From: Bacteroidales bacterium
GTDB taxonomy: Bacteria; Bacteroidota; Bacteroidia; Bacteroidales; WRLA01
Assembly: GCA_963676725.1 (NCBI GenBank)
Contig: OY781463.1
Span: forward strand, 2,786,398 to 2,850,397
Direction of reading: 5' to 3'
Length of the DNA stretch: 64,000 bases
A program made the position numbers and the translations under genes. The notes under the pieces were generated by a model. That model saw only the letters and a list, made by a program, of their open reading frames with translations. It was not told where the DNA came from and ran no database searches. Positions 1 to 64,000 of the stretch are shown here, one piece after another (positions within the stretch are counted from its first letter, which is position 1; each line of letters begins with the position of its first letter).

Positions 1-1695
1 GAAGAAAATACCTATAAAATCCAATATCGTGTGATGCTTTCGCGATATCGTGGAAAAACCATTTGCCCGGAATGTAATGGCAGCCGTTTACGAAAAGATG
101 CATCCTATGTCAAAATTCAAGGACAGTCCATCACCGATCTGGTACTGAAACCGATAGAAGACCTTTCCGCATTTTTTAAGGCATTAAAACTCGACGAACA
201 CGATAAAAATGTAGCCAAACGCCTTTTGATTGAAATTGAAAACCGCCTGGCATTTCTTGGCGATGTTGGTTTAGGATACCTAACACTCAACCGTTTATCC
301 AATTCCCTTTCCGGTGGCGAATCACAACGCATTAATCTGGCTACATCTTTGGGTAGCAGCCTTGTGGGATCAATGTACATTCTTGATGAACCATCCATTG
401 GGCTGCATTCGCGCGATACACAGCGCTTGATTAAGGTTTTAAAGCGTTTGCGCGATTCGGGCAATACGGTGATCGTTGTAGAACACGATGAGGAAATTAT
501 CCGTGCAGCAGATCATATTATTGATATAGGGCCCCTTGCGGGAAGGCATGGTGGCGAAGTAGTGTTTGAGGGAACATGCAATGAAATGCTCCGTCAAGGC
601 AATAGCCTAACTGCAGAATATCTCAATGGGAAAAAAGAGATTGCTTTACCGGACTTAAGGCGAAAATGGAACGAATACATACTCGTAGAAGGCGCTACCG
701 AACACAATCTAAAACGCCTGAGCGTTAAATTTCCCTTAAATACACTCAGCGTAATTTGTGGCGTCTCCGGATCAGGGAAAAGTACTTTGGTCAGCAAAGT
801 CCTCTTCCCTGCCCTGAAAAAATATATTGGCGCTTATGGCGAGAAAACCGGGGCACATAAACGCATTTCAGGCAGCATCAAACGCGTAGAAGCCATCGAA
901 TATGTCAATCAAAATCCAATTGGCAGGTCTTCACGCTCCAATCCGGCTACTTATGTTGGCGCTTATGACGATATCAGGACGCTCTATTCACAACAAGCAC
1001 TGGCGCGCACACGCTCCTATAAACCGGGCTTTTTCTCCTTTAATGTTCCCGGAGGGCGCTGCGATGAATGCGAAGGCGAAGGCCTGATTAAAATCGAAAT
1101 GCAGTTTATGGCCGATGTTTTATTGCCCTGTGAAAGCTGTCACGGAACCCGTTTTAAAGAAGAAACTTTAGAAATAAAATTCCGCGAAAAAGATGTTTCC
1201 GAATTGCTAAAAATGACCATACTCGAAGCAATGGAATTCTTTAGCGAAGGCAGTTCTACATTGGAAAAACGCATCGTGCATAAATTAAAGCCTTTGGTAG
1301 ATGTTGGCTTGGGCTATCTTCAAATGGGACAAGCCTCCAGCACATTATCTGGTGGCGAAGCGCAACGCATTAAACTGGCATCATTCCTGATTCAGGGCGC
1401 TTCGGCAAGTAAAACCCTCTTTATTTTCGATGAACCAACAACAGGGCTCCATTTCCACGACATCAATAATCTGTTGAGTGCTTTTAACGCACTGATTGAC
1501 AACGGTCATAGCATTATCGTAATTGAACATAATGCCGAAGTGATCAAGAGTGCCGATTGGGTGATCGAGTTAGGCCCCGAGGGCGGTGAAAAAGGCGGAT
1601 ATATTGTATTTGAAGGAAGCCCTGAGGAACTGGCAAAATCAAAAAAATCGCCCACAGCAGCATTGATACGCAAGAAATTGAAAAAAGAGGAATAA
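1..1695 (+). CDS. uvrA: Excinuclease ABC subunit A, 3' part (start lies before the window)
   Basis: CPECNGSRL zinc finger, two LSGGE signature motifs, Walker A GVSGSGKST, second Zn finger CDECEG..CESCHG. Confidence 0.97.
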   Translation, partial: EENTYKIQYRVMLSRYRGKTICPECNGSRLRKDASYVKIQGQSITDLVLKPIEDLSAFFKALKLDEHDKNVAKRLLIEIENRLAFLGDVGLGYLTLNRLSNSLSGGESQRINLATSLGSSLVGSMYILDEPSIGLHSRDTQRLIKVLKRLRDSGNTVIVVEHDEEIIRAADHIIDIGPLAGRHGGEVVFEGTCNEMLRQGNSLTAEYLNGKKEIALPDLRRKWNEYILVEGATEHNLKRLSVKFPLNTLSVICGVSGSGKSTLVSKVLFPALKKYIGAYGEKTGAHKRISGSIKRVEAIEYVNQNPIGRSSRSNPATYVGAYDDIRTLYSQQALARTRSYKPGFFSFNVPGGRCDECEGEGLIKIEMQFMADVLLPCESCHGTRFKEETLEIKFREKDVSELLKMTILEAMEFFSEGSSTLEKRIVHKLKPLVDVGLGYLQMGQASSTLSGGEAQRIKLASFLIQGASASKTLFIFDEPTTGLHFHDINNLLSAFNALIDNGHSIIVIEHNAEVIKSADWVIELGPEGGEKGGYIVFEGSPEELAKSKKSPTAALIRKKLKKEE

Positions 1696-1936
1696 GTTGT
1701 TTGAAAAAGAGCACTACGTACAAAACCCTATAGAGAAACCGAAAAGACCAAGTCCGTACCAAGTCCGTGTCAAGTAGTGGCAAATAAGCACCGCACCGGC
1801 TCATTTTCAAAGCATAAATTCACCATAAAATTCTTTGCTGGGAGCAAAATACCCACTTGGTAGCCGGATAGTATGGGTTTGCTAAAGAATTAGTAGAGCT
1901 CTGAGAGTCTTTATTGCTTTGCTCAAATTTAACAGT

Positions 1937-1961
1937 TAGCGCGGATTTGCAATCCGTGCTA
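1937..1961. repeat. REP-like/terminator palindrome
   Basis: TAGCGCGGATTTGCAATCCGTGCTA imperfect inverted repeat downstream of uvrA. Confidence 0.5.
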
Positions 1962-1978
1962 TATATACAAGATAAATT

Positions 1979-2011
1979 TTATTGATCCGATGACTCCAAG
2001 TCATCGGACAA
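1979..2011. other. attL-like junction
   Basis: TTATTGATCCGATGACT-CCA-AGTCATCGGACAA; arms match those at 42256-42290. Confidence 0.8.
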
Positions 2012-2110
2012 TTAGTTATTTACACTTATCTTATATTATAATAGCTTATAAATCAGGGACTATATTAAATAGTTCGTTATTTATTTTTAGTTAAAGTCAC
2101 TTTAATTCAT

Positions 2111-2140
2111 TAATTAGTGTACCTTTGTGTGTATCATTAA
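2111..2140 (+). promoter_or_regulatory. Putative integrase arm-type sites overlapping a -7 promoter box
   Basis: AGTGTACC..TGTGTATC tandem, mirrored at 42161-42182; TACCTTTG at 2120-2127. Confidence 0.55.
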
Positions 2141-2158
2141 TAATTTTAAAGGAGAAAT

Positions 2159-3427
2159 ATGAATAATAAAAAACTAGTGCTACCCTCTTTGCAAATTGTC
2201 GCTGATAGTACGAGACCGCTAAAAACGGGTGAATTGCCTATTAAGCTTCGAATAACCTATCGTCGCAAAAGACGATATTGGACGATCAATGATATGGATG
2301 GCCTGCCTATGAAGACGGATTTTAAAACAGCCAAAGAGTTCCAGGATTTCAGAAAAACTGCACACAGAAAAAAACAGCTAAAGGCTCTTGTGGAATATTT
2401 AGATGATGTTGAAGTGGCTGCTAGAGATTTGGTGAAAAAAATATATGCTGACAAAGGTGAATTTACTTTTGACGATTTCAAAGAAAATTGGATGGCAAAA
2501 CCAAATCTAGCCCAAGACGATGTAATAGCCGCATTAAAGAGTTATTCAGACCAACTTTATCAAGAAGGGCGTATTAGCACGTCTCGCGTCTATAAGAACT
2601 CAATGAAAAGTTTGAAGCGTTTCACAGGAAAGGACAAGCTTAGTTTTAAGGAGATAACGCCAAATTGGCTTCGTGAATACGAGAACTGGATGACTGAGGA
2701 AATAGAGAATAGTATAACTACAGTGGCAATGTATCTTAGGAGTGTAAAGAAAGTTTTCAATGATGAAATAGCTAGCGGGAAGCTTCCACAAAACTTATAC
2801 CCTTTTGGACGTAGAGGATATAAAATGCCCGAATCCAATAATGTTAAAAAGGCAATAACAAAAGAGCAGGTGATTTCTATAATTGAATATAAAACAAGAA
2901 CGACTTCTATGGAGTATTATAGGGATCTATGGGTCTTTTCATATCTGGCAAATGGAATTAACCCCAAAGACATCCTTCACCTAAAATACAAAACAATAAA
3001 CGACGATGAAATTGTATTCCTAAGGGCAAAAAGCAGATTCAGCCGCCCCAAAGAAATACGGATATCACTACATCCTAAGATTATGGAAATAATTGATAAA
3101 TGGGGGAATGCAGAAAAAAGTCCAGATAATTACGTTTTTCCGGAGATCACTAAAGGCATGACACCAGTCGAAGCTTTTAACCGACAAGAGGCAGTAGTAA
3201 AAAGCATGAATCGGTATATGCTACTCATTGAAGGAGCATTAAAAATTGAAAAGCACATAACCACATACACAGCCCGCCATTCAATGGCAACAGTACTAAA
3301 GCGCACGGGGGCATCGGTTGATCAGATTCAGGAATTTGTTGGCCATTCCACTCCACAACAAACACAGAGATACCTAGATTCATTTGATTTAGAAACAAAA
3401 AAAGAAATGTCTAGAAAACTATTTTAA
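2159..3427 (+). CDS. Tyrosine integrase of the island (arm-binding, SAM-like and catalytic domains)
   Basis: PIKLRITYRRKRRY arm-binding N-terminus; TTYTARHSMAT and VGHS..TQRY catalytic motifs. Confidence 0.92.
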   Translation: MNNKKLVLPSLQIVADSTRPLKTGELPIKLRITYRRKRRYWTINDMDGLPMKTDFKTAKEFQDFRKTAHRKKQLKALVEYLDDVEVAARDLVKKIYADKGEFTFDDFKENWMAKPNLAQDDVIAALKSYSDQLYQEGRISTSRVYKNSMKSLKRFTGKDKLSFKEITPNWLREYENWMTEEIENSITTVAMYLRSVKKVFNDEIASGKLPQNLYPFGRRGYKMPESNNVKKAITKEQVISIIEYKTRTTSMEYYRDLWVFSYLANGINPKDILHLKYKTINDDEIVFLRAKSRFSRPKEIRISLHPKIMEIIDKWGNAEKSPDNYVFPEITKGMTPVEAFNRQEAVVKSMNRYMLLIEGALKIEKHITTYTARHSMATVLKRTGASVDQIQEFVGHSTPQQTQRYLDSFDLETKKEMSRKLF

Positions 3428-3440
3428 TAAATCATATAAG

Positions 3441-4748
3441 ATGGACTTACCGGAAATAAATGAACACGAATTGATGGATTATTTCGATAACTATCAATTC
3501 TTCCCTCTCTTTGAAAAGCACTGGATTATAAAACGAGATGAGTTTTACAAAAAGCATGGTTTTAATGCTGAGTTCTCTAACGAGGAACTGCTTTTTTTGT
3601 TTTTAACCCAAATAAATGATGTATTGAAACTTTATGCAGAGGAAATTGAAGAAATCTGGATTGAGGACTATATAAATAGTATATACAGCCCTGTGTACGT
3701 TTCAAATTTCCCTGACACAAGTAAAAAAGACTTATTATTAACTGTTGATGAAGGAGAACTGAACCAGTTTATAAAGAAGAAAAACTACAGCAACAATGTT
3801 GAAGAATTTGTAAAAGAAGTAGAAAATGAGTATCAGGAACAATTTAACTTGGACGTCAAGCCGATTATTTGCAATAGCCATTATTTTAGGAGTTTCGGAT
3901 TGATTAGGGATATGTTCTATAATCCGGATAACGTGATTACGAAGGAGATGCTCACTGAATGGGCGGGTTACCTGACTGAACTGGCCGTATTGGAGGATCA
4001 GGGAGATACGGAATCAGAAACATATCACAAGATTCAAGATGACATTGCCCACTGTTCCTTTCACACCCAACTCAAGATATTGGCAGCTAAAAATGAAATA
4101 TACCAACAATTTCTCCTTGATGAAAGCGGTTTTGATGCAAGAGGAAAAATATCATTCAATACTGATCAGGGGGGTACAATTTCTTTTGATGTTAAAGCTG
4201 AGTTATTAAATTTTGTACAAGAAGCCACTGGTGAGAACGCATTAATAACAACCAGAGACGTGAAGCCTAGAAGAGAGCAAATGTTTTCTAAGATGAAGGA
4301 AGCGTATGAAGTGAATGAAGACAATAATGACATACCCCCCGATACCATAAAGTCATTAAAAGACCCAAATGTCCTGTTAGATCCTAAAATCTTTGATCAT
4401 ATTGTCGAAAAACTTATTAAAGCAAAACGTCTTAGTAATAAATATGGAAAAATAAAGGTCATAGATTTTGATCTTGGTGAATTAGCCAATCTTATTAAAA
4501 CTTTTAATAATTTAGGGTACTTAAATCCAAAAATTAATTCTCGGAATAAAACGGGCAGAAAGAACCCCGCTGCTTTGACAAACGAGGAAGTGCTCAGTAT
4601 TGCCAAAATGGACTTTAATGAGGAATTACGCATAGATACAGTTAAAAGAAGTAGAGCACTTATCTGCAACGATGACAATCCAAAAGATTGGGTTACGGGA
4701 AAACTAGGCTTAATGAAATGGTCATCACTAGAGCCCTTATTACACTAA
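3441..4748 (+). CDS. Hypothetical protein of the island backbone
   Basis: 435-aa ORF directly after the integrase. Confidence 0.75.
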   Translation: MDLPEINEHELMDYFDNYQFFPLFEKHWIIKRDEFYKKHGFNAEFSNEELLFLFLTQINDVLKLYAEEIEEIWIEDYINSIYSPVYVSNFPDTSKKDLLLTVDEGELNQFIKKKNYSNNVEEFVKEVENEYQEQFNLDVKPIICNSHYFRSFGLIRDMFYNPDNVITKEMLTEWAGYLTELAVLEDQGDTESETYHKIQDDIAHCSFHTQLKILAAKNEIYQQFLLDESGFDARGKISFNTDQGGTISFDVKAELLNFVQEATGENALITTRDVKPRREQMFSKMKEAYEVNEDNNDIPPDTIKSLKDPNVLLDPKIFDHIVEKLIKAKRLSNKYGKIKVIDFDLGELANLIKTFNNLGYLNPKINSRNKTGRKNPAALTNEEVLSIAKMDFNEELRIDTVKRSRALICNDDNPKDWVTGKLGLMKWSSLEPLLH

Positions 4749-4818
4749 TTACACTATTAATTAGTGTATTTAGTGTACTCATAATCAGTAGTTTATGTTA
4801 ATTTGTTTTATATTTTTG
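4739..4818 (+). promoter_or_regulatory. Inverted TACACTA repeats and -7 promoter box upstream of HTH genes
   Basis: TACACTA x2 then TAGTGTA x2; TATTTTTG at 4811-4818. Confidence 0.5.
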
Positions 4819-4847
4819 CAGCAAGAAATTAATAAAAATAAATCAAC

Positions 4848-5186
4848 ATGAACGAAAGCATTATTTTATCCCAAATCACCTTAGATGCTCTTGCCGAAAA
4901 AATAGCATCAAAACTGACTGACCTGATTGGGCAGCCTAAGAAATTGCCTGAGCGCATTAATTCCGAAGAAGCGGCAAAAATCATTGGCTGCAAAGAGAGT
5001 TACCTAGCTCAACTGAGGCATAAGGGAGAAATCCCTTTTTATAAAAACGAAGGGGGACGGATTATTTCTTATAAGCGTAGTGAGATGGAAGCCTACAGAG
5101 ATAGCAAACGTGTTGCTACAAAATCAGAAAGAGTAGAAGCAGCTCATCTTGCACAGGTGCGCAAATCAATTATTCATTCAAATTAA
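4848..5186 (+). CDS. Excisionase-like helix-turn-helix protein
   Basis: INSEEAAKIIGCKESYLAQLRHKGEIPFYK pattern. Confidence 0.85.
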   Translation: MNESIILSQITLDALAEKIASKLTDLIGQPKKLPERINSEEAAKIIGCKESYLAQLRHKGEIPFYKNEGGRIISYKRSEMEAYRDSKRVATKSERVEAAHLAQVRKSIIHSN

Positions 5187-5543
5187 ATGATGATGCGCAA
5201 TCCAAGACAATTAGACGAAGCTATTGAGCTTATCTTTAAAAGATTCAAGAACGACAGCGAAAATAACAGATCGCTTCGCCTTAGGGTCAACGAACTCGAA
5301 GATCAGGTAAAAAAACTATCTGATGTAATCCAATTGGAACAAAAGATATTGTTGCAGCAAAAACAACATCTTACTCTTGAAGAGTTCTGTCTTTATACAG
5401 ACTATAAGAAGGAATACGTATACAAACTTTCATCCGAAGGGAAACTGCCCGGACTAATTTCAGGGAAAGGCGAAAAAATGATGTTCTTACGGAAAACTGT
5501 GGATAAATGGCTTTGTAGAAAAAACAAAAGGAGGGGTCTATGA
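5187..5543 (+). CDS. Excisionase-like helix-turn-helix protein
   Basis: LTLEEFCLYTDYKKEYVYKLSSEGKLP pattern. Confidence 0.85.
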   Translation: MMMRNPRQLDEAIELIFKRFKNDSENNRSLRLRVNELEDQVKKLSDVIQLEQKILLQQKQHLTLEEFCLYTDYKKEYVYKLSSEGKLPGLISGKGEKMMFLRKTVDKWLCRKNKRRGL

Positions 5544-5824
5544 AAAACACCCTCCTATTGTATCTGTCTTGTAGCAAGGACAAAGATACTAAACCATATA
5601 TTCTCAGGCAAGTAAAATCAGAATATTTAATAAATTTCTATGAAAAAGGGCTGGAAGCCTTCAAAAAGGGATTCCCCTTCTTTTCTGATAGAAATATTGA
5701 GTTGCTCTTCAGTAATTGGTTTAATAAAACCTACCTAAAACTTTCAAAAAGCAAGAAAAACCTTATCTGGAAGATCAGCTACACTACTCCTGTTCTCAAA
5801 GTCAAAGAAAGGAGGGGGATATGA
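5540..5824 (+). CDS. Hypothetical protein
   Basis: Overlapping ATGA start/stop coupling on both sides. Confidence 0.6.
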   Translation: MKNTLLLYLSCSKDKDTKPYILRQVKSEYLINFYEKGLEAFKKGFPFFSDRNIELLFSNWFNKTYLKLSKSKKNLIWKISYTTPVLKVKERRGI

Positions 5825-7236
5825 GCCAGCTTACTGAAGCAAAAGCCGATGGCATTGGCCTTGATGATTTGAAGAGCTTAAAAAATCCGGCATTGGCGAA
5901 AAGCAATAAACAGGGAATAAGGAACCCTTTTCCATTAGATGCTTTTCCCATCGCTATACAGCAAATTGTGAACGAACTAAATCGAACACTTAATTTTCCT
6001 GTGGATTTTACAACTTCTGCGATACTTTTTACACTATCTGTTGCTATTGGAAACACTTTTCATGTTGAACTCAAGCCGGGGTACATACAAAATGCTGTTA
6101 TTTACCTGGCTTTGGTGGCAAGAAGGGGCTTTAATAAAAGTCACCCCTTAAGTTTCATGCTAAAGCCCTTAGAAAAGAAAGACAGTGATGCGTTCAATAA
6201 ATACAAAAAGGAAAAACAGGAAGTAGAACACATCCTTAGCCTTTCCAAAGCAGATCGTGAACAACAGGGCTATGATGATACAAAAAATCCGGCTCCTGTT
6301 TGGAATCAATACTTAGTCACTGATTTCACTCAAGAAGCCTTGATTAAAGTGCATAGTATTAACCTAAGGGGCATCGGTGTTTATTTTGATGAACTGATCG
6401 GATGGATTGCTAATTTCACGCGATATAATACGGGTTCTCAGGAGCAATTCTGGCTAAGTATATGGAGTGGAAAATCCGTTCGCGTAAACAGGGTAAACAG
6501 TGAGCCGGAGTTCTTGGAAAACCCTTTCATTTCTGTAGCCGGCACAATACAGCCGGAAGTGCTGGTGGACATCGCCAAAAACAGGAAAGATAATGGGTTT
6601 ATGGACAGGATTCTTTGTGCAATTCGTGATGACATGGATAAAGAACCCCTGAATGACAAGCTGCTGGATCCATCGGTAATGGAAAACTGGGAGAACATCA
6701 TAGAAAACTTACTCTCACAATCAGGAATGCCGGATACGGAGATTGGCAAAACCCTGCCCCGAATACTTAAATTTTCGCCTGATGCAAAAACACTGTTCTT
6801 TGAACATCAGAAACATTTAACGGATTTATCCAATAATCCGGCAAATGAAACCATGGCAGGGATATACCCTAAGATGGAGATGTACACAATCCGTTTTGCT
6901 TTGATCATGGAGCTATGCAAATATGCTTGTGGTGAAATCAGTGCGCCCGAATGTATCAGTATCGACTCTGTAAGGTCTGCCATTAAGTTGTCGGATTATT
7001 TTCAGCAGAACGCTGAATATGTCAATACTGAATTGCTCGAATCAAACCCTGCGGAAAAGCTTAACAAGAACAGCAGGGCTTTTTATGAGGCATTGGATGG
7101 TGTTTGCCAGACAAAGCAAGCGATCAAAAAAGGGAATGAACTGGGCATAGCAGAGCGAACGGTTAAGCGCTTGTTAAACGATAAAAAATTGTTTACAAAA
7201 ATCCAGCATGGAACTTACGAGAAAAATTATTTATAA
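5821..7236 (+). CDS. DUF3987-like protein (replication module of integrative elements)
   Basis: FPLDAFP, degenerate P-loop RRGFNKS, DEL..W, GTIQP, NGFMDR motifs. Confidence 0.8.
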   Translation: MSQLTEAKADGIGLDDLKSLKNPALAKSNKQGIRNPFPLDAFPIAIQQIVNELNRTLNFPVDFTTSAILFTLSVAIGNTFHVELKPGYIQNAVIYLALVARRGFNKSHPLSFMLKPLEKKDSDAFNKYKKEKQEVEHILSLSKADREQQGYDDTKNPAPVWNQYLVTDFTQEALIKVHSINLRGIGVYFDELIGWIANFTRYNTGSQEQFWLSIWSGKSVRVNRVNSEPEFLENPFISVAGTIQPEVLVDIAKNRKDNGFMDRILCAIRDDMDKEPLNDKLLDPSVMENWENIIENLLSQSGMPDTEIGKTLPRILKFSPDAKTLFFEHQKHLTDLSNNPANETMAGIYPKMEMYTIRFALIMELCKYACGEISAPECISIDSVRSAIKLSDYFQQNAEYVNTELLESNPAEKLNKNSRAFYEALDGVCQTKQAIKKGNELGIAERTVKRLLNDKKLFTKIQHGTYEKNYL

Positions 7237-7244
7237 TTAAGCCC

Positions 7245-7458
7245 TTGGCATTATTGGCATTCTTGGCACTTTGGGGGTTAATAAACTAAATAACAGAGTG
7301 TTAATAGTGCCAAATAATTGATGTTTAAATGGCACTTTTGGCACTCTGATAGTAAATTCGTGCCAAAAGTGCCAAAAAAGTGCCAACTTAAAAAAATTAT
7401 ATCTTACTAAAATTCAATGCATTATAGTCAATAGTGTCAATAGTGCCAAGAATGCCAC
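7245..7458. repeat. Iteron-like TGGCAC/GTGCCA cluster, putative origin
   Basis: About 12 TGGCA(C/T) or GTGCCA-like units in opposed groups with AT-rich spacers. Confidence 0.7.
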
Positions 7459-7475
7459 ACCCTAAAATTACAATA

Positions 7476-8639
7476 ATGAACTACAGGTATCAATTAGATA
7501 GAACAAGTAAAAAAACAGTCTGCCCAAAATGTGGGAAAAGACGCTTTGTCCGCTATATAGATATGCAGGAAAATACCTATCTACCGGAAAAATATGGACG
7601 GTGTGATAGACAGGACAATTGTGGTTATCACCTGAACCCATATTCGGACAATTATGGAAAAGACAAGGCAGGATATGAAGCCATAATAATCCCCTCTCCC
7701 ATCGTAATGGAAGATGTTCCGGTTTCTTTTATGGATGATACGACTGCTATGAAAAGCTTGAAGAATTATGGACAGAACTATTTTATCCTTTACCTCAAAA
7801 GCCTATTCCCTGACGATCTTGTGGAGCAATTGGTTCAGGCTTATGAAATAGGAACATCAAAGCATTGGGAGGGCTCTACTGTTTTCTGGCAAAAGGATGT
7901 TTCAGGAAAGTATCGAACAGGGAAAATTATGCTCTATGACCCATTAACAGGGAAAAGGGTGAAAAAGCCCTTCAATCATATATCATGGGCTCATTCTGCT
8001 ATGAAGCTGAACGATTTTCATTTGAAGCAATGCTATTTTGGGGAGCACCTTTTGGGTAAAGAGCCCGAAAAGCCTATTGCTATTGTTGAATCGGAGAAAA
8101 CAGCCATTATTTCTTCTGCGTATTATCCGGAATATATTTGGCTAGGAACTGGTGGTACGAATGGTTGCCGTTGGCATCAATATTCCGTAGGCATGGTGCT
8201 TAAAAACAGGGATGTTTTTCTGTTTCCTGATCTGTCGATTGGCGGAAAAGCTTTTATCGACTGGAAAGAAAAAGCCGAAAAGCTTTCCAGGTTAATCCCT
8301 TCATCTAATTTCTATGTTTCCGAATTGCTTGAAGCAAAGGCTACCGATGATATGCGTAAAAATGGTGCTGATATAGCCGATTATCTGGTGGGTTTTGATG
8401 TGCGTACATTTAATGTACCTAGCGAGCTTAGCGAGACTGATACTTCTTCTGATGCGGCTTCAAGTAGTGAGGAGATTATCGTTGTGCCAAAGCATAAGAG
8501 GACTAAGGACAAGCAAACGAACATCCAAAAGGAAAAGCCAAAACCGACAAATAAATCGGATAGGGAAATCGGGAAACAAACCCGATTGTTCAAATACAAT
8601 CCGGGTGTATTTACACAGAGGTTTTCTCTGATGGAGTAG
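7476..8639 (+). CDS. Primase-like protein (Zn ribbon plus DUF6371/Toprim-like domain)
   Basis: CPKCGK, YGRCDR..CGYH, VESEKTA, LFPD, DIADY; ATG 7476 preferred over GTG 7434. Confidence 0.8.
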   Translation: MNYRYQLDRTSKKTVCPKCGKRRFVRYIDMQENTYLPEKYGRCDRQDNCGYHLNPYSDNYGKDKAGYEAIIIPSPIVMEDVPVSFMDDTTAMKSLKNYGQNYFILYLKSLFPDDLVEQLVQAYEIGTSKHWEGSTVFWQKDVSGKYRTGKIMLYDPLTGKRVKKPFNHISWAHSAMKLNDFHLKQCYFGEHLLGKEPEKPIAIVESEKTAIISSAYYPEYIWLGTGGTNGCRWHQYSVGMVLKNRDVFLFPDLSIGGKAFIDWKEKAEKLSRLIPSSNFYVSELLEAKATDDMRKNGADIADYLVGFDVRTFNVPSELSETDTSSDAASSSEEIIVVPKHKRTKDKQTNIQKEKPKPTNKSDREIGKQTRLFKYNPGVFTQRFSLME

Positions 8640-8685
8640 TGAGATAATTATGATCATAAAATACGAATAGTTAAAACAATGTACA

Positions 8686-8943
8686 ATGGAACAAATTATT
8701 GAAAGAAAAAAATCAATGCGGCAGGAAGAAGTGAGCCAAGCGATCCTTTTCAGGGAAAGTATTCGTGCAATTATTCCAAAAGTTGATCTTGAAGACACAT
8801 CAATTTCGCTGGAGGAAATGTTTTTTGAATGGGTACAGTGCGAAACAGGATACGATCGTTTTGAGCGAAGCCGAACCGTGGAGGCATACCGCGCAATGAA
8901 ACTACTTCTTGATGAAATCTCAAAGGATTATATGCTGCACTAG
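8686..8943 (+). CDS. Hypothetical protein
   Basis: 85-aa ORF followed by a terminator. Confidence 0.6.
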   Translation: MEQIIERKKSMRQEEVSQAILFRESIRAIIPKVDLEDTSISLEEMFFEWVQCETGYDRFERSRTVEAYRAMKLLLDEISKDYMLH

Positions 8944-8971
8944 TTTTTCAATAAAACATTTGAAGCAAAGC

Positions 8972-9005
8972 AAAAGCCACCGGAATTATTTCTGTGGTTT
9001 TTTTT
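8972..9005 (+). terminator. Rho-independent terminator
   Basis: AAAAGCCAC..GTGGTTTT hairpin followed by a T-run. Confidence 0.65.
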
Positions 9006-9296
9006 ATTCGTGTACTATTTTAGGGTGAACAGCTCTTATTTCCATAAAATCCGATAGATTACTACTAATATTCCAATAGAAGACAACAAAAATCGTCTCT
9101 GCGCATCCTTGGAAGAACAAAAGACAACAAAAGTTGGAGGTGGGTTTGGTGTTGGGTTTTGTTGTGGTTTGTTGGGTTTTTGACGGGAAAGGATGGCTAA
9201 GAGTGGCATTGCTTGTTTTTTGAACCGTTTCCTTTTTGAGGGGGTCGACATAGTCCAGAATAATCAGTCACTAACTTGGCATGTTTGAAACTGAAA

Positions 9297-9424
9297 TCAT
9301 TGGTATGGTTTTACCGAAAGAAAGTCCTTATCTGCCTCAACGATCAACCAATCGGTTAGTGGCATAAAGCTCAATTATAAGGTAATAGCAGGAACACAGA
9401 TACGGCTCAATGAAGTAAGCTGGC
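9297..9424 (+). pseudogene. Diverged fragment of the cassette-array recombinase gene
   Basis: Aligns by eye with 10795-10920. Confidence 0.8.
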
Positions 9425-9498
9425 TAAACCCTAATGAGAGATTGATCCACTAAAGAATTTATGCTGAGGCTGTGATAGATTAGAATGCAGCAGAATAT

Positions 9499-9867
9499 TT
9501 AGTTTGTACTTTTCATATATGGTTGCCAATTTACGATTAGGATTTTTTCATGGTCGATTTCAAAATAGCCATACTCATAGCAAAATTTATACTGGTTGTT
9601 CGCTTTGGTTGTGAATGTGTGCGTATGATACCTAAAATCGAAATTTAGCTTCTCAAGATAATCTCTACGAATTGTTGTTTTGCCTTCCGGGTTAAATTGC
9701 TTCAGGATTTTCCGATTGTATCTTAATATTTTATTGATCTCAATAATCGTTTGTTCGCTTTCCCGTTTTATTTTGCTGTTGAAAGTATTGCGACACTGAT
9801 CATCGCAAAATTTCTTATCGGATCTGCCTTTAATGGGTTTTCCACAGGCAGGGCATTTTTTATCCAT
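9499..9867 (-). CDS. Zn-ribbon protein (DUF2116-like), divergent from the recombinase
   Basis: CPACGKPIKGRSDKKFCDDQC motif. Confidence 0.85.
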   Translation of the reverse strand: MDKKCPACGKPIKGRSDKKFCDDQCRNTFNSKIKRESEQTIIEINKILRYNRKILKQFNPEGKTTIRRDYLEKLNFDFRYHTHTFTTKANNQYKFCYEYGYFEIDHEKILIVNWQPYMKSTN

Positions 9868-9904
9868 AATTTCGCAATTATAATTGATTTGTAGATTGTT
9901 AGGG

Positions 9905-9998
9905 CAAATATAGGAAATTCTAATCGTTTTAATAAACGGTTATATCCGACTATAGTCGTTTAATAAAACGCTTACTGCTCAATTGCAGCTTATTTTTG
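9905..9998. promoter_or_regulatory. Divergent promoters flanking chained palindromes
   Basis: CAAATATA 9905-9912 (minus-strand -7 box), TATTTTTG 9991-9998; CG-bounded palindromes 9925-9970. Confidence 0.6.
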
Positions 9999-10025
9999 CA
10001 GCATCGTATCAATAATTAATAAATC

Positions 10026-11483
10026 ATGAACAATACATCAAAGGCCATCCTATTCTTAAACAGGATAGAATTGGGCAATAAAAAGTGCATTAAACTGTAT
10101 TTCTGGAGTAATGAGTTAATATTGAAGCGTATAAAGGCCAATGGCTGGATTTGCTTTGATGTACAGCATAGCATTTATTATGTTGAGGAACAGGCAAATA
10201 CATTAGGGCTGCTTACAGAATTATTTGAAGATATTGCCCTTGTTCGTACTAAATATCTGGATAAGATACCCGGAACAGCACCAAAAAATAAAGAAGCAGT
10301 ATTGGGTACAGCTTTTGATACCTATCGTTTGAAGAAGCGAGAGTATTTGCCCGATTTAAAGATACTTACCGTAGAGTTAGACGGGAAAGTGTATTTGGGG
10401 ATCAAGGCATATTTCCCTAAAGAGATTTATTTAAAACTATCCAATGAAAAATTTATTCGATGGCACAACAAAGAAAAGATTTGGTATTTTGAGAATAGCT
10501 CAAGGAATTTTAAAGAAATATTTATATGTTTATCAGAGTTTTACACAATAAAATTAAGTGCAACGGTAGAAAATAAGGATTCACAGATCAGGCAGATGTT
10601 GTGGGAACAATCATATGAGAAAGGCAAATATTTTAAATCAGTGCCTATAGAATTTATTGAATATATGAGCCTGCACAATTATGCCGAGAACAGCATACAG
10701 ATTTATTATAATATGGTATTTCACTTTATCAATTCCTTTCGCCATAAAAGTCTTCAGGAGATCCATAGATTCAGTGAAAAAGAAATCGACCGTTATCATT
10801 TGGGTTTGACCGAAAGAAGAGCCTTATCTGCATCAACGATCAACCAATCGGTTAATGCCATAAAGCTCTATTATAAGGTAATAGCAGGAACACAGATACG
10901 GCTCAATGAAGTAAGTAGGCCCAAAATGCCTAAGATATTACCAAAAGTTCACAGTCAGGAAGATATGCAAAAGCTTTTGAATAGTATTGAAAATTTGAAG
11001 CACAAAGCCATAATCCTTTTGATGTATTCGTCCGGTATTCGCATCAGCGAACTGATTAGAATGGAGAAAAGCGATATAAATTTTGAGCGTAGGCTTGTTT
11101 TTGTGCAAAAGTCCAAAGGATATAAGGAAAGATATACGGTACTGTCGGATAATGCAGCAATGATTCTTCGTGAATACATAGCACAATACAAACCGGAAAA
11201 ATATTTGTTTGAGGGGCAGTATGGGCATAAATACACCGATACCAGTGTGCGCAAGATATTAGCAAACAATGAAATACGGGCAGGAATCAGTAAAAAAGGC
11301 GGACCACATGTTCTACGGCATTCCTTTGCTACCCATTTATTAGAGCAAGGTGTTGACCTACGTTATATCCAGGAGTTACTAGGCCATAATAGCAGTAAAA
11401 CCACAGAGATTTATACGCACGTAAGCACCAAAGATTTTGGGAGAATTAAAAGCCCCGGTGATTTTATTAAAATTTCATTGTAA
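10026..11483 (+). CDS. Integron-like tyrosine recombinase with long N-terminal extension and no IntI-specific insertion
   Basis: SGIRISE, KSKGYKER, HVLRHSFATHLLE, LLGH..TTEIYTHV; SASTINQSVNAI SAM-like region; adjacent to the cassette array. Confidence 0.9.
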   Translation: MNNTSKAILFLNRIELGNKKCIKLYFWSNELILKRIKANGWICFDVQHSIYYVEEQANTLGLLTELFEDIALVRTKYLDKIPGTAPKNKEAVLGTAFDTYRLKKREYLPDLKILTVELDGKVYLGIKAYFPKEIYLKLSNEKFIRWHNKEKIWYFENSSRNFKEIFICLSEFYTIKLSATVENKDSQIRQMLWEQSYEKGKYFKSVPIEFIEYMSLHNYAENSIQIYYNMVFHFINSFRHKSLQEIHRFSEKEIDRYHLGLTERRALSASTINQSVNAIKLYYKVIAGTQIRLNEVSRPKMPKILPKVHSQEDMQKLLNSIENLKHKAIILLMYSSGIRISELIRMEKSDINFERRLVFVQKSKGYKERYTVLSDNAAMILREYIAQYKPEKYLFEGQYGHKYTDTSVRKILANNEIRAGISKKGGPHVLRHSFATHLLEQGVDLRYIQELLGHNSSKTTEIYTHVSTKDFGRIKSPGDFIKISL

Positions 11484-11507
11484 TTCAAATTAGATTTTTT
11501 ATATTTG
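11478..11507 (+). promoter_or_regulatory. Pc-like cassette promoter
   Basis: TTG-N19-TATATTTG pointing into the array. Confidence 0.7.
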
Positions 11508-11599
11508 GAGTTGGAAAGAATGAACAAAATGAAGCCTCAAAGACCAATATCTTATTCTGCTGATCGAAAGCGTATTATAAACACACCATCTTCGCACAA

Positions 11600-11652
11600 A
11601 GTGGATGTATTGGTAATAGGGGGTTCTTATACACAGTAGTTAGGGCACATTT
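11600..11652 (+). other. attI-like site (crossover predicted at G/TT 11639); left boundary approximate
   Basis: GTTAGGGCAC complements the cassette end GTGCCCTAAC at 12759; no attC-type hairpin upstream. Confidence 0.75.
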
Positions 11653-11664
11653 AGAATAAAGAAA

Positions 11665-12753
11665 ATGAAACAATATTTAATTATAATTATATTGGTTTTG
11701 TCAGCATCTACAATATTCTCTCAAGAAGAAAAGTACTATAGTACAGAAGAATCTGATTATTACAAAAGAATTAAACACAAAAGGTTTCGTCCATTTTCCA
11801 AAAGACAAGCAAAATCACAGACTTTTGACTATATAAAAATACGACAGGACACTTCAAGAAACAACATGTATTCTGGTATTTATGATTATTACAAACCAAA
11901 TTCAAAGCCCATTGAATCAATAATAGGAAAGCATAATGGGACAACTTATCAGGTTTATGTCACACCTTCTTTAAATAGTGGAAATTGGGGATGCTGGCTT
12001 GAAATAGAAAATGAAAAAGAAAAAAAATCATATTACCTTGGCTTTACAATGGATTATTTCATCCACATTAAAGCAAAACAGACAATTCCCCTTGTAAAAA
12101 ATGATTCTATCATTCAAGTTCAATCAGCAATTGTTCGTCAAACCAAACCTGAAATCTTACCTATCGGTGGACCAGAGTTTAAATTAGTAAAAGATTATCT
12201 AATTATTGAAATCAATTTAAATCAAATTATAAAAGACTCAGACAATGACGGACTGACAGATATTGTTGAAGAAAGATTTCTAATGAATACAAAATCCGAA
12301 GATACTGATGGAGATGGCCTTAATGATTCATTTGATTCTAATCCAAGATTTAAGTCATGGGACACAGAAAAATCCAAACTGTATTCGTACCTGCTTAAAC
12401 ATCGACCAATGGATTCTGTGATTGTTGATACTAATATGATTTTCAAAGATGTTAATTTTCATAAGTACAAGAATCCAACCCTAATCGTTACAGATGAAGA
12501 ATCATTACAACATGTTAAACCACTGAATGTTAATGATTATTATATTATCATGTCAAAGTCTGAATATGATAAATGCAAAAAGAAATATCCAGTGGACATT
12601 AATAGGCTTTATGTTTCTCCTTTATTTAAGGTTGACAATGTTGGCAATTGCTATAAAATACATCTTAGCGGCGGATTTTGGGGAAATGACTATGTAATTT
12701 ACAAGTCAAATGGAAAATGGATTATTAAGAATATTGGTGGATACATAATATGA
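11665..12753 (+). CDS. Cassette gene: secreted protein with DxDxDG Ca-binding-like motifs
   Basis: Signal peptide; DSDNDGLTD and DTDGDGLND. Confidence 0.8.
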   Translation: MKQYLIIIILVLSASTIFSQEEKYYSTEESDYYKRIKHKRFRPFSKRQAKSQTFDYIKIRQDTSRNNMYSGIYDYYKPNSKPIESIIGKHNGTTYQVYVTPSLNSGNWGCWLEIENEKEKKSYYLGFTMDYFIHIKAKQTIPLVKNDSIIQVQSAIVRQTKPEILPIGGPEFKLVKDYLIIEINLNQIIKDSDNDGLTDIVEERFLMNTKSEDTDGDGLNDSFDSNPRFKSWDTEKSKLYSYLLKHRPMDSVIVDTNMIFKDVNFHKYKNPTLIVTDEESLQHVKPLNVNDYYIIMSKSEYDKCKKKYPVDINRLYVSPLFKVDNVGNCYKIHLSGGFWGNDYVIYKSNGKWIIKNIGGYII

Positions 12754-12758
12754 AAAAC

Positions 12759-12893
12759 GTGCCCTAACAAAAAATATAGTGCATTTGGCAGATAGTGCTT
12801 ATAATGAAGATTGGAGCAATAAAAAAATTAGTAGTAAATTGAAAATTTGGAGCGTAAAATGCCAAACGCCCCATATTCAAACCGTTATGCCCG
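12759..12893 (+). repeat. attC-like site 1
   Basis: GTGCCCTAAC..GCATTTGGCA//TGCCAAACGC..GTTATGCCCG. Confidence 0.88.
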
Positions 12894-13297
12894 ATTTTCT
12901 TTGCTGCGGTGTAGCGTTTTGGAAGGAAATTTTTGCGCAATTGTTCTTTGATACTTAAAAACCTGCAATCGCTTACAGCACTGGCCCACGCTTCGGAAGC
13001 AGGTTTTGCAGGACAAAAAAATTCGAGTTCCAATCCTAATTTTGTGATGAAACACGCAAAAATATTTTGATTTGCTATTGTACATTTGGGCTTTTTATTA
13101 ACTTTGGCTCTGGCCAGCGCATTTCAGCCAGCGCACAATGCCGACGCTATGTCCGGCGCACATTAAGAACCGGGCATAACCAAAGCTATTCCCCATAAGG
13201 GGTTTAATCGTTAAAACAAAGATTATGCAAGTGAAAATTATTAGTAGTAGATTGATAATTAGTGGTTTTGGAGTCCCTTACGTGGGATAGCTAGTCC
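12884..13297 (+). repeat. ORF-less cassette, copy 1
   Basis: 414-bp unit repeated at 13298 and 33292. Confidence 0.88.
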
Positions 13298-13307
13298 GTT
13301 ATGCCCG
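13171..13307 (+). repeat. attC-like site 2
   Basis: CGGGCATAAC..CATAAGGG//CCCTTACG..GTTATGCCCG. Confidence 0.88.
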
Positions 13308-13709
13308 ATTTTCTTTGCTGCGGTGTAGCGTTTTGGAAGGAAATTTTTGCGCAATTGTTCTTTGATACTTAAAAACCTGCAATCGCTTACAGCACTGGCC
13401 CACGCTTCGGAAGCAGGTTTTGCAGGACAAAAAAATTCGAGTTCCAATCCTAATTTTGTGATGAAACACGCAAAAATATTTTGATTTGCTATTGTACATT
13501 TGGGCTTTTTATTAACTTTGGCTCTGGCCTGCGCAGGCAGCAAACGCACAATGCCGACGCTATGTCCGGCGCACATTAGAACCGGGCATAACCAAAGCTA
13601 TTCCCCATAAGGGGTTTAATCGTTAAAACAAAGATTATGCAAGTGAAAATTATTAGTAGTAGATTGATAATTTGTGGTTTTGAAGTCCCTTACGTGGGAT
13701 AGCTGGAAC
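13298..13709 (+). repeat. ORF-less cassette, copy 2
   Basis: Tandem near-identical copy with boundaries exactly at GTT. Confidence 0.88.
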
Positions 13710-13719
13710 GTTGTGTGCC
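13583..13719 (+). repeat. attC-like site 3
   Basis: CGGGCATAAC..GTTGTGTGCC with the same arms as site 2. Confidence 0.88.
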
Positions 13720-13742
13720 ATATTAAGAGACCATGAATCACT

Positions 13743-14438
13743 ATGATAACGAGAGATTTTAAAACGGAGTTTGATAATTTGATTAAGGAAATAATTGCGC
13801 CGACTTTCAAAATGATTGGATTTAAAAAGAAAGCCAATAATTTCTATAAATCAACAAATGATTTGATTCAGATAATAAACGTTCAAAAAAGTCAATGGAA
13901 TTCAAAAGATGATATATCCTTTACTTTCAATATCGGATTTTTTAGTCCTGAGATTTTTTTAGAAACATGGGATAGACCAATACCTGATATTCCAAAAGAA
14001 TATGATTGTTTTATTAGTTTTCGTTCAGGATTTATAACTGATAAAAAGGATAAATGGTATGAATTGAATGAAAAGAACAACTACGACAAATTAAAAACTG
14101 CGATAAAATCTGACTTGCAAAAATCAGCAATTGATTTATTTGATAAGTATCAGACCTTGACTTCTCTAAAAGGATTGATTAATGATTATCCTGATTTACA
14201 AGTGACAATGGGAACAATTCCGAGATTTGTTTTTATGATGAAAACCGATTTGAAAAAAGATGCTTTAGATTTACTATTCACAGAGTATAAAAATGCACAG
14301 ATTCCTAAATCGAGTGTTTCAGTTATTAATTATCCAGACGGAAGGAGTGTTGAGACTAAATCAGAGCCTAAAATTAATAAGGGATATATAGACAGTTTGA
14401 TTAGGATTGCAAAGATGTATGATATTGAAATTAAATAA
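13743..14438 (+). CDS. Cassette gene: DUF4304-like protein
   Basis: GFKKKANNFY..INVQKSQWN..FTFNIG. Confidence 0.75.
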   Translation: MITRDFKTEFDNLIKEIIAPTFKMIGFKKKANNFYKSTNDLIQIINVQKSQWNSKDDISFTFNIGFFSPEIFLETWDRPIPDIPKEYDCFISFRSGFITDKKDKWYELNEKNNYDKLKTAIKSDLQKSAIDLFDKYQTLTSLKGLINDYPDLQVTMGTIPRFVFMMKTDLKKDALDLLFTEYKNAQIPKSSVSVINYPDGRSVETKSEPKINKGYIDSLIRIAKMYDIEIK

Positions 14439-14443
14439 AATAC

Positions 14444-14580
14444 GGCACACAACACGCGGTAAAAAACATTGGGGGTGCAGTGGGTCAGTCAACATACTGC
14501 CTCGCCCCAGCATCAGTAACGGTGGATACGAACGCAGCCCGTTCACCCCAACGATTTCTTACCGCCATCCGTTGTGTGTC
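14444..14580 (+). repeat. attC-like site 4
   Basis: GGCACACAAC..GCGGT..CATTGGGG//CCCCAACG..ACCGC..GTTGTGTGTC. Confidence 0.88.
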
Positions 14581-14594
14581 ATTAAAAAACAGAA

Positions 14595-15281
14595 ATGATA
14601 AATAAATTATATAATTTCCTTTCAAAGCCCTTCATAGTGATAGTCGTAATGATTGTTGCACCAATATTGTCTATTGCCGATAGAAATTTTGGGTACTTTT
14701 TTGGTCTTTTTATTGCTCTATTCTTGCTGTGGAAAAGTGGTTGGAATTGGGCGAAATTTGGGTTTGGGCAAAAAGTAAATCTCAGAACTATATTGAAAGG
14801 CTTATTACTTGCAATAGCTATATTTCTCATAATCGATATATGTATACAGCCATTTTTGGAAATATACTTTGGAAAGATTGATTTGAGTTCAATAGAGGAA
14901 ATAAGAGGGGATTTTGCCAGTTTTCTGCCTCTGTTTTTGATCATGTGGTTATTTGCCGCTTTTGGAGAAGAATTCTTGTTTAGTGGTTATTACATGAAAC
15001 ATCTCGCTGAATTATTTGGAGATTCTAACAAATCTTGGCTTATCTCAGCTATCGTACTTTCAGTTTACTTTGGAATTTCTCATAACTATCAAGGAACTTC
15101 TGGAATGATTGCCGTGGGATTAGCAAGTACAATATTCTTTTTTACATTTTACAAGTACAGAACTAATCTTGCTTTACTCGTATTTACACACGGTTTTTAT
15201 GATACGATTGGATTAACTCTAATCTACCTGAACAAGGACCGAATCTTCTATGATTGGGCCTTTCAACTTATAAATAAATGA
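14595..15281 (+). CDS. Cassette gene: CPBP/CAAX-type intramembrane protease
   Basis: GEEFLF, FGISH and HGFYD motifs; hydrophobic. Confidence 0.88.
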   Translation: MINKLYNFLSKPFIVIVVMIVAPILSIADRNFGYFFGLFIALFLLWKSGWNWAKFGFGQKVNLRTILKGLLLAIAIFLIIDICIQPFLEIYFGKIDLSSIEEIRGDFASFLPLFLIMWLFAAFGEEFLFSGYYMKHLAELFGDSNKSWLISAIVLSVYFGISHNYQGTSGMIAVGLASTIFFFTFYKYRTNLALLVFTHGFYDTIGLTLIYLNKDRIFYDWAFQLINK

Positions 15282-15284
15282 AAC

Positions 15285-16181
15285 GCCACACAATCGAGTA
15301 GGCTGCCGCTAGGCAGATTTGCCTAGCGGAGAACCTCTCACACCACTGTACGTACGGGTCTCGTATACAGCGGTTCGATACATATCGGCTTAAAGCTCTT
15401 TTCACCTTTAAACTTCTGCTCTAATTTAAAATAGGGCTAGTAAACTCGAGGTTTAGACCTCCCTATCGAATTTTAAGCAATGTATCGTTCAGTCCTTCAT
15501 CAACTTGTGAGTCCTCTGTCTTGTCCTATTCTTTCAGAGGGGACAGCTCGTTACTGTTGACTACTATGACTTCTGCTGACTTCTTGGCTTACAGAGAACA
15601 CGTCTGTTCCAAGACCTCCCCAGGTAAGAACCCTATCTTTCTACTTATGCCTGACACATCTACTAAGCAAGGATTATTGGTCAAGGGCTTTGCAAAGATG
15701 TGCTTGCTTACCCTCCCTGTTTAGCCTCATATGTGCTTTCTGTTTAGTTTACCCTGAGGTGCTCGAAGGGTCAGTACAAGTATTTGCAGTCCTGCTTCCT
15801 TCAGTGAATACCTCACGATAAACCACCTTGCAGCTTGCTAATCGGCTTTACCAACTTGCCGATAAGGGACTTTCACCCTCGAGATATTGTTCACCCACTT
15901 TTTGACTCTGAAAAATAAATTTGTATTTTTGACATTTTTCTAAAGCTTTCGGTGGGTGTGCTTAAGCTCATGCTGGGCACACACATGCTGTCATAAAACA
16001 TAAGGGCTACAGAGGTTTACGGGACTTCAGCGCATTTAATCAAGCCCGCCAAATCTTGCGATTTGACGCGTTGATTAAAAAGTTTAAATTTGTGTCTAAT
16101 CGCAACATTTGACTATGTGCAAACTTGATAGGGAAGCATTTCAAATCCCTTACGTTTCATACAGCAGAACCGTTGTGGGTA
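15285..16181 (+). repeat. attC-like site 5, interrupted by an intron
   Basis: GCCACACA|AC rejoined; CATAAGGG//CCCTTACG..GTTGTGGGTA. Confidence 0.85.
15293..15982 (-). ncRNA. ORF-less group IIC intron
   Basis: Starts GTGTGCCC, ends CTACTCGAT; domain V GAACCGCTGTATACG..CGTACAGTGGTGT; no RT ORF. Confidence 0.88.
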
Positions 16182-16201
16182 ATGCAAAAGCCTCGTGCAA
16201 A

Positions 16202-16591
16202 ATGACAGAGATAGAAATTAATATAAATAAATACGCTCAAAACAAGCTGACTGATTCCGAGATAATGGATTGGTTTGACCAGTTTGATTTGATAGGTCAA
16301 AAAGAGATTCGAGATAAGTTGATTATGTTCATGCAACAATCCCATCCAACTGACGAAATGATTTCTATAGCGATTCAGTCTGCACCGATTAAAGACACAA
16401 TGACACCTGTGGTACTTTTCAAAACCCAGAATTTTAAAATAGCGATTAACAAAATTGAGAAATTACCTGATTCTGAGTTGAGAAAATCATTTATAACCAT
16501 GTTGAGTATTTTCAAAACAGCAGATACACGTCGTAGAGAAACTGATTGTAAGAATGGATGTACTCATTTTTGGCATAATATAAAGGATTAG
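16202..16591 (+). CDS. Cassette gene: DUF5958-like protein
   Basis: ATG after the GTT core; C-terminal CKNGCTHFWHN. Confidence 0.75.
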   Translation: MTEIEININKYAQNKLTDSEIMDWFDQFDLIGQKEIRDKLIMFMQQSHPTDEMISIAIQSAPIKDTMTPVVLFKTQNFKIAINKIEKLPDSELRKSFITMLSIFKTADTRRRETDCKNGCTHFWHNIKD

Positions 16592-16830
16592 TGACTATGA
16601 AGTATAAATGGATTGCTTTATTATTTATTTCTGTTCTATTGACTGGCTGTTTTGGGTTATTTGATAGTGGAAGCAAACGGATTACTGGAAAATACATTGT
16701 AGTTTGGATTGACCTTCCAAGAAATCAAGGAATAGGCGAAGAAATTGAAGGAAGTCCAGGAAGTTCGATAGGTTTAGTCCCTGAGTATGTGTTTGCGGTT
16801 GGACACAATGAGGATTATATAATTGCAAAG
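16591..16830 (+). pseudogene. DUF3997-like lipoprotein truncated by IS1595
   Basis: LTGC lipobox; ORF runs into the IS end after DYIIAK. Confidence 0.75.
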
Positions 16831-17912
16831 GGTTATGTTGCAGTATAATGGAGAATTTTTATTACCTTTACGGTTATAAATACTGTTACTATGAATATAG
16901 ATGATTTACTTAAGAACCTGACTTCAGAAGAGAAAGAACAGTTATACACACTCCTAAAAAAGGACATTGGCATAACACCTCAATTGGATAAAATTAAATT
17001 CGAACTTAATCAGGGTCAAAAGATAGTATGTCCACACTGTCTTAGTAGCGACATTTATGGCCATGGCACATATAAAGGTAGAAAACGTTATAAATGCAAG
17101 CAATGCAAAAAAACATTTAATGATTTCACCGGAACTGCTGTTTCAGGCATTAAGAAAGTAGAAAAGTTTCAAGAGTATCTAGAACTTACGATTGAAAATT
17201 TGTCCATAAGAAAAGCCGCTAAAAAACTAGGGGTTAGCACCAAGACGATATTTGATTGGCGGCATAAACTATTGTCATCACTACAAACAATGAATGGAAT
17301 GGCATTATCAGGAATAGTTGAATGTGATGATAAACAGTTAGATATAAATGAAAAAGGCAAAAAGGGCTTGAATAGAAAACCTTATAAAAGGTCTAGTGAT
17401 AGAAAGAAAAAGCGAGGCATAAGTAATGACAAGATATCAATTATAGTGGCCACGGATCGAAAAGACAACCCTACTATGCGGATTGCAAAAGTAGGAAGGA
17501 TTGATGTAGAGAGTATTGAAAAAACCATTGGTGGTTTCATTGATCACAGCAATGTTCTTTGCTCTGATTCTCATCCATCCATAATATCTTGGGCAGGTAA
17601 AAAAGAACTCGAACACCACACATTCATTGCATCAAAACGACATGTAAAAAATAAATGTTATCATGTACAACATGTAAACTCTCTTGACAATTTATTTGAA
17701 AGATGGTTAAAGCCTTTTTATGGTGTAGCGACTAAATATCTGCAGCAATATCTAAATTGGTTTGTGTTTCATGAAAAAACAAAAAAGTCGTCAAACCCAA
17801 TGGCAGTCTTCACTAAAGCAATAATGTCAAACACGAATGCTATACGCGATTTTAGGTCAATCGAGAAAAAACACTTGGAATTAGATATTCCACTTTATTC
17901 TACAACATAACC
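16831..17912 (+). mobile_element. IS1595-family insertion sequence
   Basis: Imperfect terminal IRs GGTTATGTTG../..CAACATAACC; no target duplication. Confidence 0.88.
16891..17910 (+). CDS. IS1595-family transposase
   Basis: CPHC..CKQC Zn ribbon, HTH, VECDD, CSDS, HVQHVN. Confidence 0.92.
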   Translation: MNIDDLLKNLTSEEKEQLYTLLKKDIGITPQLDKIKFELNQGQKIVCPHCLSSDIYGHGTYKGRKRYKCKQCKKTFNDFTGTAVSGIKKVEKFQEYLELTIENLSIRKAAKKLGVSTKTIFDWRHKLLSSLQTMNGMALSGIVECDDKQLDINEKGKKGLNRKPYKRSSDRKKKRGISNDKISIIVATDRKDNPTMRIAKVGRIDVESIEKTIGGFIDHSNVLCSDSHPSIISWAGKKELEHHTFIASKRHVKNKCYHVQHVNSLDNLFERWLKPFYGVATKYLQQYLNWFVFHEKTKKSSNPMAVFTKAIMSNTNAIRDFRSIEKKHLELDIPLYSTT

Positions 17913-17966
17913 TTTTGATTTTGAGAGCCTCAAACTCTTGTATCAATCCGTAATAATTTAAACATC

Positions 17967-18566
17967 ATGATCGAAAATTATTCAATTGAAGATTTCAAAG
18001 ATTTTCTAAAAACATATATTACTTTACCTGAAAATGAGTGGAACCAGATAAAGTCAGAGTTCGAACTACACGTTTACCAAAAGAATGAAATGCTTTTGGA
18101 AGAAGGTTTCGTTTGCAGGTATTTTTATTTTTTCAATAAAGGATTAGTCCGTTTTTGCTGTAACATCGATGGTGAAGATATAACAAAGACTTTTTGTAAG
18201 GCTCCTTATTGTTTTACGTCTAAAATAAGTTTCCGCAATCAAACACCTGCGCGTGAAGCTATCCAGGCACTTGAAGAAACAGTTGTTTGGCGAATATCCT
18301 ATGAGCAATACAAAAGGCTTGAACAAATACCATCCTGGAATATTTTTATGCGAAAGCTGATGAATGAAATTCAGGAATTTCTTGAAAATCATTTGTTGGA
18401 GTCTAAAATTTTAACCGCTGAACAGTATTACGATAAGTTACTTCAGCGATTCCCTGCTGATTTTATGCAGAAAATACCACTGAAACATTTGGCTTCGTTT
18501 TTAGGCATTGCACCACAATCTATGAGTAGAATAAGAAACAACTTGCACGAAAATAGAAGAAGTTAA
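17967..18566 (+). CDS. Crp/Fnr-family regulator
   Basis: cNMP-binding-like domain; LASFLGIAPQSMSRIR HTH. Confidence 0.9.
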   Translation: MIENYSIEDFKDFLKTYITLPENEWNQIKSEFELHVYQKNEMLLEEGFVCRYFYFFNKGLVRFCCNIDGEDITKTFCKAPYCFTSKISFRNQTPAREAIQALEETVVWRISYEQYKRLEQIPSWNIFMRKLMNEIQEFLENHLLESKILTAEQYYDKLLQRFPADFMQKIPLKHLASFLGIAPQSMSRIRNNLHENRRS

Positions 18567-18631
18567 CATAGGTGAATTTTTATCTCTGCCTTTTGATTGA
18601 ATTTTGTATCAGATAAATAGGATACAAAATC

Positions 18632-19558
18632 ATGACAAGTCTAAAAGCAAAAATAATGATTGGGCTAATGCGAAATCGGCATTTGTTCAAAGGCAGGTTA
18701 AGAAAAGAGACGCAGAACAAAAGTATTGAAGCTGTATTGAAGTTTCGGGCGGCATGTGAAAAGGGCGCGGAACGTTTTGGAAAACTTCCTGAAGGCATTA
18801 GCATTAAACAGGAAGTAATTCATACCATCATTTCCGAGTGGATAATACCTGAAAATGCACTTGAAAAGAAACTGATTTTTTATGTGCATGGTGGTGGCTA
18901 TGTTTCAGGATCATGTAACGACCATCGGAATCTTGTATCCAAAATAGCACGCAGTGCAGGCATCAACACCTTGCTTTTCGAATACGGGTTAGCTCCTGAG
19001 CATCCTTTTCCTGCTGCTATAAATGATTCGGTTAACATATACAGCGCAGTGCTCGAAAAAGGATACAAAGCCGAAAACATGGTAATGATGGGAGAATCGG
19101 CTGGAGGCGGACTTTGTTTGGCGACACTTTTAGCACTTCGCGATAAAAACATACCACTACCCAAAGCTGCGGTAGCTATTTCACCATGGACTGATTTAAG
19201 TTGCTCAAACGAAACATACTTTACTAAAAACAAGGTTTCGTTAGCTCCTCTTAATAGTTGGAATGTTTTTAGCCATTACTATGTTGCGAAAAGTGAGGTT
19301 CGGAATCCCTACATTTCACCACTCTTTGGCAATTTGGAAGGGCTTCCGCCACTTTTTATCAACGCAGGCAATAGTGATGAACTGTTCGACGATGGACGGA
19401 AGTTCGCTGAAAAAGCAAAACAGGCAGGTGTTGATGTGTTTTTCAGAGAAGGACATGGCATGGTTCATTGTTATCCTATGATGGCACCTTTCTTTCCTGA
19501 GGCTACCGAAGCCATGAATGAGATTATCGAATTCATTCACAAACACCTTTCAAAATAA
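18632..19558 (+). CDS. HSL-family alpha/beta hydrolase (esterase)
   Basis: HGGG, LAPEHPFPAA, GESAGG. Confidence 0.92.
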   Translation: MTSLKAKIMIGLMRNRHLFKGRLRKETQNKSIEAVLKFRAACEKGAERFGKLPEGISIKQEVIHTIISEWIIPENALEKKLIFYVHGGGYVSGSCNDHRNLVSKIARSAGINTLLFEYGLAPEHPFPAAINDSVNIYSAVLEKGYKAENMVMMGESAGGGLCLATLLALRDKNIPLPKAAVAISPWTDLSCSNETYFTKNKVSLAPLNSWNVFSHYYVAKSEVRNPYISPLFGNLEGLPPLFINAGNSDELFDDGRKFAEKAKQAGVDVFFREGHGMVHCYPMMAPFFPEATEAMNEIIEFIHKHLSK

Positions 19559-19572
19559 ACAATCCATTTTTA

Positions 19573-20460
19573 TTGATTATGCAGCAGATAGAACAACATA
19601 TTAATACACAGTTAAAATACAATTCAGGTAAAAACCTGTTTGCCCAACGAGATGGATTATTTCGTTTTATGGCCATACCTGATTCTATAATGCAGAATTT
19701 AAAAGACATAACCAAACTAGAAGAAAATGCTCTAATAGGTATGGCCACTGCTAAATCGTTGGAAGCTTTTTATAAGTTGAACCAGTATTACTACTTCAGC
19801 AATAGTGATAAAGAGAAGCTAAAAGCTATTTATGCTAATTTGTTTCAACATTTAAAAGGACATAATGATTTATCGATGTATGAAGAAAAACATTACAATA
19901 ACCTAAGAAGATGGCTGGCGGAAACGAACCCATTTGCCCTGAAATTATATGCTGATCAAAACGAAGAACTTCAGGAGGTAGTTTGCGAAGAGTATAATGC
20001 TCTGCTGCAGTTAGATTTATTACACATAGAACTGGATGGCATCGAGGAGCCAGTCCTTGATATCGGTTGTGGTAAAAATGGTGAATTGGTTAAATTTTTA
20101 AGAAAATCCGGAATTGAAGCTTTTGGCTTTGACAGGAGTATAACCAGCTCAGAATTTTGTAATGATTCCGATTGGTTCGATTATCATTACGGATATGAGA
20201 AATGGGGAACGATTATAAGTAATCTCAGCTTTTCTAATCATTTCAACCACCATCATCTCCGTTCAGACGGCAATTATGTTGCCTATGCTGAAGCCTACAT
20301 GCAAATATTTTATTCCTTAAAACCTGGAGGTACTTTTCATTATGCGCCCTCACTGCCTTTTATCGAAAGGTTTCTGGATAGAGAGAAATTTACGGTTTAC
20401 ACACATAAAGTGTTCAATACCGATTACAAAACAACCCGTGTTCGAAAGCAAAACACGTAG
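19573..20460 (+). CDS. Class I SAM-dependent methyltransferase
   Basis: VLDIGCG and LKPGG. Confidence 0.85.
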   Translation: MIMQQIEQHINTQLKYNSGKNLFAQRDGLFRFMAIPDSIMQNLKDITKLEENALIGMATAKSLEAFYKLNQYYYFSNSDKEKLKAIYANLFQHLKGHNDLSMYEEKHYNNLRRWLAETNPFALKLYADQNEELQEVVCEEYNALLQLDLLHIELDGIEEPVLDIGCGKNGELVKFLRKSGIEAFGFDRSITSSEFCNDSDWFDYHYGYEKWGTIISNLSFSNHFNHHHLRSDGNYVAYAEAYMQIFYSLKPGGTFHYAPSLPFIERFLDREKFTVYTHKVFNTDYKTTRVRKQNT

Positions 20461-20469
20461 AAAACCAAA

Positions 20470-21381
20470 TTGACTAATACAATGAAAAAACAAGACAATA
20501 TGCAAAAGTTAACTAATTATATAGGATGGGCTCTCATCGTTGCAGGGCTTTTATTTCTGACAAATGTATTAAAGGCTCAGACTGGTTACCCGCAGTTGGT
20601 TGCATCGAAAGATGGAACGCCGATTTCTTATGAAGTATATGGTGAAGGTCAGCCAACACTTGTGTTTGTGCATGGCTGGAGTTGCGATTCCAGGTATTGG
20701 CAAAAACAAGTCCCCTATTTCTCTAAAAACTATAAAATCATTTTGATAGACCTTGCAGGGCATGGTCATTCGGGAACAACCCGCGAAGATTATACCATGA
20801 AGGCATTTGGAGAAGATGTACAGGCGGTTGTTGAGGAAACAGGAAGCCAAAATGTGATACTTATCGGCCACTCTATGGGCGGAACTGTTATTGCCGAAGC
20901 AACAAGGTTGATGCCGAATCGAGTAATAGGTCTTATTGGTGTGGATGCCAATGAAAACATTGAATACCCGTTAAACCAAGAGGAGTTTGAGGGCATGATG
21001 GCTCCATTTCGTGAGAATTTCCAAGCCGGAACACGTCAGTTTGTTCAGCACATGCTTATTCCTGCTGGCGACACTCTTCTTAATGAGTGGATTATGTCAG
21101 ATATGTCTGCGGCTCCGCAAAGTATTGCTTTAAGTGCCATGAAAGAACTATTAACACAAAGTATTACCGGTGAAGCAGCCACAATTTTTGACGACATTAA
21201 AGTGTCGGTTATGGTTGTAAAATGTGATATGTGGCCTGTAAATTACGAAGGAAATCGACGCCATATGGAATCTTTTGAGGTTATTGAGTTGAAAAATACC
21301 GACCACTTTTTAATGCTGAACCGTCCCGAGGAATTTAATAAAGCACTGGAAAAGGCAATTGCTAACATATTAGAATATTAA
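20470..21381 (+). CDS. Secreted alpha/beta hydrolase
   Basis: VFVHGW, DLAGHG, GHSMGG. Confidence 0.9.
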   Translation: MTNTMKKQDNMQKLTNYIGWALIVAGLLFLTNVLKAQTGYPQLVASKDGTPISYEVYGEGQPTLVFVHGWSCDSRYWQKQVPYFSKNYKIILIDLAGHGHSGTTREDYTMKAFGEDVQAVVEETGSQNVILIGHSMGGTVIAEATRLMPNRVIGLIGVDANENIEYPLNQEEFEGMMAPFRENFQAGTRQFVQHMLIPAGDTLLNEWIMSDMSAAPQSIALSAMKELLTQSITGEAATIFDDIKVSVMVVKCDMWPVNYEGNRRHMESFEVIELKNTDHFLMLNRPEEFNKALEKAIANILEY

Positions 21382-21383
21382 AA

Positions 21384-22205
21384 ATGATGTATTTGAAACT
21401 CCCAATTCTTAAACGAAAATCATATGTTTTATTAAGCATTATTATTTTAATCATTGGTTGCAATATTGAAAGAAGAACTTATAACAGGGCTGGTGGTAAC
21501 CATTTGCATCTGAAATCGAATCAAAAAGAATTATTTTGGTTTAATGGCATACATGGGAATTATCCAAAGAATCCTATGTTCAAGGACATTGCTGAAGCAT
21601 TAATAAAATTCAATCCTGATTTTGTATTGACGGAAGGAAATGCAACACCTCCCAAGGACAGCCTTAAGGCGATATTAAAAGGTGAGAATGTATATGTTAC
21701 CTATCTGGCTGAACAACACAATATTCTCTGGCAAACATCAGAACCAAATGATTCATGCATTTTTGAATACTTACAGGAATCCTTTAAGAAGGATGAAATA
21801 TTTGCTATGTATTTTATTCGTCAAATGGTACAATGGAAAAGAGAGGACATCAGTGCATTCGATTCTACAGCAGTAGCATTTTCCCGGTCTGTTTCACCAA
21901 TTTTGTATGAAACAAAAGACCTGCTTACTATACATCAAATATCAAACAAGATTCAGCCTTATACAGGCATTTCTCTTTTAACAAATCACAATTGGAAAGA
22001 CTTTGATGCTAAGCAATATCTCTATTTCTCTGATAATAGGATTCATGCTGTTTACAATGCGACTTCTACATATCGAAACCAGTATCTTCTACAATTAATT
22101 GAGCAACAACTCAAACTACATGATTGCATATTCATCATGATTGGTTTTGATCATGCAAAAGAAGTTGAGAGAGAATTAATAAGTCTGTTTAAAACCGAAT
22201 TCTAA
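21384..22205 (+). CDS. Hypothetical protein, possible lipoprotein
   Basis: Hydrophobic N-terminus ending IIGC; in operon. Confidence 0.7.
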   Translation: MMYLKLPILKRKSYVLLSIIILIIGCNIERRTYNRAGGNHLHLKSNQKELFWFNGIHGNYPKNPMFKDIAEALIKFNPDFVLTEGNATPPKDSLKAILKGENVYVTYLAEQHNILWQTSEPNDSCIFEYLQESFKKDEIFAMYFIRQMVQWKREDISAFDSTAVAFSRSVSPILYETKDLLTIHQISNKIQPYTGISLLTNHNWKDFDAKQYLYFSDNRIHAVYNATSTYRNQYLLQLIEQQLKLHDCIFIMIGFDHAKEVERELISLFKTEF

Positions 22206-22226
22206 CCTGAATAAAAAAATTTTTCT

Positions 22227-22999
<773 letters not shown>

Positions 23000-23003
<4 letters not shown>

Positions 23004-24280
23004 TTAAAAATTTTAAAGTTCCAATGTGGGATAAAATGCAGTTTTTCTGTAAAAATATTTCAGACCACCAGATTCGATTTGTAATTCATTTCGATACTTC
23101 TCTTGATTTGGGGTTATTGAAAAATGCGATTCAAATCACTATTAAAGTTAACCCCATTACTTGTGCAAGTTACGTTGAGAATAAAAATGAGGTTTTATGG
23201 GAATTTTCTGAATGCGAAATAGAGAAAGTGTTTTCTTACTATGAATGTGAAGAACCTACTCAACTTATTCATGAAAAGCTTATAAGTAAATTAAACACTT
23301 ATTCAGGCCCACAATTAATACTAAACCTAATACGCTCAAAGACGGATATTTTAATTCTTAATTGCGACCATACAATTGCAGATGCCGCTGGGGTTAGGGA
23401 CTTTATGTATCAATTAGCTGCAAATTATAGAATTCTTTCACAGAACAAAACGGTACAAAAACAGACCTATATTCCCAATCGTAGCTTAAAGTCTTTGTCT
23501 AACAAAATCGGATTGAAACAAAAGCTTTCAATTTTAAAAGTAACCAAATCGAATAAAAAGAATGCTCCAACTTTTTCAAGGCCAATTGACCTAAATAATT
23601 TGCAGAACCCCGGGTTCAGAACACTTAAAATAGCACCTGCAGATTTTGATAAAATAAAGAGATTTGGGAAAAAGCATTTTGCTACTGTGAACGATATGCT
23701 TCTTGCAATTTATTTTTTCACCTTAAAGAGAGTATTTGGAAATTCAAACAAAACAAATCGGTTAACCTATTCATCAGATTTAAGGGCATACCTTGACAAT
23801 TATGATACTTTGTCCAATTACTCTGCTATTCACAATATTGATATAAATAATGCAATAAACGGTTTTGTTCCTTTATTAAAAGAAATATCGGCCATTACGA
23901 AATCAAGAAAACAAATGAAATACGACCTTGCTGATTTTCCATTGATGGCAATATTATTCAAAATCACACCGTATAAAAAGCTTGAAGGAGTGTTTCATAA
24001 GGGATTTACTAAAATTAAAGAGGGAAAATCAATTGCAGCACCAAGTTTGACCAACATGGGTATAATTGACAAAAAAAGAATTAGTTTCGGAAATGTCATT
24101 CCGGCACAATCATATCTCTTAGGAACAATAAATCACCCAAGCCTTTTACAACTTGCAGTTTCTACATATGAAAAAGAAATAACAATATCTATTGGCTCGT
24201 ATTATAGTGAAGGAAACAACACATTTATTTCCGGGTTTTTAAAAGAATTTGAGAACACAATAAAAAAAGAAGTTCTATAA
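23000..24280 (+). CDS. Condensation-domain/acyltransferase-like protein
   Basis: DHTIADAAG (HxxxDG-like), ATVND. Confidence 0.8.
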
Positions 24281-24561
24281 ACATTCCTCATAGAGTGTTT
24301 TAGGTATATTGCAATAATAGCCCACCCTATTTGTAAGCACATTGGCAAGTCACACGAGCTGCGCTCAAACCAGAACTTACCAAAGAGCTTACAAAGCCAG
24401 CCCTAAGTATCGCCTTTAAGGGCGATTTGGGATTTCCCCACCCACAAAAAACAAAATAAATTCGTACTTCTAATCAACGTCAGTGCGGATTGAAAAGATA
24501 AAAGATTAATTTTGTAAAAACTTGAAACAAATTGACTTTGAACAATGAACACCAGCATACA

Positions 24562-26622
24562 ATCGAGTAGGCTGCCGCTAGGCAGATTTGCCTAGCGGAG
24601 AACACTTCGATAAAAACTCAGTGCATCGCCTCTCACACCACTGTACCCTTCGACAAGCTCAGGATAAACCAAGCGGGTCTCGTATACAGCGGTTCATTAA
24701 GATGTGGGGCGATTTTTTCGTACATTTCGAGCAGGGACACATAGCCTCTTTTTCGTAGCCTTTCCAAGGTGATTGTTGTGCCCAGTATAGGGCTTTGAGC
24801 TACTGCCCTGCCTCCCATACGCGTCCATGCATATGCCTGCCCTTGGTTTACACCTAAACGTACAAGGTTTTTCCTTTTCCGTTCAGGCTTTTTCCAGTGG
24901 TGCCATATGCAATACCTCAGGCGGTTCCTTAGCCATCCATCAATGCTCTTGAGCTTTCCGGATATTTTTGCCATACGGAAGTACCCTAAGGCCACCTTGT
25001 GCCTCTATTATTTTCCGAATGCGTTCATCGAAAGTCATAGGGGTAGTTTTACGGGTGATCACTTTGAGCTTTTGCTTTAAGGATTGCCACCGCTTTTTCC
25101 CAACAACCATTTGGTATTTCCCTTTCTCACCTTTAATGTAAGTTGGGACAAACCCAAATCCGAGTATTGTTAGCTGCACAGGTTTTCGGATTCCGCTTTT
25201 TTCCCTGTTGATCGGTAACTTCAACTTTTGTTTCAGAAATAAATAGGTGTTGTTTCCTATCCTTCGGGCTGCCGACTTGCTTTTTGTGTAAATACTAAAG
25301 TCATCGGCATAGCGTATGAACCGAAGCCCTTGTCTTTTTAGTTCCTTGTCGAGCTCATGTAGCATGATGTTGGACAATAAAGGACTTTGCTGCCCTGCAT
25401 TCCGGCTCGCTCGTTAAAAATATCCACTGGATATTTTCTTAACACTCGGACCTCCTGTGGCACGCCCTTACGTCTTTTGGTCAGTTTGCCGTTGATCAAA
25501 ATCGGCGCCCTGAGCCATTTTCGTATAAGCCGTAGGGTGAGCGGGCATTTTACTCTACTGTAGAGCAGTTGAAGCAAAATACAGTGGTCCACTTCATCGA
25601 AGAACCCTCTTAGGTCAATATCGACTATGTGGCTGTATCCGTCATTAATGTGCTCCTGTGCTTTCAATACAGCTTGTTGGGCATTCCTGTTTGGCCTAAA
25701 ACCATAACTTTGGTCTTCAAAGCTTAGTTCAAATTTTGCCGCCAGTACCTGCCCTGTTGCTTGTTGCAATAGTCGGTCTGTTGCTGTTGGTATGCCTAGT
25801 AGGCGTGTTTTTCCATTGCTCTTTGGTATTTCTACCCCCAAAATAGCTTGTGGCAGGTATTTCCCGAGTCGTAGTGATGTCTCTAGAATATCACGCTGAT
25901 CGGACAGGTGTTTGTACAGGAAGCTTACCTGCATCCCATCTATACCTGCCGCGCCTTTGTTCTTTACAACTTGCCTTAAGGCTCTCATTACGTTTCTTCG
26001 GTCAATTACTTGCTCAATCATTTTTGGGTGTTAAAAAAAAATAATGTTTCCCTGTTCCGCTTATAAAAGGGCTACGGCCATTAAGCTGATCCCTAATGCA
26101 TTTGGAACATCTTAATGTTTAGTCCTTTATTGCTTTGTGAGACCTCCGTATATCTATTACGGCTCGTTGCCGGCAACTACTATGACTTCTGCTGACTTCT
26201 TGGCTTACAGAGAACACGTCTGTTCCAAGACCTCCCCAGGCGCTGCAGTGAGCACGGCCGAACTGTAAGAACCCTATCTTTCTACTTATGCCTGACACAT
26301 CTACTAAGCAAGGATTATTGGTCAGGGGCTTTGCAAAGATGTGCTTGCTTACCCTCCCTGTTTAGCCTCATATGTGCTTTCTGTTTAGTTTACCCTGAGG
26401 TGCTCGAAGGGTCAGTACAAGTATTTGCGGTCCTGCTTCCTTCAGTGAATACCTCACGATAAACCACCTTGCAGCTTGCTAATCGGCTTCACCAAATGCC
26501 GATAAGGGACTTTCACCCTCGAGATATTGTTCACCCACTTTTTGGCTCTGAAAAATAAATTTGTATTTTTGACATTTTTCTAAAGCTTTCGGTGGGTGTG
26601 CTTAAGCTCATGCTGGGCACAC
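24562..26622 (-). mobile_element. Group IIC intron, degenerate
   Basis: Same termini as 15293-15982; fragmented RT; insertions in domain V. Confidence 0.9.
24696..26021 (-). pseudogene. ltrA: Group II intron RT/maturase in three frames (3' end approximate)
   Basis: NKGAAGIDG, RLLGIPT, GVPQ, RYADD and maturase X motifs split over ORFs 25338-26021, 24940-25377, 24633-24995. Confidence 0.88.
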
Positions 26623-26770
26623 ACATTTTGTATAAGTAATGGCAGGCAAAGTATTAAATATCAAGGTTTGTAACCCGCTCAAACTGCGTAGCGGTTTGAC
26701 AGGAAAGTACCACGCAATCTGCCACTACTCATACAATTTTCCGTTAGCCCCCATTTAAAAAAAACTAAGT

Positions 26771-27334
26771 ATGGATTTCAAAAATAGAGTTCTAGAACAT
26801 TATAAAATGTCTGATTCCGAATGGGAGTATTCAATTAATTGCTTTACTGTGGAGCAAATACAGGCTAAGTCATTTTTTTTGAAACAAGGTGAAATTTCAG
26901 ATAAATTAGGAGCTCTTGAAAAAGGTTTATTGCGAACCTTTTATATAAATGATAATGCAACAGAGATAACAACACATTTTTACCAACCGACTAGTGTTGT
27001 AGTTTCTATTGATAGCTTTAATAAGCAAGTACCTTCAAACGAATTCATTGTTGCAGTAGAAGACTCTGAAATGTACATCTTAACTTATAAAAAAATGTTG
27101 GATTTAATAAATGCAGTACCGGTTTGGAAGCAAATTGCAACTGATACTTATGAAATAAAGCATAGGAATCAAACAAGGCGGACGCTTGATTTTCAAACTT
27201 TAACTGCAAAAGAGAGATACCTTCAACTTTTACTAATAAATCCTTCCATTATTCAAAAGGTTGCATTAAAGCATATTGCTACCTATTTGGGAATTGATGT
27301 AGCTACACTTAGCCGGATTAGAAATAATTTGTAA
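26771..27334 (+). CDS. Crp/Fnr-family regulator
   Basis: IATYLGIDVATLSRIR HTH. Confidence 0.9.
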   Translation: MDFKNRVLEHYKMSDSEWEYSINCFTVEQIQAKSFFLKQGEISDKLGALEKGLLRTFYINDNATEITTHFYQPTSVVVSIDSFNKQVPSNEFIVAVEDSEMYILTYKKMLDLINAVPVWKQIATDTYEIKHRNQTRRTLDFQTLTAKERYLQLLLINPSIIQKVALKHIATYLGIDVATLSRIRNNL

Positions 27335-27338
27335 TTTT

Positions 27339-27352
27339 TTGACTTTTGTCAA
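27339..27352. promoter_or_regulatory. FNR/Crp-like palindromic operator
   Basis: TTGAC-TTTT-GTCAA right after the regulator gene. Confidence 0.6.
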
Positions 27353-27416
27353 GTAATCATTTCGAACAACATAGATATTTTTGTTTAAACATAACAAACT
27401 TTTAAAGAACAATACT

Positions 27417-28304
27417 ATGGCAAGTGTTAGAAGCTCTATTCTTCGGTTTTTGTTAAGGCATTTAGTTGATTGGAATAAACCTTTAGACGAGGTTCGTGAA
27501 ATGCATAAAAAAGTTGAAAGTAAACCAAAGATTCCGAAAGATATCAAGATTAAAGAAGTAAAAATTAATGGAAGTATTTCAGAATGGTTTATACCTAATA
27601 ATAGAAATACAGAAAAGACCCTAATTTACATACATGGTGGTGGTTATTGCCTTGGAATCGTTAATGCAAATCGAAATTTTGTAATAATGTTGGCAAACTA
27701 TTTTCAAGTTCCAATTCTTATGCTTAATTATCGATTGGCTCCTGAAAATCCCTTTCCTGCAGCAATTGATGATGCGGTGCAATTATATAAATACCTTGTG
27801 AATGAGCAAAACATAGCACCACAAAATATCGGATATATTGCTGATTCATCAGGTTGTGGGCTTACACTCGCCTCATTCATCAGGTTAAAATCAGAAAACA
27901 TCTTACTACCAAAGTTTCAAATATTCATGTCACCTGTTGTTGACTTGACAAGACAAGGTGAATCCTTTCTAAAAATGAAAGATAAGGATCCTATGTCGAT
28001 TAAAAGAGAGTTCTATATAGACAATCTTTACTTGAATGGAAATAATCCGCAAAACCCTCTTATATCTCCTGTTTTCGGAGATTTATCAAATTTTCCTCAA
28101 ACTTTTATTCAGGCAAGTGAATTTGATGTATTCTTAAGTGATTCAGTAATGCTGGCTGATAAGCTAGAAAATCAAAATTGCAAAGTCCAATATAAATTAT
28201 GGGAAAAAATGTGGCATAATTTTCAGATGAGTCACTCAATATTACCTGAAGGAAAAAGAGCTATTTACGAAATCAAACATTATATTCAAGAGCAAATTTC
28301 GTAA
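27417..28304 (+). CDS. HSL-family alpha/beta hydrolase
   Basis: HGGG, YRLAPENPFPAA, ADSSG; ATG 27417 preferred over TTG 27381. Confidence 0.9.
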   Translation: MASVRSSILRFLLRHLVDWNKPLDEVREMHKKVESKPKIPKDIKIKEVKINGSISEWFIPNNRNTEKTLIYIHGGGYCLGIVNANRNFVIMLANYFQVPILMLNYRLAPENPFPAAIDDAVQLYKYLVNEQNIAPQNIGYIADSSGCGLTLASFIRLKSENILLPKFQIFMSPVVDLTRQGESFLKMKDKDPMSIKREFYIDNLYLNGNNPQNPLISPVFGDLSNFPQTFIQASEFDVFLSDSVMLADKLENQNCKVQYKLWEKMWHNFQMSHSILPEGKRAIYEIKHYIQEQIS

Positions 28305-28626
28305 GTGCTTAAAATTCTTTAATATTATTAAACAAGAAAAATGAGATTTTCAAAAAATAGCAGAAAACATGTTTTTCCACATAGGATATTCAGATTCTTA
28401 CTTTTAACTATGGTGCTTAATCTCATTGTTTTAACGCCCCAGATTTCTGCCCTGTAAAATGGTAAATTTATTTTGGTTATGAAAAATTTATTGAAACAAG
28501 AGTACAATTAATGATTACAGCAAGAAAATTCAATTGAATATTCAAGAGAAAAACAAATTGGTTTTCTAACAATTTTTTTCTTCGCGAAATGAAAAATAAA
28601 AAGGAATTAGATAAGAAAGTGATTTT

Positions 28627-29307
28627 ATGGGAAATAATTACACTAATAATACAATCTCGGAACAAAATGCCCTAATAGGGAGAATTATTTCATGGACTGT
28701 TTCTGTAACTATAATAATTTACCTAATTGTTTTAATTCTTGGGTTTTTATCATTAAAATCACCTGATGACCCCATTGGCAATCCTTATTTCACCATTCTT
28801 GAAATACTAATAATTCTACTTGCACCATCAATGGTGTTTTCCTTGGTAATTGTTCATAAATCAACTCCAGAGAACCTGAAGATATATTCATTGACAGCGT
28901 TGATTTTATTGTCAATTATGGCTTCTATTACATGTTGTTTACATTTTGTGATTTTAACTTTAAGTCAACAAGAAGCTTTCATGAATGAGAACTGGGCATT
29001 ACTGGTGTTTTCTTTTAAATGGCCATCCTTAGCATATTCAATTGATATCCTTGCTTGGGATTTCTTTTATGCTCTTTCAATGTTGTTTTTATCAGCAACA
29101 TTCAGAAAAAAGGGACTGGAAACCCTTATTCGTATAACATTAATCGTGAGTGGAGTTCTTTCATTTATAGGAATATTAGGTATTCCGTTGAATAATATGC
29201 AAGTAAGAAATATTGGAATAGTCGGATACACTATTTTCGCAATAATTTTATTCTTCTTAATTGGTGTCGCGTTTGAACGGAGAGCGATGAAACAGATAGG
29301 CAATTAG
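28627..29307 (+). CDS. Membrane protein
   Basis: About six hydrophobic segments. Confidence 0.8.
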   Translation: MGNNYTNNTISEQNALIGRIISWTVSVTIIIYLIVLILGFLSLKSPDDPIGNPYFTILEILIILLAPSMVFSLVIVHKSTPENLKIYSLTALILLSIMASITCCLHFVILTLSQQEAFMNENWALLVFSFKWPSLAYSIDILAWDFFYALSMLFLSATFRKKGLETLIRITLIVSGVLSFIGILGIPLNNMQVRNIGIVGYTIFAIILFFLIGVAFERRAMKQIGN

Positions 29308-29592
29308 GTTATGAGGATTATTAAATACATTACAGATTCCTTAGTGTCCCTTTAATCATATAAAAACAGAATATAAAAGCCCATGATAGTTCAATTTCTA
29401 AGACACTATTCGTCAGAACAAAACCATTGTCCTTCGAGCATTAACAACATATCAGTTTTTATGCAAACTAAGTATGTGTGATAGGAAAATATGCTATAAT
29501 AACTTTATACAAAAGGTGGTCATGAGGTAAATTCTGAGTTGGAAAACTAGAAGACAAATTAACACTTTCTTAAATAATTAAATTATACATTT

Positions 29593-30531
29593 ATGTCAAA
29601 TAATAATGTAAAAGAAACACTTATGAAATTAGCAGGTTTACTAGTTATTGTTTTAATTAACCTTTCTGTCAAAGCGCAAGAAAAATATGTAACAACTTCC
29701 GATAGTGTGAGCTTGTTTGTTAAGGTTAAAGGTAATGGACCAGCTTGTTTATACATTCATGGTGGTCCGGGTTCTGGTAGCAACTGGATGGAGGTGTTTA
29801 TGGGCGATTCACTCGAAAAACAATTCCAGATGATTTACCTCGACCAAAGAGGAGTAGGCAGATCTTCAAGTCCTGCTGATAAAAACTATTCAACGCAGCG
29901 CATGTTGCAAGATTTTGAGGAAGTTAGAGCTGAGTTGGGCATTAAGGAATGGTTGACCATCGGGCATTCTTTTGGTGGAATTCTGCAAATGGCTTATGTT
30001 AAAAGCTACCCTAAAGCGATTAAAGGACTAATGTTTATTAATTGCACCCTTGATATGAATGATAGTTTTGGAAATAGCTGGTTGCCCAAAGCAATAGATT
30101 TGCTAGGGGATGAGACTCCTGCAATATGTAGAGATACAACAGTATCAGTTTATCAACGTATGCTTGCAATTATGCCGGTTTTGGGCAAAAAAGGCGAGAT
30201 GTGGAAAATATTCTTTAACCATGAAGAAGACAGCTGGAAAATGAACGAAACCTATAGCAAATTTGAAAGCTGGAATGGTGAACAAAGCGAACAAATTCTG
30301 GAATTTGATGAGTATTGGCAGGATTTCAGAAATTATTCAGCAAAAGTTTCACAACCTGTACTTTTTTATTATGGTGAAACCGATTGGGCCATAGGCCCTG
30401 AACATTACAAAGGAGCGAAGTTCCCCGAAATGATTTTGTGGGGTAGTGAAGTTGGACACATGCCGTTTCTGGAAGACAAAACAGATGTTGTTAAAGCAAT
30501 CAACCTATTCAAATTGAAATATTTTTACTAG
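29593..30531 (+). CDS. Proline iminopeptidase-like alpha/beta hydrolase
   Basis: HGGPG, DQRGVGRS, GHSFGG. Confidence 0.88.
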   Translation: MSNNNVKETLMKLAGLLVIVLINLSVKAQEKYVTTSDSVSLFVKVKGNGPACLYIHGGPGSGSNWMEVFMGDSLEKQFQMIYLDQRGVGRSSSPADKNYSTQRMLQDFEEVRAELGIKEWLTIGHSFGGILQMAYVKSYPKAIKGLMFINCTLDMNDSFGNSWLPKAIDLLGDETPAICRDTTVSVYQRMLAIMPVLGKKGEMWKIFFNHEEDSWKMNETYSKFESWNGEQSEQILEFDEYWQDFRNYSAKVSQPVLFYYGETDWAIGPEHYKGAKFPEMILWGSEVGHMPFLEDKTDVVKAINLFKLKYFY

Positions 30532-30545
30532 CAGAATTTTTAAAA

Positions 30546-31463
30546 ATGAAACGAATTTTTGTCTGTTCTATTATACTTTTTAGTTTGCTTTCATACAACG
30601 TTTATTCACAGGAATTTAAATCGCCAAAGGACACAAGCAAGATAGAAAAAGGCACGCTTTACATAGCACTTGGTTTTACCGTAGCTTATTATGCAACTTC
30701 CATTTTTGTAATGAACAATACCTGGTATAAAGACAAAGAAAGAGTTCCATTTCATTTTTACAACGATAATGCAGGGTATCTTCAAGTCGATAAGTTTGGG
30801 CATATGTTTGGAGGTTACGTGTACAGCTACATTGGTTATTTTGGATTATTAAAACTTGGTGCAACTAGAAAAGAGGCACTCATTTTTGGCTCAACGTTAG
30901 GTTTTGTTTTGCAATTTCCGATTGAAATTATGGATGGATTGCACGAAGGCTATGGCTTTTCATGGGGCGATATAGCTGCAAATACAATGGGTTCAGCACT
31001 AGTGTTTGGGCAGGAATTATTGTTTCGGGAACAGGTTATAAAATATAAATTCAGTTATTGGGAATCAGAGTATTCAAAAAACTCGAATGGCTACTATGGT
31101 GAAACTACCTTGAATCGTCTGTTAAAAGATTATAATGGCCATACCTATTGGTTTTCAATTCCAATAAATAAGTTTATTTTCAAACAAACTTTACCTTCAT
31201 GGCTTAGCATTGCTGGAGGTTATGGTGCTAATGGCATGTATGGCGAATTCGAAAATGTCACCAGTTTCAACGGTGCTGCAATTCCAGAAACAGAAAGATA
31301 CCGTCAATACCTTTTATCGTTAGATATTGACTGGACAAGAATAAAAACAGATTCAAAGTTTTTACAGATACTTTTTAAAGGTATGACTTTTATAAAACTA
31401 CCTTTTTCGACTTTGGAATACAATTCAAAAGGGCGATTTAAAGGGTACTGGATTTATTATTAG
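30546..31463 (+). CDS. DUF2279/YfiM-like protein
   Basis: DKFGH, FSWGD, KDYNGHTYW, RYRQY..SLDID. Confidence 0.8.
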   Translation: MKRIFVCSIILFSLLSYNVYSQEFKSPKDTSKIEKGTLYIALGFTVAYYATSIFVMNNTWYKDKERVPFHFYNDNAGYLQVDKFGHMFGGYVYSYIGYFGLLKLGATRKEALIFGSTLGFVLQFPIEIMDGLHEGYGFSWGDIAANTMGSALVFGQELLFREQVIKYKFSYWESEYSKNSNGYYGETTLNRLLKDYNGHTYWFSIPINKFIFKQTLPSWLSIAGGYGANGMYGEFENVTSFNGAAIPETERYRQYLLSLDIDWTRIKTDSKFLQILFKGMTFIKLPFSTLEYNSKGRFKGYWIYY

Positions 31464-31606
31464 AAAGGAAATGAAAAAACGGGGGCTAATGTGTATAATT
31501 CATAAGGGTTTCAGAGATTTTCTAGCGTTGTTGCCCGCTTCAATTTTAGGTGGTAACTTGAAAGGTTTGAATCCCGCCATCCCTTACGAAATCATACACT
31601 TGCCGT

Positions 31607-33289
31607 CAGACTGTCTAAAAACCCCAAAACTTCCACCCAAAATTGTTGATAACATTCCGACTTATCAACAGCTATAAATGCTTGTTTATTAGTATATTCA
31701 TAGCATGAAATACATGATAGGAAAAGATCGGAACCAAGTATCAATTTTCCCCATTTCTTTGGATGAATCTATCCATAAAGATCATGAGGTGCGGATTATT
31801 GATCTTTTTGTAGACAGCCTTGAATTATTAGAAATGGGCTTTCGTGTAGATTTTATGGAGAACGGAAGACCTGCTTATCATCCCAAAGACCTTCTAAAAC
31901 TCTTTATTTATGGCTACCTGAACAGAACACGCTCCTCACGTGAGCTCGAAAAAGAATGCACACGGAACATCGAAGTGATTTGGTTGCTCAAAGGCCTAAA
32001 GCCCGACCATAATACGATTTCCAACTTCCGCCGCGACCATTCCAAAGCCATAAAGAATGTGTTTCGTGCCACGGTATGCATAGCCAAGAACTTAGAACTA
32101 ATCGGCGGGAAACTGCTTGCCGGAGACAGCACCAAACTCCGGGCACAGAATTCCAAGAAGGCCAATTATAATGCAAAAAAGATTGAGCGCCATTTGACCT
32201 ATATCGACAACAAACTTGCTACTTACCAGGAGCAGTTGGCCAAAGCTGACGGGGACAATCAAGCGCTGATACAGCAAGAGATTGAGAAACACAAAGAGCG
32301 CAAGCAATTCTACCATGATATAGAACACCAATTAGAAGAATCCGGCGAAACCCAGGTATCCACAAGCGATCCGGAAAGCAGGCAAATGATCACACGCAAC
32401 AATATCACCGAAGTAGCCTACAATGTACAAACAACGGTCGATTCAGCCCATATGATCCCCATCGATTATAAAGTGACCAATGAAAACGACAGCAAAGCAA
32501 TGGGCGATATGCTCCACCGCAGTAAAAGCATCATTGGCCACAATAATTTTACCGCCCTCTACGATAAAGGCTACCATACAGGCAGCGAGTTTCAAACCGC
32601 CCACGATTTAGGCATAAATGTACTGGTTGCCATTCCTAAAGTAGCGGCCAATGCCCCCGATCCTAACTACAATGTAGAACACTTTCGATATGATAAAGAC
32701 AAGGACTGTTATCATTGTCCCCAAGGCCATGAGATGCACACAACAGGTAAATGGCACCAGGCGAAAACCTATCAATTTAAGCGTTATACAACTCGCCAAT
32801 GCCTGAGCTGTCCGGTAAAAGACAAATGCTCTAAGGCTAAATACGGCAAGGCAATACAACGATCTGAATATCAAGAATATATAAATACAAATAAGGAAAA
32901 CATAGAGAAAAACCTGGATTACTACCGCCGACGACAGGCAATTGTGGAACACCCATACGGCACCATCAAGCGTCAATGGGGATTTAGCTACATAATGACC
33001 AAACGCAGTAAACAACGCGCCTCGGCGGATGTAGGATTTATATTTATTGCTTATAATTTACGTCGTATTATGAATATCCTTGGCATTCATGTATTTAAGC
33101 AATACCTCATTGCTTTATCTGTTCTAATAGCCTTCATTTTGGCTTCCATATATGCGTTTTGCCGAAGGATAAAAAGCATTGCTGCCCAAAGGTATCGAAA
33201 AATAGATGCACTTAGAACGCAAATATTTGCTAAATTTATGCCGTATTTAGGTACAATTTAAAAGAGAACGGAGGTTTTAAGACAGACTG
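31607..33289 (+). mobile_element. IS1182-family element, copy 1 (1683 bp)
   Basis: IRs CAGACTGTCTAAAAACC / GGTTTTAAGACAGACTG; CCGT duplication. Confidence 0.92.
31705..33261 (+). CDS. IS1182-family transposase
   Basis: GRPAYHP, SSRELE, PDHNTISNFR, DKGY, YRRRQAIVEHPYGTIK. Confidence 0.93.
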   Translation: MKYMIGKDRNQVSIFPISLDESIHKDHEVRIIDLFVDSLELLEMGFRVDFMENGRPAYHPKDLLKLFIYGYLNRTRSSRELEKECTRNIEVIWLLKGLKPDHNTISNFRRDHSKAIKNVFRATVCIAKNLELIGGKLLAGDSTKLRAQNSKKANYNAKKIERHLTYIDNKLATYQEQLAKADGDNQALIQQEIEKHKERKQFYHDIEHQLEESGETQVSTSDPESRQMITRNNITEVAYNVQTTVDSAHMIPIDYKVTNENDSKAMGDMLHRSKSIIGHNNFTALYDKGYHTGSEFQTAHDLGINVLVAIPKVAANAPDPNYNVEHFRYDKDKDCYHCPQGHEMHTTGKWHQAKTYQFKRYTTRQCLSCPVKDKCSKAKYGKAIQRSEYQEYINTNKENIEKNLDYYRRRQAIVEHPYGTIKRQWGFSYIMTKRSKQRASADVGFIFIAYNLRRIMNILGIHVFKQYLIALSVLIAFILASIYAFCRRIKSIAAQRYRKIDALRTQIFAKFMPYLGTI

Positions 33290-33291
33290 CC

Positions 33292-33705
33292 GTTATGCCC
33301 GATTTTCTTTGCTGCGGTGTAGCTTTTTTGAAGGAAATTTTTGCGCAATTGTTCTTTGATACTTAAAAACCTGCAATTGCTTACAGCACTGGCCCACGCT
33401 TCGGAAGCAGGTTTTGCAGGATAAAAAAATTCGAGTTTCAATCCTGATTTTGTGATGAAACACGCAAAAATATTTTGATTTGCTATTGTACATTTGGCCT
33501 TTTTATTAACTTTGGCTCTGGCCTGCGCATTTCAGCCAGCGCACAATGCCGACGCTATGTCCGACGCACATTAAGAACCGGGCATAACCAAAGCTATTCC
33601 CCATAAGGGGTTTAATCGTTAAAACAAAGATTATGCAAGTGAAAATTATTATTAATAGATTGATAATTAGTGGTTTTGGAGTCCCTTACGTGGGATAGCT
33701 GGAAC
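33292..33705 (+). repeat. ORF-less cassette, copy 3, including attC-like site 8 (33579-33715)
   Basis: Near-identical to 12884-13297. Confidence 0.88.
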
Positions 33706-33754
33706 GTTAGCACCAATGTAGCCAAAACGATAGCACAACTTAAAAATTAGAGAT

Positions 33755-34864
33755 ATGAAGACTAAATTTATTTTCACCCTGATTTTAATATTTCCGACTT
33801 TGAGTATTTTCTCACAGGATTTAGTATTTAATCATGGAGGAGCCCTAAATGATGGAGTTTATGAAACAACACCCTTAACTCGATTTAATGAGATTTCTTG
33901 GAAAACTGAGTTAAAAGGGAAAGGGAATGAGGATTGTATTATTCACAGAGACGTGATTTACACGACCGCAAGAAAATACAACAGGGAGACTAAAACTCAT
34001 AAAAGCTATATTTATGCAATTAAGGCACATAGTGGAGAAGTAATTTGGTTAGACTCCTTAAACGGTAGAGTGTCAACTCCAAATATTAAGGATTCGATAC
34101 TGTATTATGGCGTTGATGAGCAGGACGGCAGACAATATGCAATAAATAAAGATAACGGTAAGATAATTTGGAGCATAACATCAAGGTATGCTGCATGTTG
34201 GCAACCTGCAATAATTGGTGACAAAAATTATTTTGGAAGCCACGGTGATAGGTGGTATGTTGTAAATAACATAACTGGTGATTTGATTCTTAAGGATACA
34301 ATTGACGGGGGTATTTGTTGTCGTCCTTCGATTTTAGATACGATGCTGTACTTTGTTGATAGGAAAGGATTACTTCATGCTTACAACACAAAAATTGATA
34401 AAGATATTTGGACTTTTAATTCGGGCGCTGGCTCAAATAATGCACCTGCAATTTATGAAGGCAAAGCATTTATGATAAATAAAAGTGGAGAAATATTTGC
34501 AATAGATTTAAAAACAGGACAGAAAATCTGGTCTTATAAAACAGGAGATACGATGTTTCGTTCACCTGCTGTTAAGGATAAAACGGCAACAGTGATTACA
34601 ACAAATGGATTGATATTTGCCTTTGATACTGAAAATGGTGAAATTAAGTGGCAACAAGAAAAGAAAGGACTTGGATATACGAACACGTCAATTGTTGACA
34701 ATATCGTTTATGTAGGTTGTGCAGATAATCATCTTTATGCTTTTGATTTGTATACGGGAAAAGAGATTTGGAATTTCAAAGCAGATTCTAAAGTTAATAC
34801 TCCATTGATTGATAATGAAACAGTATATTTTACAAGTGGAGAATATTTATACTCAATAAAGTAA
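33755..34864 (+). CDS. Cassette gene: PQQ-like beta-propeller (BamB-like) protein
   Basis: Repeated AxDxxTGxxxW motifs; signal peptide. Confidence 0.88.
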   Translation: MKTKFIFTLILIFPTLSIFSQDLVFNHGGALNDGVYETTPLTRFNEISWKTELKGKGNEDCIIHRDVIYTTARKYNRETKTHKSYIYAIKAHSGEVIWLDSLNGRVSTPNIKDSILYYGVDEQDGRQYAINKDNGKIIWSITSRYAACWQPAIIGDKNYFGSHGDRWYVVNNITGDLILKDTIDGGICCRPSILDTMLYFVDRKGLLHAYNTKIDKDIWTFNSGAGSNNAPAIYEGKAFMINKSGEIFAIDLKTGQKIWSYKTGDTMFRSPAVKDKTATVITTNGLIFAFDTENGEIKWQQEKKGLGYTNTSIVDNIVYVGCADNHLYAFDLYTGKEIWNFKADSKVNTPLIDNETVYFTSGEYLYSIK

Positions 34865-35000
34865 ACACTGGTGCTAACACGCGGTCATAAAACATTGGGG
34901 GCGAAGTGGTTATTCGAGCTTTGGTTCTCGCATCAAAGTTCATCGTACCTTGATAGAGAAGTAGCTCCGAAATCCCCAACGATTTTATACCGCCATCCGT

Positions 35001-36683
35001 CAGACTGTCTAAAAACCCCAAAACTTTCCCTCAAAATTGTTGATAACATTCCGACTTATCAACAGCTATAAATGCTTATTTATTAGTATATTCATAGCAT
35101 GAAATACATGATAGGAAAAGATCGAAACCAAGTATCAATTTTCCCCATTTCTTTGGATGAATCTATCCATAAAGATCATGAGGTGCGGATTATTGATCTT
35201 TTTGTAGACAGCCTTGAATTATCAGAAATGGGCTTTCGTGTAGATTTTGTGGAGAACGGAAGACCTGCTTATCATCCCAAAGACCTTCTAAAACTCTTTA
35301 TTTATGGCTACCTGAACAGAACACGCTCCTCACGTGAGCTCGAAAAAGAATGCACACGGAACATCGAAGTGATTTGGTTGCTTAAAGGCCTAAAGCCCGA
35401 CCATAATACCATTTCCAACTTCCGTCGCGACCATTCCAAAGCCATAAAGAATGTGTTTCGTGCCACGGTATGCATAGCCAAGAACTTAGAACTAATCGGC
35501 GGGAAACTGCTTGCCGGAGACAGCACCAAACTCCGGGCACAGAATTCCAAGAAGACCAATTATAATGCAAAAAAGATTGAGCGCCATTTGACCTATATCG
35601 ACAACAAACTTGCTACCTACCAGGAGCAGTTGGCCGAAGCTGATGGGGACAATCAAGCGCTGATACAGCAAGAGATTGAGAAACACAAAGAGCGCAAGCA
35701 ATTCTACCATGATATAGAACACCAATTAGAAGAATCCGGCGAAACCCAGGTATCCACAAGCGATCCGGAAAGCAGGCAAATGATCACCCGCAACAATATC
35801 ACCGAAGTAGCCTACAATGTACAAACAACGGTCGATTCAGCCCATATGATCCCCATCGATTATAAAGTGACCAATGAAAACGACAGCAAAGCAATGGGCG
35901 ATATGCTCCACCGCAGTAAAAGCATCATTGGCCACAATAATTTTACCGCCCTCTACGATAAAGGCTACCATACTGGCAGCGAGTTTCAAACCGCCCACGA
36001 TTTAGGTATAAATGTACTGGTTGCCATTCCTAAAGTAGCGGCCAATGCCCCCGATCCTCACTACAATGTAGAACACTTTCGATATGATAAAGACAAGGAC
36101 TGTTATCATTGTCCGCAAGGCCATGAGATGCACACAACAGGCAAATGGCATCAGGCGAAAACCTATCAATTTAAGCGTTATACAAGCCGCCAATGCCTAG
36201 GCTGTCCGGTAAAAGATAAATGCTCTAAGGCTAAATACGGCAAGGCAATACAACGATCTGAATATCAAGAGCATATAAATACAAATAAGGAAAACATAGA
36301 GAAAAACCTGGATTACTACCGCCGACGACAGGCAATTGTGGAACACCCATACGGCACCATCAAGCGACAATGGGGATTTAGCTACATAATGACCAAACGC
36401 AGCAAACAACGCGCCTCGGCGGATGTAGGATTTATATTTATTGCTTATAATTTACGTCGAATTATGAATATTCTTGGCATTCATGTATTTAAGCAATACC
36501 TTATTGCTTTATCTGTTCAAATAGCCTTTGTTTTGGCTTCCAGACACGTATTTTGCCGAAGGATAAAAAGCATTGCTGCCCAAAGGTATCGAAAAACAAA
36601 TGCCCTTAGAACGCAAATATTTGCTAAATTTATGCCGTATTTCGGTACAATTTAAAAGAGAACGGAGGTTTTAAGACAGACTG
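35001..36683 (+). mobile_element. IS1182-family element, copy 2 (1683 bp)
   Basis: Same IRs; CCGT at 34997-35000 and 36684-36687. Confidence 0.92.
35099..36655 (+). CDS. IS1182-family transposase
   Basis: Near-identical to 31705-33261. Confidence 0.93.
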   Translation: MKYMIGKDRNQVSIFPISLDESIHKDHEVRIIDLFVDSLELSEMGFRVDFVENGRPAYHPKDLLKLFIYGYLNRTRSSRELEKECTRNIEVIWLLKGLKPDHNTISNFRRDHSKAIKNVFRATVCIAKNLELIGGKLLAGDSTKLRAQNSKKTNYNAKKIERHLTYIDNKLATYQEQLAEADGDNQALIQQEIEKHKERKQFYHDIEHQLEESGETQVSTSDPESRQMITRNNITEVAYNVQTTVDSAHMIPIDYKVTNENDSKAMGDMLHRSKSIIGHNNFTALYDKGYHTGSEFQTAHDLGINVLVAIPKVAANAPDPHYNVEHFRYDKDKDCYHCPQGHEMHTTGKWHQAKTYQFKRYTSRQCLGCPVKDKCSKAKYGKAIQRSEYQEHINTNKENIEKNLDYYRRRQAIVEHPYGTIKRQWGFSYIMTKRSKQRASADVGFIFIAYNLRRIMNILGIHVFKQYLIALSVQIAFVLASRHVFCRRIKSIAAQRYRKTNALRTQIFAKFMPYFGTI

Positions 36684-36761
36684 CCGTTGTGTGTAAGTTA
36701 ATAACCTAACTGTAAAAGGAAAATATACGAGCTGAAAATAGAATTTTGACAATTACGAAAA

Positions 36762-37274
36762 ATGACTAAAAGTATTATTAATAATGATGTGATTTTTGAA
36801 AAGTTATCAGATGAACATAGGACATCTGTAATGGATATTTTTAATTTTTATATCGAGAATGAGTTTTCTGCATATCCAGAGGAGAAACTTAATTATGATT
36901 ACTATGATAATTTTTTAACCATATCAAATAAGTATCCCGCATTTGTAATCAAAGTAAAGGACAGAATTGTAGGATTTTGTTTTCTCAATTCTTACAATCC
37001 TGCCTCAAGTTTTAAGGAAACTGCCCAGATTACATATTTCATCGACATAGACTTTAAAGGAAAAGGGATTGGAAAAATGGCTTTAAATAAACTGGAAATT
37101 GAAGCTAAAAAACATGGCATTGAAAATATATTAGCAAATATTGCTTCTGTCAATAAGGAAAGTCTTGCTTTCCATTCAAAAAACGGATTCATAAAGTGTG
37201 GTGAATTTGAGAATATAATTAAGAAGAAAAATAAGAAATTTAATATTATCTGGATGCAGAAAAAATTGAATTAG
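36762..37274 (+). CDS. Cassette gene: GNAT N-acetyltransferase (phosphinothricin acetyltransferase-like)
   Basis: KGKGIGK and NKESLAFHSKNGF. Confidence 0.88.
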   Translation: MTKSIINNDVIFEKLSDEHRTSVMDIFNFYIENEFSAYPEEKLNYDYYDNFLTISNKYPAFVIKVKDRIVGFCFLNSYNPASSFKETAQITYFIDIDFKGKGIGKMALNKLEIEAKKHGIENILANIASVNKESLAFHSKNGFIKCGEFENIIKKKNKKFNIIWMQKKLN

Positions 37275-37401
37275 GTAAAACCTACACACAACATTTTGTA
37301 CAAGTAATGGCAGGTAATGTGTTAAATATCAAGGTTTGTAGCCCGCTCAAACTGCGTAGCGGTTTGACAGTAAATTACCACGCAATCTGCCACTACTCAT
37401 A

Positions 37402-39346
37402 GTGTGCCAAGAATCAACCACGGCAATAAACAGGTTGAATGCTGTAAATAAGATGATAGTAGGTCTATCAGGGTCGTTGTATAGGCGATGGCTTTAAACC
37501 ACCTAAAGATGCTGCAGTAAAGAGCTGTGGTGTTGAGCGTTTAGGAGAATCCTGTCCAAGAGGCAGGCAGGTATGGATAAAGGAGATGAACGAAAGTGAA
37601 CCATTGATGAGGTGTCGAGACGTTGCGTTACATCCAGTCAAAAGCTACGGAGTATGAGACGGAGTGAAAAAAGGTATGAAAAAAAAACATATCAATTGCA
37701 GAAGTTACCTATTTACTTTCTGTAAGGCTGGCGGCATTCAGATGGCATGAACTTTATCTAGGCTTATTTATGGAACTTGGGAACCTGGATATTGATGATA
37801 GATTGCAGGATGCTACCGCCAAAGGATTCGCAGGCAGTACGAAGGGAAATGCACGATAAGATCAACTTAGAGGCAGAATACCAATGCAATATTCAGGGGC
37901 AGACTAATCCGTAGTAGTGATGAAGTATCTGTAATGGAAACGGAGCGAAGGGATTAGGTTATACAGTATCATAACATTAAAACAACTCAGAACGAGGATG
38001 ACTTTATGGAATGAAACAAAATCGATACCGATAAGCCACTCAATGATTTGGGAGGCATATAAGAAAGTTAGGGCCAACAAAGGGAGTGCAGGAGTGGACG
38101 ATTTAGGCATGGAGGAATATGATTCTAGCAAAAGGAAACACCTGTACAAACTATGGAATCGTATGGCATCGGGGAGTTATTTTCCGCCAGCAGTCAAAGA
38201 AGTGGAAATACCAAAGAAAGATGGTAAAGTCAGGAAATTGGGAATACCCACAATCAGCGACAGGGTGGCACAGATGGCTATTAAAATGTATATCGAACCA
38301 AGGTTTGAGGAAATATTCAGTTCAAATTCTTATGGTTATCGACCGAAAAAGAATGCGCACCAAGCATTGCAAAAGGTACGGGAAAACTGTTGGAAGTCCA
38401 ACTGGGTAATAGATTTAGATATAAAAGGGTTCTTTGACAATATTAGTCATGCAAAACTGATGTTAGCAGTAGAGAAGCATGTACCGGAGAATTGGATAAA
38501 ACTCTACATAAAACGATGGCTCACAGCCCCAGTACTCAAAAAGACAGGAGAACTGATCACAAAGGAAGGTAAGGGAACGCCACAGGGAGGAGTTATAAGT
38601 CCTCTTCTGGCGAATTTATTTCTGTACTATGGCTTTGATAAATGGTTAGAACAAACTGACAAAACAGTGGACTACACAAGATATGCCGATGATGTGATAG
38701 TGCACTGTAGGAGTAAACAACATGCAGAACACATATTAAAGCGAATCAACCAACGGATGAACGATATTGAATTGGAGTTGCATCCAGAGAAAACAAAAAT
38801 TGTTTATTGTAAGGATTATCGGAGGAACGAAAAACATCCAGAATCTAAGTTTGATTTTTTGGGTTACTCTTTCCAACCCCGAACAACCAAATCAAAGAGG
38901 AACAATGGACTGTTTCTCGGGTTTGACTGTGCTATTAGTATAAGTTCAAGAAAGCGTATAGCTGACAAACTAGGAGAACTGGAAGTAGAGAGGATGACCT
39001 TTAAAAGTGTAGTAGGCATTGCCCAAAAATTGAATCCAATGATTCGAGGGTGGATACAATATTACGGTAAATTTAGGATATCCTCATTGCATACAGTTTT
39101 TAGAGGGTTAAATAAGCGTTTAACAAGGTGGGCAAGAAAACGGTATAAACGTTATAAGACAAGTATAAAGCGAGCATATAAATGGTTAGCAAGAGTACAG
39201 GAACAATATCCTTATTTATTCTACCATTGGCAGTTAGGATTTGTCTATTAATTAAGTATTTTTGTATAACAAGAGCCGTATGATGGGAGACTATCACGTA
39301 CGGTTCTGTGAGAGGCTCGGGGTGAAATTCCCCTTGCCTACTCGAT
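37402..39346 (+). mobile_element. Group II intron, class D (RmInt1-like), apparently intact
   Basis: 5' GTGTG; domain V GAGCCGTATGATGGGAGACTATCACGTACGGTTC; 3' CTACTCGAT. Confidence 0.92.
37998..39251 (+). CDS. ltrA: Group II intron RT/maturase without endonuclease domain
   Basis: LYKLWNRMASGSYFPP, GTPQGG, RYADD, KTKIVYCKD. Confidence 0.95.
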   Translation: MTLWNETKSIPISHSMIWEAYKKVRANKGSAGVDDLGMEEYDSSKRKHLYKLWNRMASGSYFPPAVKEVEIPKKDGKVRKLGIPTISDRVAQMAIKMYIEPRFEEIFSSNSYGYRPKKNAHQALQKVRENCWKSNWVIDLDIKGFFDNISHAKLMLAVEKHVPENWIKLYIKRWLTAPVLKKTGELITKEGKGTPQGGVISPLLANLFLYYGFDKWLEQTDKTVDYTRYADDVIVHCRSKQHAEHILKRINQRMNDIELELHPEKTKIVYCKDYRRNEKHPESKFDFLGYSFQPRTTKSKRNNGLFLGFDCAISISSRKRIADKLGELEVERMTFKSVVGIAQKLNPMIRGWIQYYGKFRISSLHTVFRGLNKRLTRWARKRYKRYKTSIKRAYKWLARVQEQYPYLFYHWQLGFVY

Positions 39347-39579
39347 CAATTTACCGTTGTGTGCAATACACCAAGACTGAAAAGGCAGGTTAATTTATCG
39401 AGTAATGGATAAAAACAAATAGCTAGTTAAAATAAGAGAAAAGGGAAACATAACTATCAAGCAATAAGCTTTGATGTTTATTGAAATCTAAATTGACTCA
39501 AATTAGATTATAGAACTTATAAATAAAAAAGTAATTACAGAGTAGTTAAATTTATTTGGAAATATAAAAATTAGAAATA

Positions 39580-40113
39580 ATGAGAAAAATCAAATTTATG
39601 TTGTTCTTTTTAACTGTATTGGTTTTTTCCAGTTGTGAAAATATGGTCAGGATTGATGAGATTGATAATGTCATATCAAAAAATGACCTTAACATACAAT
39701 TGAAAATTGATGTCGATAATGATTTTGAAATCCAAAAAGTTTTGGAAAATGAAAATAGTAATAGTCAATATCTGAAAATTGATGTTGATAATAAGTTTTC
39801 AATAAGAGGCAAAACGGATATTGAAATCAAAAAGAAATACAGACTGTCAATTACTTTAAAGAACATTAATACAAATCCTGTTATAATGTATTCTTTCTGG
39901 AAAGGACTTAAAACATCAGTGAGAAATTATACATTGGCAGGTGAAAATGGAAATCCACCGACATCAAAAACTCAGGACATATATAATGACTGGGTAACGT
40001 TTGATGATTTGTTTGAAGCTCAAGAAGGAGAAGATTCATTTATGCTGACTCTTTTTTGTGAAAGTGGCACATTTTACATAAAGGATATAAAAATTGAAGA
40101 AGTAAAAGAATAA
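39580..40113 (+). CDS. Cassette gene: hypothetical lipoprotein
   Basis: FSSC lipobox. Confidence 0.75.
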   Translation: MRKIKFMLFFLTVLVFSSCENMVRIDEIDNVISKNDLNIQLKIDVDNDFEIQKVLENENSNSQYLKIDVDNKFSIRGKTDIEIKKKYRLSITLKNINTNPVIMYSFWKGLKTSVRNYTLAGENGNPPTSKTQDIYNDWVTFDDLFEAQEGEDSFMLTLFCESGTFYIKDIKIEEVKE

Positions 40114-40118
40114 AGTAC

Positions 40119-40312
40119 TGCACACAATAAAATGTAAATGTAATGCGGGTTTCAGAGGGTATTTCAACCGCAGTTCTTCGTTGCAACACCGCCAATTCGT
40201 CTTTAACGATTGACGGAAAATTTGAAATATTGAATAAACGAATTGGCTCCGTGCAGAATTGAAAGTTCATCACTTTCAATCCCGCACTCCACTTACATAA
40301 ACGTTGTGGGTA
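40119..40312 (+). repeat. attC-like site 11
   Basis: TGCACACAAT..ATGTAA..TGCGGG//CCCGCA..TTACAT..GTTGTGGGTA. Confidence 0.85.
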
Positions 40313-40371
40313 ATGGTAGGAGAGCCAACTACACAGAAATAATTTGAAAAGAAATATTGAGATTAATAAAA

Positions 40372-40965
40372 ATGGGATTAGAAAAACAAGGGGCAAAACC
40401 AACTGGATTAATAGGGAAAATTATCGGAAGATTGATGAATAAATTTCATACTTCTATGTACACTGATTATTTTAATACTAAAGATATACCTGACAATTTT
40501 AGAATTCTTGACATTGGATGTGGTGGTGGAAAATTTTTAAACTATTTGTCTCAAAGAAGTGACGGATTTAATCTATGGGGAATTGACCACTCAAAAGAAA
40601 TGATTGATTTATCAAGTCAATTAAATAGTGAGGATGTTAAAAAAGGACGATTGAAATTGTTATGTGGCTCGGTTTCTAAAATCGAAATTGAAAATAATTC
40701 CATTGACTTAGTTACTGCATTTGAGACTATTCAGTTTTGGCCAGACATTGAAAATGCGTTATCTGAAATATTTAGGATTTTAGATAATGGAGGGCGATTC
40801 TTAATAATAAATAGATATCCAAGAGAAGGAACAAAATGGTGGAATCTGGCAAATATTAAATCAGAGAAAGATTATAAAACAAAATTGGATATTGCTGGAT
40901 TTATTGACATTTCAATCGATTTGAATTTTAAGGATGGTTGGATAATCGTAGAAGGAGTAAAATAA
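40372..40965 (+). CDS. Cassette gene: class I SAM-dependent methyltransferase
   Basis: KPTGLIG, ILDIGCGGG; ATG 40372 preferred. Confidence 0.9.
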   Translation: MGLEKQGAKPTGLIGKIIGRLMNKFHTSMYTDYFNTKDIPDNFRILDIGCGGGKFLNYLSQRSDGFNLWGIDHSKEMIDLSSQLNSEDVKKGRLKLLCGSVSKIEIENNSIDLVTAFETIQFWPDIENALSEIFRILDNGGRFLIINRYPREGTKWWNLANIKSEKDYKTKLDIAGFIDISIDLNFKDGWIIVEGVK

Positions 40966-40974
40966 TAAACCACA

Positions 40975-41035
40975 TACCCACAACAATTAAGCATCGTTTT
41001 CCGGCCTGAGCCGGAATATGTGCTTTGTGTTGAAC
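40975..41035 (+). repeat. attC-like site 12 (short, last in the array)
   Basis: TACCCACAAC..AAGCA..TTCCGGC//GCCGGAA..TGCTT..GTTGAAC. Confidence 0.65.
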
Positions 41036-41267
41036 GAAACCGATGTACAATATATAATGGGGAATCAATGTTTCGTGTTTTTTCTACAAAACGGCCATTG
41101 GCGGGAATATTACCATCTTGCGACAGCATTTGGCGGGTTTTGCATACACAGATAAGAACCTTATGCCGCTATTTGGAGCGGAGTTATGTAGCTTTTTCTA
41201 GGCTAGGGCAATATCGTCCTGCATAAACAAGATTTCAAAAAAAAGCGGGAAAGCATGTGCACCACGA

Positions 41268-41660
41268 TTAGCAAGCAGTTGGGGCACGTATTGGCTGATG
41301 GAATGCATTCGGGATTATTTCCACGATCCTCATTTTTGCCCCACAGTGCCTGCAAAAGCCCACAACGATTTGTAATCGCGTTTCTGCTATCTGCTGCCAC
41401 TTTAGCTGCCGTTTAGCCGGTTTTGCTTGCATAAAGTATTCAAAAAGAGAGCTCAAGGCTTTACCTTTGGCGGCCGAAGACATAAAACCGTAATGCCTTA
41501 TTCGAGTAAAAGCATGTGGCAGGATATGCAGGCAGAATCTTTGGAGGAACAATTCCCCTGGCAGTGTTGAGATTTTTTGCTTGTCGCCATCTTTGCAATT
41601 TGGCGAAGGTAATTTTCGTGGGTGGAGCGATATCTGCCATTAATAAGCTGCATGAATTGC
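41268..41660 (-). pseudogene. IS91-family (HUH) transposase C-terminal remnant
   Basis: FLQRFCLHILPHAFTRIRHYGF and C-terminal CRHCG..RAP. Confidence 0.8.
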
Positions 41661-42160
41661 GTCGCCCCTTCGACAGCCCTTCGACTAAGCTCAGGACAGG
41701 CGCTCAGGGCATCGCATCTCACGGAAGCCCTCTACTTTAAGGCAGGCTTCATCTTGGATTGTTTTTCTCATAAGGATAAAATTTATTGGTTAAAAAATAA
41801 ATCCTTATACGTAAAAGTCATATCTTTGGTGAAGCTGCCGACCGGAGGGAGGTTTAGTTCAACAACACATAAGTATCAAAAACTTTATAGTATTTATTAT
41901 CCAATAAAATTCTCACACAAATTTGAATCCTGCTCTTGTTGGAAAAATTATATCAAAAAAATCTTATAAGTTATAAATGATCTCCTAATCCTATCTGAGT
42001 TCAAAAAGTAATCTGATTTGGAAAATAAATTTCTATAATCTCCTCCAAAATTTCCTCAGGCTCTAAAAATACCACTGTAATCCCAAATCAATAAAACCAA
42101 TTAAAAAATAAAAGGAAAAGAGATTTGACTAAGCGGTAAAATGAGTTTTAAAACGATATT

Positions 42161-42290
42161 TGTGTGCCTTTTTGTGTACCTTAAATAAAATGAGTATTTT
42201 TACAAATCTACATATTAACCTAATATTGAGGTCTTTAAAATTATATTAGGAAATCTTGTCCGATAACTACTAAAGTCATCGGATCAATAA
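42161..42290. other. Arm-type repeats and attR-like junction
   Basis: TGTGTGCC/TGTGTACC; TTGTCCGATAACT-ACTAA-AGTCATCGGATCAATAA at 42256-42290. Confidence 0.8.
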
Positions 42291-42306
42291 TACCAATAAA
42301 AACACA

Positions 42307-44307
42307 CTAACGCAGCACATTTAATTTTTGTGAATAGCTTTGCCTTCCTGTTTCGGTTTGGAGGATGTATATGCCTGATTTTATGGATTCGGGCAGTTGT
42401 ATGCTGACATTATGTTTTCCGGCGCCGAGGAAAGATTCTTTTAGAATGCCAAGATCGCGTCCATTTAGATCACGCAAACGAAAAAGGATATTGGCAGGCA
42501 TTTCCAACTCAAGCTGTGCATAAAGCACATCTTTGGCCGGATTGGGCGTAATTAAAACACTCTCGGCAGGGCTTTGAGCGGGTTCGCCCACTCCTACGCC
42601 CCATAAATCGAGGAGGTTAACCGCTCTGCACTGTATAATGTCGTAGGTAAAGGTATCCTGAACATAGGTAACGATCTTTACTTGTTCCGGATCCCAGAAG
42701 TCTTTTAGGCTGAACGACATTTCCCATTGTTTGGAGCTTGTTTCCGATCCATCCATCGCAAAAGCAATACCGTTGGTATCTGGTAAGGCCATTTGGACTA
42801 CGTCGTCGAAGAAATCAAACCGATTCATACTCATTATATAAGGATGTTGATAGGTAGGAATATGTGAGCGGGTAATAACCGTGCGTAGCTTTAGCCGATC
42901 ATTAACAATTGGCGCTTTTGGTGTGAGCTCTACCATAATATTATAATCCAAACCAGAATGGGTGCCAAAAATATCTAGAATGAAAGGGCATTTTTGCTTC
43001 TCTTTTATCTCTGTCAGGTGTTCACGATATATATTTTGCCTAGGAGTAGCTTCTAAATTGCTAATAACCCTTTCTGGAAAAATACTCCAACGGGGTAGAT
43101 GTGTCAGTCGCGCATATGATGGTTCTCCCGCTTTAAAAATAAATCCATAATCATTCATGCACGAAAAAACCGTAGGCATTTCTGAGGAATCCGGTATTTC
43201 ATCGTAGATATAATTTACGAAAACAACACTCTTCATTTCATTCTTAATTTTTGCTAAGGTATCCACAACTGCTTTTAATTCTCGGGGATAGCTATCTATT
43301 TTATTACTAAAAGAATACCTTGTCGAATACATCACATTTACACAAACTTCATTCTGAAATGGATAGGTATACGAATCCAAATCAAAAAGTGCTGTATTGT
43401 TTTCCTGCACCTGATCGCCTTCACAATCAACTTTGTATTCAACATGGTATAGATGATTGTTATAGGGCAAATGCACTTCCGGAAAAGAAACAGAGAGGGT
43501 GTCCATATGCTGCATTTCCTGCACATTAACAGATTCACTATAAACCACTTCCCCGCTCAGGTGTTCTCTGATCGCGCATACTGCATTGCCATTTATTGCC
43601 AGAAGGCCGGGATTCATCAGTCGTACACATGGTATATATGGCGAACTAATTGAGGTATGCTTATTTGGATATTGATCAATGATTGCTAAATCAGTTTGTG
43701 GGGGCACATACAACCTAATATTATCGATGTTTATCCACATTTTACTTTCAAAACATATATGGTTGAGCCCCATATTAATTTTAAATTGAAAGCCAGGTTT
43801 CTTAAAAAATGATGAATCAATGGCACAAGCAAAGGGAACTGTTTCAAAAGCATCAAAATAATCATCAAAGTTATAATCACATATGCTGTGCCAGTCCTCC
43901 AATAAATCATTTTTAACAAAAAGCTCAAGTTCTATATTCCCAACAAATGCGTCATATTCAAGCCTAAAATATTCCATGCTAAAATTGATATGATCGTAGG
44001 TGGAAAAATCAAGAACCGGTGATATTAAATTTAGCCCATAATAGGGGTCTTTTTCTGATTTGTTCTTATAGTCTTTATCTCCATAGTAATATACATTGAA
44101 CTCTGGCGGATTAGAACCACAATATGTTGTATTGGAAACCCTGTAGCCAAACACAAAACTATGAGAATTTGTGTTAATTTCCCACTTATCAAGGGAGGCC
44201 TGCCCCTCGCTAAAATCTTCAAGAAATACAGTTTGGGCATAGCTACCGCTTAGCATTGAATAACAACACCATAAGGAAATCAATAAGAATAATTTTTTCA
44301 TGATCAA
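42307..44307 (-). CDS. T9SS type A sorting-domain protein, with a possible Omp28-like domain
   Basis: Signal peptide; ITPNPAKD..SGIYIL..QKLNV C-terminal domain. Confidence 0.85.
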   Translation of the reverse strand: MIMKKLFLLISLWCCYSMLSGSYAQTVFLEDFSEGQASLDKWEINTNSHSFVFGYRVSNTTYCGSNPPEFNVYYYGDKDYKNKSEKDPYYGLNLISPVLDFSTYDHINFSMEYFRLEYDAFVGNIELELFVKNDLLEDWHSICDYNFDDYFDAFETVPFACAIDSSFFKKPGFQFKINMGLNHICFESKMWINIDNIRLYVPPQTDLAIIDQYPNKHTSISSPYIPCVRLMNPGLLAINGNAVCAIREHLSGEVVYSESVNVQEMQHMDTLSVSFPEVHLPYNNHLYHVEYKVDCEGDQVQENNTALFDLDSYTYPFQNEVCVNVMYSTRYSFSNKIDSYPRELKAVVDTLAKIKNEMKSVVFVNYIYDEIPDSSEMPTVFSCMNDYGFIFKAGEPSYARLTHLPRWSIFPERVISNLEATPRQNIYREHLTEIKEKQKCPFILDIFGTHSGLDYNIMVELTPKAPIVNDRLKLRTVITRSHIPTYQHPYIMSMNRFDFFDDVVQMALPDTNGIAFAMDGSETSSKQWEMSFSLKDFWDPEQVKIVTYVQDTFTYDIIQCRAVNLLDLWGVGVGEPAQSPAESVLITPNPAKDVLYAQLELEMPANILFRLRDLNGRDLGILKESFLGAGKHNVSIQLPESIKSGIYILQTETGRQSYSQKLNVLR

Positions 44308-44565
44308 TGTGTTTTTTGTATGGATAATCTTTATAAAAAATATTTATTTCAACATAAATCCCTGTAAATATGGTAAATATATTTAGATTGATTTTAAATT
44401 ACAAAAATTTATCAAAATATAGGTAACCTTTTCGGGATCAAACATATTAATTATTAGAACAAAGAACACATTGTGTAATAGCACGACAAATATAGTATAA
44501 AACAATTGAATGCAAAAGGGATTCATAAAAAATTAAATAGTTGTGTTTTATTCACCTGATTTGAC

Positions 44566-44596
44566 TTTGCATCAACCTAAGTCTTTTATATCTTTG
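44566..44596 (+). promoter_or_regulatory. Promoter for the Rhs orphan array
   Basis: TTTG-N19-TATCTTTG. Confidence 0.65.
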
Positions 44597-44601
44597 GCGG
44601 T

Positions 44602-45342
44602 ATGGTAGAACGCATACAAAGAGGCAGCGAAACCCATTATCTCTCCTACATTTCTTCGCCCGACGGGCTGGTGGCAATGCACATCAGTGATGATGACGGC
44701 CGCGACGAAATGAAGTATGTGCTCACCGATTACCTGGGGACTATATACGCTTTGGTGGATGATGGTGCCCAAAGCACGATGAATAAAAGCATTGATTGGG
44801 GTGATGCACTGTGGGGTGACATTGATTTTCTTGATTGTGCGATATCTGGAATTTCTGATGTGGCAACACTTGGGGTTTCTAAAATAACCAAGCTCCTCAA
44901 AATTAGTAAAACAGGGATGAAAGCCATCAATATTGGTTTTAAAGCGATTAATACATATGTTTCTAATTCCTTTAAATCTCAACATGATTTTACTCCTAAT
45001 GATGGATATAAAGTATATCATGATGATATAAACGACGCTGGTAGGAAAGCATCAAATTTAAAATCATTTACTCTGGATATTGCTTTTGACTTTGCTTTTG
45101 AAAAAATAGTTCCAAAGAAGTATGTAGGAAGTTTTGACTCAAAAAGATTCATTGATAGGTTAAAACGTTTTGCTGCATCCACATTCACCATGCCAGCTGG
45201 AAATGATTTTCAAAATAGAATATTTGAGCATGAAATGAATAGATCAAACGAATATATCTTTGATGATGAAAATGGCGAATGGATAAGAGATAATACACCA
45301 AAAATACCATACATGATAAATTTTAATAATGGAGGAAGATAA
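44602..45342 (+). CDS. Orphan Rhs fragment with internal core deletion plus variable C-terminus
   Basis: Shares the first ~58 aa with the other modules, then lacks the DPxG region. Confidence 0.75.
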   Translation: MVERIQRGSETHYLSYISSPDGLVAMHISDDDGRDEMKYVLTDYLGTIYALVDDGAQSTMNKSIDWGDALWGDIDFLDCAISGISDVATLGVSKITKLLKISKTGMKAINIGFKAINTYVSNSFKSQHDFTPNDGYKVYHDDINDAGRKASNLKSFTLDIAFDFAFEKIVPKKYVGSFDSKRFIDRLKRFAASTFTMPAGNDFQNRIFEHEMNRSNEYIFDDENGEWIRDNTPKIPYMINFNNGGR

Positions 45343-45350
45343 AACAAAAG

Positions 45351-45788
45351 ATGGATAAAGCAAATAAAGTAAAAGAAGCAATTACAGGCCTATTATTGAT
45401 TATAGTCCCTATTGTTATTATTGCCGGTGTAATCCACTACTTATCTAGTTCACAACAAATTGAAAATGAAAGGATTTTAAAAATTGGAGAAAGAGCATTG
45501 GCTATATATACGCATAATTCCGGCGGCAGATTTAACGGTTGTCCAGTTTATGAATTTTTGGTCAATGGCAAAAATTATTCGATTGCTATTTCTAGTACAA
45601 TACGTTATAAGTTATATCAGTATCCTAAAACTAAGCCAGTTCCTGCTTTGATTTCATATGACCCGTCAGATCCAAGCAAAAATACAGTAGTTTGTAATAC
45701 TTATTTTGAGTTTGAAGGGCATAAAATAATATGGGAGGAAGGGGATAGGGGGATTCTTATCAAGGCATTCCCTGTTGATAATAATTAA
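45351..45788 (+). CDS. Putative immunity protein (membrane-anchored)
   Basis: Directly after Rhs-CT; N-terminal TM helix. Confidence 0.65.
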   Translation: MDKANKVKEAITGLLLIIVPIVIIAGVIHYLSSSQQIENERILKIGERALAIYTHNSGGRFNGCPVYEFLVNGKNYSIAISSTIRYKLYQYPKTKPVPALISYDPSDPSKNTVVCNTYFEFEGHKIIWEEGDRGILIKAFPVDNN

Positions 45789-45807
45789 TCAATAAATTAT
45801 TTATATT

Positions 45808-45942
45808 ATGGAACTAGTTCTGATTTTTTTTATTCTAATATTTACAGTTTATTCACATGCCCAAACCACCTACCAATACGACGAAAACGGCAACCGCACC
45901 GCCCGTATTATAGATTTGGGCAAGGATATAGAACCAAAATAA
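45808..45942 (+). CDS. Small signal-peptide ORF (truncated paralog of 55802-56275)
   Basis: MELVLIFFILIFTVYSHAQTTYQYDENGNRTARIIDLGKDIEPK. Confidence 0.6.
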   Translation: MELVLIFFILIFTVYSHAQTTYQYDENGNRTARIIDLGKDIEPK

Positions 45943-46013
45943 TTTTGAATAAGTATTTTCCATTAACCGAAAAAGAAATAATTTTAATCCTTTAGAACAA
46001 ATATCCTTAAAAA

Positions 46014-47426
46014 ATGGTAGAACGCATACAAAGAGGCAGTGAAACCCATTACCTCTCCTACATTTCTTCACCCGAGGGGCTGGTGGCAATGCACATCAGT
46101 GATGATGCTGGCCGCGATGAGATGAAGTATGTGCTCACCGATTACCTGGGGACTATATACGCCTTGGTGGATGATGGCGCCCAAAGCTCAGACGATGCGC
46201 TCTATTACAGCTTTAATGCCTGGGGCGAACGCCGCGAGCTGCAAGCCTATGATGGCAGCCTTACGGCACCGCTTTTCTCCGACCCGGCCGACTATATTAC
46301 CAGCCGTGGCTATACCGGACATGAGCATATCGATGCTTTTGACTTAATTAATATGAACGGCAGGGCATACGATCCTGTTGTGGGCGCATTTTTAAGTCCT
46401 GATCCTTATGTTCAGGCTCCGGACATGCCACAGAACCTGAACCGCTATGCCTATTGTTTGAATAACCCTTTGAAATACACAGATCCGAGTGGGGAGTTTA
46501 TAATGACCATTATGTTTGCAATGATGACCAATGTAATGATTCAGGGACTTTCTGGGAATATGAATACTATGGGCTCTTTTTTCCTGGCAGCAGGAATTGG
46601 AGCTGCTTCTGCTGGTGTAGGGCTTGCAACCGGCAGTATATTCCTTGGCGCTTTCTTTGGCCAAACGGGCAATTCTTTAGTAAACGGAAACAACTTTGGG
46701 CAAAGCGTTTTAGCAGGACTACAAGCCGGGGCTGCTTCTGTAGCGGTTGCTGCTGGATTGCAGCTTATTTCTTCTGGTGCTCAATCTGCATATAAGGCAA
46801 TTGCTGAAAAAATAAAATTCAATAAAGTGCATGGTGAAATACTTAGTTCCCCAACCTTTCAAGGTAAATATAAGGGAAAAGAAACAGGAATTGAAACGAC
46901 TGAACAACTTGTAGAGGAAGCGAAAAAGTTTTTGCCAGATTTGGATGAATATGCATCAGACGTTTTGCTGTCTTCTGATCCAAATGCTAAAGCAATGACT
47001 GCTACATATCAAGGTATAGATATTCTTGACGATGACACCTTGTTACATAACGGGGCTGAAGTTGGAGGTGTCACAATACCATATGAGGATTATGCTGGTC
47101 GACCTACTCCAAGAATTATTATTTCCTCAAAAGAAGCAGCTTATTCATTGTCCTTTCAAGCAGTTATGTCTCATGAGTTCACCCACTCTTTTCATTATAA
47201 AACTGGCCTATTTGGAAAATTAGGTACTGCTTTACATAGCAATGAAGAAGTTACAGAATATTTTGCTCATGAAATCAATATTGCTTTCAGGCATAGAATG
47301 GTTAATAGTTACAGTATTGATCAAGCGCTATTTAATCCGGTAGCCAGAACTTATAAAGGATTTAATGTATATCCACCTTCTGTGGATAAATTTGGTATTT
47401 GGAAATATCATAAATTTAGCAAATAA
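46014..47426 (+). CDS. Orphan Rhs core fragment plus zincin-like metallopeptidase C-terminus
   Basis: RGYTGHEH, MNGRAYDP, NNPLKYTDPSG; HEFTH. Confidence 0.88.
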   Translation: MVERIQRGSETHYLSYISSPEGLVAMHISDDAGRDEMKYVLTDYLGTIYALVDDGAQSSDDALYYSFNAWGERRELQAYDGSLTAPLFSDPADYITSRGYTGHEHIDAFDLINMNGRAYDPVVGAFLSPDPYVQAPDMPQNLNRYAYCLNNPLKYTDPSGEFIMTIMFAMMTNVMIQGLSGNMNTMGSFFLAAGIGAASAGVGLATGSIFLGAFFGQTGNSLVNGNNFGQSVLAGLQAGAASVAVAAGLQLISSGAQSAYKAIAEKIKFNKVHGEILSSPTFQGKYKGKETGIETTEQLVEEAKKFLPDLDEYASDVLLSSDPNAKAMTATYQGIDILDDDTLLHNGAEVGGVTIPYEDYAGRPTPRIIISSKEAAYSLSFQAVMSHEFTHSFHYKTGLFGKLGTALHSNEEVTEYFAHEINIAFRHRMVNSYSIDQALFNPVARTYKGFNVYPPSVDKFGIWKYHKFSK

Positions 47427-48139
47427 TGGATCTATACGAATATAAAAATCTCAACCCGATGAAATCACTAAAACTATTTGTTTTTATTAATTTAATTGCT
47501 CAACTACTTTCCGTATCATCTATGTCCGTTTTTGGACAGAAAAACTGCAGTTCAAATAATTCACTGCTTGGAATTTATTTAATTGGTGAGGAAAAATCAA
47601 ATGAAGCAGATAGAAAAATAACGTGGTATATATCGATATGCAGAGACAATCACATTAGTTTAAGAACGTCCAAAAGAACAACTTCAAATCTAAAAGAAGC
47701 AAGTGAAGTATCTGCTCCTAAAGGGATTAAATATGAAGCATTCGTATACGCCCTTAGAGATGAGTATAAGTATTATATTGGTCAGTATAAAATATTGAAT
47801 GACACCCTGAAAGCAAATTTGAATAATAATCAAAACATTTCTTTTTTAATAATAGACTCTCTAAATTTAAAATTAATTGATTGTGACCCCGGCTTTCCTC
47901 ATTTCAAAAATGAATACGCCCATAAATATATTGGCTTTTACACCAACCATTGGTTATGTGGTGAGTTTGGGGTTAACAATAAAAGTTGGGCCTATAGTGG
48001 TGACAGCAGAGACACCCTTTTCGAAAACAGAAAAGAATATTTTTGGATGTATGCTGACTCCACTATAGGTAAATGGATAGAAAGCCTAGATGCCTACAGA
48101 ATTTACGATACAACAGCTCGTCCCAGATATAAACAATAA
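47426..48139 (+). CDS. Putative immunity protein
   Basis: Coupled to the toxin stop; signal peptide; paralog of 49813 and 50512. Confidence 0.7.
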   Translation: MDLYEYKNLNPMKSLKLFVFINLIAQLLSVSSMSVFGQKNCSSNNSLLGIYLIGEEKSNEADRKITWYISICRDNHISLRTSKRTTSNLKEASEVSAPKGIKYEAFVYALRDEYKYYIGQYKILNDTLKANLNNNQNISFLIIDSLNLKLIDCDPGFPHFKNEYAHKYIGFYTNHWLCGEFGVNNKSWAYSGDSRDTLFENRKEYFWMYADSTIGKWIESLDAYRIYDTTARPRYKQ

Positions 48140-48150
48140 ACTTAGTTACA

Positions 48151-48297
48151 ATGAAAATTAGATTAACCACATTTCTTATTATATGCTTGTTTGCCATAAA
48201 TATAAACATCGATGCCCAAACCACCTACCAATACGATGAAAACGGTAACCGCACAGCCCGTATCATAGATTTGGGCAAGGATCTGAAAACAAAATAA
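48151..48297 (+). CDS. Small signal-peptide ORF (truncated paralog of 55802-56275)
   Basis: MKIRLTTFLIICLFAININIDAQTTYQYDENGNRTARIIDLGKDLKTK. Confidence 0.6.
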   Translation: MKIRLTTFLIICLFAININIDAQTTYQYDENGNRTARIIDLGKDLKTK

Positions 48298-48369
48298 ATT
48301 TGAATAAGTATTTGCCTTTAATCGAAAAAGAAATAATTTTAATCCTTTAGAATAAATATCCTCAAAAGA

Positions 48370-49767
48370 ATGACAGAACACATACAAAGAGGCAGCGAAA
48401 CCCTCTCCTACATTTCTTCGCCCGAGGGGCTGGTGGCAATGCACATCAGTGATAATGGCGATGAGATGAAGTATGTGCTCACCGATTACCTGGGGACTAT
48501 ATACGCCTTGGTGGATGATGGCGCCCAAAGCTCAGACGATGCGCTCTATTACAGCTTTAATGCCTGGGGCGAACGCCGCGAGCTGCAAGCCTATGATGGC
48601 AGCCTTACGGCACCGCTTTTCTCCGACCCGGCCGACTATATTACCAGCCGTGGCTATACCGGACATGAGCATATCGATGCTTTTGACTTAATTAATATGA
48701 ACGGCAGGGCATACGATCCTGTTGTGGGCGCTTTCCTGAGCCCTGATCCATATGTGCAGGCTCCGGATATGCCGCAAAACCTGAACCGCTATGCCTATTG
48801 TTTGAATAACCCCTTGAAATATACCGACCCGAGTGGGAATTTTATTATGACCATTATGATTGGAATAATGACCAATGTAATGATTCAGGGACTTTCTGAA
48901 AATATGAATACCATGGGCTCTTTTTTCCTGGCGGCAGGCATTGGAGGTGCTGCAGCTGGAGTTGGGCTTGCAACCGGCAGTATTTTTCTTGCCGCTTTCT
49001 TTGGCCAAACGGGCAATTCTTTAGTAAATGGAAACAACTTTGGGCAAAGTGTTTTAGCAGGACTACAAGCAGGGGCTACTTCTGTAGCGGTTGCTGCTGG
49101 ATTGCAGCTTATTTCTTCTGGTGCTCAATCTGCATATAAGGCAATTGCTGAAAAAATTAAGTTTAATAGAATTGCAAAGCAAACTTATGAAACTCCTATG
49201 CCAAAAGAATTTGGTCCAGAGATGGGCATAACAGATTCAAAGAGCTTGCAACAGGGTGCAACAGAATTAATACCCGAGTGGAAGGATAATGTTGAAAGCG
49301 GATTATTCATTGCAGATGATAGCAGAATGACTGACAACTTAGCTGGTTACGAATACTCTGTCAATAAAAATGTCGATTTAGTTTCGCAAGATGGAGAAAT
49401 AATTGTGGGTGTGACCATACCAGTCGAAAATTATAATGGAGATATTCACGCTCGAGTTTTTATATCCCGAACCGCAGCAGAACACCAATGGTCATTTCAA
49501 TGGACATTAGCTCATGAAGTTACACATGCTTATCATATTAAAACTGGCTTGATCGAGCTTTTTGGTGGCGCTTCTAAAACTGTAACAGAATATTTTGCGC
49601 ATGAGCTTTCAAGGGCAATGATGCATGAAACTAATCATACTTTTCGGCTGCCTAAAAACCTACTATCTAAATGGAATAGTGTGACCAGAGAATTTAACGG
49701 AATTAAAGTATATCCTCCAACAATTGATAAGTGGGGACTATGGAAAAGGTTTAAATTTCATCAATAG
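48370..49767 (+). CDS. Orphan Rhs core fragment plus zincin-like metallopeptidase C-terminus
   Basis: Same Rhs core; HEVTH..TEYFAHE. Confidence 0.88.
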   Translation: MTEHIQRGSETLSYISSPEGLVAMHISDNGDEMKYVLTDYLGTIYALVDDGAQSSDDALYYSFNAWGERRELQAYDGSLTAPLFSDPADYITSRGYTGHEHIDAFDLINMNGRAYDPVVGAFLSPDPYVQAPDMPQNLNRYAYCLNNPLKYTDPSGNFIMTIMIGIMTNVMIQGLSENMNTMGSFFLAAGIGGAAAGVGLATGSIFLAAFFGQTGNSLVNGNNFGQSVLAGLQAGATSVAVAAGLQLISSGAQSAYKAIAEKIKFNRIAKQTYETPMPKEFGPEMGITDSKSLQQGATELIPEWKDNVESGLFIADDSRMTDNLAGYEYSVNKNVDLVSQDGEIIVGVTIPVENYNGDIHARVFISRTAAEHQWSFQWTLAHEVTHAYHIKTGLIELFGGASKTVTEYFAHELSRAMMHETNHTFRLPKNLLSKWNSVTREFNGIKVYPPTIDKWGLWKRFKFHQ

Positions 49768-49812
49768 GAATTGAAATTAGACTAATTTTTAAATTATTCG
49801 AAAATAAAAATA

Positions 49813-50469
49813 ATGACCAAAATGCTTAAATATTTCACTATGTTGATATTCATATTATCCGAATATCAAGGTCTTTGTCAAAAGCTACCTTCTTCCAGCC
49901 TTTATGGGGTATATTCCCTAGAAGAAGCTTCAAATAGTATTAGTTTCAGAAAGCTAGATTGGCAAATAATAATCTGTAAAGATAATCGGGTATTGATTAA
50001 AGCTCCTAAAATAAATAATAGTAAACTTACCTTTTTAAAAAAAGACAGCATCCCAAATTGTTTCTTAAGAGAAAATTTAGAATTCAAATTGAATTTTAAC
50101 TTCCTTGTAGGTAAATATGAAATACAGCATGATACTATAATGATTTTACTTAATAACAGACAAAACATTAGCTTTAAGATTGTAGACTCACTAAATCTAA
50201 GGATCATCAACAAAAACTCAGTCTTTCCAAAATTTAGAGCCAATTTTGCGCATAAAGTCAGTGGCTTTTATCACAACCATTGGTTTTGTGGAGTTTCAGG
50301 AAGTAATAATACTAACTGGGTCTATTGCGGAGATACTTATGATACGCTGTTGATAAATAGAAGAAATAACTTTTGGATGTTTGCCGACACAACCAAATCA
50401 AATATTTATGAACAATTAGATGCTTTTAGAATTTATGACACAACCGCTTACCCAAAGTATAAACAATAA
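49813..50469 (+). CDS. Putative immunity protein
   Basis: Follows Rhs-CT; GFYxNHWxCG and FWMxAD..RIYDTTA motifs. Confidence 0.7.
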   Translation: MTKMLKYFTMLIFILSEYQGLCQKLPSSSLYGVYSLEEASNSISFRKLDWQIIICKDNRVLIKAPKINNSKLTFLKKDSIPNCFLRENLEFKLNFNFLVGKYEIQHDTIMILLNNRQNISFKIVDSLNLRIINKNSVFPKFRANFAHKVSGFYHNHWFCGVSGSNNTNWVYCGDTYDTLLINRRNNFWMFADTTKSNIYEQLDAFRIYDTTAYPKYKQ

Positions 50470-50511
50470 TTAACAACCTCTTTTATTGTCAGGATTCAAA
50501 ATCTCAACCCG

Positions 50512-51186
50512 ATGAAATCACTAAAACTATTTGTTTTTATTAATTTAATTGCTCAACTACTTTCCGTATCATCTATGTCCGTTTTTGGACAGAAAAACTG
50601 CAGTTCAAATAATTCATTGCTTGGAATTTATTGCACAGAAGAAAAAACCTCAAATAGAACAGAGATAAGTTGGTTAATATTAATATGCAGAGACGATCAC
50701 ATATGTATAAGAACCTCAAAAAGAACAACTTCAATTCTAAAAGAAGCAAGTGAAGGATCAGCTCATAGAGGGATTAAGTTTGAAGCATTCGAATACACCC
50801 TTAGGGATAATTTTAAATACTATATTGGTCAGTATAAAATATTGAATGATACCCTGAAAGCAAATTTGAATGATAATCAAAATATTTCCTTTTTAATAAT
50901 AGACTCTTTAAATTTAAAAATAATTAATTGTGATCCTGGTTTTCCTGAATTAAAAAGCCCATACGCCCATAAAAATTCCGGCTTCTACTCTAACCATTGG
51001 CTATGCGGAACCTATGGTGCAAACAATGAAAGTTGGGTCTATAATGGTGACAGCAGAGATACCCTTTTAAAAAACAGAAAAGAATATTTTTGGATGTATG
51101 CTGACTCCACTTTAGGTAAATGGCCAGAAAATACAGACACCTACAGAATTTACGATACAACGGCTCGTCCTAGATATAAACAATAA
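50512..51186 (+). CDS. Orphan immunity paralog
   Basis: N-terminus identical to 47426 product; diverged elsewhere. Confidence 0.7.
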   Translation: MKSLKLFVFINLIAQLLSVSSMSVFGQKNCSSNNSLLGIYCTEEKTSNRTEISWLILICRDDHICIRTSKRTTSILKEASEGSAHRGIKFEAFEYTLRDNFKYYIGQYKILNDTLKANLNDNQNISFLIIDSLNLKIINCDPGFPELKSPYAHKNSGFYSNHWLCGTYGANNESWVYNGDSRDTLLKNRKEYFWMYADSTLGKWPENTDTYRIYDTTARPRYKQ

Positions 51187-51196
51187 ACTAATTACA

Positions 51197-51355
51197 ATGA
51201 AAATTAGATTAACCACATTTCTTATTATATGCTTGTTTGCCATAAATATAAACATCGAAGCCCAAACCACCTACCAATACGACGAAAACGGCAACCGCAC
51301 AGCCCGTATCATAGATTTGGGCAAGGATCTGGAGGAGAAGGTATCTGCTCATTAG
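51197..51355 (+). CDS. Small signal-peptide ORF (truncated paralog of 55802-56275)
   Basis: MKIRLTTFLIICLFAININIEAQTTYQYDENGNRTARIIDLGKDLEEKVSAH. Confidence 0.6.
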   Translation: MKIRLTTFLIICLFAININIEAQTTYQYDENGNRTARIIDLGKDLEEKVSAH

Positions 51356-51388
51356 ATTCCTATTTGTGGTTAAAAATATTATATAAAT

Positions 51389-51931
51389 ATGACACGAATA
51401 ATAATTATAGCACTACTGCTCATCTGTACAATAACTTCATTTTCACAAAATGATGGGATCAAAAATCAACTTGATAGTTTATTGAGTCAGTACAGAACAA
51501 GAATTGATAAGAAACTTCAAGAAAACCATTTTGAAGACATCAAATTGATGTATGCCGTTGTAATATTGAATGATGAAAAAAATGATAACCAGATTGAAAT
51601 GTCTATAAATTGCACTTCAGACATTAGTAAGTTAAATGAAATATCGCCAACTTTCGTAATGAACCATAGAGGCCGTAATATCTATGTCAGGGCTTCTATC
51701 TTATTGTCAGAAAATATCATCAAGAATTTAGGCTTAAAGGAGTTTAGCCGATCGAATAGATATTACGATTTAGAAGAGATGCTCGATAATGATACCATCC
51801 TTGCTTGCAATTATTTCAGCTCATATTATTTAAAATTCAGTAATTGTGATTTAATTACGCAAACTATTGTAAAGCCTTACGAATTGAGATATAAATTATG
51901 GATCTATGGAGCGCAAGAGTTGTTAAAATAA
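51389..51931 (+). CDS. Secreted hypothetical protein, possible orphan immunity
   Basis: Signal peptide; position within the array. Confidence 0.65.
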   Translation: MTRIIIIALLLICTITSFSQNDGIKNQLDSLLSQYRTRIDKKLQENHFEDIKLMYAVVILNDEKNDNQIEMSINCTSDISKLNEISPTFVMNHRGRNIYVRASILLSENIIKNLGLKEFSRSNRYYDLEEMLDNDTILACNYFSSYYLKFSNCDLITQTIVKPYELRYKLWIYGAQELLK

Positions 51932-52001
51932 ATATACGATATTAATATTAGTCATGGATAATTTATGTAAGCGTCTTAATTATTTATCAAATCAAACTCT
52001 C

Positions 52002-52133
52002 ATGAAAATTCTTATAGGTTTATTTATTGTGATACACTTAGGGGGCTATTCTCAAACCACCTACCAATACGACGAAAACGGCAACCGCACATCCCGTATC
52101 ATTAATATGGGTAAGGATATAGAACCAAAATAA
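52002..52133 (+). CDS. Small signal-peptide ORF (truncated paralog of 55802-56275)
   Basis: MKILIGLFIVIHLGGYSQTTYQYDENGNRTSRIINMGKDIEPK. Confidence 0.6.
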   Translation: MKILIGLFIVIHLGGYSQTTYQYDENGNRTSRIINMGKDIEPK

Positions 52134-52204
52134 TTTTGAATAAGTATTTTCCATTAACCGAAAAAGAAATAATTTTAATCCTTTAGAACAAATATCCTTA
52201 AAAA

Positions 52205-53479
52205 ATGGTAGAACACATACAAAGGGGCAGCGAAACCCTCTCCTACATTTCTTCACCCGACGGGCTGGTGGCAATGCACATCAGCGATGATGGCGATGAG
52301 ATGAAGTATGTGCTCACCGATTACCTGGGCACAATTTACGCTTTGGTGGATGATGGTGCCCAAAGCACGGATGATGCGCTCTATTACAGCTTTAATGCCT
52401 GGGGCGAGCGCCGCGAGCTGCAAGCCTATGACGGTAGCCTTACGGCACCGCTCTTCTCCGACCCGGCCGACTATATTACCAGCCGTGGCTATACCGGACA
52501 TGAGCATATCGATGCTTTTGAGCTGATCAATATGAACGGTCGCGTATATGATCCAAATACCAGCTCTTTTTTAAGCCCTGATCCTGTTATGCAATCTCCG
52601 GATAATCCACAAAACCTAAACAGATACTCCTATTGTCTGAACAATCCTACTAAATACATTGATCCGAGCGGTTTTACCCAACAGAAACCTCCTCGCCAAG
52701 AATGGCTTGAAAATAATTATGGATTTGAAGGAGGCTCCGATTTTTACAGAGGAGAGTATTTTTTCTATAACTCTGAGACAGGAGGATTTAATGGAAACCG
52801 TGGCAACTATCATAGTGGAGGCGGATCGACTTATTACTATGCCGAAACCTATATTGGAGACGAAGCCGTAGATTTTTTAAGAGATATGGCAGGTATGTAT
52901 GACAATCTGGACTTTCCATCAAATTTTTATTCAGCTATTGTTACGATGGAAGGAGTAGATTATTTGGTTACCAGTAAAAATCCAATAGGAAACTACCGGA
53001 TTAAATATGGAGGGATTATTTTTCCTAGGGGCTGTAGTACTCATATTGTTGGGCCAGTAATTATAGGCTCAGCTGGTGGGGGTGAGTTACAACTAAATTC
53101 TACAGCAAGTTATATTTATGATGGTCAGTTTAGATCAGATCCATTAATACATAGTATGGAAGCTGGACAACACGTTAGGGTTGAAGTGAAAAACATGAAT
53201 ATTTTGGGGGTTCAGTTGGATTTGCAAGATAAATCACGTTATGCATACGAAAAAAATTGGCTTGGCATTGAGAGTAAGGTTTATACTGGAGATAGTCATT
53301 CAATGGTTCTACTTCCTGGACAATCGAGAAGTTTTGATTTTTATATGTTTAATTATGTTCCTATGAATTGGCAATTTGAGCTTAGCACAAAGATAAGTGG
53401 TGCCGCAAATGTTCAGATAAGATTTTATAGTGATTGGGTTCCTGGTATGCCATATGACCCTAATCATCCAAACAGATAA
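52205..53479 (+). CDS. Orphan Rhs core fragment plus unknown C-terminal domain
   Basis: Same Rhs anchor; NNPTKYIDPSG. Confidence 0.88.
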   Translation: MVEHIQRGSETLSYISSPDGLVAMHISDDGDEMKYVLTDYLGTIYALVDDGAQSTDDALYYSFNAWGERRELQAYDGSLTAPLFSDPADYITSRGYTGHEHIDAFELINMNGRVYDPNTSSFLSPDPVMQSPDNPQNLNRYSYCLNNPTKYIDPSGFTQQKPPRQEWLENNYGFEGGSDFYRGEYFFYNSETGGFNGNRGNYHSGGGSTYYYAETYIGDEAVDFLRDMAGMYDNLDFPSNFYSAIVTMEGVDYLVTSKNPIGNYRIKYGGIIFPRGCSTHIVGPVIIGSAGGGELQLNSTASYIYDGQFRSDPLIHSMEAGQHVRVEVKNMNILGVQLDLQDKSRYAYEKNWLGIESKVYTGDSHSMVLLPGQSRSFDFYMFNYVPMNWQFELSTKISGAANVQIRFYSDWVPGMPYDPNHPNR

Positions 53480-53483
53480 TAAC

Positions 53484-54020
53484 ATGAGATATATAAAAAA
53501 AATACTGATAGTAGCCTCAATTGTTCTTGCTTTAGCTTCATGTAGTGAAATAGAAGTGCATAGAGATTATTATGCTAATGGGGTATTGAAGGAAGAATAC
53601 TCGATGAAAAAGGGACAGTTTGATGGTAAATATAAAGCTTTATATTCTAATGGGAAACCACAAGCCATAGGTGAGTTTTCGGATGGTAAAATGGATGGAA
53701 TTTGGCAACATTTTTACCAAAATGGGAAAAGGCAATCGATAGAAGAACATTTAGACGGAAAACTTGTGAACTTTAATTACTGGGATGAAGAAGGAAAACA
53801 ATTAGTAATTGACGGTACGGGAGTTGCTGAAAAATATTATCCTTCTGGACAAATAGAAAGTGTTATGTCTTACAGGAATAATGTTTTTGACGGGAAGTGT
53901 GAAACCTGGTTTCCTAATGGAATAAAAGCTTCAGAAACTTTTTATGAGAATGGCAAACCCATTTTAAGTTGGCGATATTGGGATGAATATGGAAATTTGA
54001 TAAAAACAGAAAATTATTAA
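53484..54020 (+). CDS. MORN-variant repeat (YwqK-like) lipoprotein, putative immunity
   Basis: LASC lipobox; repeated DGxWxxYYxNG; ATG 53484 preferred. Confidence 0.85.
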   Translation: MRYIKKILIVASIVLALASCSEIEVHRDYYANGVLKEEYSMKKGQFDGKYKALYSNGKPQAIGEFSDGKMDGIWQHFYQNGKRQSIEEHLDGKLVNFNYWDEEGKQLVIDGTGVAEKYYPSGQIESVMSYRNNVFDGKCETWFPNGIKASETFYENGKPILSWRYWDEYGNLIKTENY

Positions 54021-54025
54021 AACTT

Positions 54026-54050
54026 AAAGCCTCACTATTTCAGTGGGGCT
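54026..54050 (+). terminator. Hairpin, possible terminator
   Basis: AGCCTCACT-ATTTC-AGTGGGGCT. Confidence 0.4.
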
Positions 54051-54109
54051 ATATAAAATTTGCATTAAATCGAAACCATAAAAAACGAAAACGGCTTTGT
54101 ATTAGAAAA

Positions 54110-55006
54110 ATGTTTATATTAATCGAAAAGTATACCAGTATTTCAATCCAAAAGTATACCATGCACGAGCATTTGAATTTGTTTGGCTTGATCATTATGA
54201 ATGGACGCATGTACGATCCCTGGACAGGCCGTTTCCTCTCGCCCGACCCTGTAGTGCAAAAGCCCGAATACGGCCCCAACTACAACCCCTATTCATACTG
54301 TCTCAATAACCCTTTGAAATATATTGACCCGAGCGGGTATAATTATGATTGGTATCAAAATGTACTGACAGGAGATATGTATTATAATAGTACCTACAAA
54401 GGTGAGTCTGATGCGGAAAAAATTGATGGTGAGGGCTGGGAATATTTTGGTCCGGATGGTATGTTTGGCTTACCAGAGATACTTTTAGCACGAGAGTATA
54501 ACTTACCAGTAAAACCATTGAACGGGCTGGGCTTTACTGTTGAAATCCCACTAAAAGGGGACAAAGCAGAGGGGTTTATGCAAGAGATGGGGTATGAGTT
54601 TGTGCCAACCCAACAGGTGATATATACAAAAGAGTTGACTGTATATATGTTTCAAGCTAAACAAACCTATCATTATGGCAAAGAAATTATTATTGATGAA
54701 AAAAGCACATATTTACCAAATAATTATTGCTATTCATATAGTCAGGGAATTAAGGGTCATAGCATAAAAGGCTCTGATGATATTAAACCAATGTGGGAAA
54801 TTGTTTCCAGAGTGAGTCTAAAATATACCGACAATATCTTACTACAACAGCCTCATCCAATTCTTCAGTCAAAATTATTGAATGCTGTTATAACTGGCAG
54901 CAATGACTGGGATAATAAAAAGACAAGACATCTAAAGAGTTGGCAGGAGTATAAAGGCGACATAGAATTAATAAATAAATTTGTTAGGATATATGGCAAG
55001 GATTAA
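54110..55006 (+). CDS. Orphan Rhs-CT from a different Rhs core lineage
   Basis: YTMHEHL..MNGRMYDP..NNPLKYIDPSG. Confidence 0.85.
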   Translation: MFILIEKYTSISIQKYTMHEHLNLFGLIIMNGRMYDPWTGRFLSPDPVVQKPEYGPNYNPYSYCLNNPLKYIDPSGYNYDWYQNVLTGDMYYNSTYKGESDAEKIDGEGWEYFGPDGMFGLPEILLAREYNLPVKPLNGLGFTVEIPLKGDKAEGFMQEMGYEFVPTQQVIYTKELTVYMFQAKQTYHYGKEIIIDEKSTYLPNNYCYSYSQGIKGHSIKGSDDIKPMWEIVSRVSLKYTDNILLQQPHPILQSKLLNAVITGSNDWDNKKTRHLKSWQEYKGDIELINKFVRIYGKD

Positions 55007-55676
55007 ATGTTTAATCATAATTGTATTTTTGTTATTTCTATCATGCAACTTTATAAAACGCAGAACGTTTTTTGTTCGCTTTCAGGAAAACCTGAAACAG
55101 CAAGAGGAAAACTTTAGCGAGTATTTTACTGCTGACAGCTTATTTGATGTTTTTCCCGATAATTTTGAAAACGAAGGAAATACCTGGTTTACCAGCTCAC
55201 CATCTATTGATTTAAAGGAGGGGCATTGTGCAATGTATGGTATTTTCATACTGAAAAGCAAAATGAATGAACATAATAGCATACAGAAAATCTTGAGGGT
55301 GCCCTACTCTTCTGATTCATGTTGTAAGATCTATTTAAATCGACTCACACGATATGTTGATTCTTCTGCCTCCTATAACGTCTATAAAGATGGGTATTTA
55401 TTAGTGCCTTGTTTTGAAAGAGACTATGTTTTTTCTGATAGTACTATTATGAAATCAAAAATATGGGTTGGCAAAGAGAGGTATTATGAAAGTTTATATT
55501 ATGTCCCCTCAGATCTTCAAGTCCATGTTGTGGACGCCAAGGCGGGCAATTTTTGGAAAAATGATTGCAACGAATATCGTCCGGAAAGCCTAAAAGAGTG
55601 GAAACATGGCTACTCCAAAGGCTTTGCAACATCTGAAAAAGAGAATATTATAGTTTATTGGACAATGATATGGTAA
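54993..55676 (+). CDS. Putative immunity lipoprotein
   Basis: FLSC lipobox; overlaps the Rhs-CT stop; ATG 54993 preferred. Confidence 0.7.
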   Translation: MARIKCLIIIVFLLFLSCNFIKRRTFFVRFQENLKQQEENFSEYFTADSLFDVFPDNFENEGNTWFTSSPSIDLKEGHCAMYGIFILKSKMNEHNSIQKILRVPYSSDSCCKIYLNRLTRYVDSSASYNVYKDGYLLVPCFERDYVFSDSTIMKSKIWVGKERYYESLYYVPSDLQVHVVDAKAGNFWKNDCNEYRPESLKEWKHGYSKGFATSEKENIIVYWTMIW

Positions 55677-55801
55677 ACAGGCACATAACATACCGCTCTG
55701 GTTCTTTTGGAAAAGGACTTCAGCACTGCAAATCAGCTCTTACAAAGATATTAATCCTGATCCATCATTATTGAAACCTTCTCAAAATAAAAAAATATTC
55801 G

Positions 55802-56275
55802 ATGAAATTAATTAAAAGCGCTATGAATAAAAAGCTAAATACATTAGTCTTATTTTTCTTCTTATCATCCACCATGATAAGCTTCGCCCAAACCTCCTTT
55901 CAATACGATGCCAATGGCAACCGTATTGCGCGTATCATAAACCTGGGCAAAGATGTGCTGGCAGATGCTGCCATAAATGATAGCCTGCAAGGGGAACTGG
56001 AACTTCCCAAGCCAATGCAGGAAACACTTGGAAAAGCTACCGTTAACATCTATCCAAACCCAACACAAGGCTTGCTTATATTGGAAAGCCAGGGTTTTGC
56101 CCTGGATGCGCTCCCAGAATACGAAGTCTATACCCTGATTGGCAGCCTGCTTATGCGTGTTGAAGCCACAGAGAACCGCCAGCAGATCGACCTGAGCAAT
56201 GAACCTGCAGGGATTTACCTGCTACGGATTAAATCAGGCAGCTTGCAAAGGGAATGGAAAATCATTAAACAATAA
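55802..56275 (+). CDS. Small T9SS type A sorting-domain protein with one YD-like motif
   Basis: QYDANGNR; IYPNPT..AGIYLL..WKIIKQ. Confidence 0.88.
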   Translation: MKLIKSAMNKKLNTLVLFFFLSSTMISFAQTSFQYDANGNRIARIINLGKDVLADAAINDSLQGELELPKPMQETLGKATVNIYPNPTQGLLILESQGFALDALPEYEVYTLIGSLLMRVEATENRQQIDLSNEPAGIYLLRIKSGSLQREWKIIKQ

Positions 56276-56326
56276 AATTTTGTCGTGGCTTTACGATTTA
56301 TACGAATAAAGCCCTAATTTTGTATT

Positions 56327-57978
56327 ATGTTATGCCGGAAACACCTGTTGTTGCTTATTGTAAGTTCATTTTTTTGGACAAGTATTTTGTATGCCCAAAA
56401 CAAACAAGCCAATAATTGGTATTTTGGACAATATGCCGGCATTACGTTTAATACACCCGATGGCAGCCCACAGGTTTTATATGACGGGCAGATCAATCAA
56501 TATGAGGGTTGTGCCAGCATCTCCGATTATGATGGCAATTTGCTGTTTTATACAGACGGAGTTAATGTTTGGAATTCCATGCACAACATCATGCCCAATG
56601 GAAACAATCTCGGAGGAAACGCTTCTGCCGCAATGTCTTCAATAGTTGTGCCCGCACCGGGCAATGATAGTCTTTTTTATCTGTTTACATTGCCGGAGAA
56701 TCATGATGATGAAGGCCTCCGTTATTCCATTATCAATATGAATTTGGATAACGGCTTAGGCGATATCACAGACATAAAAGATATTTACCTAACCGGGCCG
56801 GTTCATGAAAAAGTTACTGCCGTGGCCCATTCAAACGGCTTATTTATTTGGGTAATAAGCCATTTATGGGATAGCAATACTTTTCTTATGTACCTCATCG
56901 ACACAGATTCTCTGCATACAGTACCAATAACTCAATCAATTGGAGAGATTCATAATAATATACAGAGCCTCAGTGGCTGTATGAAAGCATCTCCTGACGG
57001 AACGCATTTGGCGATTACTGGGGGGGGGGGTACCCCTCCAAAGTTCAATTATTCAATTTTAATAACTCAACGGCTTTACTAAGCAATCCGATAAGCCTGA
57101 TGCATCAAGCAACATATTATAAGCCATATGGCATTGGCTTTTCACCAGATGGCACAAAACTTTATATTTCTTCTTTTGGTATTGAATCTCTTGCACAATA
57201 CAGAAATATTCATCAATACAACCTTGAATCTGAGGATTCTTTAACAATTGTTAATTCAGAGATTGAAATAGTCTATTTATCTGGTGTAACATATCAAATT
57301 GGTACTATGCAACTCGGTCCTGATAACAGGCTGTATATTGCAAAGGACAATCAACCCTATTTATGTATAATTGAAAACCCTGACTCATTGGGTTCATTAT
57401 GCAATTTTGTTGATTCAGCACTATTTCTTGATGACGGAACCTACACCCACCGCTGTCGCCTCGGCCTCCCTGCCTTCGTCCAGTCAGTCTTCAAGCCCGC
57501 TAGCTTCAACTGGGAAGGACATTGCATAGGAGACACTACTTTCTTTTACATTATAGATACTTTGGCGCAGGATTCCGTCCAGTGGGATTTTGGCGATCCG
57601 GCCAGTGGTGCGGCCAATTATTCGGATTCATTTTTTCCCCACCATTTGTATGAAAATGCCGGCAGCTATCTGATCCGTGTTGTCGGCTACAACAATAACC
57701 ATAATGATACCACAGTGCAGGAAATCCTTATCCATCCCCTACCCACACCTCTTTTACCAACAGATACCGGTTTTTGCGAAGGCTATGGCGTAAACCTCTG
57801 GCCGGGGAATTTTCAAAGCTACCTCTGGCAAAACGGCTCAACAGACACCAGCTTTTATGCGGATACCACGCTGAGCGTAATTGTGGAAGTAACGGATGTG
57901 CAGGGCTGCAAAGCCACAGACAGCACCCATGCTGTAGAGCATAGCAAACCAGCACCTGTGGTGATTTATCATGATTAG
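56327..57978 (+). pseudogene. Secreted beta-propeller/PKD-domain protein split at a poly-G tract
   Basis: NNWYFG N-terminus, WDFGD PKD motif; frames join if G11 (57020-57030) is G9 or G12. Confidence 0.82.
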
Positions 57979-58490
57979 TATTGGGAAAAGGTTTGGGGAT
58001 TTTGTTGTTTTCATCAGATGAAAAGGGCGCAAATAGATTTAGAGACATACAATTAAAGAACCGACAAAACACTACAAAAAAATATTTCAAAGCTAAAAAA
58101 GCGGCTACTATTGCTCATAATTCATCATCAAAACCATTTTTCAGAACAGTGCTGGGTTTCAATTCAAGGATAGAAACGGCATAATTTGGCTCGATAAAAC
58201 CCATTAATGATTAGCCTTTGGCTTTGCAAAAAAAATGAAAATAGACATAAAAATCAGGGTTCTTCATCGCATGAACAAGTGCATCTACAGTAGATACACA
58301 TATAAAACCCTATAAATAAATCATTTAAGCCAATTTATCTCAAAAGTATTCCTATAACAACAGCACCCATCCTTCAGCAGTAAAGCGACCGGCATTCCAA
58401 AGCAAAATAATTTTGCCGCAGTTTTGGTTCAAACACCAGAACTGATGATTTCGTATACTATTTTTAAAAAACACATTAACAAAAAACACA

Positions 58491-59531
58491 ATGAAGAAAT
58501 TGCTCATTTTGCTGCAACTATCGGCTGTTATTATTTTTATGTCGGCATGCGGTGGAACAAAAGAAGAAAAAGTGGAAAAAGAGCTTCGCTATGTGAAATC
58601 AATCACAGTACATCCAGCCGATGCTGCCCAGCATTTCAATTATTTTGGCACAGTAGCTGAAAGCCGTTTGGTTAATATTTCATTCAGGACAGGAGGAAGA
58701 CTAGATCAAATGAATATCAGCGAAGGTGATTATTTAAAAGAAGGGGAAATAATTGCGCGCATCGACTCCCGTGACCACAACTTGCAACTCAAAGCGGCGA
58801 AGGCACAATTTGAGCAAAGCAAAGACGAATATGCACGTTACAAACAATTATACGAACGCAAAAAACTACCAGAAAACACCTTGCAAAAAATGGAAGCAGC
58901 ATTTCTGATGACCGAAAGCAATTATGAAACTGCACAAAATGCCCTCAAGGACTGCATCTTGAAAGCACCTTTTTCCGGCTATGTTTTTGAAAGTTTTGTA
59001 GAAAACTATGAAGCAGTAGCGCCAGGTCAACCAATCATTAGCTTGCTGGATATGAATACTGTAGAAATCATTTTTCATATCCCTGAAGAACATATGGAAC
59101 AAATGGACAATATTGCCTCCATCACTTTTGATATTGCTCATGCGAACATAAAAAACAGAAGCGCTGCATTGAAAAGCATTAGCGAGAAAGCCGGCAAAAA
59201 TAATTTATTCGAGGTGCGACTTCTGGCAGACAATAAAGATAATCGCATAAAATCAGGCATGACCGCAACAATTTCCTTAGAATTAAATGAAGGAGGAGAG
59301 CAATGCATGATCATACCGGCAGAAGCTGTTTTTCAGAATAATAACCAAAGCTATGTTTGGGTAATTCAGGACGATTACCGCTTAAAAAAACAGCAGGTGC
59401 GCATTGGCAAGGCACACAATAATGGAAGCATAAGCATTTTGAAAGGCTTAAAAAATGGCGCACATATCGTGACAGCCGGAACACATTTTGTGATCGAAGG
59501 CCAGGAAGTAAAAATTGCCGATAAAAATTAG
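58491..59531 (+). CDS. RND efflux periplasmic adaptor
   Basis: Lipobox; SFRTGG..EGD and LKAPFSG motifs. Confidence 0.93.
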   Translation: MKKLLILLQLSAVIIFMSACGGTKEEKVEKELRYVKSITVHPADAAQHFNYFGTVAESRLVNISFRTGGRLDQMNISEGDYLKEGEIIARIDSRDHNLQLKAAKAQFEQSKDEYARYKQLYERKKLPENTLQKMEAAFLMTESNYETAQNALKDCILKAPFSGYVFESFVENYEAVAPGQPIISLLDMNTVEIIFHIPEEHMEQMDNIASITFDIAHANIKNRSAALKSISEKAGKNNLFEVRLLADNKDNRIKSGMTATISLELNEGGEQCMIIPAEAVFQNNNQSYVWVIQDDYRLKKQQVRIGKAHNNGSISILKGLKNGAHIVTAGTHFVIEGQEVKIADKN

Positions 59532-59556
59532 TGCTTACCTTTAAAAAAGAAACAAT

Positions 59557-62500
59557 ATGATACTAGATAAAATCCTGAATCAAAGGGCGTTTATATCGTT
59601 CGGGCTTATACTCCTGTTTTTTGGGGGCATTTTTTCCTATATGCAGCTCGGAAAATTGGAAGACGCTGAAATTCCAATCAAAGCAGCCAAAGTGATGTGT
59701 GTCTATCCGGGTGCTTCTGCTGAAGAAGTTGAAATGGAAGTCACAGCAAAACTCGAAAAAGCCATCCGCAAACTTAACGATATCGATCATATTGAAAGCC
59801 GCTCATTGCCCGGTCTTTCAGATATCACCATCAATCTGGATTGGGGAAAAGTGCCAACAGCTGACCTCCCCCAATATTGGGATAACCTAAGGAAAAAAAT
59901 TGCAGATATCCAAAGTGAATTGCCACAAGGAGCCATGGTTCCAATTGTTTATGATGACTTTGGCGATGTGTATGGTATTTTTATGACCGTAAGCGGTGAT
60001 GGCTACAGCTATGATGAACTGCACGAATATACCAAAGAAGTAAAGCAAGCCCTTTCATTACTAGAGGGCGTAAAAAATGTTGAAATCATGGGGGAATTAA
60101 CCGAAACCATCGACATCAGCTTTACTAAAGAAAAATTTGCACAACTTGGCATTAACCCAATGTTGATTGTTCAGCTTTTAAACGACCAAACAAAACCCGT
60201 TGATCCGGGCAGCATTTCTTTTGGCTCGGAACGCATGCGCATAAATGTGGGCAATAAATTCAAAAATCTAGATGAAATCAGAAACCTACTTATCGAACTT
60301 CCCAATGGCGGTAGATACTTATTAGGCGATGTTGCTAAAGTAAGCCGGGGCTATATGGAACCAAGAACTTCCGGTATAGCCACCAATGGCATTGCAGCAT
60401 TAGGCCTTGGCGTTTCAGGTGCCAGCGGGGTGAATATTATCAAAGTTGGCGAATCTGTTGATGAATGTCTTGCCAATTTACGCGCAGAAATGCCCATTGG
60501 AATTGAGTTTAATATGGTTTTTCATCAGGCGGAACGCGTAAAAGGTGCTATCAACGATTTTATGATCAATCTTCTTGAGTCGATCCTCATTGTTATTGGT
60601 GTTTTGCTGATAACGATGGGATTCAGGTCAGGATTTCTTATTGCCAGCGGACTTGTACTGACGATACTTGGAACCTTTATTGTAATGAACGGCATTGATA
60701 TTCAACTACAAAGAATTTCATTAGCAGCAATTATTATTGCTATGGGTATGTTGGTAGACAATGCCATTGTTGTAGCCGATGGCATACTCGTTGACCTAAA
60801 AAGAAAGCTTCCCGGGCGAAATCCATTCTCATTTTCAGCGAAACAAACAGCCATACCTTTACTTGGCGCTACAATGGTTGCTATTATAGCATTCCTGCCT
60901 TTGGCACTTTCTCCGGGCGGCGCAGGGGAATTCCTCCGTTCACTCTTTTTTGTTATTGCCATCTCATTATTTATCAGCTGGATACTTGCCATGATTCAAA
61001 CCCCTTTTATGGCTCGTTTTTTCTATCGCAAAGACAATAAAAAGAACAATGATCAAAACGAAATCGTAGATCCATTTGCAGGAATTGTTTATCAAAAATT
61101 TAAAACCTTCCTCAAATTTGCTTTGCTGCATAAAACAGTGTTTATCATTGTAACCGTTGCAAGCCTATTTCTTTCACTGTGGTCGTTTCGGTTTATCGAC
61201 CAGCTTTTCTTCCCTGAAATGGCCTATAATCAGTTTTTTGTAGAATATCATTTACCGGCAGGCAGCGATATTGAAGAAGTAAGTGAAGATATAAATGCCA
61301 TTCAAAACGAAATAGCAGACTGGCCCGATATCGAAAGCATAACAACATCCATAGGCTCTACCCCTGCCCGATATACATTGATGCGTGCTGTCAATTCGTA
61401 CAACAGCAGCTATGGCGAAATAATCATTAATACAGTTGATTACGAAAGCTCAAAACGATTATCCAGGGAAGTGGCAGCATACATCAAAAAAGAATATCCT
61501 GAAGCAGATATTCGCTCAAGAACTTATCTGCCCATTTCCTCAGAATTTCAGGTGGAAGCAAAATTCAGCGGACCAGACCCTATGGTACTTCGTCAGCTTT
61601 CCAATGAAGCTCAGAAGATTATGCATAAAAACCCCAAAATCGGGATGATTACCGACAACTGGAAAAATAAATCGAAAGTTCTTTATCCGAACTACAGCCA
61701 GAACAAAGCCAAGGAACTCAATATCTCACGGGAAGATCTTAGCAGGAGTATCGCAGTGGCTACCAATGGCTTACCTGTGGGACAATATTATGATAATGAT
61801 GAACAACTACTGATGATGCTGAAGCTCGAACATGCCATAGGAAATGATGTGAATCAGATACCATTATTGCCCGTATGGGGACAAAGCGCAGGCAGTGTAC
61901 CGCTGAGTCAGGTCACCGATTCTATAAATATTGCATGGGAAAACCAGCAAAGGCAGAGGTATAATGGCGAGCTTTCCATTAAGGCACAATGCGACCCTAA
62001 AGCAGGCATCAATGCTCCGGAAGTCTTTAGCGAAATCCATAAAGAAATTGAAGCGATTCCTTTACCAAAAGGATATAAAATGGAATGGCTGGGCGAGCAC
62101 GAACAAAGTATTGATGCAAACAAGCATATTATGACTTATTTCCCGCTTGCAATCATGCTTATGATATTGATTGTTATCGGTTTATTCAATAATTTCCGCC
62201 AGCCAATTATTGTTTTCTCTGTCGTTCCACTTGCGCTTATCGGTGTAACAGTAGGATTATTGATCACGGGAAATCCATTTGGGTTTATGAGTGTAATCGG
62301 TGTTCTGGGTCTTATCGGGATGATGATCAAGAACTCTATTGTACTGCTTGATCAAATCAATATCGATTTAAAAAATGGCAAAAATCGTTTAGATTCCACC
62401 ATTGATGCCGCAGTTTCAAGGTTTAGGCCTGTTCTTATGGCCTCAGCAACAACGGTACTCGGCATGGCTCCATTACTTATGGACGATATGTTTAAAGGAA

Positions 62501-62610
62501 TGGCCACAGTGATTATGTTCGGCCTTATGATTGGCACCATCATCACATTAGTAATTGTTCCTGTACTCTATGCGATCCTTTATAGGATAGACACCAGTAA
62601 ATTAAAGTAA
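59557..62610 (+). CDS. RND efflux permease (AcrB/AcrD/AcrF family)
   Basis: YPGASAEEVE, GMLVDNAIVV, RFRPVLM. Confidence 0.95.
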   Translation: MILDKILNQRAFISFGLILLFFGGIFSYMQLGKLEDAEIPIKAAKVMCVYPGASAEEVEMEVTAKLEKAIRKLNDIDHIESRSLPGLSDITINLDWGKVPTADLPQYWDNLRKKIADIQSELPQGAMVPIVYDDFGDVYGIFMTVSGDGYSYDELHEYTKEVKQALSLLEGVKNVEIMGELTETIDISFTKEKFAQLGINPMLIVQLLNDQTKPVDPGSISFGSERMRINVGNKFKNLDEIRNLLIELPNGGRYLLGDVAKVSRGYMEPRTSGIATNGIAALGLGVSGASGVNIIKVGESVDECLANLRAEMPIGIEFNMVFHQAERVKGAINDFMINLLESILIVIGVLLITMGFRSGFLIASGLVLTILGTFIVMNGIDIQLQRISLAAIIIAMGMLVDNAIVVADGILVDLKRKLPGRNPFSFSAKQTAIPLLGATMVAIIAFLPLALSPGGAGEFLRSLFFVIAISLFISWILAMIQTPFMARFFYRKDNKKNNDQNEIVDPFAGIVYQKFKTFLKFALLHKTVFIIVTVASLFLSLWSFRFIDQLFFPEMAYNQFFVEYHLPAGSDIEEVSEDINAIQNEIADWPDIESITTSIGSTPARYTLMRAVNSYNSSYGEIIINTVDYESSKRLSREVAAYIKKEYPEADIRSRTYLPISSEFQVEAKFSGPDPMVLRQLSNEAQKIMHKNPKIGMITDNWKNKSKVLYPNYSQNKAKELNISREDLSRSIAVATNGLPVGQYYDNDEQLLMMLKLEHAIGNDVNQIPLLPVWGQSAGSVPLSQVTDSINIAWENQQRQRYNGELSIKAQCDPKAGINAPEVFSEIHKEIEAIPLPKGYKMEWLGEHEQSIDANKHIMTYFPLAIMLMILIVIGLFNNFRQPIIVFSVVPLALIGVTVGLLITGNPFGFMSVIGVLGLIGMMIKNSIVLLDQINIDLKNGKNRLDSTIDAAVSRFRPVLMASATTVLGMAPLLMDDMFKGMATVIMFGLMIGTIITLVIVPVLYAILYRIDTSKLK

Positions 62611-62611
62611 A

Positions 62612-63985
62612 ATGTTAAAAATCATGAATATACATAAAATAATCTTTGGGCTAAGCTTGCTGATATTTGGCCATACTGGGCTTTTTGCCCAACAAAGTTA
62701 CAGCCTGCAACAATGCCGAGATACAGCCTTGGCCTTAAATAAAACCCTTAAGAATTCTGGCTTTCAAATTGATGAAGCCCAAGCAAATAAAAAAGCCGCT
62801 TTTACAAATTTCCTGCCAACTTTTGAAGCAAATGCCAGTACTTTGATTGTACCTGATATGGAAAATATTGGCATGTCCGGTGGGTTTCTACCTACAGCAA
62901 ATAGTCTGGAAGAAGCGCAACAAGGCATTTATAGTGGAACGAGTAATGTCTATTCGCCCGGCTTTTCGCTCGATATGGATGAATTAATCTATTCCACCGC
63001 AGATATTACTGTTTCTCAGGCTGTTTATGCCGGTGGTAAAATCCGTAACAGCAATAAAATATATGATAAAGCCCTTGAAATTAGTCAGGAAAATTATACC
63101 CTAAACAAAAACCTGATTATTGAAGATATTGACAGGGCTTATTGGACTGCAGTCGCAGTAAAGGAAAGCCATAAGCTTGCGAATGCGTACATCAAACTAT
63201 TGAGTGAGCTCGAAGAACAGTTGACCGACAGCTATGAATTGGGACTTACACCACGCAGTGACCTTTTGCAGGTACGTGTTCAAAAAAACGAGGCGCAGCT
63301 CAATGAAATTAAAGTACGCAATGGTTTAAAACTCGCCAAAATGCAAATCTGTCAAATTATGGGCATCAATATCCAAACAAAAATAGTATTAACTGATACG
63401 ATCCTCAGCCAAAGCATTATGCCCGACACACTTGCATGCATTCCAAAAGCATTAGGGCAGCGTCAGGAGCTGAGTATTTTGAGCAGGCAAATAGAGATAA
63501 GTGAATTGCAAAGAAAAATTGTTCAGGCAGACTTTCTTCCACAAATTGGTGTCGGTGCAAGCTATTCATATGCGCATGTAAACGACCTGATTGACGGCAG
63601 CTGGAATAGCATGATTTCCGGTCAAATCAATATCCCAATTTTTCATTGGCGCGAAAGCAAACATAAAATAATGGCAGCCAAATTAAAAATCCAACAAGTT
63701 GAAATGCAAAAAGCGGATGCTAGTGACCTCATCAGCCTGGAAGTTAGCCGCAGCATTACGCTTCTGGAAGAAAGCCTCGAAGCCATAAACTTATCGCATA
63801 AAAGCCTCGCCGAATCAGAAGAAAGCCTGGAAGAAACGCAAATTGGCTATGATGCCGGTTTAAATACAATTACTCAGGTTCTTGATGCTCAAGCCAGTTG
63901 GCAAAATGCTTATACAAATCTGATACACTCATTAGCCAATTTTGAAATAGCAAAAGCGAGCTATAAACGCAGTATTGGACTATAA
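62612..63985 (+). CDS. TolC-family outer membrane protein
   Basis: Two OEP-like repeats; follows the RND permease. Confidence 0.92.
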   Translation: MLKIMNIHKIIFGLSLLIFGHTGLFAQQSYSLQQCRDTALALNKTLKNSGFQIDEAQANKKAAFTNFLPTFEANASTLIVPDMENIGMSGGFLPTANSLEEAQQGIYSGTSNVYSPGFSLDMDELIYSTADITVSQAVYAGGKIRNSNKIYDKALEISQENYTLNKNLIIEDIDRAYWTAVAVKESHKLANAYIKLLSELEEQLTDSYELGLTPRSDLLQVRVQKNEAQLNEIKVRNGLKLAKMQICQIMGINIQTKIVLTDTILSQSIMPDTLACIPKALGQRQELSILSRQIEISELQRKIVQADFLPQIGVGASYSYAHVNDLIDGSWNSMISGQINIPIFHWRESKHKIMAAKLKIQQVEMQKADASDLISLEVSRSITLLEESLEAINLSHKSLAESEESLEETQIGYDAGLNTITQVLDAQASWQNAYTNLIHSLANFEIAKASYKRSIGL

Positions 63986-64000
63986 CGCAAAGCGAAAAAA

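Follow-up and report, generated by a model that had tools for sequence, protein, structure and literature searches.

The 64,000-nucleotide stretch of a Bacteroidales bacterium genome analysed here (GCA_963676725.1, OY781463.1:2786398-2850397; hereafter the window) holds 12 gene cassettes in a row, joined by foldable sites, beside the gene for a tyrosine recombinase. The features are as follows, with a slash marking the point of insertion within a motif:

9499..9867, minus strand: divergent 122-aa ORF, N-terminal treble-clef (DUF2116-like) zinc finger (Pfam PF09889, E 5e-7)
10026..11483, plus strand: tyrosine recombinase, 485 aa, SAM_4 core-binding and catalytic domains
10044..10559, plus strand: two tandem ~70-aa alpha/beta repeats of the recombinase (aa 7-76 and 109-178)
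11478..11507, plus strand: candidate cassette promoter Pc, TTG-N19-TATATTTG, overlapping the recombinase stop codon
11627..11645, plus strand: attI-like site (TTATAC box, 6-nt spacer, GTT)
11639..12883, plus strand: cassette 1, 362-aa ORF with no family assigned; site s1 from 12759 to the GTT at 12884
12884..13709, plus strand: cassettes 2 and 3, a 412-414-bp cassette present twice, with no evident gene
13710..14570, plus strand: cassette 4, DUF4304; site s4
14571..16171, plus strand: cassette 5, CAAX protease-like; site s5, interrupted by an intron
15293..15982, minus strand: group II intron without an RT gene, at GT/T in the bottom-strand R'' box of s5 (from Rfam and its borders)
16172..26742, plus strand: unit 6 (chimeric), DUF5958 and a cut ORF, IS1595 (16831-17912), seven-gene block, site s6
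24562..26622, minus strand: group II intron, RT in two frames, at GT/T of the R'' box of s6
26743..33291, plus strand: cassette 7, five genes, 4.86 kb; site s7 from 31481; IS1182 at the crossover
31607..33289, plus strand: IS1182, at CCGT/T of the R' box in s7, with CCGT duplication
33292..33705, plus strand: cassette 8, third copy of the gene-less cassette
33706..36685, plus strand: cassette 9, PQQ-like beta-propeller; site s9; IS1182 (35001-36683) at the crossover
36686..39355, plus strand: cassette 10, GNAT; site s10, broken by a complete group II intron
37402-39346, plus strand: that complete group II intron, just past the s10 hairpin
39356..40302, plus strand: cassette 11, 177-aa lipoprotein-like ORF; long site s11 from 40119
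40303..40984, plus strand: cassette 12, class I methyltransferase; ends at its own R'' box
40975..41035, plus strand: atypical terminal hairpin module, replacing the normal site

GTT is present at all 12 of the unit starts proposed in the initial annotation. That annotation had also held that each intact unit ends with the reverse complement of its own start, the signature expected of an integrated circle, and 11 of the 12 units carry this signature at 9-10 of 10 nt. The 10-nt match near the unit end is exact in eight units (those starting at 11639, 12884, 13298, 13710, 33292, 33706, 36686 and 40303), stands at 9/10 in the units at 26743 and 39356 (AAC to AAT), and reaches 9/10 in the unit at 14571 when the group II intron interrupting its R'' box is discounted. 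Among 3000 random GTTR starts in the genome, an exact 10-mer was found within 5 kb in 0.87%, or in 2.6% with AAT allowed. The unit at 16172 is the only one without the signature and, because it is interrupted by an IS1595 copy that has no flanking duplication, is probably a fusion of two cassettes; its seven-gene block includes a cNMP-binding protein, hydrolases, a methyltransferase and a condensation-like gene. Whereas 12 hairpin sites had been counted at the outset, 11 are full attC-like sites and the twelfth is the atypical terminal hairpin, a repeated module in its own right, also present behind AAC-type ends at ~10 other places in the genome. An IS91-like remnant (41271-41639, minus strand; Pfam Y2_Tnp) lies after this hairpin. 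Twenty cassette ORFs lie on the plus strand, with GC contents of 0.28-0.41 (one at 0.414), in an array whose GC content is 0.365.

The catalytic residues of the recombinase (R339, K364, H428, R431, H454 and Y463) are intact and invariant across 111 homologs, and the catalytic domain matches PF00589 (E 1e-41). The motif originally quoted as lacking the IntI insertion was found as described: the missing insert amounts to 41-42 aa, appears as a 32+9-aa gap in the alignment to IntI1, and makes the stretch from the first catalytic R to HxLR 89-90 aa long in the family, versus 130-132 aa in IntI. Against the IntI model TIGR02249 the protein scored 181 bits (cut-off 265), with model positions 6-179 and 235-312 matched and 180-234 unmatched, and a home-made insert profile that gave 59-104 bits on 11 held-out IntI proteins gave -1.5 on the window recombinase. 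In three trees the IntI clade formed without the window family (support 100/99-100). On these grounds we rejected its assignment as an ordinary IntI, and, since it missed the XerC and XerD cut-offs (189 versus 335 and 182 versus 330 bits, respectively) and fell in a separate clade, its assignment as XerC/D; either identity had been set beforehand as a refuting outcome, and neither was borne out. The best PDB matches, by both sequence and fold, are the archaeal XerA structures 4a8e and 5hxy, and the protein barely exceeds the cut-off of NCBIfam NF040815 (220.8 versus 220); XerA-like sequences, however, fall outside the window family clade. XerA acts in chromosome dimer resolution at dif.

The extra N-terminal region, put at ~190 aa in the initial annotation, measures ~195 aa. 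Its two repeats match each other (hhalign, 99.5%), and their profile matches the HARP domain of SMARCAL1 (4o66) at E 0.007. Their best fold match is UvsW (1rif; Z 6.1, rmsd 2.4, 62 aligned), with 4o66 at Z 3.5, all Z scores being under 8, and Foldseek returned no match for the repeats at E 0.001. Pfam HARP was matched in 5 of the 111 homologs and not in the window recombinase itself. These comparisons suggest, weakly to moderately, that the repeats are HARP/UvsW-N-like.

The recombinase is co-oriented with the array, as first reported, and the attI-like site lies downstream, 155 nt past its stop codon. We take the candidate promoter to fit the Bacteroidota -33/-7 consensus; among 75 Bacteroidota loci, 29 have TAnnTTTG between -30 and +90 relative to the recombinase stop, compared with 78 of 866 other gene ends. 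A second copy of the platform shares 97.7% identity with the first along 2165 bp, the match ending immediately past the attI GTTA, and most of 17 similar platform regions in the genome align as far as GTT. Judged from these alignments, the attI-like GTT adjoining the recombinase would be the insertion point, with crossover probably at the G of 11639 or just past it. Fifteen of the 17 platforms have no intact recombinase alongside, and several of these keep recombinase remnants. The block common to the two copies begins at 9498, and the 122-aa ORF is identical beside the second; of 66 loci with sufficient upstream DNA, 25 have such an ORF, divergent and 65-206 nt from the recombinase. This zinc-finger ORF travels with the platform and is a candidate regulator or accessory factor. 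The window platform also adjoins an integrase-excisionase-primase-like element.

Three cassettes recur in the genome with differing neighbours, each copy spanning GTT to the next GTT exactly: the 412-414-bp gene-less cassette (four copies, 97-98% alike), a 909-bp cassette and a 1059-bp cassette (two copies each, 99.9%). Contigs from other samples carry window cassettes from the unit starts 11639, 14569 and 16167, in other contexts; neither a cassette circle nor an exact deletion joint turned up in these assembled contigs. The comparisons show that cassettes are reshuffled at GTT borders and support their mobility as units.

By computational comparison the sites are attC-like, with R and L boxes, an unpaired spacer and better folding as the bottom strand. 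Whole-site folding in the window is mixed (bottom-strand z from -0.9 to -4.9, with s1, s6, s7 and s8 among the weak folders at -0.9 to -1.7), and the case for arm pairing therefore rests on arm alignments and cross-genome comparison. Over 14 positions, arm pairing was 10.2 with a site's own arms versus 6.2 with those of other loci, and several arm columns show all four Watson-Crick pair types, that is, compensatory changes. The bottom strand had the lower folding energy in 50 of 60 sites and in 14 of 17 loci selected without a hairpin score; G:T mismatches numbered 93 on the bottom strand versus 26 on the top, and of 35 ungapped sites, 31 have a T:G wobble at column 9. The conserved extrahelical G in L'' of canonical attC, with a T further along the same arm, is mostly absent in the family: a bulge in the L arm, within its first six positions, was seen in 3 of 82 family sites versus 12 of 12 control attC (drawn from 2 related loci of 17 fetched). 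Extrahelical bases are variable rather than absent: in the window, L'' carries a bottom-strand G bulge at s5 and s9, and the opposite arm bears a T bulge at s4, s7 and s9. The L'-R' spacer measures 6-9 nt within one array, with no common sequence, against 5 nt on the other side, and the R'' of each cassette corresponds to its own R'. Rfam returned no match on the sites.

Group II introns or IS1182 interrupt 5 of the 11 sites. Across the genome, GT/TR on the bottom strand of R'', the target described for IIC-attC introns (PMC7923331), coincides with the 5' end of an intron in 6 cases and with the 3' end in 11, and IS1182 ends fall at CGT/T in all 8 left and all 12 right cases. Both kinds of element treat the family sites as they do attC.

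A search of 301 Bacteroidota genomes found homologs of the recombinase in 112; beyond that phylum they occur in Nitrospirota, Spirochaetota, Thermodesulfobacteriota and one Micrarchaeota MAG. Whether homologs have arrays had been set beforehand as a test, and units were found downstream in 30 of 41 and, in a second set, 16 of 19 loci with sufficient flank; at the strict threshold the other 11 and 3 loci gave none, and a looser threshold recovered attI and a first cassette at several of them. In the first set, 327 kb downstream held 136 units on the gene strand versus 14 on the opposite strand, and 547 kb upstream held 5 and 4 on the two strands; in the second, 191 kb downstream held 63 units versus 3 in 103 kb upstream. 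Detection by the circle signature alone gave 60 linked pairs downstream versus 0 upstream. Arrays start 28-243 nt past the stop of a family member in 21 loci. Co-orientation and the N-terminal extension, present in the window, vary across the family, in which one array is divergent from its recombinase and repeats number 0-3. The initial proposal of a distinct Bacteroidetes gene-capture system is borne out as to the insert-less enzyme and its arrays; it has to be qualified in that the family extends beyond Bacteroidota and is partly described already, as rAID-1 in gut Bacteroidales.

The rAID-1 loci are recombinase-associated acquired interbacterial defence clusters of gut Bacteroidales, termed integron-like in the available text of Ross et al. 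(bioRxiv 10.1101/471110), which likens their repeated intergenic motifs to integrons and gives them a 5' XerD-like recombinase and co-oriented low-GC genes; attI, attC, cassettes and mechanism are left undefined in that text. A rAID-1-type cluster of B. ovatus has an insert-less recombinase of the same clade as the window enzyme and an 8-9-nt circle signature in 10 of 16 genes tested. The window array has the at least two co-directional downstream genes, at GC no higher than 41%, by which rAID-1 is defined; its recombinase is 40.3% identical to the B. ovatus proxy, the rAID-1 definition calling for a 5' XerD-like recombinase with >44% identity to BF9343_RS08045. Unlike rAID-1, with ATT cores and ~45-nt sites, the window has GTT cores, sites of ~120-200 nt, an enzyme with two N-terminal repeats, and general cargo (hydrolases, methyltransferases, GNAT, CAAX protease, beta-propeller, DUFs and gene-less cassettes), among which Pfam named no immunity family, although some DUFs may differ. 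Smyshlyaev et al. (PMC8138268) list an 'integron-like' tyrosine recombinase subgroup in which the insert is not fully conserved, with 71 members in Bacteroidia, 144 in Flavobacteriia and 49 in Cytophagia; these members are likely the window family. That work is a protein classification, and arrays and sites are absent from the available part of it. Our literature search found no cassette-level or phylum-wide account of the family.

With canonical integrons (class 1, Vibrio, Treponema) the system shares circles joined at GTT, the R''-5 nt-L''...L'-R' layout, a variable terminal structure, A conserved after AAC (94%) and C before GTT (97%) in family sites, bottom-strand folding, IIC-attC-like intron targeting, a candidate promoter ahead of attI, and satellite arrays without a recombinase. 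It differs in the missing I2 insert, the separate clade, the optional HARP-like repeats, the rarity of the extrahelical G, the conserved T:G wobble, the longer L'-R' spacer, the placement of attI past the 3' end of the recombinase gene, which is usually co-oriented, and, in the window, a five-gene cassette of 4.86 kb. We consider it probable that this is integron-type gene capture, which places cassettes in new orders, and that the insert-less recombinase likely joins a double-stranded attI with a folded bottom-strand attC-like site; the window recombinase itself is the likely actor on the sites.

The same cassettes and enzyme could instead undergo double-stranded recombination, with L'-spacer-R' as a simple site, a second exchange for resolution, and hairpins that are vestigial or otherwise used. 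The enzyme has no I2 insert and its closest solved relatives by sequence are the archaeal XerA enzymes, and IntI can still recombine attI x attI by an ancestral route that uses double strands and two exchanges (PMC4792948). Nevertheless, we regard this as unlikely, given that the arms covary over 14 bp with the bottom strand favoured, that each R'' corresponds to its own R', and that introns target the folded bottom strand. Two-exchange recombination, moreover, requires matching spacers, and those between L' and R' vary in length and sequence within one array.

Still less probable is that host XerC/D or an IntI works the arrays in trans, the recombinase being a passenger or only a mover of the platform, as the many platforms without an intact recombinase and the neighbouring integrase-excisionase-primase-like element might suggest. 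The source genome has no IntI past the cut-off, nor one detected by the insert profile in six frames, and 1 of 41 genomes searched has one; against this idea, too, stand the arrays that start shortly past family stops, the recombinase remnants at several orphan platforms, and sites unlike dif. Sites of the dif type are 28 bp long. Interrupted sites and the IS-made chimera of unit 6 would fit arrays that are by-products of group II intron and IS targeting and of subsequent homologous recombination among repeats, but long arrays free of introns and IS1182 exist (L024, L028 and L049), and neither the circle signature nor exact GTT-to-GTT copies with new neighbours are expected from such a process, which we regard as largely refuted and very improbable.

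Under integron-type capture, the recombinase would cut at the R box (R/TT) and excise cassettes as circles, which would be re-inserted at attI, just behind the promoter that overlaps its stop codon. A single strand exchange would be followed by replicative resolution, as in integrons. In IntI, the I2 domain is described as needed for reading extrahelical bases and for blocking the second exchange (PMC4792948). An attC without extrahelical bases is reported to recombine all the same, the spacer then setting polarity (PMC2727003). Here, strand choice and the block to second exchange may come from the asymmetry of the unpaired spacers (5 versus 6-9 nt) and the L-stem T:G wobble; because I2 is described as required in IntI, its replacement is offered as a hypothesis. 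The HARP-like repeats may help to capture single-strand/double-strand junctions, yet are optional, and the two intact enzymes of this genome might serve its many recombinase-less attI arrays in trans.

An IntegronFinder 2 survey reported one complete integron in Bacteroidetes, in Salinibacter (PMC9024848); with the present family in 112 of 301 Bacteroidota genomes, usually heading an array, a large pool of cassettes is therefore being missed. Family members also lie immediately 5' of tet(X3) and blaVEB-3 on plasmids of Acinetobacter and Klebsiella, with an attI-like GTT before each gene, and the system may therefore explain the first packaging of some resistance genes. Escudero et al. (PMC4792948) described the origin of the I2 domain and of extrahelical bases as a chicken-and-egg problem, which can be tested directly with an enzyme that lacks I2 and sites that for the most part lack the extrahelical G. 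The system is likewise a candidate structure-specific recombination tool with rules that differ from those of IntI. On balance, we lean towards the view that it represents a second, phylum-wide integron lineage of which rAID-1 would be a branch. This lineage would recombine folded single-stranded sites without I2 or an extrahelical G, relying on a lopsided spacer and a T:G wobble, and may keep the state ancestral to IntI integrons; it would probably also have put together resistance-gene units, tet(X3) and blaVEB-3 among them, ahead of their arrival in Proteobacteria.

The initial annotation had divided the co-oriented genes downstream of an insert-less tyrosine recombinase into 12 units, and all 12 unit starts that it listed are indeed GTT. 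Its further claim, that each intact unit ends in the reverse complement of its own start (the circle signature), held as an exact 10-nt match for 8 units and as a 9/10 match for 3 more, and failed for the unit at 16172, a chimeric unit built around an IS1595 copy without flanking duplication; by chance, an exact match followed 0.87% of 3000 random GTTR starts in the same genome. In the window there are 11 full attC-like sites (about 118–190 nt from AAC to GTT) and one atypical terminal hairpin, and five of the sites are interrupted, three by a group II intron and two by an IS1182 copy. In 8 of the 9 gene-bearing units the AAC lies 11–26 nt past the final stop codon, and in 8 of 9 the first ATG lies 24–76 nt downstream of GTT. 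The cargo comprises DUF4304, CAAX protease, DUF5958 and cNMP-binding proteins, alpha/beta hydrolases, methyltransferases, a beta-propeller, a GNAT and three gene-less cassettes; PADLOC returned no match for 15 of the 16 proteins scanned and a generic methyltransferase match for the other. Two large multi-gene units share their opening gene order, in which a cNMP-binding protein precedes an alpha/beta hydrolase (17967–19558 and 26771–28304). At 40975–41100, before an IS91-like remnant, stands a conserved hairpin module that replaces the normal site after AAC ends of the R'' type (R'', L'', L' and R' being the site boxes) at about 10 genome positions, and an RHS repeat-associated core protein is encoded downstream of the array at 46014–47426.

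The array follows a platform of three features:

9499–9867, minus strand: zinc-finger ORF, divergent from the recombinase gene
10026–11483, plus strand: recombinase gene
11627–11645: attI-like site

The divergent ORF, a possible regulator, has this arrangement at 25 of 66 homolog loci and was duplicated together with the platform; in the ESM Atlas it matched only unnamed Bacteroidota clusters. Between it and the recombinase start, GTTAGGGCA (9899–9908) resembles the R box of the first cassette, occurs at the same place in both platform copies and is possibly an autoregulatory site or a product of chance. Upstream of the divergent ORF, positions 9307–9420 hold a short duplicate of recombinase codons 260–297 (84% amino-acid identity), which is a remnant of an earlier recombinase copy. 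The genes at 2159–8943, just past uvrA (an integrase, two HTH_17 proteins, one of them excisionase-like, DUF3987 and a DUF6371 primase-like gene), likely form an integrative element that borders the platform on its upstream side.

Elsewhere in the genome, a second platform matches the first at 97.7% identity; the shared 2165 bp begin at 9498 with the divergent ORF and reach the attI GTT, after which different cassettes follow. Three cassettes recur GTT-to-GTT beside new neighbours: one of 412–414 bp is present four times, and those of 909 bp and 1059 bp are each present as a 99.9% identical pair. A first genome-wide circle scan proved too loose (82 and 71 matches, mostly noise) and was replaced by stricter detectors; the strict census found 24 sites genome-wide, whereas shuffled sequence (1.5 Mb, single strand) gave 1. 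Among 17 attI-like regions, 14 carry a TAnnTTTG motif and only two an intact recombinase. The bottom strand is on the leading template in 12 platforms and on the lagging template in 5, including that of the window, and this mixed replichore orientation is not informative. Window cassettes also occur, from their unit starts, in other contexts on contigs of other samples, with joints departing at 11642–11643 and 13712–13718 and the intervening sequence absent from the data. No exact circle or deletion joint was present in these contigs, which carries no weight either way; the comparison covered the window outside 26400–41300, where intron-free or IS-free alleles were not seen directly.

Homologs of the recombinase do carry arrays. 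Among 80 family loci (recombinase and homologs), 41 had at least 1.5 kb downstream; in these, 327 kb of downstream sequence held 136 units on the gene strand versus 14 on the other, and 547 kb upstream held 5 and 4, with at least one unit downstream in 30 loci and at least two in 22. Of 301 Bacteroidota genomes, 112 had a profile match at E 1e-70, and from these matches we chose a second set of 20 for long contigs, 19 of which had 10 kb downstream. Downstream units were present at 16 of these, two or more of them at 12; in total the downstream 191 kb held 63 units and the upstream 103 kb held 3. As related loci are not independent, the counts of both sets are descriptive. At one of the three loci lacking downstream units the array instead lies upstream, in opposite orientation; an array placed in this way, as in canonical integrons, is that of L164, a short family member. 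Members outside Bacteroidota (Nitrospirota, Spirochaetota, Thermodesulfobacterium and a Micrarchaeota MAG) have attI and cassettes with sites of 56–212 nt; at four such loci (L016, L026, L027 and L047) repeated palindromes, perhaps accessory binding sites, lie upstream of attI in the first 120 nt past the recombinase stop. At two further loci, L081 (5052–7300) and L083 (6136–7757), tet(X3) and blaVEB-3, respectively, have short family recombinase genes directly upstream, with an attI-like GTT, and an apparent left site arm follows tet(X3).

The recombinase is 485 aa long and retains the R-K-H-R-H-Y set, the catalytic motif of tyrosine recombinases. As the initial annotation had proposed, it is not an ordinary IntI or XerC/D, scoring under the cut-offs of TIGR02249 (the IntI family model), XerC and XerD, and marginally above that of NF040815; the IntI insertion (I2, the intI_Cterm domain) is likewise missing, 32+9 aa of IntI1 being absent. 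The first catalytic R lies 89–90 aa from HxLR in the family rows measured (apart from one row at 94 and one mismeasured) versus 130–132 aa in 20 IntI. An insert profile built from 11 IntI gave 59–104 bits for 11 held-out IntI and −1.5 bits for the recombinase, and found nothing in six frames of the genome. An AlphaFold model (pLDDT 92.7) superposes on VchIntIA with an rmsd of 2.9 over 254 residues. The N-terminal region consists of two homologous repeats (hhalign 99.5%) that weakly resemble HARP (Pfam HARP in 5 of 111 homologs; SMARCAL1 HARP at E 0.007), and the best fold match of a repeat is the UvsW N-terminus (Z 6.1); HARP and UvsW-N bind forks. Foldseek found nothing at E 0.001 with one repeat as the query and the recombinase domain only with the whole model, and a repeat matched only unnamed Bacteroidota clusters in the ESM Atlas (scores <0.9). 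Homologs have 0–3 repeats, and because two repeat-less homologs head arrays of 8 and 11 units, the repeats are not an obligatory replacement for I2.

In three trees, built from thinned rows, the IntI clade excludes the family. With archaeal XerA-like rows, 27 family rows, including a rAID-type enzyme, form one group with moderate support (93/90); without them, family monophyly appears in 19% of bootstraps (AU p 0.34). The family, IntI and five XerA-like rows separate from XerC/D (97/86), and a tree constrained to join family and IntI was not rejected (AU p 0.72).

The sites share the consensus YAAC-A-N4-NTA...(variable)...C-GTTR, in which a left spacer set at 5 nt gives a right spacer of 6–10 nt. 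The hairpin detector behind the two sets of unit counts favours bottom-strand G:T pairs, and its 120/136 strand bias was set aside for neutral sets: of 60 sites picked solely by the circle signature, 50 fold better as the bottom strand, with 93 bottom-strand versus 26 top-strand G:T mismatches. Of 14 arm positions, 10.2 pair within a site's own arms versus 6.2 when an arm is matched to a foreign one; a T:G pair occupies column 9 in 31 of the 35 ungapped sites, with all pair types in neighbouring columns. With the same aligner, an extrahelical G was found in 12/12 canonical attC (two related loci, the other 15 of 17 IntI loci being left out for having fewer than three sites), whereas only 3 of 82 family sites have an early bulge in the L arm; window sites s5 and s9 retain the G bulge. 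On the bottom strand of R'', between GT and TR, lie all 11 intron-like 3' ends of one intron family and six of the seven matches to its 5' end, the remaining match not being an intron. All 20 IS1182 ends in the genome, including those of the window copies (31607–33289 and 35001–36683), fall between CGT and T, so that among the ends found IS1182 inserts only at this crossover point of sites. No Rfam family matched the sites, whether in the window or at 7 homolog loci; the possibility that they represent the Flavo-1 motif was dropped.

These features make integron-type recombination the reading that we favour, with good though not full confidence: the recombinase would join double-stranded attI with the folded bottom strand of a site, and the T:G wobble, the N-terminal repeats, a candidate cassette promoter (Pc) and action in trans may contribute. 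The alternative, two strand exchanges on duplex DNA, is argued against by spacers that are variable and non-homologous. Bouvier et al. (PMC2727003) reported that attC lacking extrahelical bases still recombines, with polarity then set by the spacer, which fits an enzyme without I2 acting on sites with a more lopsided spacer.

Cury 2016 (PMC4889954) judged recombinases near attC without intI_Cterm not to be IntI, Neron 2022 (PMC9024848) reported one complete integron in Bacteroidetes, and Smyshlyaev 2021 (PMC8138268) put many Bacteroidota proteins in an integron-like subgroup, a placement repeated in PMC13597742. A literature search with little coverage of subscription journals found no account of the cassette anatomy, sites or phylum-wide spread. 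The rAID-1 clusters (recombinase-associated acquired interbacterial defence, gut Bacteroidales) were defined by Ross et al. (10.1101/471110), whose supplementary figure S4 may describe their motifs further; in a B. ovatus cluster of this kind, 10 of the 16 genes tested share the circle signature, there with ATT cores. Judged from sequence, the feature is real and integron-like in every test run. By insert, clade and extrahelical G the system falls outside IntI; it is closely related to rAID-1.

Follow-up and report, generated by a model that had tools for sequence, protein, structure and literature searches.

A stretch of 64,000 nucleotides from a Bacteroidales bacterium (assembly GCA_963676725.1, contig OY781463.1; hereafter the window) holds a row of gene cassettes whose start and reverse-complemented end match each other except at position +11, which raises the question of what a fixed mismatch is doing in arms that otherwise match. 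The preliminary description proposed a distinct site grammar with a fixed G:T pair on the bottom strand, and the present analysis supports this proposal, the A being the invariant part and the G its usual partner. The features of the locus are the following (A and C denote, for each cassette, the two members of the mispair).

10026..11483 (+): tyrosine recombinase of 485 amino acids, co-oriented with the cassettes, without IntI additional domain
10047..10265 (+): predicted HARP-like module 1 of the recombinase (AlphaFold model; VIA Z 6.3 to the UvsW N-terminus, 6.2 to the XPB N-terminal half)
10350..10574 (+): predicted HARP-like module 2 (AlphaFold model; VIA Z 5.5 to XPB)
11500..11507 (+): TAnnTTTG box, candidate cassette promoter, by motif
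11622..11652 (+): putative attI, from the consensus of 40 first-cassette junctions
11639..12883 (+): cassette 1, 362-aa ORF (A11649 / C12758; attC1 12762-12890)
12884..13297 (+): cassette 2, with three TAnnTTTG boxes (A12894 / C13170; attC2 13174-13304)
13298..13709 (+): cassette 3, copy of cassette 2 (A13308 / C13582; attC3 13586-13716)
13710..14570 (+): cassette 4, DUF4304 (A13720 / C14443; attC4 14447-14577)
14571..16171 (+): cassette 5, CAAX-protease-like (A14581 / C15284; further mismatch at +9; intron within R'')
15293..15982 (-): remnant of a group II intron, lacking the reverse transcriptase, in R'' of attC5 (RF02001)
16172..26742 (+): hybrid unit 6 (start A16182, end C24553; arms unmatched)
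24562..26622 (-): group II intron, reverse transcriptase in three pieces, in R'' of attC6
26743..31604 (+): cassette 7, with five ORFs (A26753 / C31480; AAT at the end of R''; spacer 3 bases short)
31607..33289 (+): IS1182 copy between GT and T of attC7, with a 4-bp duplication
33292..33705 (+): cassette 8, third copy of cassette 2 (A33302 / C33578; attC8 33582-33712)
33706..34998 (+): cassette 9, PQQ-type propeller (A33716 / C34868)
35001..36683 (+): IS1182 copy between GT and T of attC9
36686..39355 (+): cassette 10, GNAT acetyltransferase (A36696 / C37282)
37402..39346 (+): group II intron with intact maturase, between L' and spacer of attC10
39356..40302 (+): cassette 11 (A39366 / C40118; R'' ends AAT; attC11 40122-40309)
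40303..40984 (+): cassette 12, methyltransferase (A40313 / C40973; added base 40974; L arm absent after its end)

All 12 cassette starts in the window display an A at +11, and the reverse-complemented ends a G at 11 in 11/12 and at 12 in 1/12; since 3 of the 12 are copies of one cassette, 10 are distinct. In the circular form of a cassette the two ends form a helix of about 14 bp in which the A at +11 faces a C, and the bottom strand accordingly has T opposite G. The seven start/end pairs quoted previously (cassettes at 11639, 12884, 13710, 26743, 33706, 36686 and 39356) are all present, that of 12884 with further copies at 13298 and 33292, and the reported covariation around the mispair is borne out, as positions 5-10, compared per cassette, match in 575 of 636 cases (shuffled mean 216, maximum 264). 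The cassette at 40303 is not the exception it was taken for: it belongs to a class with one added base just inside the mispair (C at 40973), which also includes 28 of the 143 homologous cassettes considered below. The cassette at 14571, overlooked previously, has its end split by a group II intron and carries the mispair together with one more at +9. The unit at 16172-26624 is a hybrid, whose ends disagree at positions 6-15 and which contains genes lacking an attC as well as an IS1595 transposase; for the cassette ending at 26624, no start was found anywhere in the genome.

The window holds 11 R''-L''-L'-R' hairpin sites with AAC/GTT, and the putative attI junction is conserved at the sequence level in 40 loci, with a weak T at the mirror position of its left arm (21/40). 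The crossover probably takes place in the GTT at 11639, and it is at 11638-11643 that contigs from other runs have a joint or stop. Such contigs also have junctions at cassette ends, and shuffling at GTT is seen in four copies of one cassette across two arrays; an end-to-start joint of a circular cassette was not present in the contigs, which drop rare forms. One attC body can be found behind several genes, each time with other outer arms, and the arms are therefore cassette-specific. A TAnnTTTG box, which has the motif of the Bacteroidota -7 element, occurs in 16 of 40 gaps between recombinase and attI (2.7 expected), and cassette 2 has no sense-strand ORF of at least 80 aa.

In order to assess how general the mispair is, homologous loci were searched with a hairpin detector derived from 59 training sites, which filters for a C before GTT and an A after AAC and makes no use of +11. 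This strict detector misses some real sites, several of the window's among them, and superseded an earlier loose hairpin scan that gave many false sites; locus L166, not being an integron, was left out. Hairpin sites were found 241 times downstream of the recombinase and never upstream. Among 143 cassettes from 35 loci, with sites defined by the inner hairpin alone, an A at +11 was found in 143/143 and a perfect pair in 0/143, so that position 11, which the preliminary description had singled out for comparison in homologous arrays, is indeed constrained there. At the far end the G is in register in 106/143 and behind one extra base in 28/143; the partner is thus G in 134/143, while the A (T of the bottom strand) is invariant. 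The neighboring positions 4-10 comprise 112 different sequences across the same cassettes. Likewise, when GTT...AAC pairs downstream of the recombinase were allowed no more than one mismatch over 13 positions, that mismatch was A/G at +11 in 96/119, 47/65 and 62/121 in three sets of loci, whereas upstream control pairs have A/G there in 0/34 and any mismatch in 2/16. Chance and shared ancestry are excluded by these flat controls together with the diversity of positions 4-10. Three first cassettes among 40 (L027, L074 and L101) show a perfect pair at +11, A/A occurs in 15 of 234 pairs that are perfect over positions 1-10 (about half expected from chance), and of the 35 long loci that follow a homologous recombinase 17 are without a signature cassette. 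No published description of this site grammar was found in the text passages covered by the literature search.

The mispair is also present on the inner arm, and this mirrored L-arm mispair is a new finding of the present analysis. An A/G pair lies 15 bases after AAC in 221/240 sites, which makes the grammar two-fold symmetric. In fact, the profiles of the R and L arms agree, with an A at mirror position 10 in 235/240 and 229/240, respectively, and outward from a 6-base centre both read N-T-(A/T/G)-N5-(A/C)-A-T. A left-arm bulge occurs in 9/240 sites, and a detector of extrahelical bases run over 1.30 Mb of these arrays returned 3 sites. At hybrid junctions positions 5-10 pair in 63-114 of 240 sites; being unpaired at most of them, the outer arm is expected to be largely open during excision.

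The enzyme encoded next to these sites, on which its adjacency suggests it acts, scores 220.8 bits against NF040815 (cut-off 220) and, in a split match, 181.4 bits against TIGR02249, below the cut-off of 265. Aligned with VchIntIA (2A3V), it lacks a stretch of about 40 residues, at which the alignment is interrupted, and the span around patch III is 38 residues (maximum 43 in 72 family members) versus 80 in 14 IntI. The tyrosine recombinase residues R-K-H-R-H-Y (R339, K364, H428, R431, H454 and Y463) are invariant in 50 homologs, XerA (4A8E, 5HXY) is the core's best match in sequence as well as in fold, and two separate XerC/D-like genes are found elsewhere in the genome. In a quick tree IntI falls inside the family on a long branch (2.26) with 97% support; as composition differs, no order of descent is claimed. 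Concerning the N-terminal modules, of 74 homologous ones compared with Pfam HARP (PF07443) 20 gave a match at E<=0.05 (the best at 2.8e-5), module 1 of the window not among them, and the best PDB match is to the HARP domain of SMARCAL1 (4O66, E 0.075). The N-terminal region predicted alone, without alignment, reached pLDDT 41 and was kept out of the fold search. HARP and the N-terminal domains of UvsW and XPB resemble the mismatch-recognition domain of MutS.

Based on these sequence patterns, we infer that the A/G mispair is a recognition landmark for the recombinase, and we lean towards the view that the outer-arm mispair, mirrored on the inner arm, would select the strand for this non-IntI, HARP-fused enzyme. 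The cassette ends would constitute the outer arm of the hairpin recombination site, the bottom strand would fold and be cut in AAC, as in a classical attC, and each recombinase subunit would require a T ten bases 5' of its own cut. A perfect T:A pair would place that T on both folded strands; G would be the sole partner that pairs with T on the bottom strand and yet puts a C (in an A.C mismatch) at the position read on the top strand, so that with an opposing G only the bottom strand would present the T. By confining the readable T to one strand, the wobble would do the work of the flipped-out bases in classical attC and set the orientation of cassettes. T opposite G recurs at most hybrid junctions because nearly every cassette has the same A and C, and the T stays in attI after insertion. 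Apart from the constancy of the A and the mirror symmetry of the arms, this view is favored by the T23 register of the L-arm mispair, the rarity of the signature in classical cassettes, the missing IntI insertion, the shuffling of cassettes at GTT and the folding of the circular forms, of which 103 out of 106 are lower in energy as bottom strand, with the G:T paired in 92. Against it stand the perfect pairs of three first cassettes, the A/A pairs, the long loci without a signature cassette, the weak T in the left arm of attI, the largely open outer arm at hybrid junctions and the scarcity of the G in a rAID-like array.

It is possible, although in our opinion rather doubtful, that the shape of the mispair is read and not the identity of the T, the wobble T being turned out of the helix or made the point of a bend, perhaps through the HARP-like modules, and standing in for extrahelical T23. 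The L-arm mispair does lie in the helix register of the flipped-out T23 of classical sites, 67/69 of which show a single bulge followed by an A, the latter 16 bases beyond AAC (numbering from PMC5027507), and an extra base is found beside the mispair in 28/143 R arms (T in 27) and 42/240 L arms (T in 33). In addition, 1-3 HARP-like modules occur in 116 of 135 intact recombinases, with the N-terminal domains of UvsW and XPB as fold neighbors, and a rAID-like recombinase with a diverged module (HHalign 61%) has an array mostly without the G. Nevertheless, VIA Z values of 5.5-6.3 are middling, 19 of the 135 ORFs have no module (3 of them with one just upstream), the module-less loci L023 and L024 still keep 12 A/G cassettes, and a symmetric mark cannot inactivate the L-bound subunits as binding of T24 does in IntI (PMC2727003).

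An improbable account is that no protein reads the mispair, whose sole effect would be to tilt folding energy in favor of the bottom strand, a bias already published for classical attC. The bottom strand is more stable by 4.2 kcal/mol on average; G:T mispairs numbering 1.24 per bottom versus 0.39 per top strand (PMC5027507) and the unfixed extra A/G pairs of the L arm (90/240 at position 10) point the same way, but such a bias requires neither a fixed position, nor an invariant T, nor mirror symmetry. Even less credible is that paired ends and mispair are a scar of cassette making, the ends having arisen as copies of one another on either side of a common attC body: one body does stand behind different genes with different outer arms, but the L-arm mispair lies within that body at the mirror position, and a scar would decay, yet the G is kept in 134/143. 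That A and C are expression signals (ribosome binding, stop-codon context) facing each other by coincidence can practically be dismissed, for although the distance from a stop codon to the cassette end is often 11-17 bases, with possible overlap of positions 12-14, it varies, ORF-less cassettes keep the pair and the L arm is far from gene ends.

The closest published relative is rAID-1 of Bacteroidales, described as a set of low-GC genes downstream of, and on the same strand as, an XerD-like recombinase, with recurring motifs between the genes that are "reminiscent of integrons" (Ross et al., bioRxiv 10.1101/471110). In the parts of that account considered here, rAID-1 is defined by a recombinase more than 44% identical to BF9343_RS08045, and hairpin structure, mispair and mechanism are absent. 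At least two co-oriented downstream genes of at most 41% GC, as in the rAID-1 definition, are present. The recombinase of the window is 40.5% identical over residues 206-477 to that of L081, a rAID-like locus of Bacteroides ovatus which a quick tree places inside this family. The L081 array has an A at +11 in 11/11 cassette starts, but its sites differ from those of the window in being short, beginning with ATT and not GTT, and being mostly without the G (at 11 or 12 in just 2 of 10 readable ends). No immunity family of the rAID-1 type was found by Pfam among the scanned array ORFs, some of which have no family at all. In Riemerella anatipestifer, homology-independent capture brings in a gene flanked by 27 bp on its upstream side and by 140 bp on its downstream side, which fold in the manner of an attC (PMC13148043, which names no recombinase); by these lengths the insert would fit a cassette of this family. 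The gene tet(X3) behind tnpF bears the end signature described here, which has a bearing on the origin of resistance genes.

We tentatively propose, as a serious possibility, a second widespread kind of integron, in which an Xer-like, HARP-fused recombinase acting on folded single strands would read two symmetric G:T wobbles in place of flipped-out bases; rAID-1 would belong to it, gene capture without homology in Flavobacteriales would find an explanation, and it may be near the ancestor of IntI, with a bearing on the origin of integrons from Xer-type enzymes. On the current view, attC recombines as a single strand only with the help of the IntI additional domain and of extrahelical bases; the system described here seems to do without both. 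IntegronFinder 2 reported one complete integron in Bacteroidetes proper, whereas among 251 genomes sampled from the phylum 88 have a relative of this recombinase, so an extensive system of gene capture may be escaping annotation, for which the +11 rule is a clean detector.

As in classical integrons, the recombinase is followed by a row of mostly single-gene cassettes, here behind a putative attI, the sites are R''-L''...L'-R' hairpins with an AAC/GTT crossover triplet and a more stable bottom strand, group II introns enter R'', and the L-arm T is in the T23 register. In contrast to classical integrons, the IntI additional domain is missing and predicted HARP-like N-terminal modules are present, two mirror-image G:T pairs are found with almost no left-arm bulge in place of two or three extrahelical L'' bases, spacers are of 6 and 7-10 bases, and the recombinase is co-oriented with the array; the A/G signature occurs in 5 of 98 classical IntI cassettes. 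Outer-arm pairing extends over about 14 bp (median run 14, ignoring +11) versus 8 in classical sites. The earlier contrast with a classical pairing of about 7 bp was a little overstated, classical sites pairing at +8 in 70/98 and at +9 to +11 in 51-54/98. The contrast with the GTTRRRY core is similarly softened: 13/143 cassettes match it here, but only 43/98 classical ones do. With regard to XerCD/dif and archaeal XerA, the core recombinase is closest to XerA, and the symmetric arms around a 6-base centre recall dif, but the substrates are imperfect hairpins in an array. The system would work like an integron without being an IntI integron.

The window holds, on the strand of its recombinase gene, a cassette array interrupted by three group II introns, two IS1182 copies and one IS1595:

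10026-11483, + strand, tyrosine recombinase of 485 residues, heading the array
11639-40984, + strand (recombinase strand), 12 cassette units downstream of the recombinase
15293-15982, 24562-26622 and 37402-39346, group II introns

When positions are counted from GTT at the cassette start and the end is read as its reverse complement, the seven start/end pairs quoted in the preliminary description are all found in the window (7/7). The mismatch that it held to be fixed at +11 is so for the starts, with A in 12/12, and its facing C is in register in 11/12 ends, the last being shifted one base outward. In unit 6, which is a hybrid, the two arms fail to match each other. A second recombinase copy, 98% identical, heads another array of the same genome, and further sites lie elsewhere in that genome.

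The +11 signature is real and family-wide. In a search with no assumption about +11, GTT...AAC pairs that agreed at 12 or more of 13 positions were listed and the position of the mismatch scored. Beside homologous recombinases at 80 genome loci the mismatch was at +11 in 99/119 pairs, 96 of these being A/G (A in the start, G in the reverse-complemented end), and the upstream control gave 34 pairs with four at +11 and no A/G. At 80 metagenome loci the mismatch was at +11 in 50/65 pairs, A/G in 47, against 2/16 upstream. A third set of 40 loci from genomes sampled evenly across the phylum, picked by sequence length among the 107 matches listed, had A/G at +11 in 62/121 pairs, spread over 18 of the 35 loci of at least 5 kb. 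Among the 80 genome loci, signature cassettes also accompany homologs from Nitrospirota, Spirochaetota, Atribacterota and two archaeal genomes. None was found downstream of the well-supported recombinase clade comprising loci L174, L175, L181, L182, L196 and L200, which is possibly domesticated.

When sites were instead defined by the inner hairpin alone, the 1,295,068 downstream bases yielded 241 and the 707,554 upstream bases yielded 0. The stretches between neighbouring sites gave 143 distinct cassettes from 35 loci, which are partly dependent on one another, positions 4-10 nevertheless comprising 112 sequences. Start and end match in 131-138 cassettes at positions 4-9, in 94 at 10, in 115, 110, 101 and 80 at 12-15, and at background beyond. 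At position 11, which the preliminary description expected to be constrained in homologous arrays, the start base is A in 143/143 and a perfect pair occurs in 0/143; at the end, G stands in register in 106, is displaced one place outward by an extra base (T in 27) in 28, and gives way to other bases in 9. Shuffling the ends among the 106 cassettes with G in register lowered the matches at 5-10 from 575/636 to a mean of 216, and those at 12-14 from 285/318 to 143.

The signature is specific to this recombinase family when set against classical IntI cassettes. The classical set, drawn from one class 1 integron and from 40 stretches beside IntI genes that exceed the TIGR02249 cut-off, comprises 98 cassettes at 24 loci; start and end match at +8 in 70/98, at +9 to +11 in 51-54/98 and at background from +12, with A/G at +11 in 5/98. 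The median run of pairing is 8 in the classical set and 14 in this family with +11 ignored (class 1 cassettes), although classical ends also pair somewhat past 7.

The inner arm (L''/L') of the attC hairpin has A facing C at base 15 after AAC in 221/240 sites; in the window, A faces C on this arm in 11/11 complete attC sites. The pattern is symmetric: read outward from a 6-base centre, each arm has T at position 2, A or C at position 9, A at position 10 (235/240 and 229/240) and, in most sites, T at position 11, and either arm may hold an additional T in the strand that bears the G. On the bottom strand this places a T in each arm, ten bases 5' of the would-be subunit cut. Classical sites hold their last extrahelical base, the T23 of PMC5027507, at the corresponding register (A at base 16 after AAC, one bulge before, 67/69); a left-arm bulge is rare in this family (9/240). 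In circular cassette forms the bottom strand folds lower in 103/106, and the G:T stays paired in 92/106 of these folds.

The +11 mispair is likely a recognition landmark. Most likely, by a modest margin of belief, each recombinase subunit would need the T; G would be the sole partner able to pair with this T in the bottom strand while removing T from the top strand, and the wobble would thereby fix the strand and hence the orientation. Beyond the sequence pattern, all of these steps are ones that we infer. A strict wobble rule is opposed by three first cassettes with a perfect pair at +11 and by the rAID-like array of Bacteroides ovatus, which keeps A in 11/11 starts but G in only 2/10 readable ends. 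The main rival, which we regard as rather improbable, is that the shape of the mispair is read, perhaps by HARP-like modules of the recombinase. The predicted model of the enzyme (pLDDT 89), which resembles XerA and VchIntIA, shows two N-terminal alpha/beta modules, and one to three such modules occur in 116/135 intact homologs. Pfam HARP matches 20/74 modules weakly, their best solved-structure match is SMARCAL1 HARP (E 0.075) and their fold neighbours are UvsW and XPB domains (Z 5.5-6.3); we read them as predicted HARP-like. A symmetric mark could not disable L-bound subunits, as contact with T24 does in IntI according to PMC2727003, and the L/R asymmetry would have to come from GTT and uneven spacers.

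In profile comparisons the recombinase falls short of the IntI model and barely passes NF040815. Relative to VchIntIA about 40 residues are missing, in it as in 72/72 family members aligned, and the catalytic residues are invariant in 50 homologs. Its nearest named relatives are in Bacteroidales, which points to a host in Bacteroidota, and it is present in 88/251 genomes of the phylum (E<=1e-45). Upstream of the gene, a 126-bp fragment (window 9298-9423) is 76% identical to recombinase residues 257-298.

Three units of the window are copies of one cassette, which has one further copy in the second array. Contigs of four runs, one possibly from the source sample, have pieces starting or stopping at cassette borders (11638-11643, 12766-12770, 12883-12890, 14448, 14569-14575), and one fuses attI directly to the cassette at 13298. 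Copies and contigs show shuffling at GTT and do not thereby identify the acting enzyme. A palindrome of about 24 bp adjoins the crossover on its left at many of the 40 putative attI junctions; in the window it is degenerate. A cassette of about 414 bp lacking a sense ORF (12884-13297, 13298-13709, 33292-33705, and one copy in the second array) is a possible promoter cassette, with three TAnnTTTG boxes in it.

The 1683-bp IS1182 element (31607-33289, 35001-36683, and six further copies in genome G000) is inserted at ACGT or CCGT in 8/8 copies, at GT|T of an evident attC in 6/8, at a likely attC in one and inverted in an attI-like site in one; it looks like an attC-targeting element. Of the group II introns, two are related and invade R'' from the bottom strand in the manner of group IIC-attC introns; the third is a different intron, inserted into the top strand where L' ends. 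At 16172-26742 the array also contains IS1595 together with eight genes that have no attC (hydrolases, methyltransferases, condensation domain, cNMP-binding), and cassette 7 opens with a similar cNMP-binding and hydrolase pair. The tet(X3) gene of plasmid pHH1107 follows tnpF, whose product is a short enzyme of the same recombinase family (L082:6700-8240); the ends of tet(X3) show A at +11 facing G at 11 but do not match at positions 5-7, and about 50 Acinetobacter plasmids match the tnpF-type enzyme. Repeated blocks at 44602-55676, with near-identical N-termini, RHS-like core motifs and a small ORF after each, are presumably a polymorphic toxin and immunity cluster. At 2159-8943, helix-turn-helix, DUF3987 and DUF6371 genes accompany a second tyrosine recombinase, a gene set suggesting that an integrative element carries the integron.

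In the literature covered, mostly non-subscription papers, no description of fixed mispairs was found, nor any paper joining integron, HARP, tyrosine recombinase, cassette and attC; the comparison also took in PMC8618304, 10.1101/2022.02.06.479319, PMC2095811 and PMC3409536. For Bacteroidetes proper, IntegronFinder 2 lists a single complete integron, and PMC13148043 describes an unexplained attC-like capture in Riemerella. By our reading, rAID-1 (10.1101/471110; PMC12247911) is a published subfamily of this system. The apparent mode of working is that of integrons, whereas the system departs from the classical integron in two defining features, the additional domain, which is absent, and the extrahelical bases, which are rare, and our verdict is that the signature-bearing system is a new variant within the integron kind.

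Follow-up and report, generated by a model that had tools for sequence, protein, structure and literature searches.

The 690-nt intron analysed here carries no open reading frame (ORF), and we are reasonably confident that it represents a Bacteroidota-wide ORF-less lineage of group IIC introns that lies antisense in the R'' box of attC-like sites, likely borrows the reverse transcriptase (RT) of RT-bearing sister introns and likely exchanges its outer domains with them. The window is a 64,000-nt stretch of a Bacteroidales genome whose assembly consists of a single 5.19-Mb contig (96% complete). Coordinates without a prefix are window positions, and G000:C1 denotes the contig of this same host genome.

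An ORF-less group IIC intron with uninterrupted domains V and VI

The intron occupies the minus strand of positions 15293..15982 and was delimited by its GTGTG start, its CTCGAT end, Rfam matches and its fold; on that strand it is bounded by ...gcATGT and Tgtgtgg. The D1-D4-3 model of Rfam (domain I) matched with 93 bits (cut-off 32) and D1-D4-1 (domain II–III region) with 44.5 bits (cut-off 35), whereas Intron_gpII (domains V–VI), the scan proposed in the initial annotation, reached 38.9 bits (E = 9e-5), slightly below its cut-off of 40. Taken together, the Rfam scan supports that annotation's assignment of the element to class C without an ORF, and the core is able to fold (z = −4.7 for the intron RNA against 20 shuffles). 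The hallmarks of group IIC are all present, namely a GUGYG start, an AY end, six domains, a class C domain I and a short domain V with a CGC triad.

Class C introns are defined by an EBS1/IBS1 pairing of 3–4 bp together with EBS3/IBS3, an upstream hairpin taking the place of IBS2 (PMC7923331). In the present intron, the EBS1 loop GCACAUC (15697..15703, −) offers ACAU, complementary to the IBS1 ATGT, and a bottom-strand hairpin lies upstream of the insertion point. The A of EBS3 pairs with the IBS3 T; we take it to lie in the coordination-loop segment at 15724..15732 (−), a placement made by homology.

Domain V with its CGC triad (15342..15374, −) and domain VI plus the 3′ end (15293..15339, −), both located by Rfam, are uninterrupted. 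Domain IV (15377..15486, −), drawn from alignment and covariation, measures 110 nt and consists of a basal stem, DIVa (15417-15479) and a DIVb hairpin, and the longest ORF anywhere in the intron is 26 aa, which confirms the original description of a 690-nt intron with intact domains V and VI and an ORF-free domain IV. The hairpin present instead of the ORF ends in a near-invariant loop, GGUGAAAAGAGC (15395..15406, −; placed by alignment).

The intron lies in the bottom strand of an attC-like site

Removal of the intron restores the sequence ACACA^AC and confirms the earlier placement of the insertion at bottom-strand ATGT/T in the AAC box. The left part of this R'' box (15288..15292, +), the complement of which gives the IBS3 T, lies 6 nt past the stop codon of the upstream cassette gene; the remainder of the site (15983..16178, +), the bottom strand of which ends in the IBS1 ATGT, brings the empty site to 201 nt. 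After intron removal, ACACA^AC pairs with the R' box GTTGTGG (16172-16178, +) 201 nt away. The antisense R'' insertion at TTGT/T that characterizes IIC-attC introns is thus found here as ATGT/T, at the A^AC position. The site also has the hallmarks of attC, with R''/R' and L''/L' inverted repeats that directly follow a stop codon and recur along an array of co-oriented genes, and an asymmetric 4–5-nt spacer is visible in attC-like sites.

The intron is antisense within a run of co-oriented genes behind a 485-aa tyrosine recombinase (10026..11483, +; domain matches to SAM_4 and Phage_integrase), which heads the cassette array. By domain match, the gene upstream of the site (14595..15281, +) belongs to the Rce1-like CAAX protease family and the gene downstream (16193..16591, +) to DUF5958. 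The recombinase scores 181 bits against TIGR02249, below the cut-off of 265, and lacks the IntI-specific insertion of ~35–40 residues seen in IntI4 (2A3V); on both counts the host site falls outside the definition of an IntI integron or CALIN. A second recombinase copy in the genome heads a second array.

A profile built from 27 empty attC-like sites of other genomes detected 35 sites in the host genome, 10 of them in this array, all on the array strand, and gave no match against the reversed genome. Each of the six intron 5′ ends present in the host falls at a profile-detected site. Empty sites are mostly uniform in length (128–134 nt in 29 of 42). The window site folds to −33.9 kcal/mol as bottom strand versus −28.4 kcal/mol as top strand. 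Bottom/top asymmetry is an attC trait by definition (PMC7923331), and the attC-like folding proposed at the outset is supported by 25 empty sites, 20 of which fold better as bottom strand, with 49 G-T-type mismatches in the bottom strand versus 18 in the top. The bottom strand was likewise the better folder in 11 of the 18 host-genome sites, out of 35, whose ends could be called automatically (29 versus 11 mismatches).

Other elements occupy the same surroundings. Two near-identical elements with a 518-aa DDE transposase (DUF772) lie at attC-like R' ends (31705-33261 and 35099-36655), and ORFs of equal length are present in other arrays. A non-coding module of ~410 nt is repeated between attC-like ends, twice in tandem (12882-13724, 33290-33720), and an IS1595-family element (16820-17960) splits the cassette gene at 16597-16848. 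An intact group II intron of another class, with an AGC triad and a 417-aa RT (37402-39346, +), has inserted between L' and R' in the top strand of a site of this attC-like family, and at loci L214 and L213 its relatives occupy a similar position. Upstream of the array, a second tyrosine integrase accompanied by HTH_17, DUF3987 and DUF6371 genes (2159-8943) suggests an integrative element carrying the array. At 44602-57082, repeated C-terminal fragments, which from their repeated motif we take to be Rhs-like, alternate with small genes and have no Pfam match. A type IX secretion tail is present in the host sequence and, like the relatives recovered, points to Bacteroidota.

The RT-bearing sisters in the host genome are broken

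An RT-bearing sister intron, recognized by BLAST and its reading frames, occupies another attC-like site at 24562..26622 (−). The 690-nt intron aligns to it with 428/465 identities over query positions 1–440 and a single 25-nt gap; identity falls in domain III, is absent from domain IV and resumes in domains V/VI. The two introns share the TGT/T insertion position. Hairpin inserts are found at the end of domain I, within the ORF and in domains V and VI of the sister, the RT of which lies in three pieces (25338-26021, 24940-25377 and 24633-24995). The near-identity over ~420 nt of 5′ sequence and the common site reported initially therefore hold, but the RT frame of this neighbour is broken.

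The genome contains a second ORF-less copy (G000:C1:4894006-4894694), which is 99.1% identical, differs at 6 positions and occupies a different attC-like site. Two RT-bearing copies share domains I–II and V–VI with the ORF-less intron; both have broken RT frames and hairpin inserts, and the remaining class C pieces are fragments. A search across the host genome for an intact class C RT, the protein donor that the initial annotation had suggested looking for, returned none; the only whole RT (37998-39251) is of another class. Internally deleted derivatives of the RT intron, which retain its first 197 nt and its 3′ end, lie in separate attC-like sites at G000:C1:708792-709414 and 713902-714488. 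At G000:C1:4219143 and 4803378, two 5′-truncated RT intron fragments begin a short way 3′ of tRNA-like genes, preceded by similar sequence.

In domain Id of the window copy, a 26-nt REP-like hairpin (15745..15770, −), recognized by alignment, has replaced 2 nt of the conserved motif CUGACGAAC. All four host-genome copies, two ORF-less and two RT-bearing, have this hairpin, which belongs to a repeat family with 142 matches in the genome. Among four sequencing runs examined, in which sequence depth does not equal copy number, X5 and X10 gave contigs with this ORF-free domain IV but lacking the domain I hairpin. The insert therefore appears to be strain-specific, and this copy may be impaired in splicing. 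With no intact class C RT in its genome and an insert in its domain I, the 690-nt copy is probably stranded here.

Small palindromes recur at fixed places in introns (the domain V bulge, domain VI, domain Id and an RT motif), some of them nested. Identical palindromes are inserted at different intron sites, and other palindromes behave likewise in other genera. Palindrome-bearing introns include 24562-26622 in the window, those of G000:C1 near 709414, 714488, 716439, 2444471, 4179855, 4219996 and 4820670, and those of loci L074, L104, L031 and L087. The palindromes may be tolerated or spread through conversion.

Domains III–IV belong to a phylum-wide ORF-less lineage

Judged by sequence affinity, domains III–IV of the window intron come from a separate, phylum-wide ORF-less lineage and not from the neighbouring RT intron. 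They have no counterpart in the RT-bearing sister and are 69–78% identical to those of other families of the same order. Searching with the end of domain IV plus domain V, we found at least 128 loci, at least 123 of them in Bacteroidota; among the matches listed are seven named Bacteroidota orders, 13 loci without an order, 3 Balneolota and 2 contigs of bins from other phyla. The distribution is sporadic, with exact pattern matches in 3 of 401 genomes of the phylum, the host included. Viral contigs yielded no match to the pattern, and phage records matched the flanks only.

These comparisons bear on whether the intron is a recent internal deletion of the RT intron at 24562-26622, an origin that would account for the nearly identical ~420 nt of 5′ sequence and domains V/VI and that we regard as extremely improbable. 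Domains III–IV are unmatched in that RT intron, contain no ORF remnant and are better matched by ORF-less introns of other orders, and the true deletion derivatives near C1:708792 and 713902 look different. A simple deletion is refuted by the DIVb hairpin, which is common to at least 128 loci. The descent from the neighbouring RT intron implied by the first description is thus wrong for domains III–IV, which match the ORF-less lineage of other genomes.

From 153 loose matches, we recovered 44 complete ORF-less introns of 583–934 nt, with no ORF above 103 aa; the rest ran into a contig or locus end, were truncated or escaped the 5′ pattern, and a few 3′ ends were probably miscalled. The same 5′ pattern missed the 5′ junctions of three reference IIC-attC introns, recovering their 3′ junctions only. 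TGT precedes 40 of the 44 introns and T follows 39. The junction is NTGT/T in 36 of the 44 (TTGT/T in 13, GTGT/T in 10, ATGT/T in 9 and CTGT/T in 4). An RT lies within 1330 nt upstream in one of the 153 matches, where the two introns form a tandem. Introns joined head to tail within a single site were seen at loci L133 and L025 and in run X6. At L133 an RT intron is followed by an ORF-less copy, run X6 contains a head-to-tail joint of the intron, and ORF-less twins are also among the pairs found.

We aligned 54 of 73 non-redundant domain IV sequences, leaving out 19 long ones that mostly bear inserts. Under the hand-drawn structure 87.7% of cells are paired, versus 37–48% when the structure is slid, and 25 of 29 pairs show changes on both sides. 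Unaided, RNAalifold returned three of the four helices (the basal stem, the inner DIVa stem and the DIVb hairpin) and missed the outer DIVa stem. By eye, DIVa of the ORF-less introns resembles DIVa of RT-bearing relatives. The ORF-replacing hairpin is capped by the nearly invariant loop GGUGHAAWGAGC, which is absent from all 17 complete RT-bearing introns. Since the loop was part of the search pattern, some of its invariance follows from the search itself; the loop also occurs in loci found by BLAST before the pattern search. No partner within domain IV was detected for its variable base (top mutual information 0.17, versus 0.8–1.2 for real pairs).

Outer domains track the co-resident RT intron

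We compared introns in 11 genomes that carry both ORF-less and RT-bearing forms and that are not independent samples. In 8 of the 11, domains I–II of the ORF-less intron have the co-resident RT intron as their nearest match (88–99% identity; 0.85 expected by chance); the same holds for domain III in 2 and for DIVa in 4, and in all 11 DIVa is closer to an ORF-less intron of a foreign genome than to the co-resident RT intron. Domain I is not shared in three genomes. Identity falls near the J2/3 block, and domains V–VI match the co-resident RT intron in several genomes. In the window intron, the conserved J2/3–domain III entry block lies at 15561..15583 (−), directly before the drop in identity to the RT intron, and is a likely swap point. 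On 35-row trees, the ORF-less label changes 13 times for domains I–II and 4 times for DIVa together with the end of domain III (mean after shuffling 10.7); the domain IV tree, with 123 columns, has weak support. A single origin of the ORF-free module with repeated exchange of scaffolds best explains the different affinities of domains I–II and DIVa and the label changes on the trees, so that repeated module swapping between ORF-less and RT introns is likely.

Such patterns might also arise at the DNA level, through gene conversion, between the conserved blocks, of RT introns already present in attC-like sites or through the travel of cassettes, without retrohoming in trans. This account would accommodate several observations. 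The four host copies, two ORF-less and two RT-bearing, have the domain I insert in common and display single-base variants in shuffled combinations, the outer domains of ORF-less introns resemble those of the RT intron in the same genome, and the host genome has no intact donor. We nevertheless consider it improbable. Covariation across 54 distinct domain IVs implies selection on the RNA, several genomes, G405 and G414 among them, hold 2–4 near-identical ORF-less copies with domains V/VI unlike those of the local RT intron, and the head-to-tail insertions at L133, L025 and run X6 fit reverse splicing.

Likely mobility in trans

Mobilization of ORF-less introns in trans has been assayed for TeI3 (PMC2882425). 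Of the corresponding signs, multiple copies at different sites are found in the host genome and in others, and a related intact protein is not found in the host genome. Five genomes hold ORF-less copies, 97–100% identical, at different sites, and 4 of the five have an intact cognate RT. Among the 34 genomes bearing ORF-less introns, many of them drafts, a cognate RT (at least 55% identity) is present in 13, or in 14 counting one at 44%, and any RT in 19; the RT introns from those genomes use the same TGT/T sites. Setting intact ORF-less introns against cognate RT gave 11/14 versus 8/17 genomes, which is not significant (Fisher p = 0.14). Because multiple copies occupy new sites and intact RT-bearing sisters exist, mobilization in trans is likely for the family. 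The movement in trans first claimed for this intron is hence likely for its family, given the copies in 5 genomes, but this genome contains no intact donor.

A motif of the form TTTG-N19-TATTTTTG in domain I of the window copy (15901..15931, +), with consensus spacing, is predicted to be an outward promoter facing the next cassette. A promoter of this kind, Pout, is known for IIC-attC introns (PMC3001079). The full motif occurs in 4 of 40 ORF-less introns, in domain I only, and −7 boxes in 6 of 40 (3.3 expected), counts that speak against a general outward promoter in the ORF-less family.

The motif in the window copy and its parallel with Pout could instead be taken as signs of a domesticated, protein-independent lineage, which would supply cassettes with an outward promoter or act as a HYER-like DNA-cleaving ribozyme, its loop binding a host factor. 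Genomes that contain ORF-less copies and in which no cognate RT was found, and the description of ORF-less IIC ribozymes that cut single-stranded DNA (10.1101/2024.08.31.610620), point the same way. We judge domestication very unlikely: two of the four introns with the full motif are the host-genome copies, the lineage is sporadic (the 3 of 401 genomes with exact matches), DIVa, the protein-binding arm, is retained, and many copies are decayed or truncated.

Relation to known systems

In RT phylogenies, 20 class C RTs of Bacteroidota group together, and three IIC-attC RTs of integrons constitute a separate clade (each 100/100); in a quick tree these three fall among further class C introns from plasmids. 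The comparison with the IIC-attC clade envisaged at the start thus gives the cognate RTs a clade of their own, not joined to IIC-attC, but the deepest branches have no firm order in the careful 25-row tree, and the AU test does not reject grouping the two sets (p = 0.065). The intron appears to work like an IIC-attC intron, whether or not it belongs to the proteobacterial clade. Introns of the IIC-attC type (S.ma.I2 type; PMC3001079, PMC7923331) have the same class C ribozyme, antisense orientation to cassettes, bottom-strand R'' target and TGT/T junction, and a promoter-like motif lies in domain I of the window copy as well. Unlike them, the family described here has no ORF and leaves the −4 base free, its cognate RTs form a separate Bacteroidota clade, and the host recombinase lacks the IntI insertion.

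TeI3 of Thermosynechococcus elongatus (PMC2882425) is likewise ORF-less, has kept DIVa, has multiplied, is moved by the protein of a sister and has a remodelled domain IV. It is described in one genome, with ORF remnants and EBS-defined sites, whereas the Bacteroidota lineage is spread over seven orders, lacks any ORF remnant, inserts at hairpins and apparently exchanges scaffolds. HYERs (10.1101/2024.08.31.610620), which we compared by description only, are also ORF-less class C elements of ~600–700 nt and cut single-stranded DNA. The rAID-1 clusters of Bacteroidales, defined by a 5′ XerD-like recombinase more than 44% identical to BF9343_RS08045 and by immunity cargo (10.1101/471110), show the same layout of a XerD-like recombinase, co-directional genes and integron-like intergenic repeats. 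The likeness rests on this layout, the cargo here being mixed (hydrolases, GNAT, methyltransferases), and the available portion of the rAID-1 description mentions no introns.

Our literature search found no description of the ORF-less domain IV family, its loop or the swapping, and the accessible parts of PMC12584367, PMC8919778, PMC12350094, PMC3733652 and PMC4424553 do not describe the family; Simon 2008, Leon and Roy 2009 and the HYER tables may list members. ORF-less IIC introns and attC targeting were known already; in the literature searched, neither the phylum-wide module nor the apparent exchange of scaffolds was found.

Discussion

We propose that the retained DIVa of the ORF-less intron would bind the protein of an RT-bearing sister, and that the resulting ribonucleoprotein particle would insert just past the folded bottom strand, in class C fashion. 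At two conserved blocks, J2/3 and domain V, crossing over or template switching by the RT would place the ORF-less module on a local scaffold, an exchange that head-to-tail pairs may assist.

Tentatively, this scheme can be extended to a reading that we consider possible rather than probable as a whole. The unit of inheritance would be the ~200-nt domain III–IV module, an old, phylum-wide parasite that recombines into the local RT intron and takes its scaffold, sites and protein from it. Capture would proceed through the retained DIVa and a dedicated invariant loop, as in a SINE-like or defective-interfering lineage, and the host would be a second, separately evolved attC-homing clade on the non-canonical integron-like arrays of Bacteroidota.

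In the ORF-less lineage that we favour, with a borrowed RT and exchanged outer domains, the ORF-free domain IV design is kept across seven orders with covariation, and the outer domains follow the RT intron of the same genome. The family, if this is confirmed, would provide a natural model of continued compatibility between introns that lack a protein and the splicing protein that they share, as well as a compact natural set of IIC ribozymes carrying a new, conserved RNA motif. It would also be independent evidence that Bacteroidota arrays expose folded bottom strands despite a recombinase without the IntI insertion.

Follow-up and report, generated by a model that had tools for sequence, protein, structure and literature searches.

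IS1182-family elements at the crossover cores of attC-like sites in cassette arrays of a Bacteroidales bacterium, with the folded hairpin as a likely target

Two IS1182-family elements in the window (the whole 64,000-nucleotide stretch of Bacteroidales DNA that was analysed) are inserted at the same nucleotide of two different attC-like sites. Together with the other copies and homologues, they are strong evidence that an IS1182 DDE element inserts site-specifically at attC-like crossover cores. The position in the core, the 4-bp duplication, the polarity of the ends, the motif on the cassette side and the occurrence of the habit across lineages are direct observations. With slightly better than even confidence, we propose that the element enters the NC G|TT core, that the transposase likely reads the folded hairpin together with the core, and that a predicted outward promoter would keep the next cassette expressed.

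The element pair and its cassette array

The features of the array and of the two insertions are as follows.

10026..11483, + strand: Xer-like tyrosine recombinase at the array head (SAM_4 and Phage_integrase), without the IntI insertion
11639..11648, + strand: attI-like first crossover GTTAGGGCAC, hairpin absent, complementary to the R'' of the first cassette
26743..31604, + strand: five-ORF cassette upstream of copy 1, with a start (GTTAGCCCC) complementary to its own R''
31482..31604, + strand: attC-like hairpin 1, made of R'' (GGGGCTAAT, 31482-31490), arms and spacer; GTC now replaces GTT after the hairpin
31603..31606, + strand: left CCGT duplication of copy 1, spacer CC plus GT of the crossover core
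31607..33289, + strand: IS1182-family element copy 1 (A type), 1683 bp, terminal inverted repeats at 31607-31623 and 33273-33289
31705..33261, + strand: transposase gene of copy 1, 518 aa
33231..33238, + strand: outward TAAATTTA of copy 1, 59 nt before the right end, a predicted promoter that departs from the Bacteroides -7 promoter motif at one position
33290..33294, + strand: right CCGT duplication of copy 1 plus T (CCGT at 33290-33293); GTT is restored at 33292-33294 and opens the next cassette
33292..33705, + strand: ORF-less cassette, 414 bp, with further copies at 12884-13297 and 13298-13709
33706..34998, + strand: PQQ-like beta-propeller cassette, gene at 33755-34864
34870..34998, + strand: attC-like hairpin 2, R'' (GGTGCTAAC) at 34870-34878
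34997..35000, + strand: left CCGT duplication of copy 2
35001..36683, + strand: IS1182-family element copy 2 (B type), 1683 bp
35099..36655, + strand: transposase gene of copy 2, 518 aa
36625..36632, + strand: outward TAAATTTA of copy 2, a predicted promoter motif
36684..36688, + strand: right CCGT duplication of copy 2 plus T (CCGT at 36684-36687); the restored GTT at 36686-36688 opens a GNAT cassette

As expected for the IS1182 family, each element has a single ORF between its terminal inverted repeats (17 bp, imperfect, 15/17) and a 4-bp target duplication. The transposase passes the IS1182 model NF033551 (339.8 bits, cut-off 270) and contains DUF772, DDE_Tnp_1_6 and DDE_Tnp_1 domains. The residues D141/D287/E415 and C338/C366/C369/C375 are invariant in 43 homologues and probably represent the DDE triad and Zn ligands, respectively. 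Pfam and NCBIfam gave no match to the IS110 family, so the enzyme is not the IS110/IS1111 DEDD transposase of the IS1111-attC group. The AlphaFold model is poor (pLDDT 60.9, pTM 0.39); a Foldseek search with it returned nothing at E 0.001 or below, and the sequence has no solved relative.

The preliminary description, which reported two 1683-bp copies in the same orientation with CCGT duplicated at the GTT core of two different sites, is borne out by the boundaries and duplications. At each target, GTT follows an imperfect inverted repeat of ~115 nt, the two repeats being unrelated in sequence, and the CCGT consists of the final 2 bases of a 5-nt unpaired spacer plus the GT of GTT. The copies differ from each other by 45 nt and 16 aa, and copy 2 differs by 1 nt from the copy at genome position 2096241. 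The 16-aa difference had been taken as a sign of separate insertion events. This is the weaker argument; the claim itself is better carried by a pair of copies that are identical in sequence and yet each have their own matched duplication (ACGT at genome position 4227971, CCGT at 4231363). These differing, matched 4-mers also rule out a 3-bp duplication.

The stem scores of the two sites are 33 and 35 in an arm-pairing scan. When the folding energy of the whole site is compared with shuffles, site 2 is significant (z -2.7, 0/200) and site 1 is not (z -1.3, 20/200); site 1 is identified as an attC-like hairpin from its paired outer arms and its position in the array. Integrons recombine attC as a folded single strand, the bottom one, and here this strand has the better fold in 6 of 8 targets. 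The right end of the element was considered as a source of a new attC hairpin and rejected, the stem scores after the IS being 15.5-24.5.

Along arrays 1-3 the cassettes are bounded by G|TT and each R'' complements the start of its own cassette, as in integrons. Unlike in true integrons, the array-heading recombinase lacks the IntI-specific insertion in its catalytic domain: ~30 residues of IntI4 (2A3V, 208-240) have no counterpart, the gap is absent when it is aligned to XerA/XerD, and TIGR02249 gives 181 vs 265. Therefore, we use the name attC for these sites by analogy. From these comparisons, the array is integron-like and not a strict integron, with an apparently rAID-1-like recombinase. 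Two near-identical recombinases are encoded in the genome.

Targets in the genome and among homologues

In the closed genome (G000), all eight full copies are found at attC-like crossover cores, with stem scores of 32-37.5. By comparison, only 74 of 26,294 genomic NCGTT sites (0.3%) score at least 30 in the arm-pairing scan. By our own count, 8 of about 38 sites, or roughly one in five, are occupied.

The close homologues (at least 55% identity, 96 loci, G000 excluded) show the same pattern. The left flank ends in NCGT in 85/86 and the right flank reads NCGTT in 79/84, while the duplication is matched on both sides in 56/78, with all 4 nt retained. A stem of at least 28 is present in 38 of the 55 left flanks long enough to test (null 0.6%), and a stem is present on the opposite side of the element in 1/62. 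In seven of the 55 (L016, L064, L072, L086, L111, L116, L119), neither the scan nor visual inspection shows a hairpin to the left or right. Hairpin plus core, for which the preliminary description had proposed an enrichment test, is enriched in the flanks of the copies and close homologues, and it is not the case that most other copies sit away from attC-like hairpins.

Lineages at 35-44% identity share the attC-core habit, which spans 35-100% identity. Outgroups occupy other palindromes (L011, L035, L123-L126, L128). In L122 (37% identity), the target is domain V of a group II intron, with ACGT duplicated at its 2-nt bulge and stem; in this one case the geometry is the same unpaired-to-paired one as in the attC-like targets. 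L031/L038 (53% identity, within the clade of the query) have an ACCT duplication and lie away from attC. No relative was found in viral contigs, and a class-level search around G313 recovered only G313 (1/201). A duplicated IS-plus-flank segment in G080 (L008/L016) was considered as an IS-led cassette moved by the recombinase. It was dismissed as evidence because the shared 1645-nt flank crosses another transposase-like gene and shows no cassette boundary.

Recognition of the site

Hairpin recognition is the likeliest targeting mechanism judging from the targets. The preliminary description proposed a hairpin-guided DDE transposase; the attC-core targeting stands (8/8 copies, most homologues), and guidance by the hairpin is its likeliest reading, ahead of an extended sequence read-out. 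A short core motif fails to explain the genome pattern (P about 3e-14) and a -8..+13 motif explains it weakly (P 0.011). A 41-bp weight matrix (-26..+15, 18 bits), built from homologue targets, by itself places 97% of predicted insertions at stem sites, with a P(8/8) of 0.76. The transposase might then read a ~40-bp duplex motif (right arm, spacer, CGTT, RNNNNYAA), the hairpin being a mere passenger because attC-like sites conserve that sequence. The right flanks are indeed strongly GTTRNNNNYAA (A at +12 in 76/85), and the orientation of the element tracks the local asymmetry. However, the matrix was trained on attC sites and therefore favours itself. Copy 2096241, L008, L010, L028 and L110 combine strong stems with poor motif scores, which do not exceed background on the upstream matrix, and insertions also occur at short sites that look canonical but have unrelated arms (L099, L106). 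The hairpins of relatives have no common sequence, both in the outgroups here and for IS1272 (PMC4923244). We consider a pure duplex read-out unlikely, though it deserves serious attention.

The exact coincidence of the insertion with the recombinase crossover raises the question of whether the array tyrosine recombinase, bound at the R box, recruits the transposase by protein-protein contact; the two genomic recombinases could serve recombinase-less arrays in trans. This is improbable, since none of the copies with their available flanks lies at an attI-like site beside a recombinase gene (L015 alone has a recombinase remnant there, ~1.1 kb off), outgroups hit hairpins without a recombinase, and L122 sits in an intron hairpin. 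It is very improbable that the element inserts at any NCGTT and that selection then leaves only cassette-junction copies. Such insertions leave genes intact and could supply a promoter, and the seven homologue flanks mentioned above have the core only, but choosing harmless sites would not fix a single nucleotide, a stem is present at only 0.3-0.7% of NCGTT sites, and attC cores are occupied by both of the identical recent copies. Guidance by an element-encoded RNA, like the seekRNA of IS1111-attC elements, is hardly credible. The attC targeting of IS1111 members is RNA-guided (PMC11187229), but here the non-coding ends are just 98 and 28 nt and fold weakly, an Rfam search matched group II introns only and no guide, the ends vary freely among homologues with a shared target, and the enzyme is of the DDE type and makes a duplication.

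Under hairpin recognition, the transposase would engage the extruded hairpin, as a cruciform or a single strand, where the 5-nt unpaired spacer meets the R box. Strand transfer staggered by 4 nt would take place in the re-annealed or an adjacent duplex. The asymmetry of CCGTT would orient the element, and palindromic ACGT cores would therefore permit either orientation.

Polarity, consequences and known systems

In 54/58 junctions, the element end that faces the hairpin is the one whose fourth base is a purine. Three of the four exceptions are at ACGT cores (3/16 vs 1/42, Fisher p 0.06), and inverted copies are found mainly at these palindromic cores. Of 73 non-redundant right ends, 62 carry an outward TAnnTTTR, the Bacteroidota-type -7 promoter motif (shuffles gave a mean of 16.5 and at most 25), and 40/68 matches lie 40-49 nt from the element end. 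In five elements with the gene reversed, it is the start of the gene that is on the cassette side, and the motif is found at this end; the motif-bearing end thus faces the downstream cassette regardless of the direction of the transposase gene. The outward motif is absent in three non-attC relatives. An outward promoter at the cassette-facing end is predicted from the -7 motif.

Insertion would turn the upstream site into a hairpin followed by GTC, probably poor in recombination, and the downstream cassette would retain GTT and lose its hairpin. Among 86 left flanks, none shows an IS-led unit preceded by an attI-type base other than C, which faintly suggests that insertion locks cassettes. Recombination between IS copies may provide a second route of array rearrangement; such copies do recombine with each other, an observation that speaks against simple locking. 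End relics in this genome number 31 right vs 2 left. More tentatively, and with somewhat less than even confidence, this widespread IS1182 lineage could be a structure-guided polar parasite of cassette arrays, in which a protein-only DDE enzyme reads the unpaired-to-paired junction, inserts at the crossover nucleotide, freezes the upstream cassette and donates a promoter downstream, the promoter-bearing right-end relics being domesticated as cassette promoters. If true, it would be a portable insertion tool, exact to the nucleotide, for designed hairpins.

The published cases of this habit that were found all concern unrelated mobile elements, and the literature yielded none on IS1182 at attC; IS target tables in supplements or ISfinder notes may mention such elements. 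Tetu and Holmes 2008 and Post and Hall 2009 are reportedly the studies cited for the IS1111-attC group. Members of this group (ISPa21, ISPst6, ISKpn4) are described with attC-specific insertion in a fixed orientation and a suggested outward promoter (PMC11187229, PMC3001079), all of which resemble the present element. Those elements lie near the attC 5' end in antisense, whereas the window elements are at the 3' crossover core with the gene in sense in the lineage. Group IIC-attC introns, as described in PMC3001079, also home to attC, and their outward promoters express the following cassette. They are retro-elements that use the bottom strand near the R'' end, and their chemistry is unrelated to that of the window element. 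Group IIC introns are also present in the array.

Within the IS1182 family, IS1272/TnSha1 of staphylococci targets terminator hairpins with no fixed long sequence (PMC4923244). It enters stems at varied points in both orientations, part of the target is deleted and a duplication is absent. The window element likewise is associated with hairpin-forming targets. Unlike IS1272, it makes a 4-bp duplication at a single nucleotide of the cassette crossover core and has polar ends, so it does not follow the terminator-targeting pattern of partial deletion without duplication. With RNA-guided IS1111 and group IIC introns as the first two, it would represent a third, chemically unrelated homing route to the recombination sites of cassettes. 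It would also be a clean case for the choice of a structured target by a DDE enzyme, with one nucleotide, many unrelated arms and a target-switched sister (L031/L038). Since roughly a fifth of the sites in this genome are occupied, and the element apparently brings its own predicted promoter, it bears on the stabilisation and expression of little-studied Bacteroidota integron-like arrays.

The rAID-1 clusters of Bacteroidales (10.1101/471110) have a XerD-like recombinase upstream of co-oriented genes with integron-like repeats between them. Their definition asks for co-oriented low-GC genes behind a recombinase with >44% identity to B. fragilis BF9343_RS08045. In its layout, the array fits this description. 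Integron-like repeats are shared with both integrons and rAID-1 clusters, and here the cassette starts complement their own R''. Unlike in rAID-1 clusters, the array genes are mixed environmental ones, with no immunity role shown. In contigs of public runs over the region, no joint cleanly skipping an IS was found, and loose ends are hints of cassette reshuffling only. In two public runs (X1, X5), the ORF-less 414-bp cassette lies directly behind the attI-like site.

IS1182-family copies and their insertion sites

The cassette array of the window carries two IS1182-family elements.

10026–11483: tyrosine recombinase heading co-oriented genes
31607–33289: IS1182-family copy 1, 1683 bp
35001–36683: IS1182-family copy 2, 1683 bp, oriented as copy 1

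Both copies have 17-bp imperfect terminal inverted repeats (15/17 matching) and are bordered at both ends by CCGT. This CCGT consists of the final two bases of a 5-nt spacer and the GT of the GTT closing an imperfect inverted repeat of ~115 nt, an attC-like site. The repeats at the two sites have no sequence kinship. Coordinates and flanks confirm the preliminary description of two co-oriented copies duplicating CCGT over the GTT core at different sequences, and its estimate of ~16 amino acid differences agrees with the 16 aa (45 nt) counted. The fold of site 2 is significant (bottom strand z −2.7); the whole-site fold of site 1 is not (z −1.3), but its outer arms nonetheless pair. Against the IS1182 model NF033551 the 518-aa transposase scores 339.8 bits, above the cut-off of 270. 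Asp141, Asp287, Glu415, and four cysteines, whose roles we infer, are invariant across 43 homologues.

Following insertion, the upstream site becomes a hairpin with GTC, and the downstream GTT is left without a hairpin (stem 15.5–24.5). None of 86 readable left flanks of foreign homologues carries the non-C base of the host attI-like site; this hints, if weakly, that the recombinase would rarely move IS-led units. Insertion may lock the cassettes, as the preliminary description suggested.

The preliminary description had proposed comparing the flanks of all copies and close homologues, and hairpin and core recur in all full copies and in most homologues. All eight full copies in the host genome lie at (A/C)CGT|T directly behind a stem scoring 32–37.5 in an arm-pairing scan, in which 74 of 26,294 NCGTT sites (0.3%) score at least 30. 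By our reading of the scan list, about 30 empty sites of the same kind remain. Seven copies are oriented alike; the eighth (4903928) runs the other way and sits at the palindrome TAACGTTA. The copies at 4227971 and 4231363 are identical, yet their duplications, each matched on both sides, are ACGT and CCGT, which shows separate events with a true 4-bp duplication and bears out the earlier suggestion of independent insertions. Two copies carry ACGT on the left and CCGT on the right, and these alone are copy 1-like over the left three quarters and copy 2-like on the right (36 diagnostic positions). This pattern fits recombination between copies.

Homologues and element polarity

The homologue set comprised 120 loci (nine from the host genome; two duplicates dropped), and the close set 96 foreign loci with at least 55% identity. 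In the latter, the left flank ends NCGT in 85/86 readable loci and the right flank begins NCGTT in 79/84. Duplications match in 56/78 loci, comprising 8/12 from genomes and 48/66 from metagenome contigs, which can be chimeric and are not fully independent. Where the left flank extends to 135 nt or more, 36/55 loci have a stem of at least 28 (38/55 allowing short sites), against a null of 0.6–0.7%; the opposite side reaches this score in 1/62, an inverted copy. The remaining 17 include nine sites that look short or decayed by eye, that same inverted copy, and seven without a hairpin. The left flank of L116 lacks a hairpin; ahead of CCGT it has a G-rich run and sequence resembling a promoter, possibly an attI-like site in a flank too short to reach a recombinase.

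The same nucleotide is hit by distant elements of 35–44% identity (loci L003, L004, L036, L037, L039, L040, and L154). A quick tree covering 70 of the 133 proteins places the attC-associated elements in three supported lineages, without resolving their joint monophyly. L031 (53% identity) falls inside the clade of the query. In both L031 and L038 (G264) the ends are symmetric and carry no outward −7 motif, and ACCT is duplicated before CA away from attC; they are a natural target switch. Among nine plasmid relatives examined, short palindromes house most of those with readable ends, as they do L011 and L035. In a clostridial IS1182 (L122:1201–2652) the ACGT duplication falls on the bulge and lower stem of domain V in a group II intron, a single case sharing the unpaired-to-paired geometry of the attC-like targets.

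In 54 of 58 hairpin-confirmed junctions, the hairpin flanks the end whose base 4 is a purine, and three of the four exceptions are at ACGT cores (3/16 vs 1/42; p 0.06). The Bacteroides −7 consensus, given as TAnnTTTG in the available text of PMC9330008, points outward in 28/73 non-redundant right ends and inward in 13 (shuffles: mean 5.3, maximum 14). For TAnnTTTR the values are 62 and 18 of 73 (shuffles: mean 16.5, maximum 25), with 40/68 matches 40–49 nt from the element end. Left ends, over a shorter stretch, carry the motif in 7/94. In five elements whose gene runs against the cassettes, it lies at the gene-start end, which faces the cassette, and it is absent from both ends of three non-attC relatives. 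The window element has TAAATTTA (one mismatch) 59 nt from its end, a promoter predicted from its −7 motif. Relics in the host genome comprise 31 right and two left ends, with the motif kept in 28/31 right ends, a count biased by the way BLAST detects relics. Many old right-end relics contain a short REP-like palindrome within the terminal repeat, just ahead of the cassette GTT (e.g., 1254215–1254310, 1770035–1770162, and 912153–912225).

Target recognition

The habit of IS1182 at attC-like sites is real, and position, duplication, polarity, motif, and breadth across lineages have been established. Weight matrices trained on foreign targets were scored on the host genome. A core matrix (−6..+5) places 2% of insertions at stem sites (P(8/8) about 3e-14), which rejects targeting by a short motif; a −8..+13 matrix predicts 57% (P 0.011). 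The transposase may instead read extended duplex sequence, a reading we consider rather unlikely. The −26..+15 matrix predicts 97% (P 0.76), in keeping with such a long read-out, though it was trained on attC sites. On the upstream matrix, several genuine hairpin targets do no better than background or fall below it. Because such targets exist and short sites with other arms are used (L099, L106), the evidence tilts towards structure over sequence. From the preliminary proposal of a hairpin-guided DDE transposase, site-specific placement at the hairpin crossover has stood, while guidance by the hairpin itself competes with the long read-out, which still fits. On balance we lean towards a transposase that alone would recognise hairpin and core. 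Its recruitment by the recombinase seems improbable, placement through selection among insertions very improbable, and direction by an RNA guide the least credible of all.

As stated in the preliminary description, attC targeting is known for IS1111 elements and group IIC introns. IS1111-attC elements use seekRNA (PMC11187229) and enter attC close to its 5' end, and outward promoters are a feature of IIC-attC introns (PMC3001079). Within the IS1182 family, some members are directed to palindromes, and IS1272 goes to terminator hairpins, where it leaves a deletion and makes no duplication (PMC4923244). No report of IS1182 at attC appeared among the matches listed, at listing and abstract level, with subscription papers, supplements, ISfinder, and TnPedia beyond reach, and the available parts of PMC12444791 and 10.1101/2025.07.22.666184 hold no such link.

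The host array and its other elements

The closed genome (5.19 Mb) has three arrays along which the R'' of every cassette is complementary to that cassette's own GTT-start, as circularisation of cassettes at G|TT would predict. Judged by sequence, the window array is integron-like, because its recombinase lacks the ~30-residue IntI insertion present in 2A3V and gives its best alignment with XerA/XerD; it scores 181 against TIGR02249 (cut-off 265). The layout is close to that of rAID-1 clusters (10.1101/471110). A second array is headed by a 98% identical recombinase, and the third has no intact recombinase, with a gene fragment at its head (4910901–4911035). Another fragment (9307–9424 in the window) lies upstream of the intact gene.

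A 414-bp ORF-less cassette occurs three times in the window (12884–13709, 33292–33705) and also in array 2. In two public sequencing runs (X1 and X5) the cassette at 33292 lies directly behind the attI-like site, a position that would suit a promoter or spacer cassette. A single 4.9-kb cassette (26743–31604), unusually long, has five ORFs encoding a cNMP-binding protein, two hydrolases, DUF2279, and an unknown protein.

Two decayed group II introns (15293–15980 and about 24560–26620) show the IIC-attC pattern, each inserted antisense at the R'' end of its attC-like site; with them, attC-like sites in one array are targeted by three kinds of element. An intact group II intron (37402–39346; RT 37998–39251) differs from that pattern in strand and end: it interrupts an attC-like right arm on the top strand, some 10 nt ahead of GTT (39356). 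An IS1595-family transposase (16891–17910) is also within the array. At 44602–56275, RHS-core-like modules with shared ends are repeated, alternating with small genes, and presumably resemble a polymorphic toxin/immunity array.
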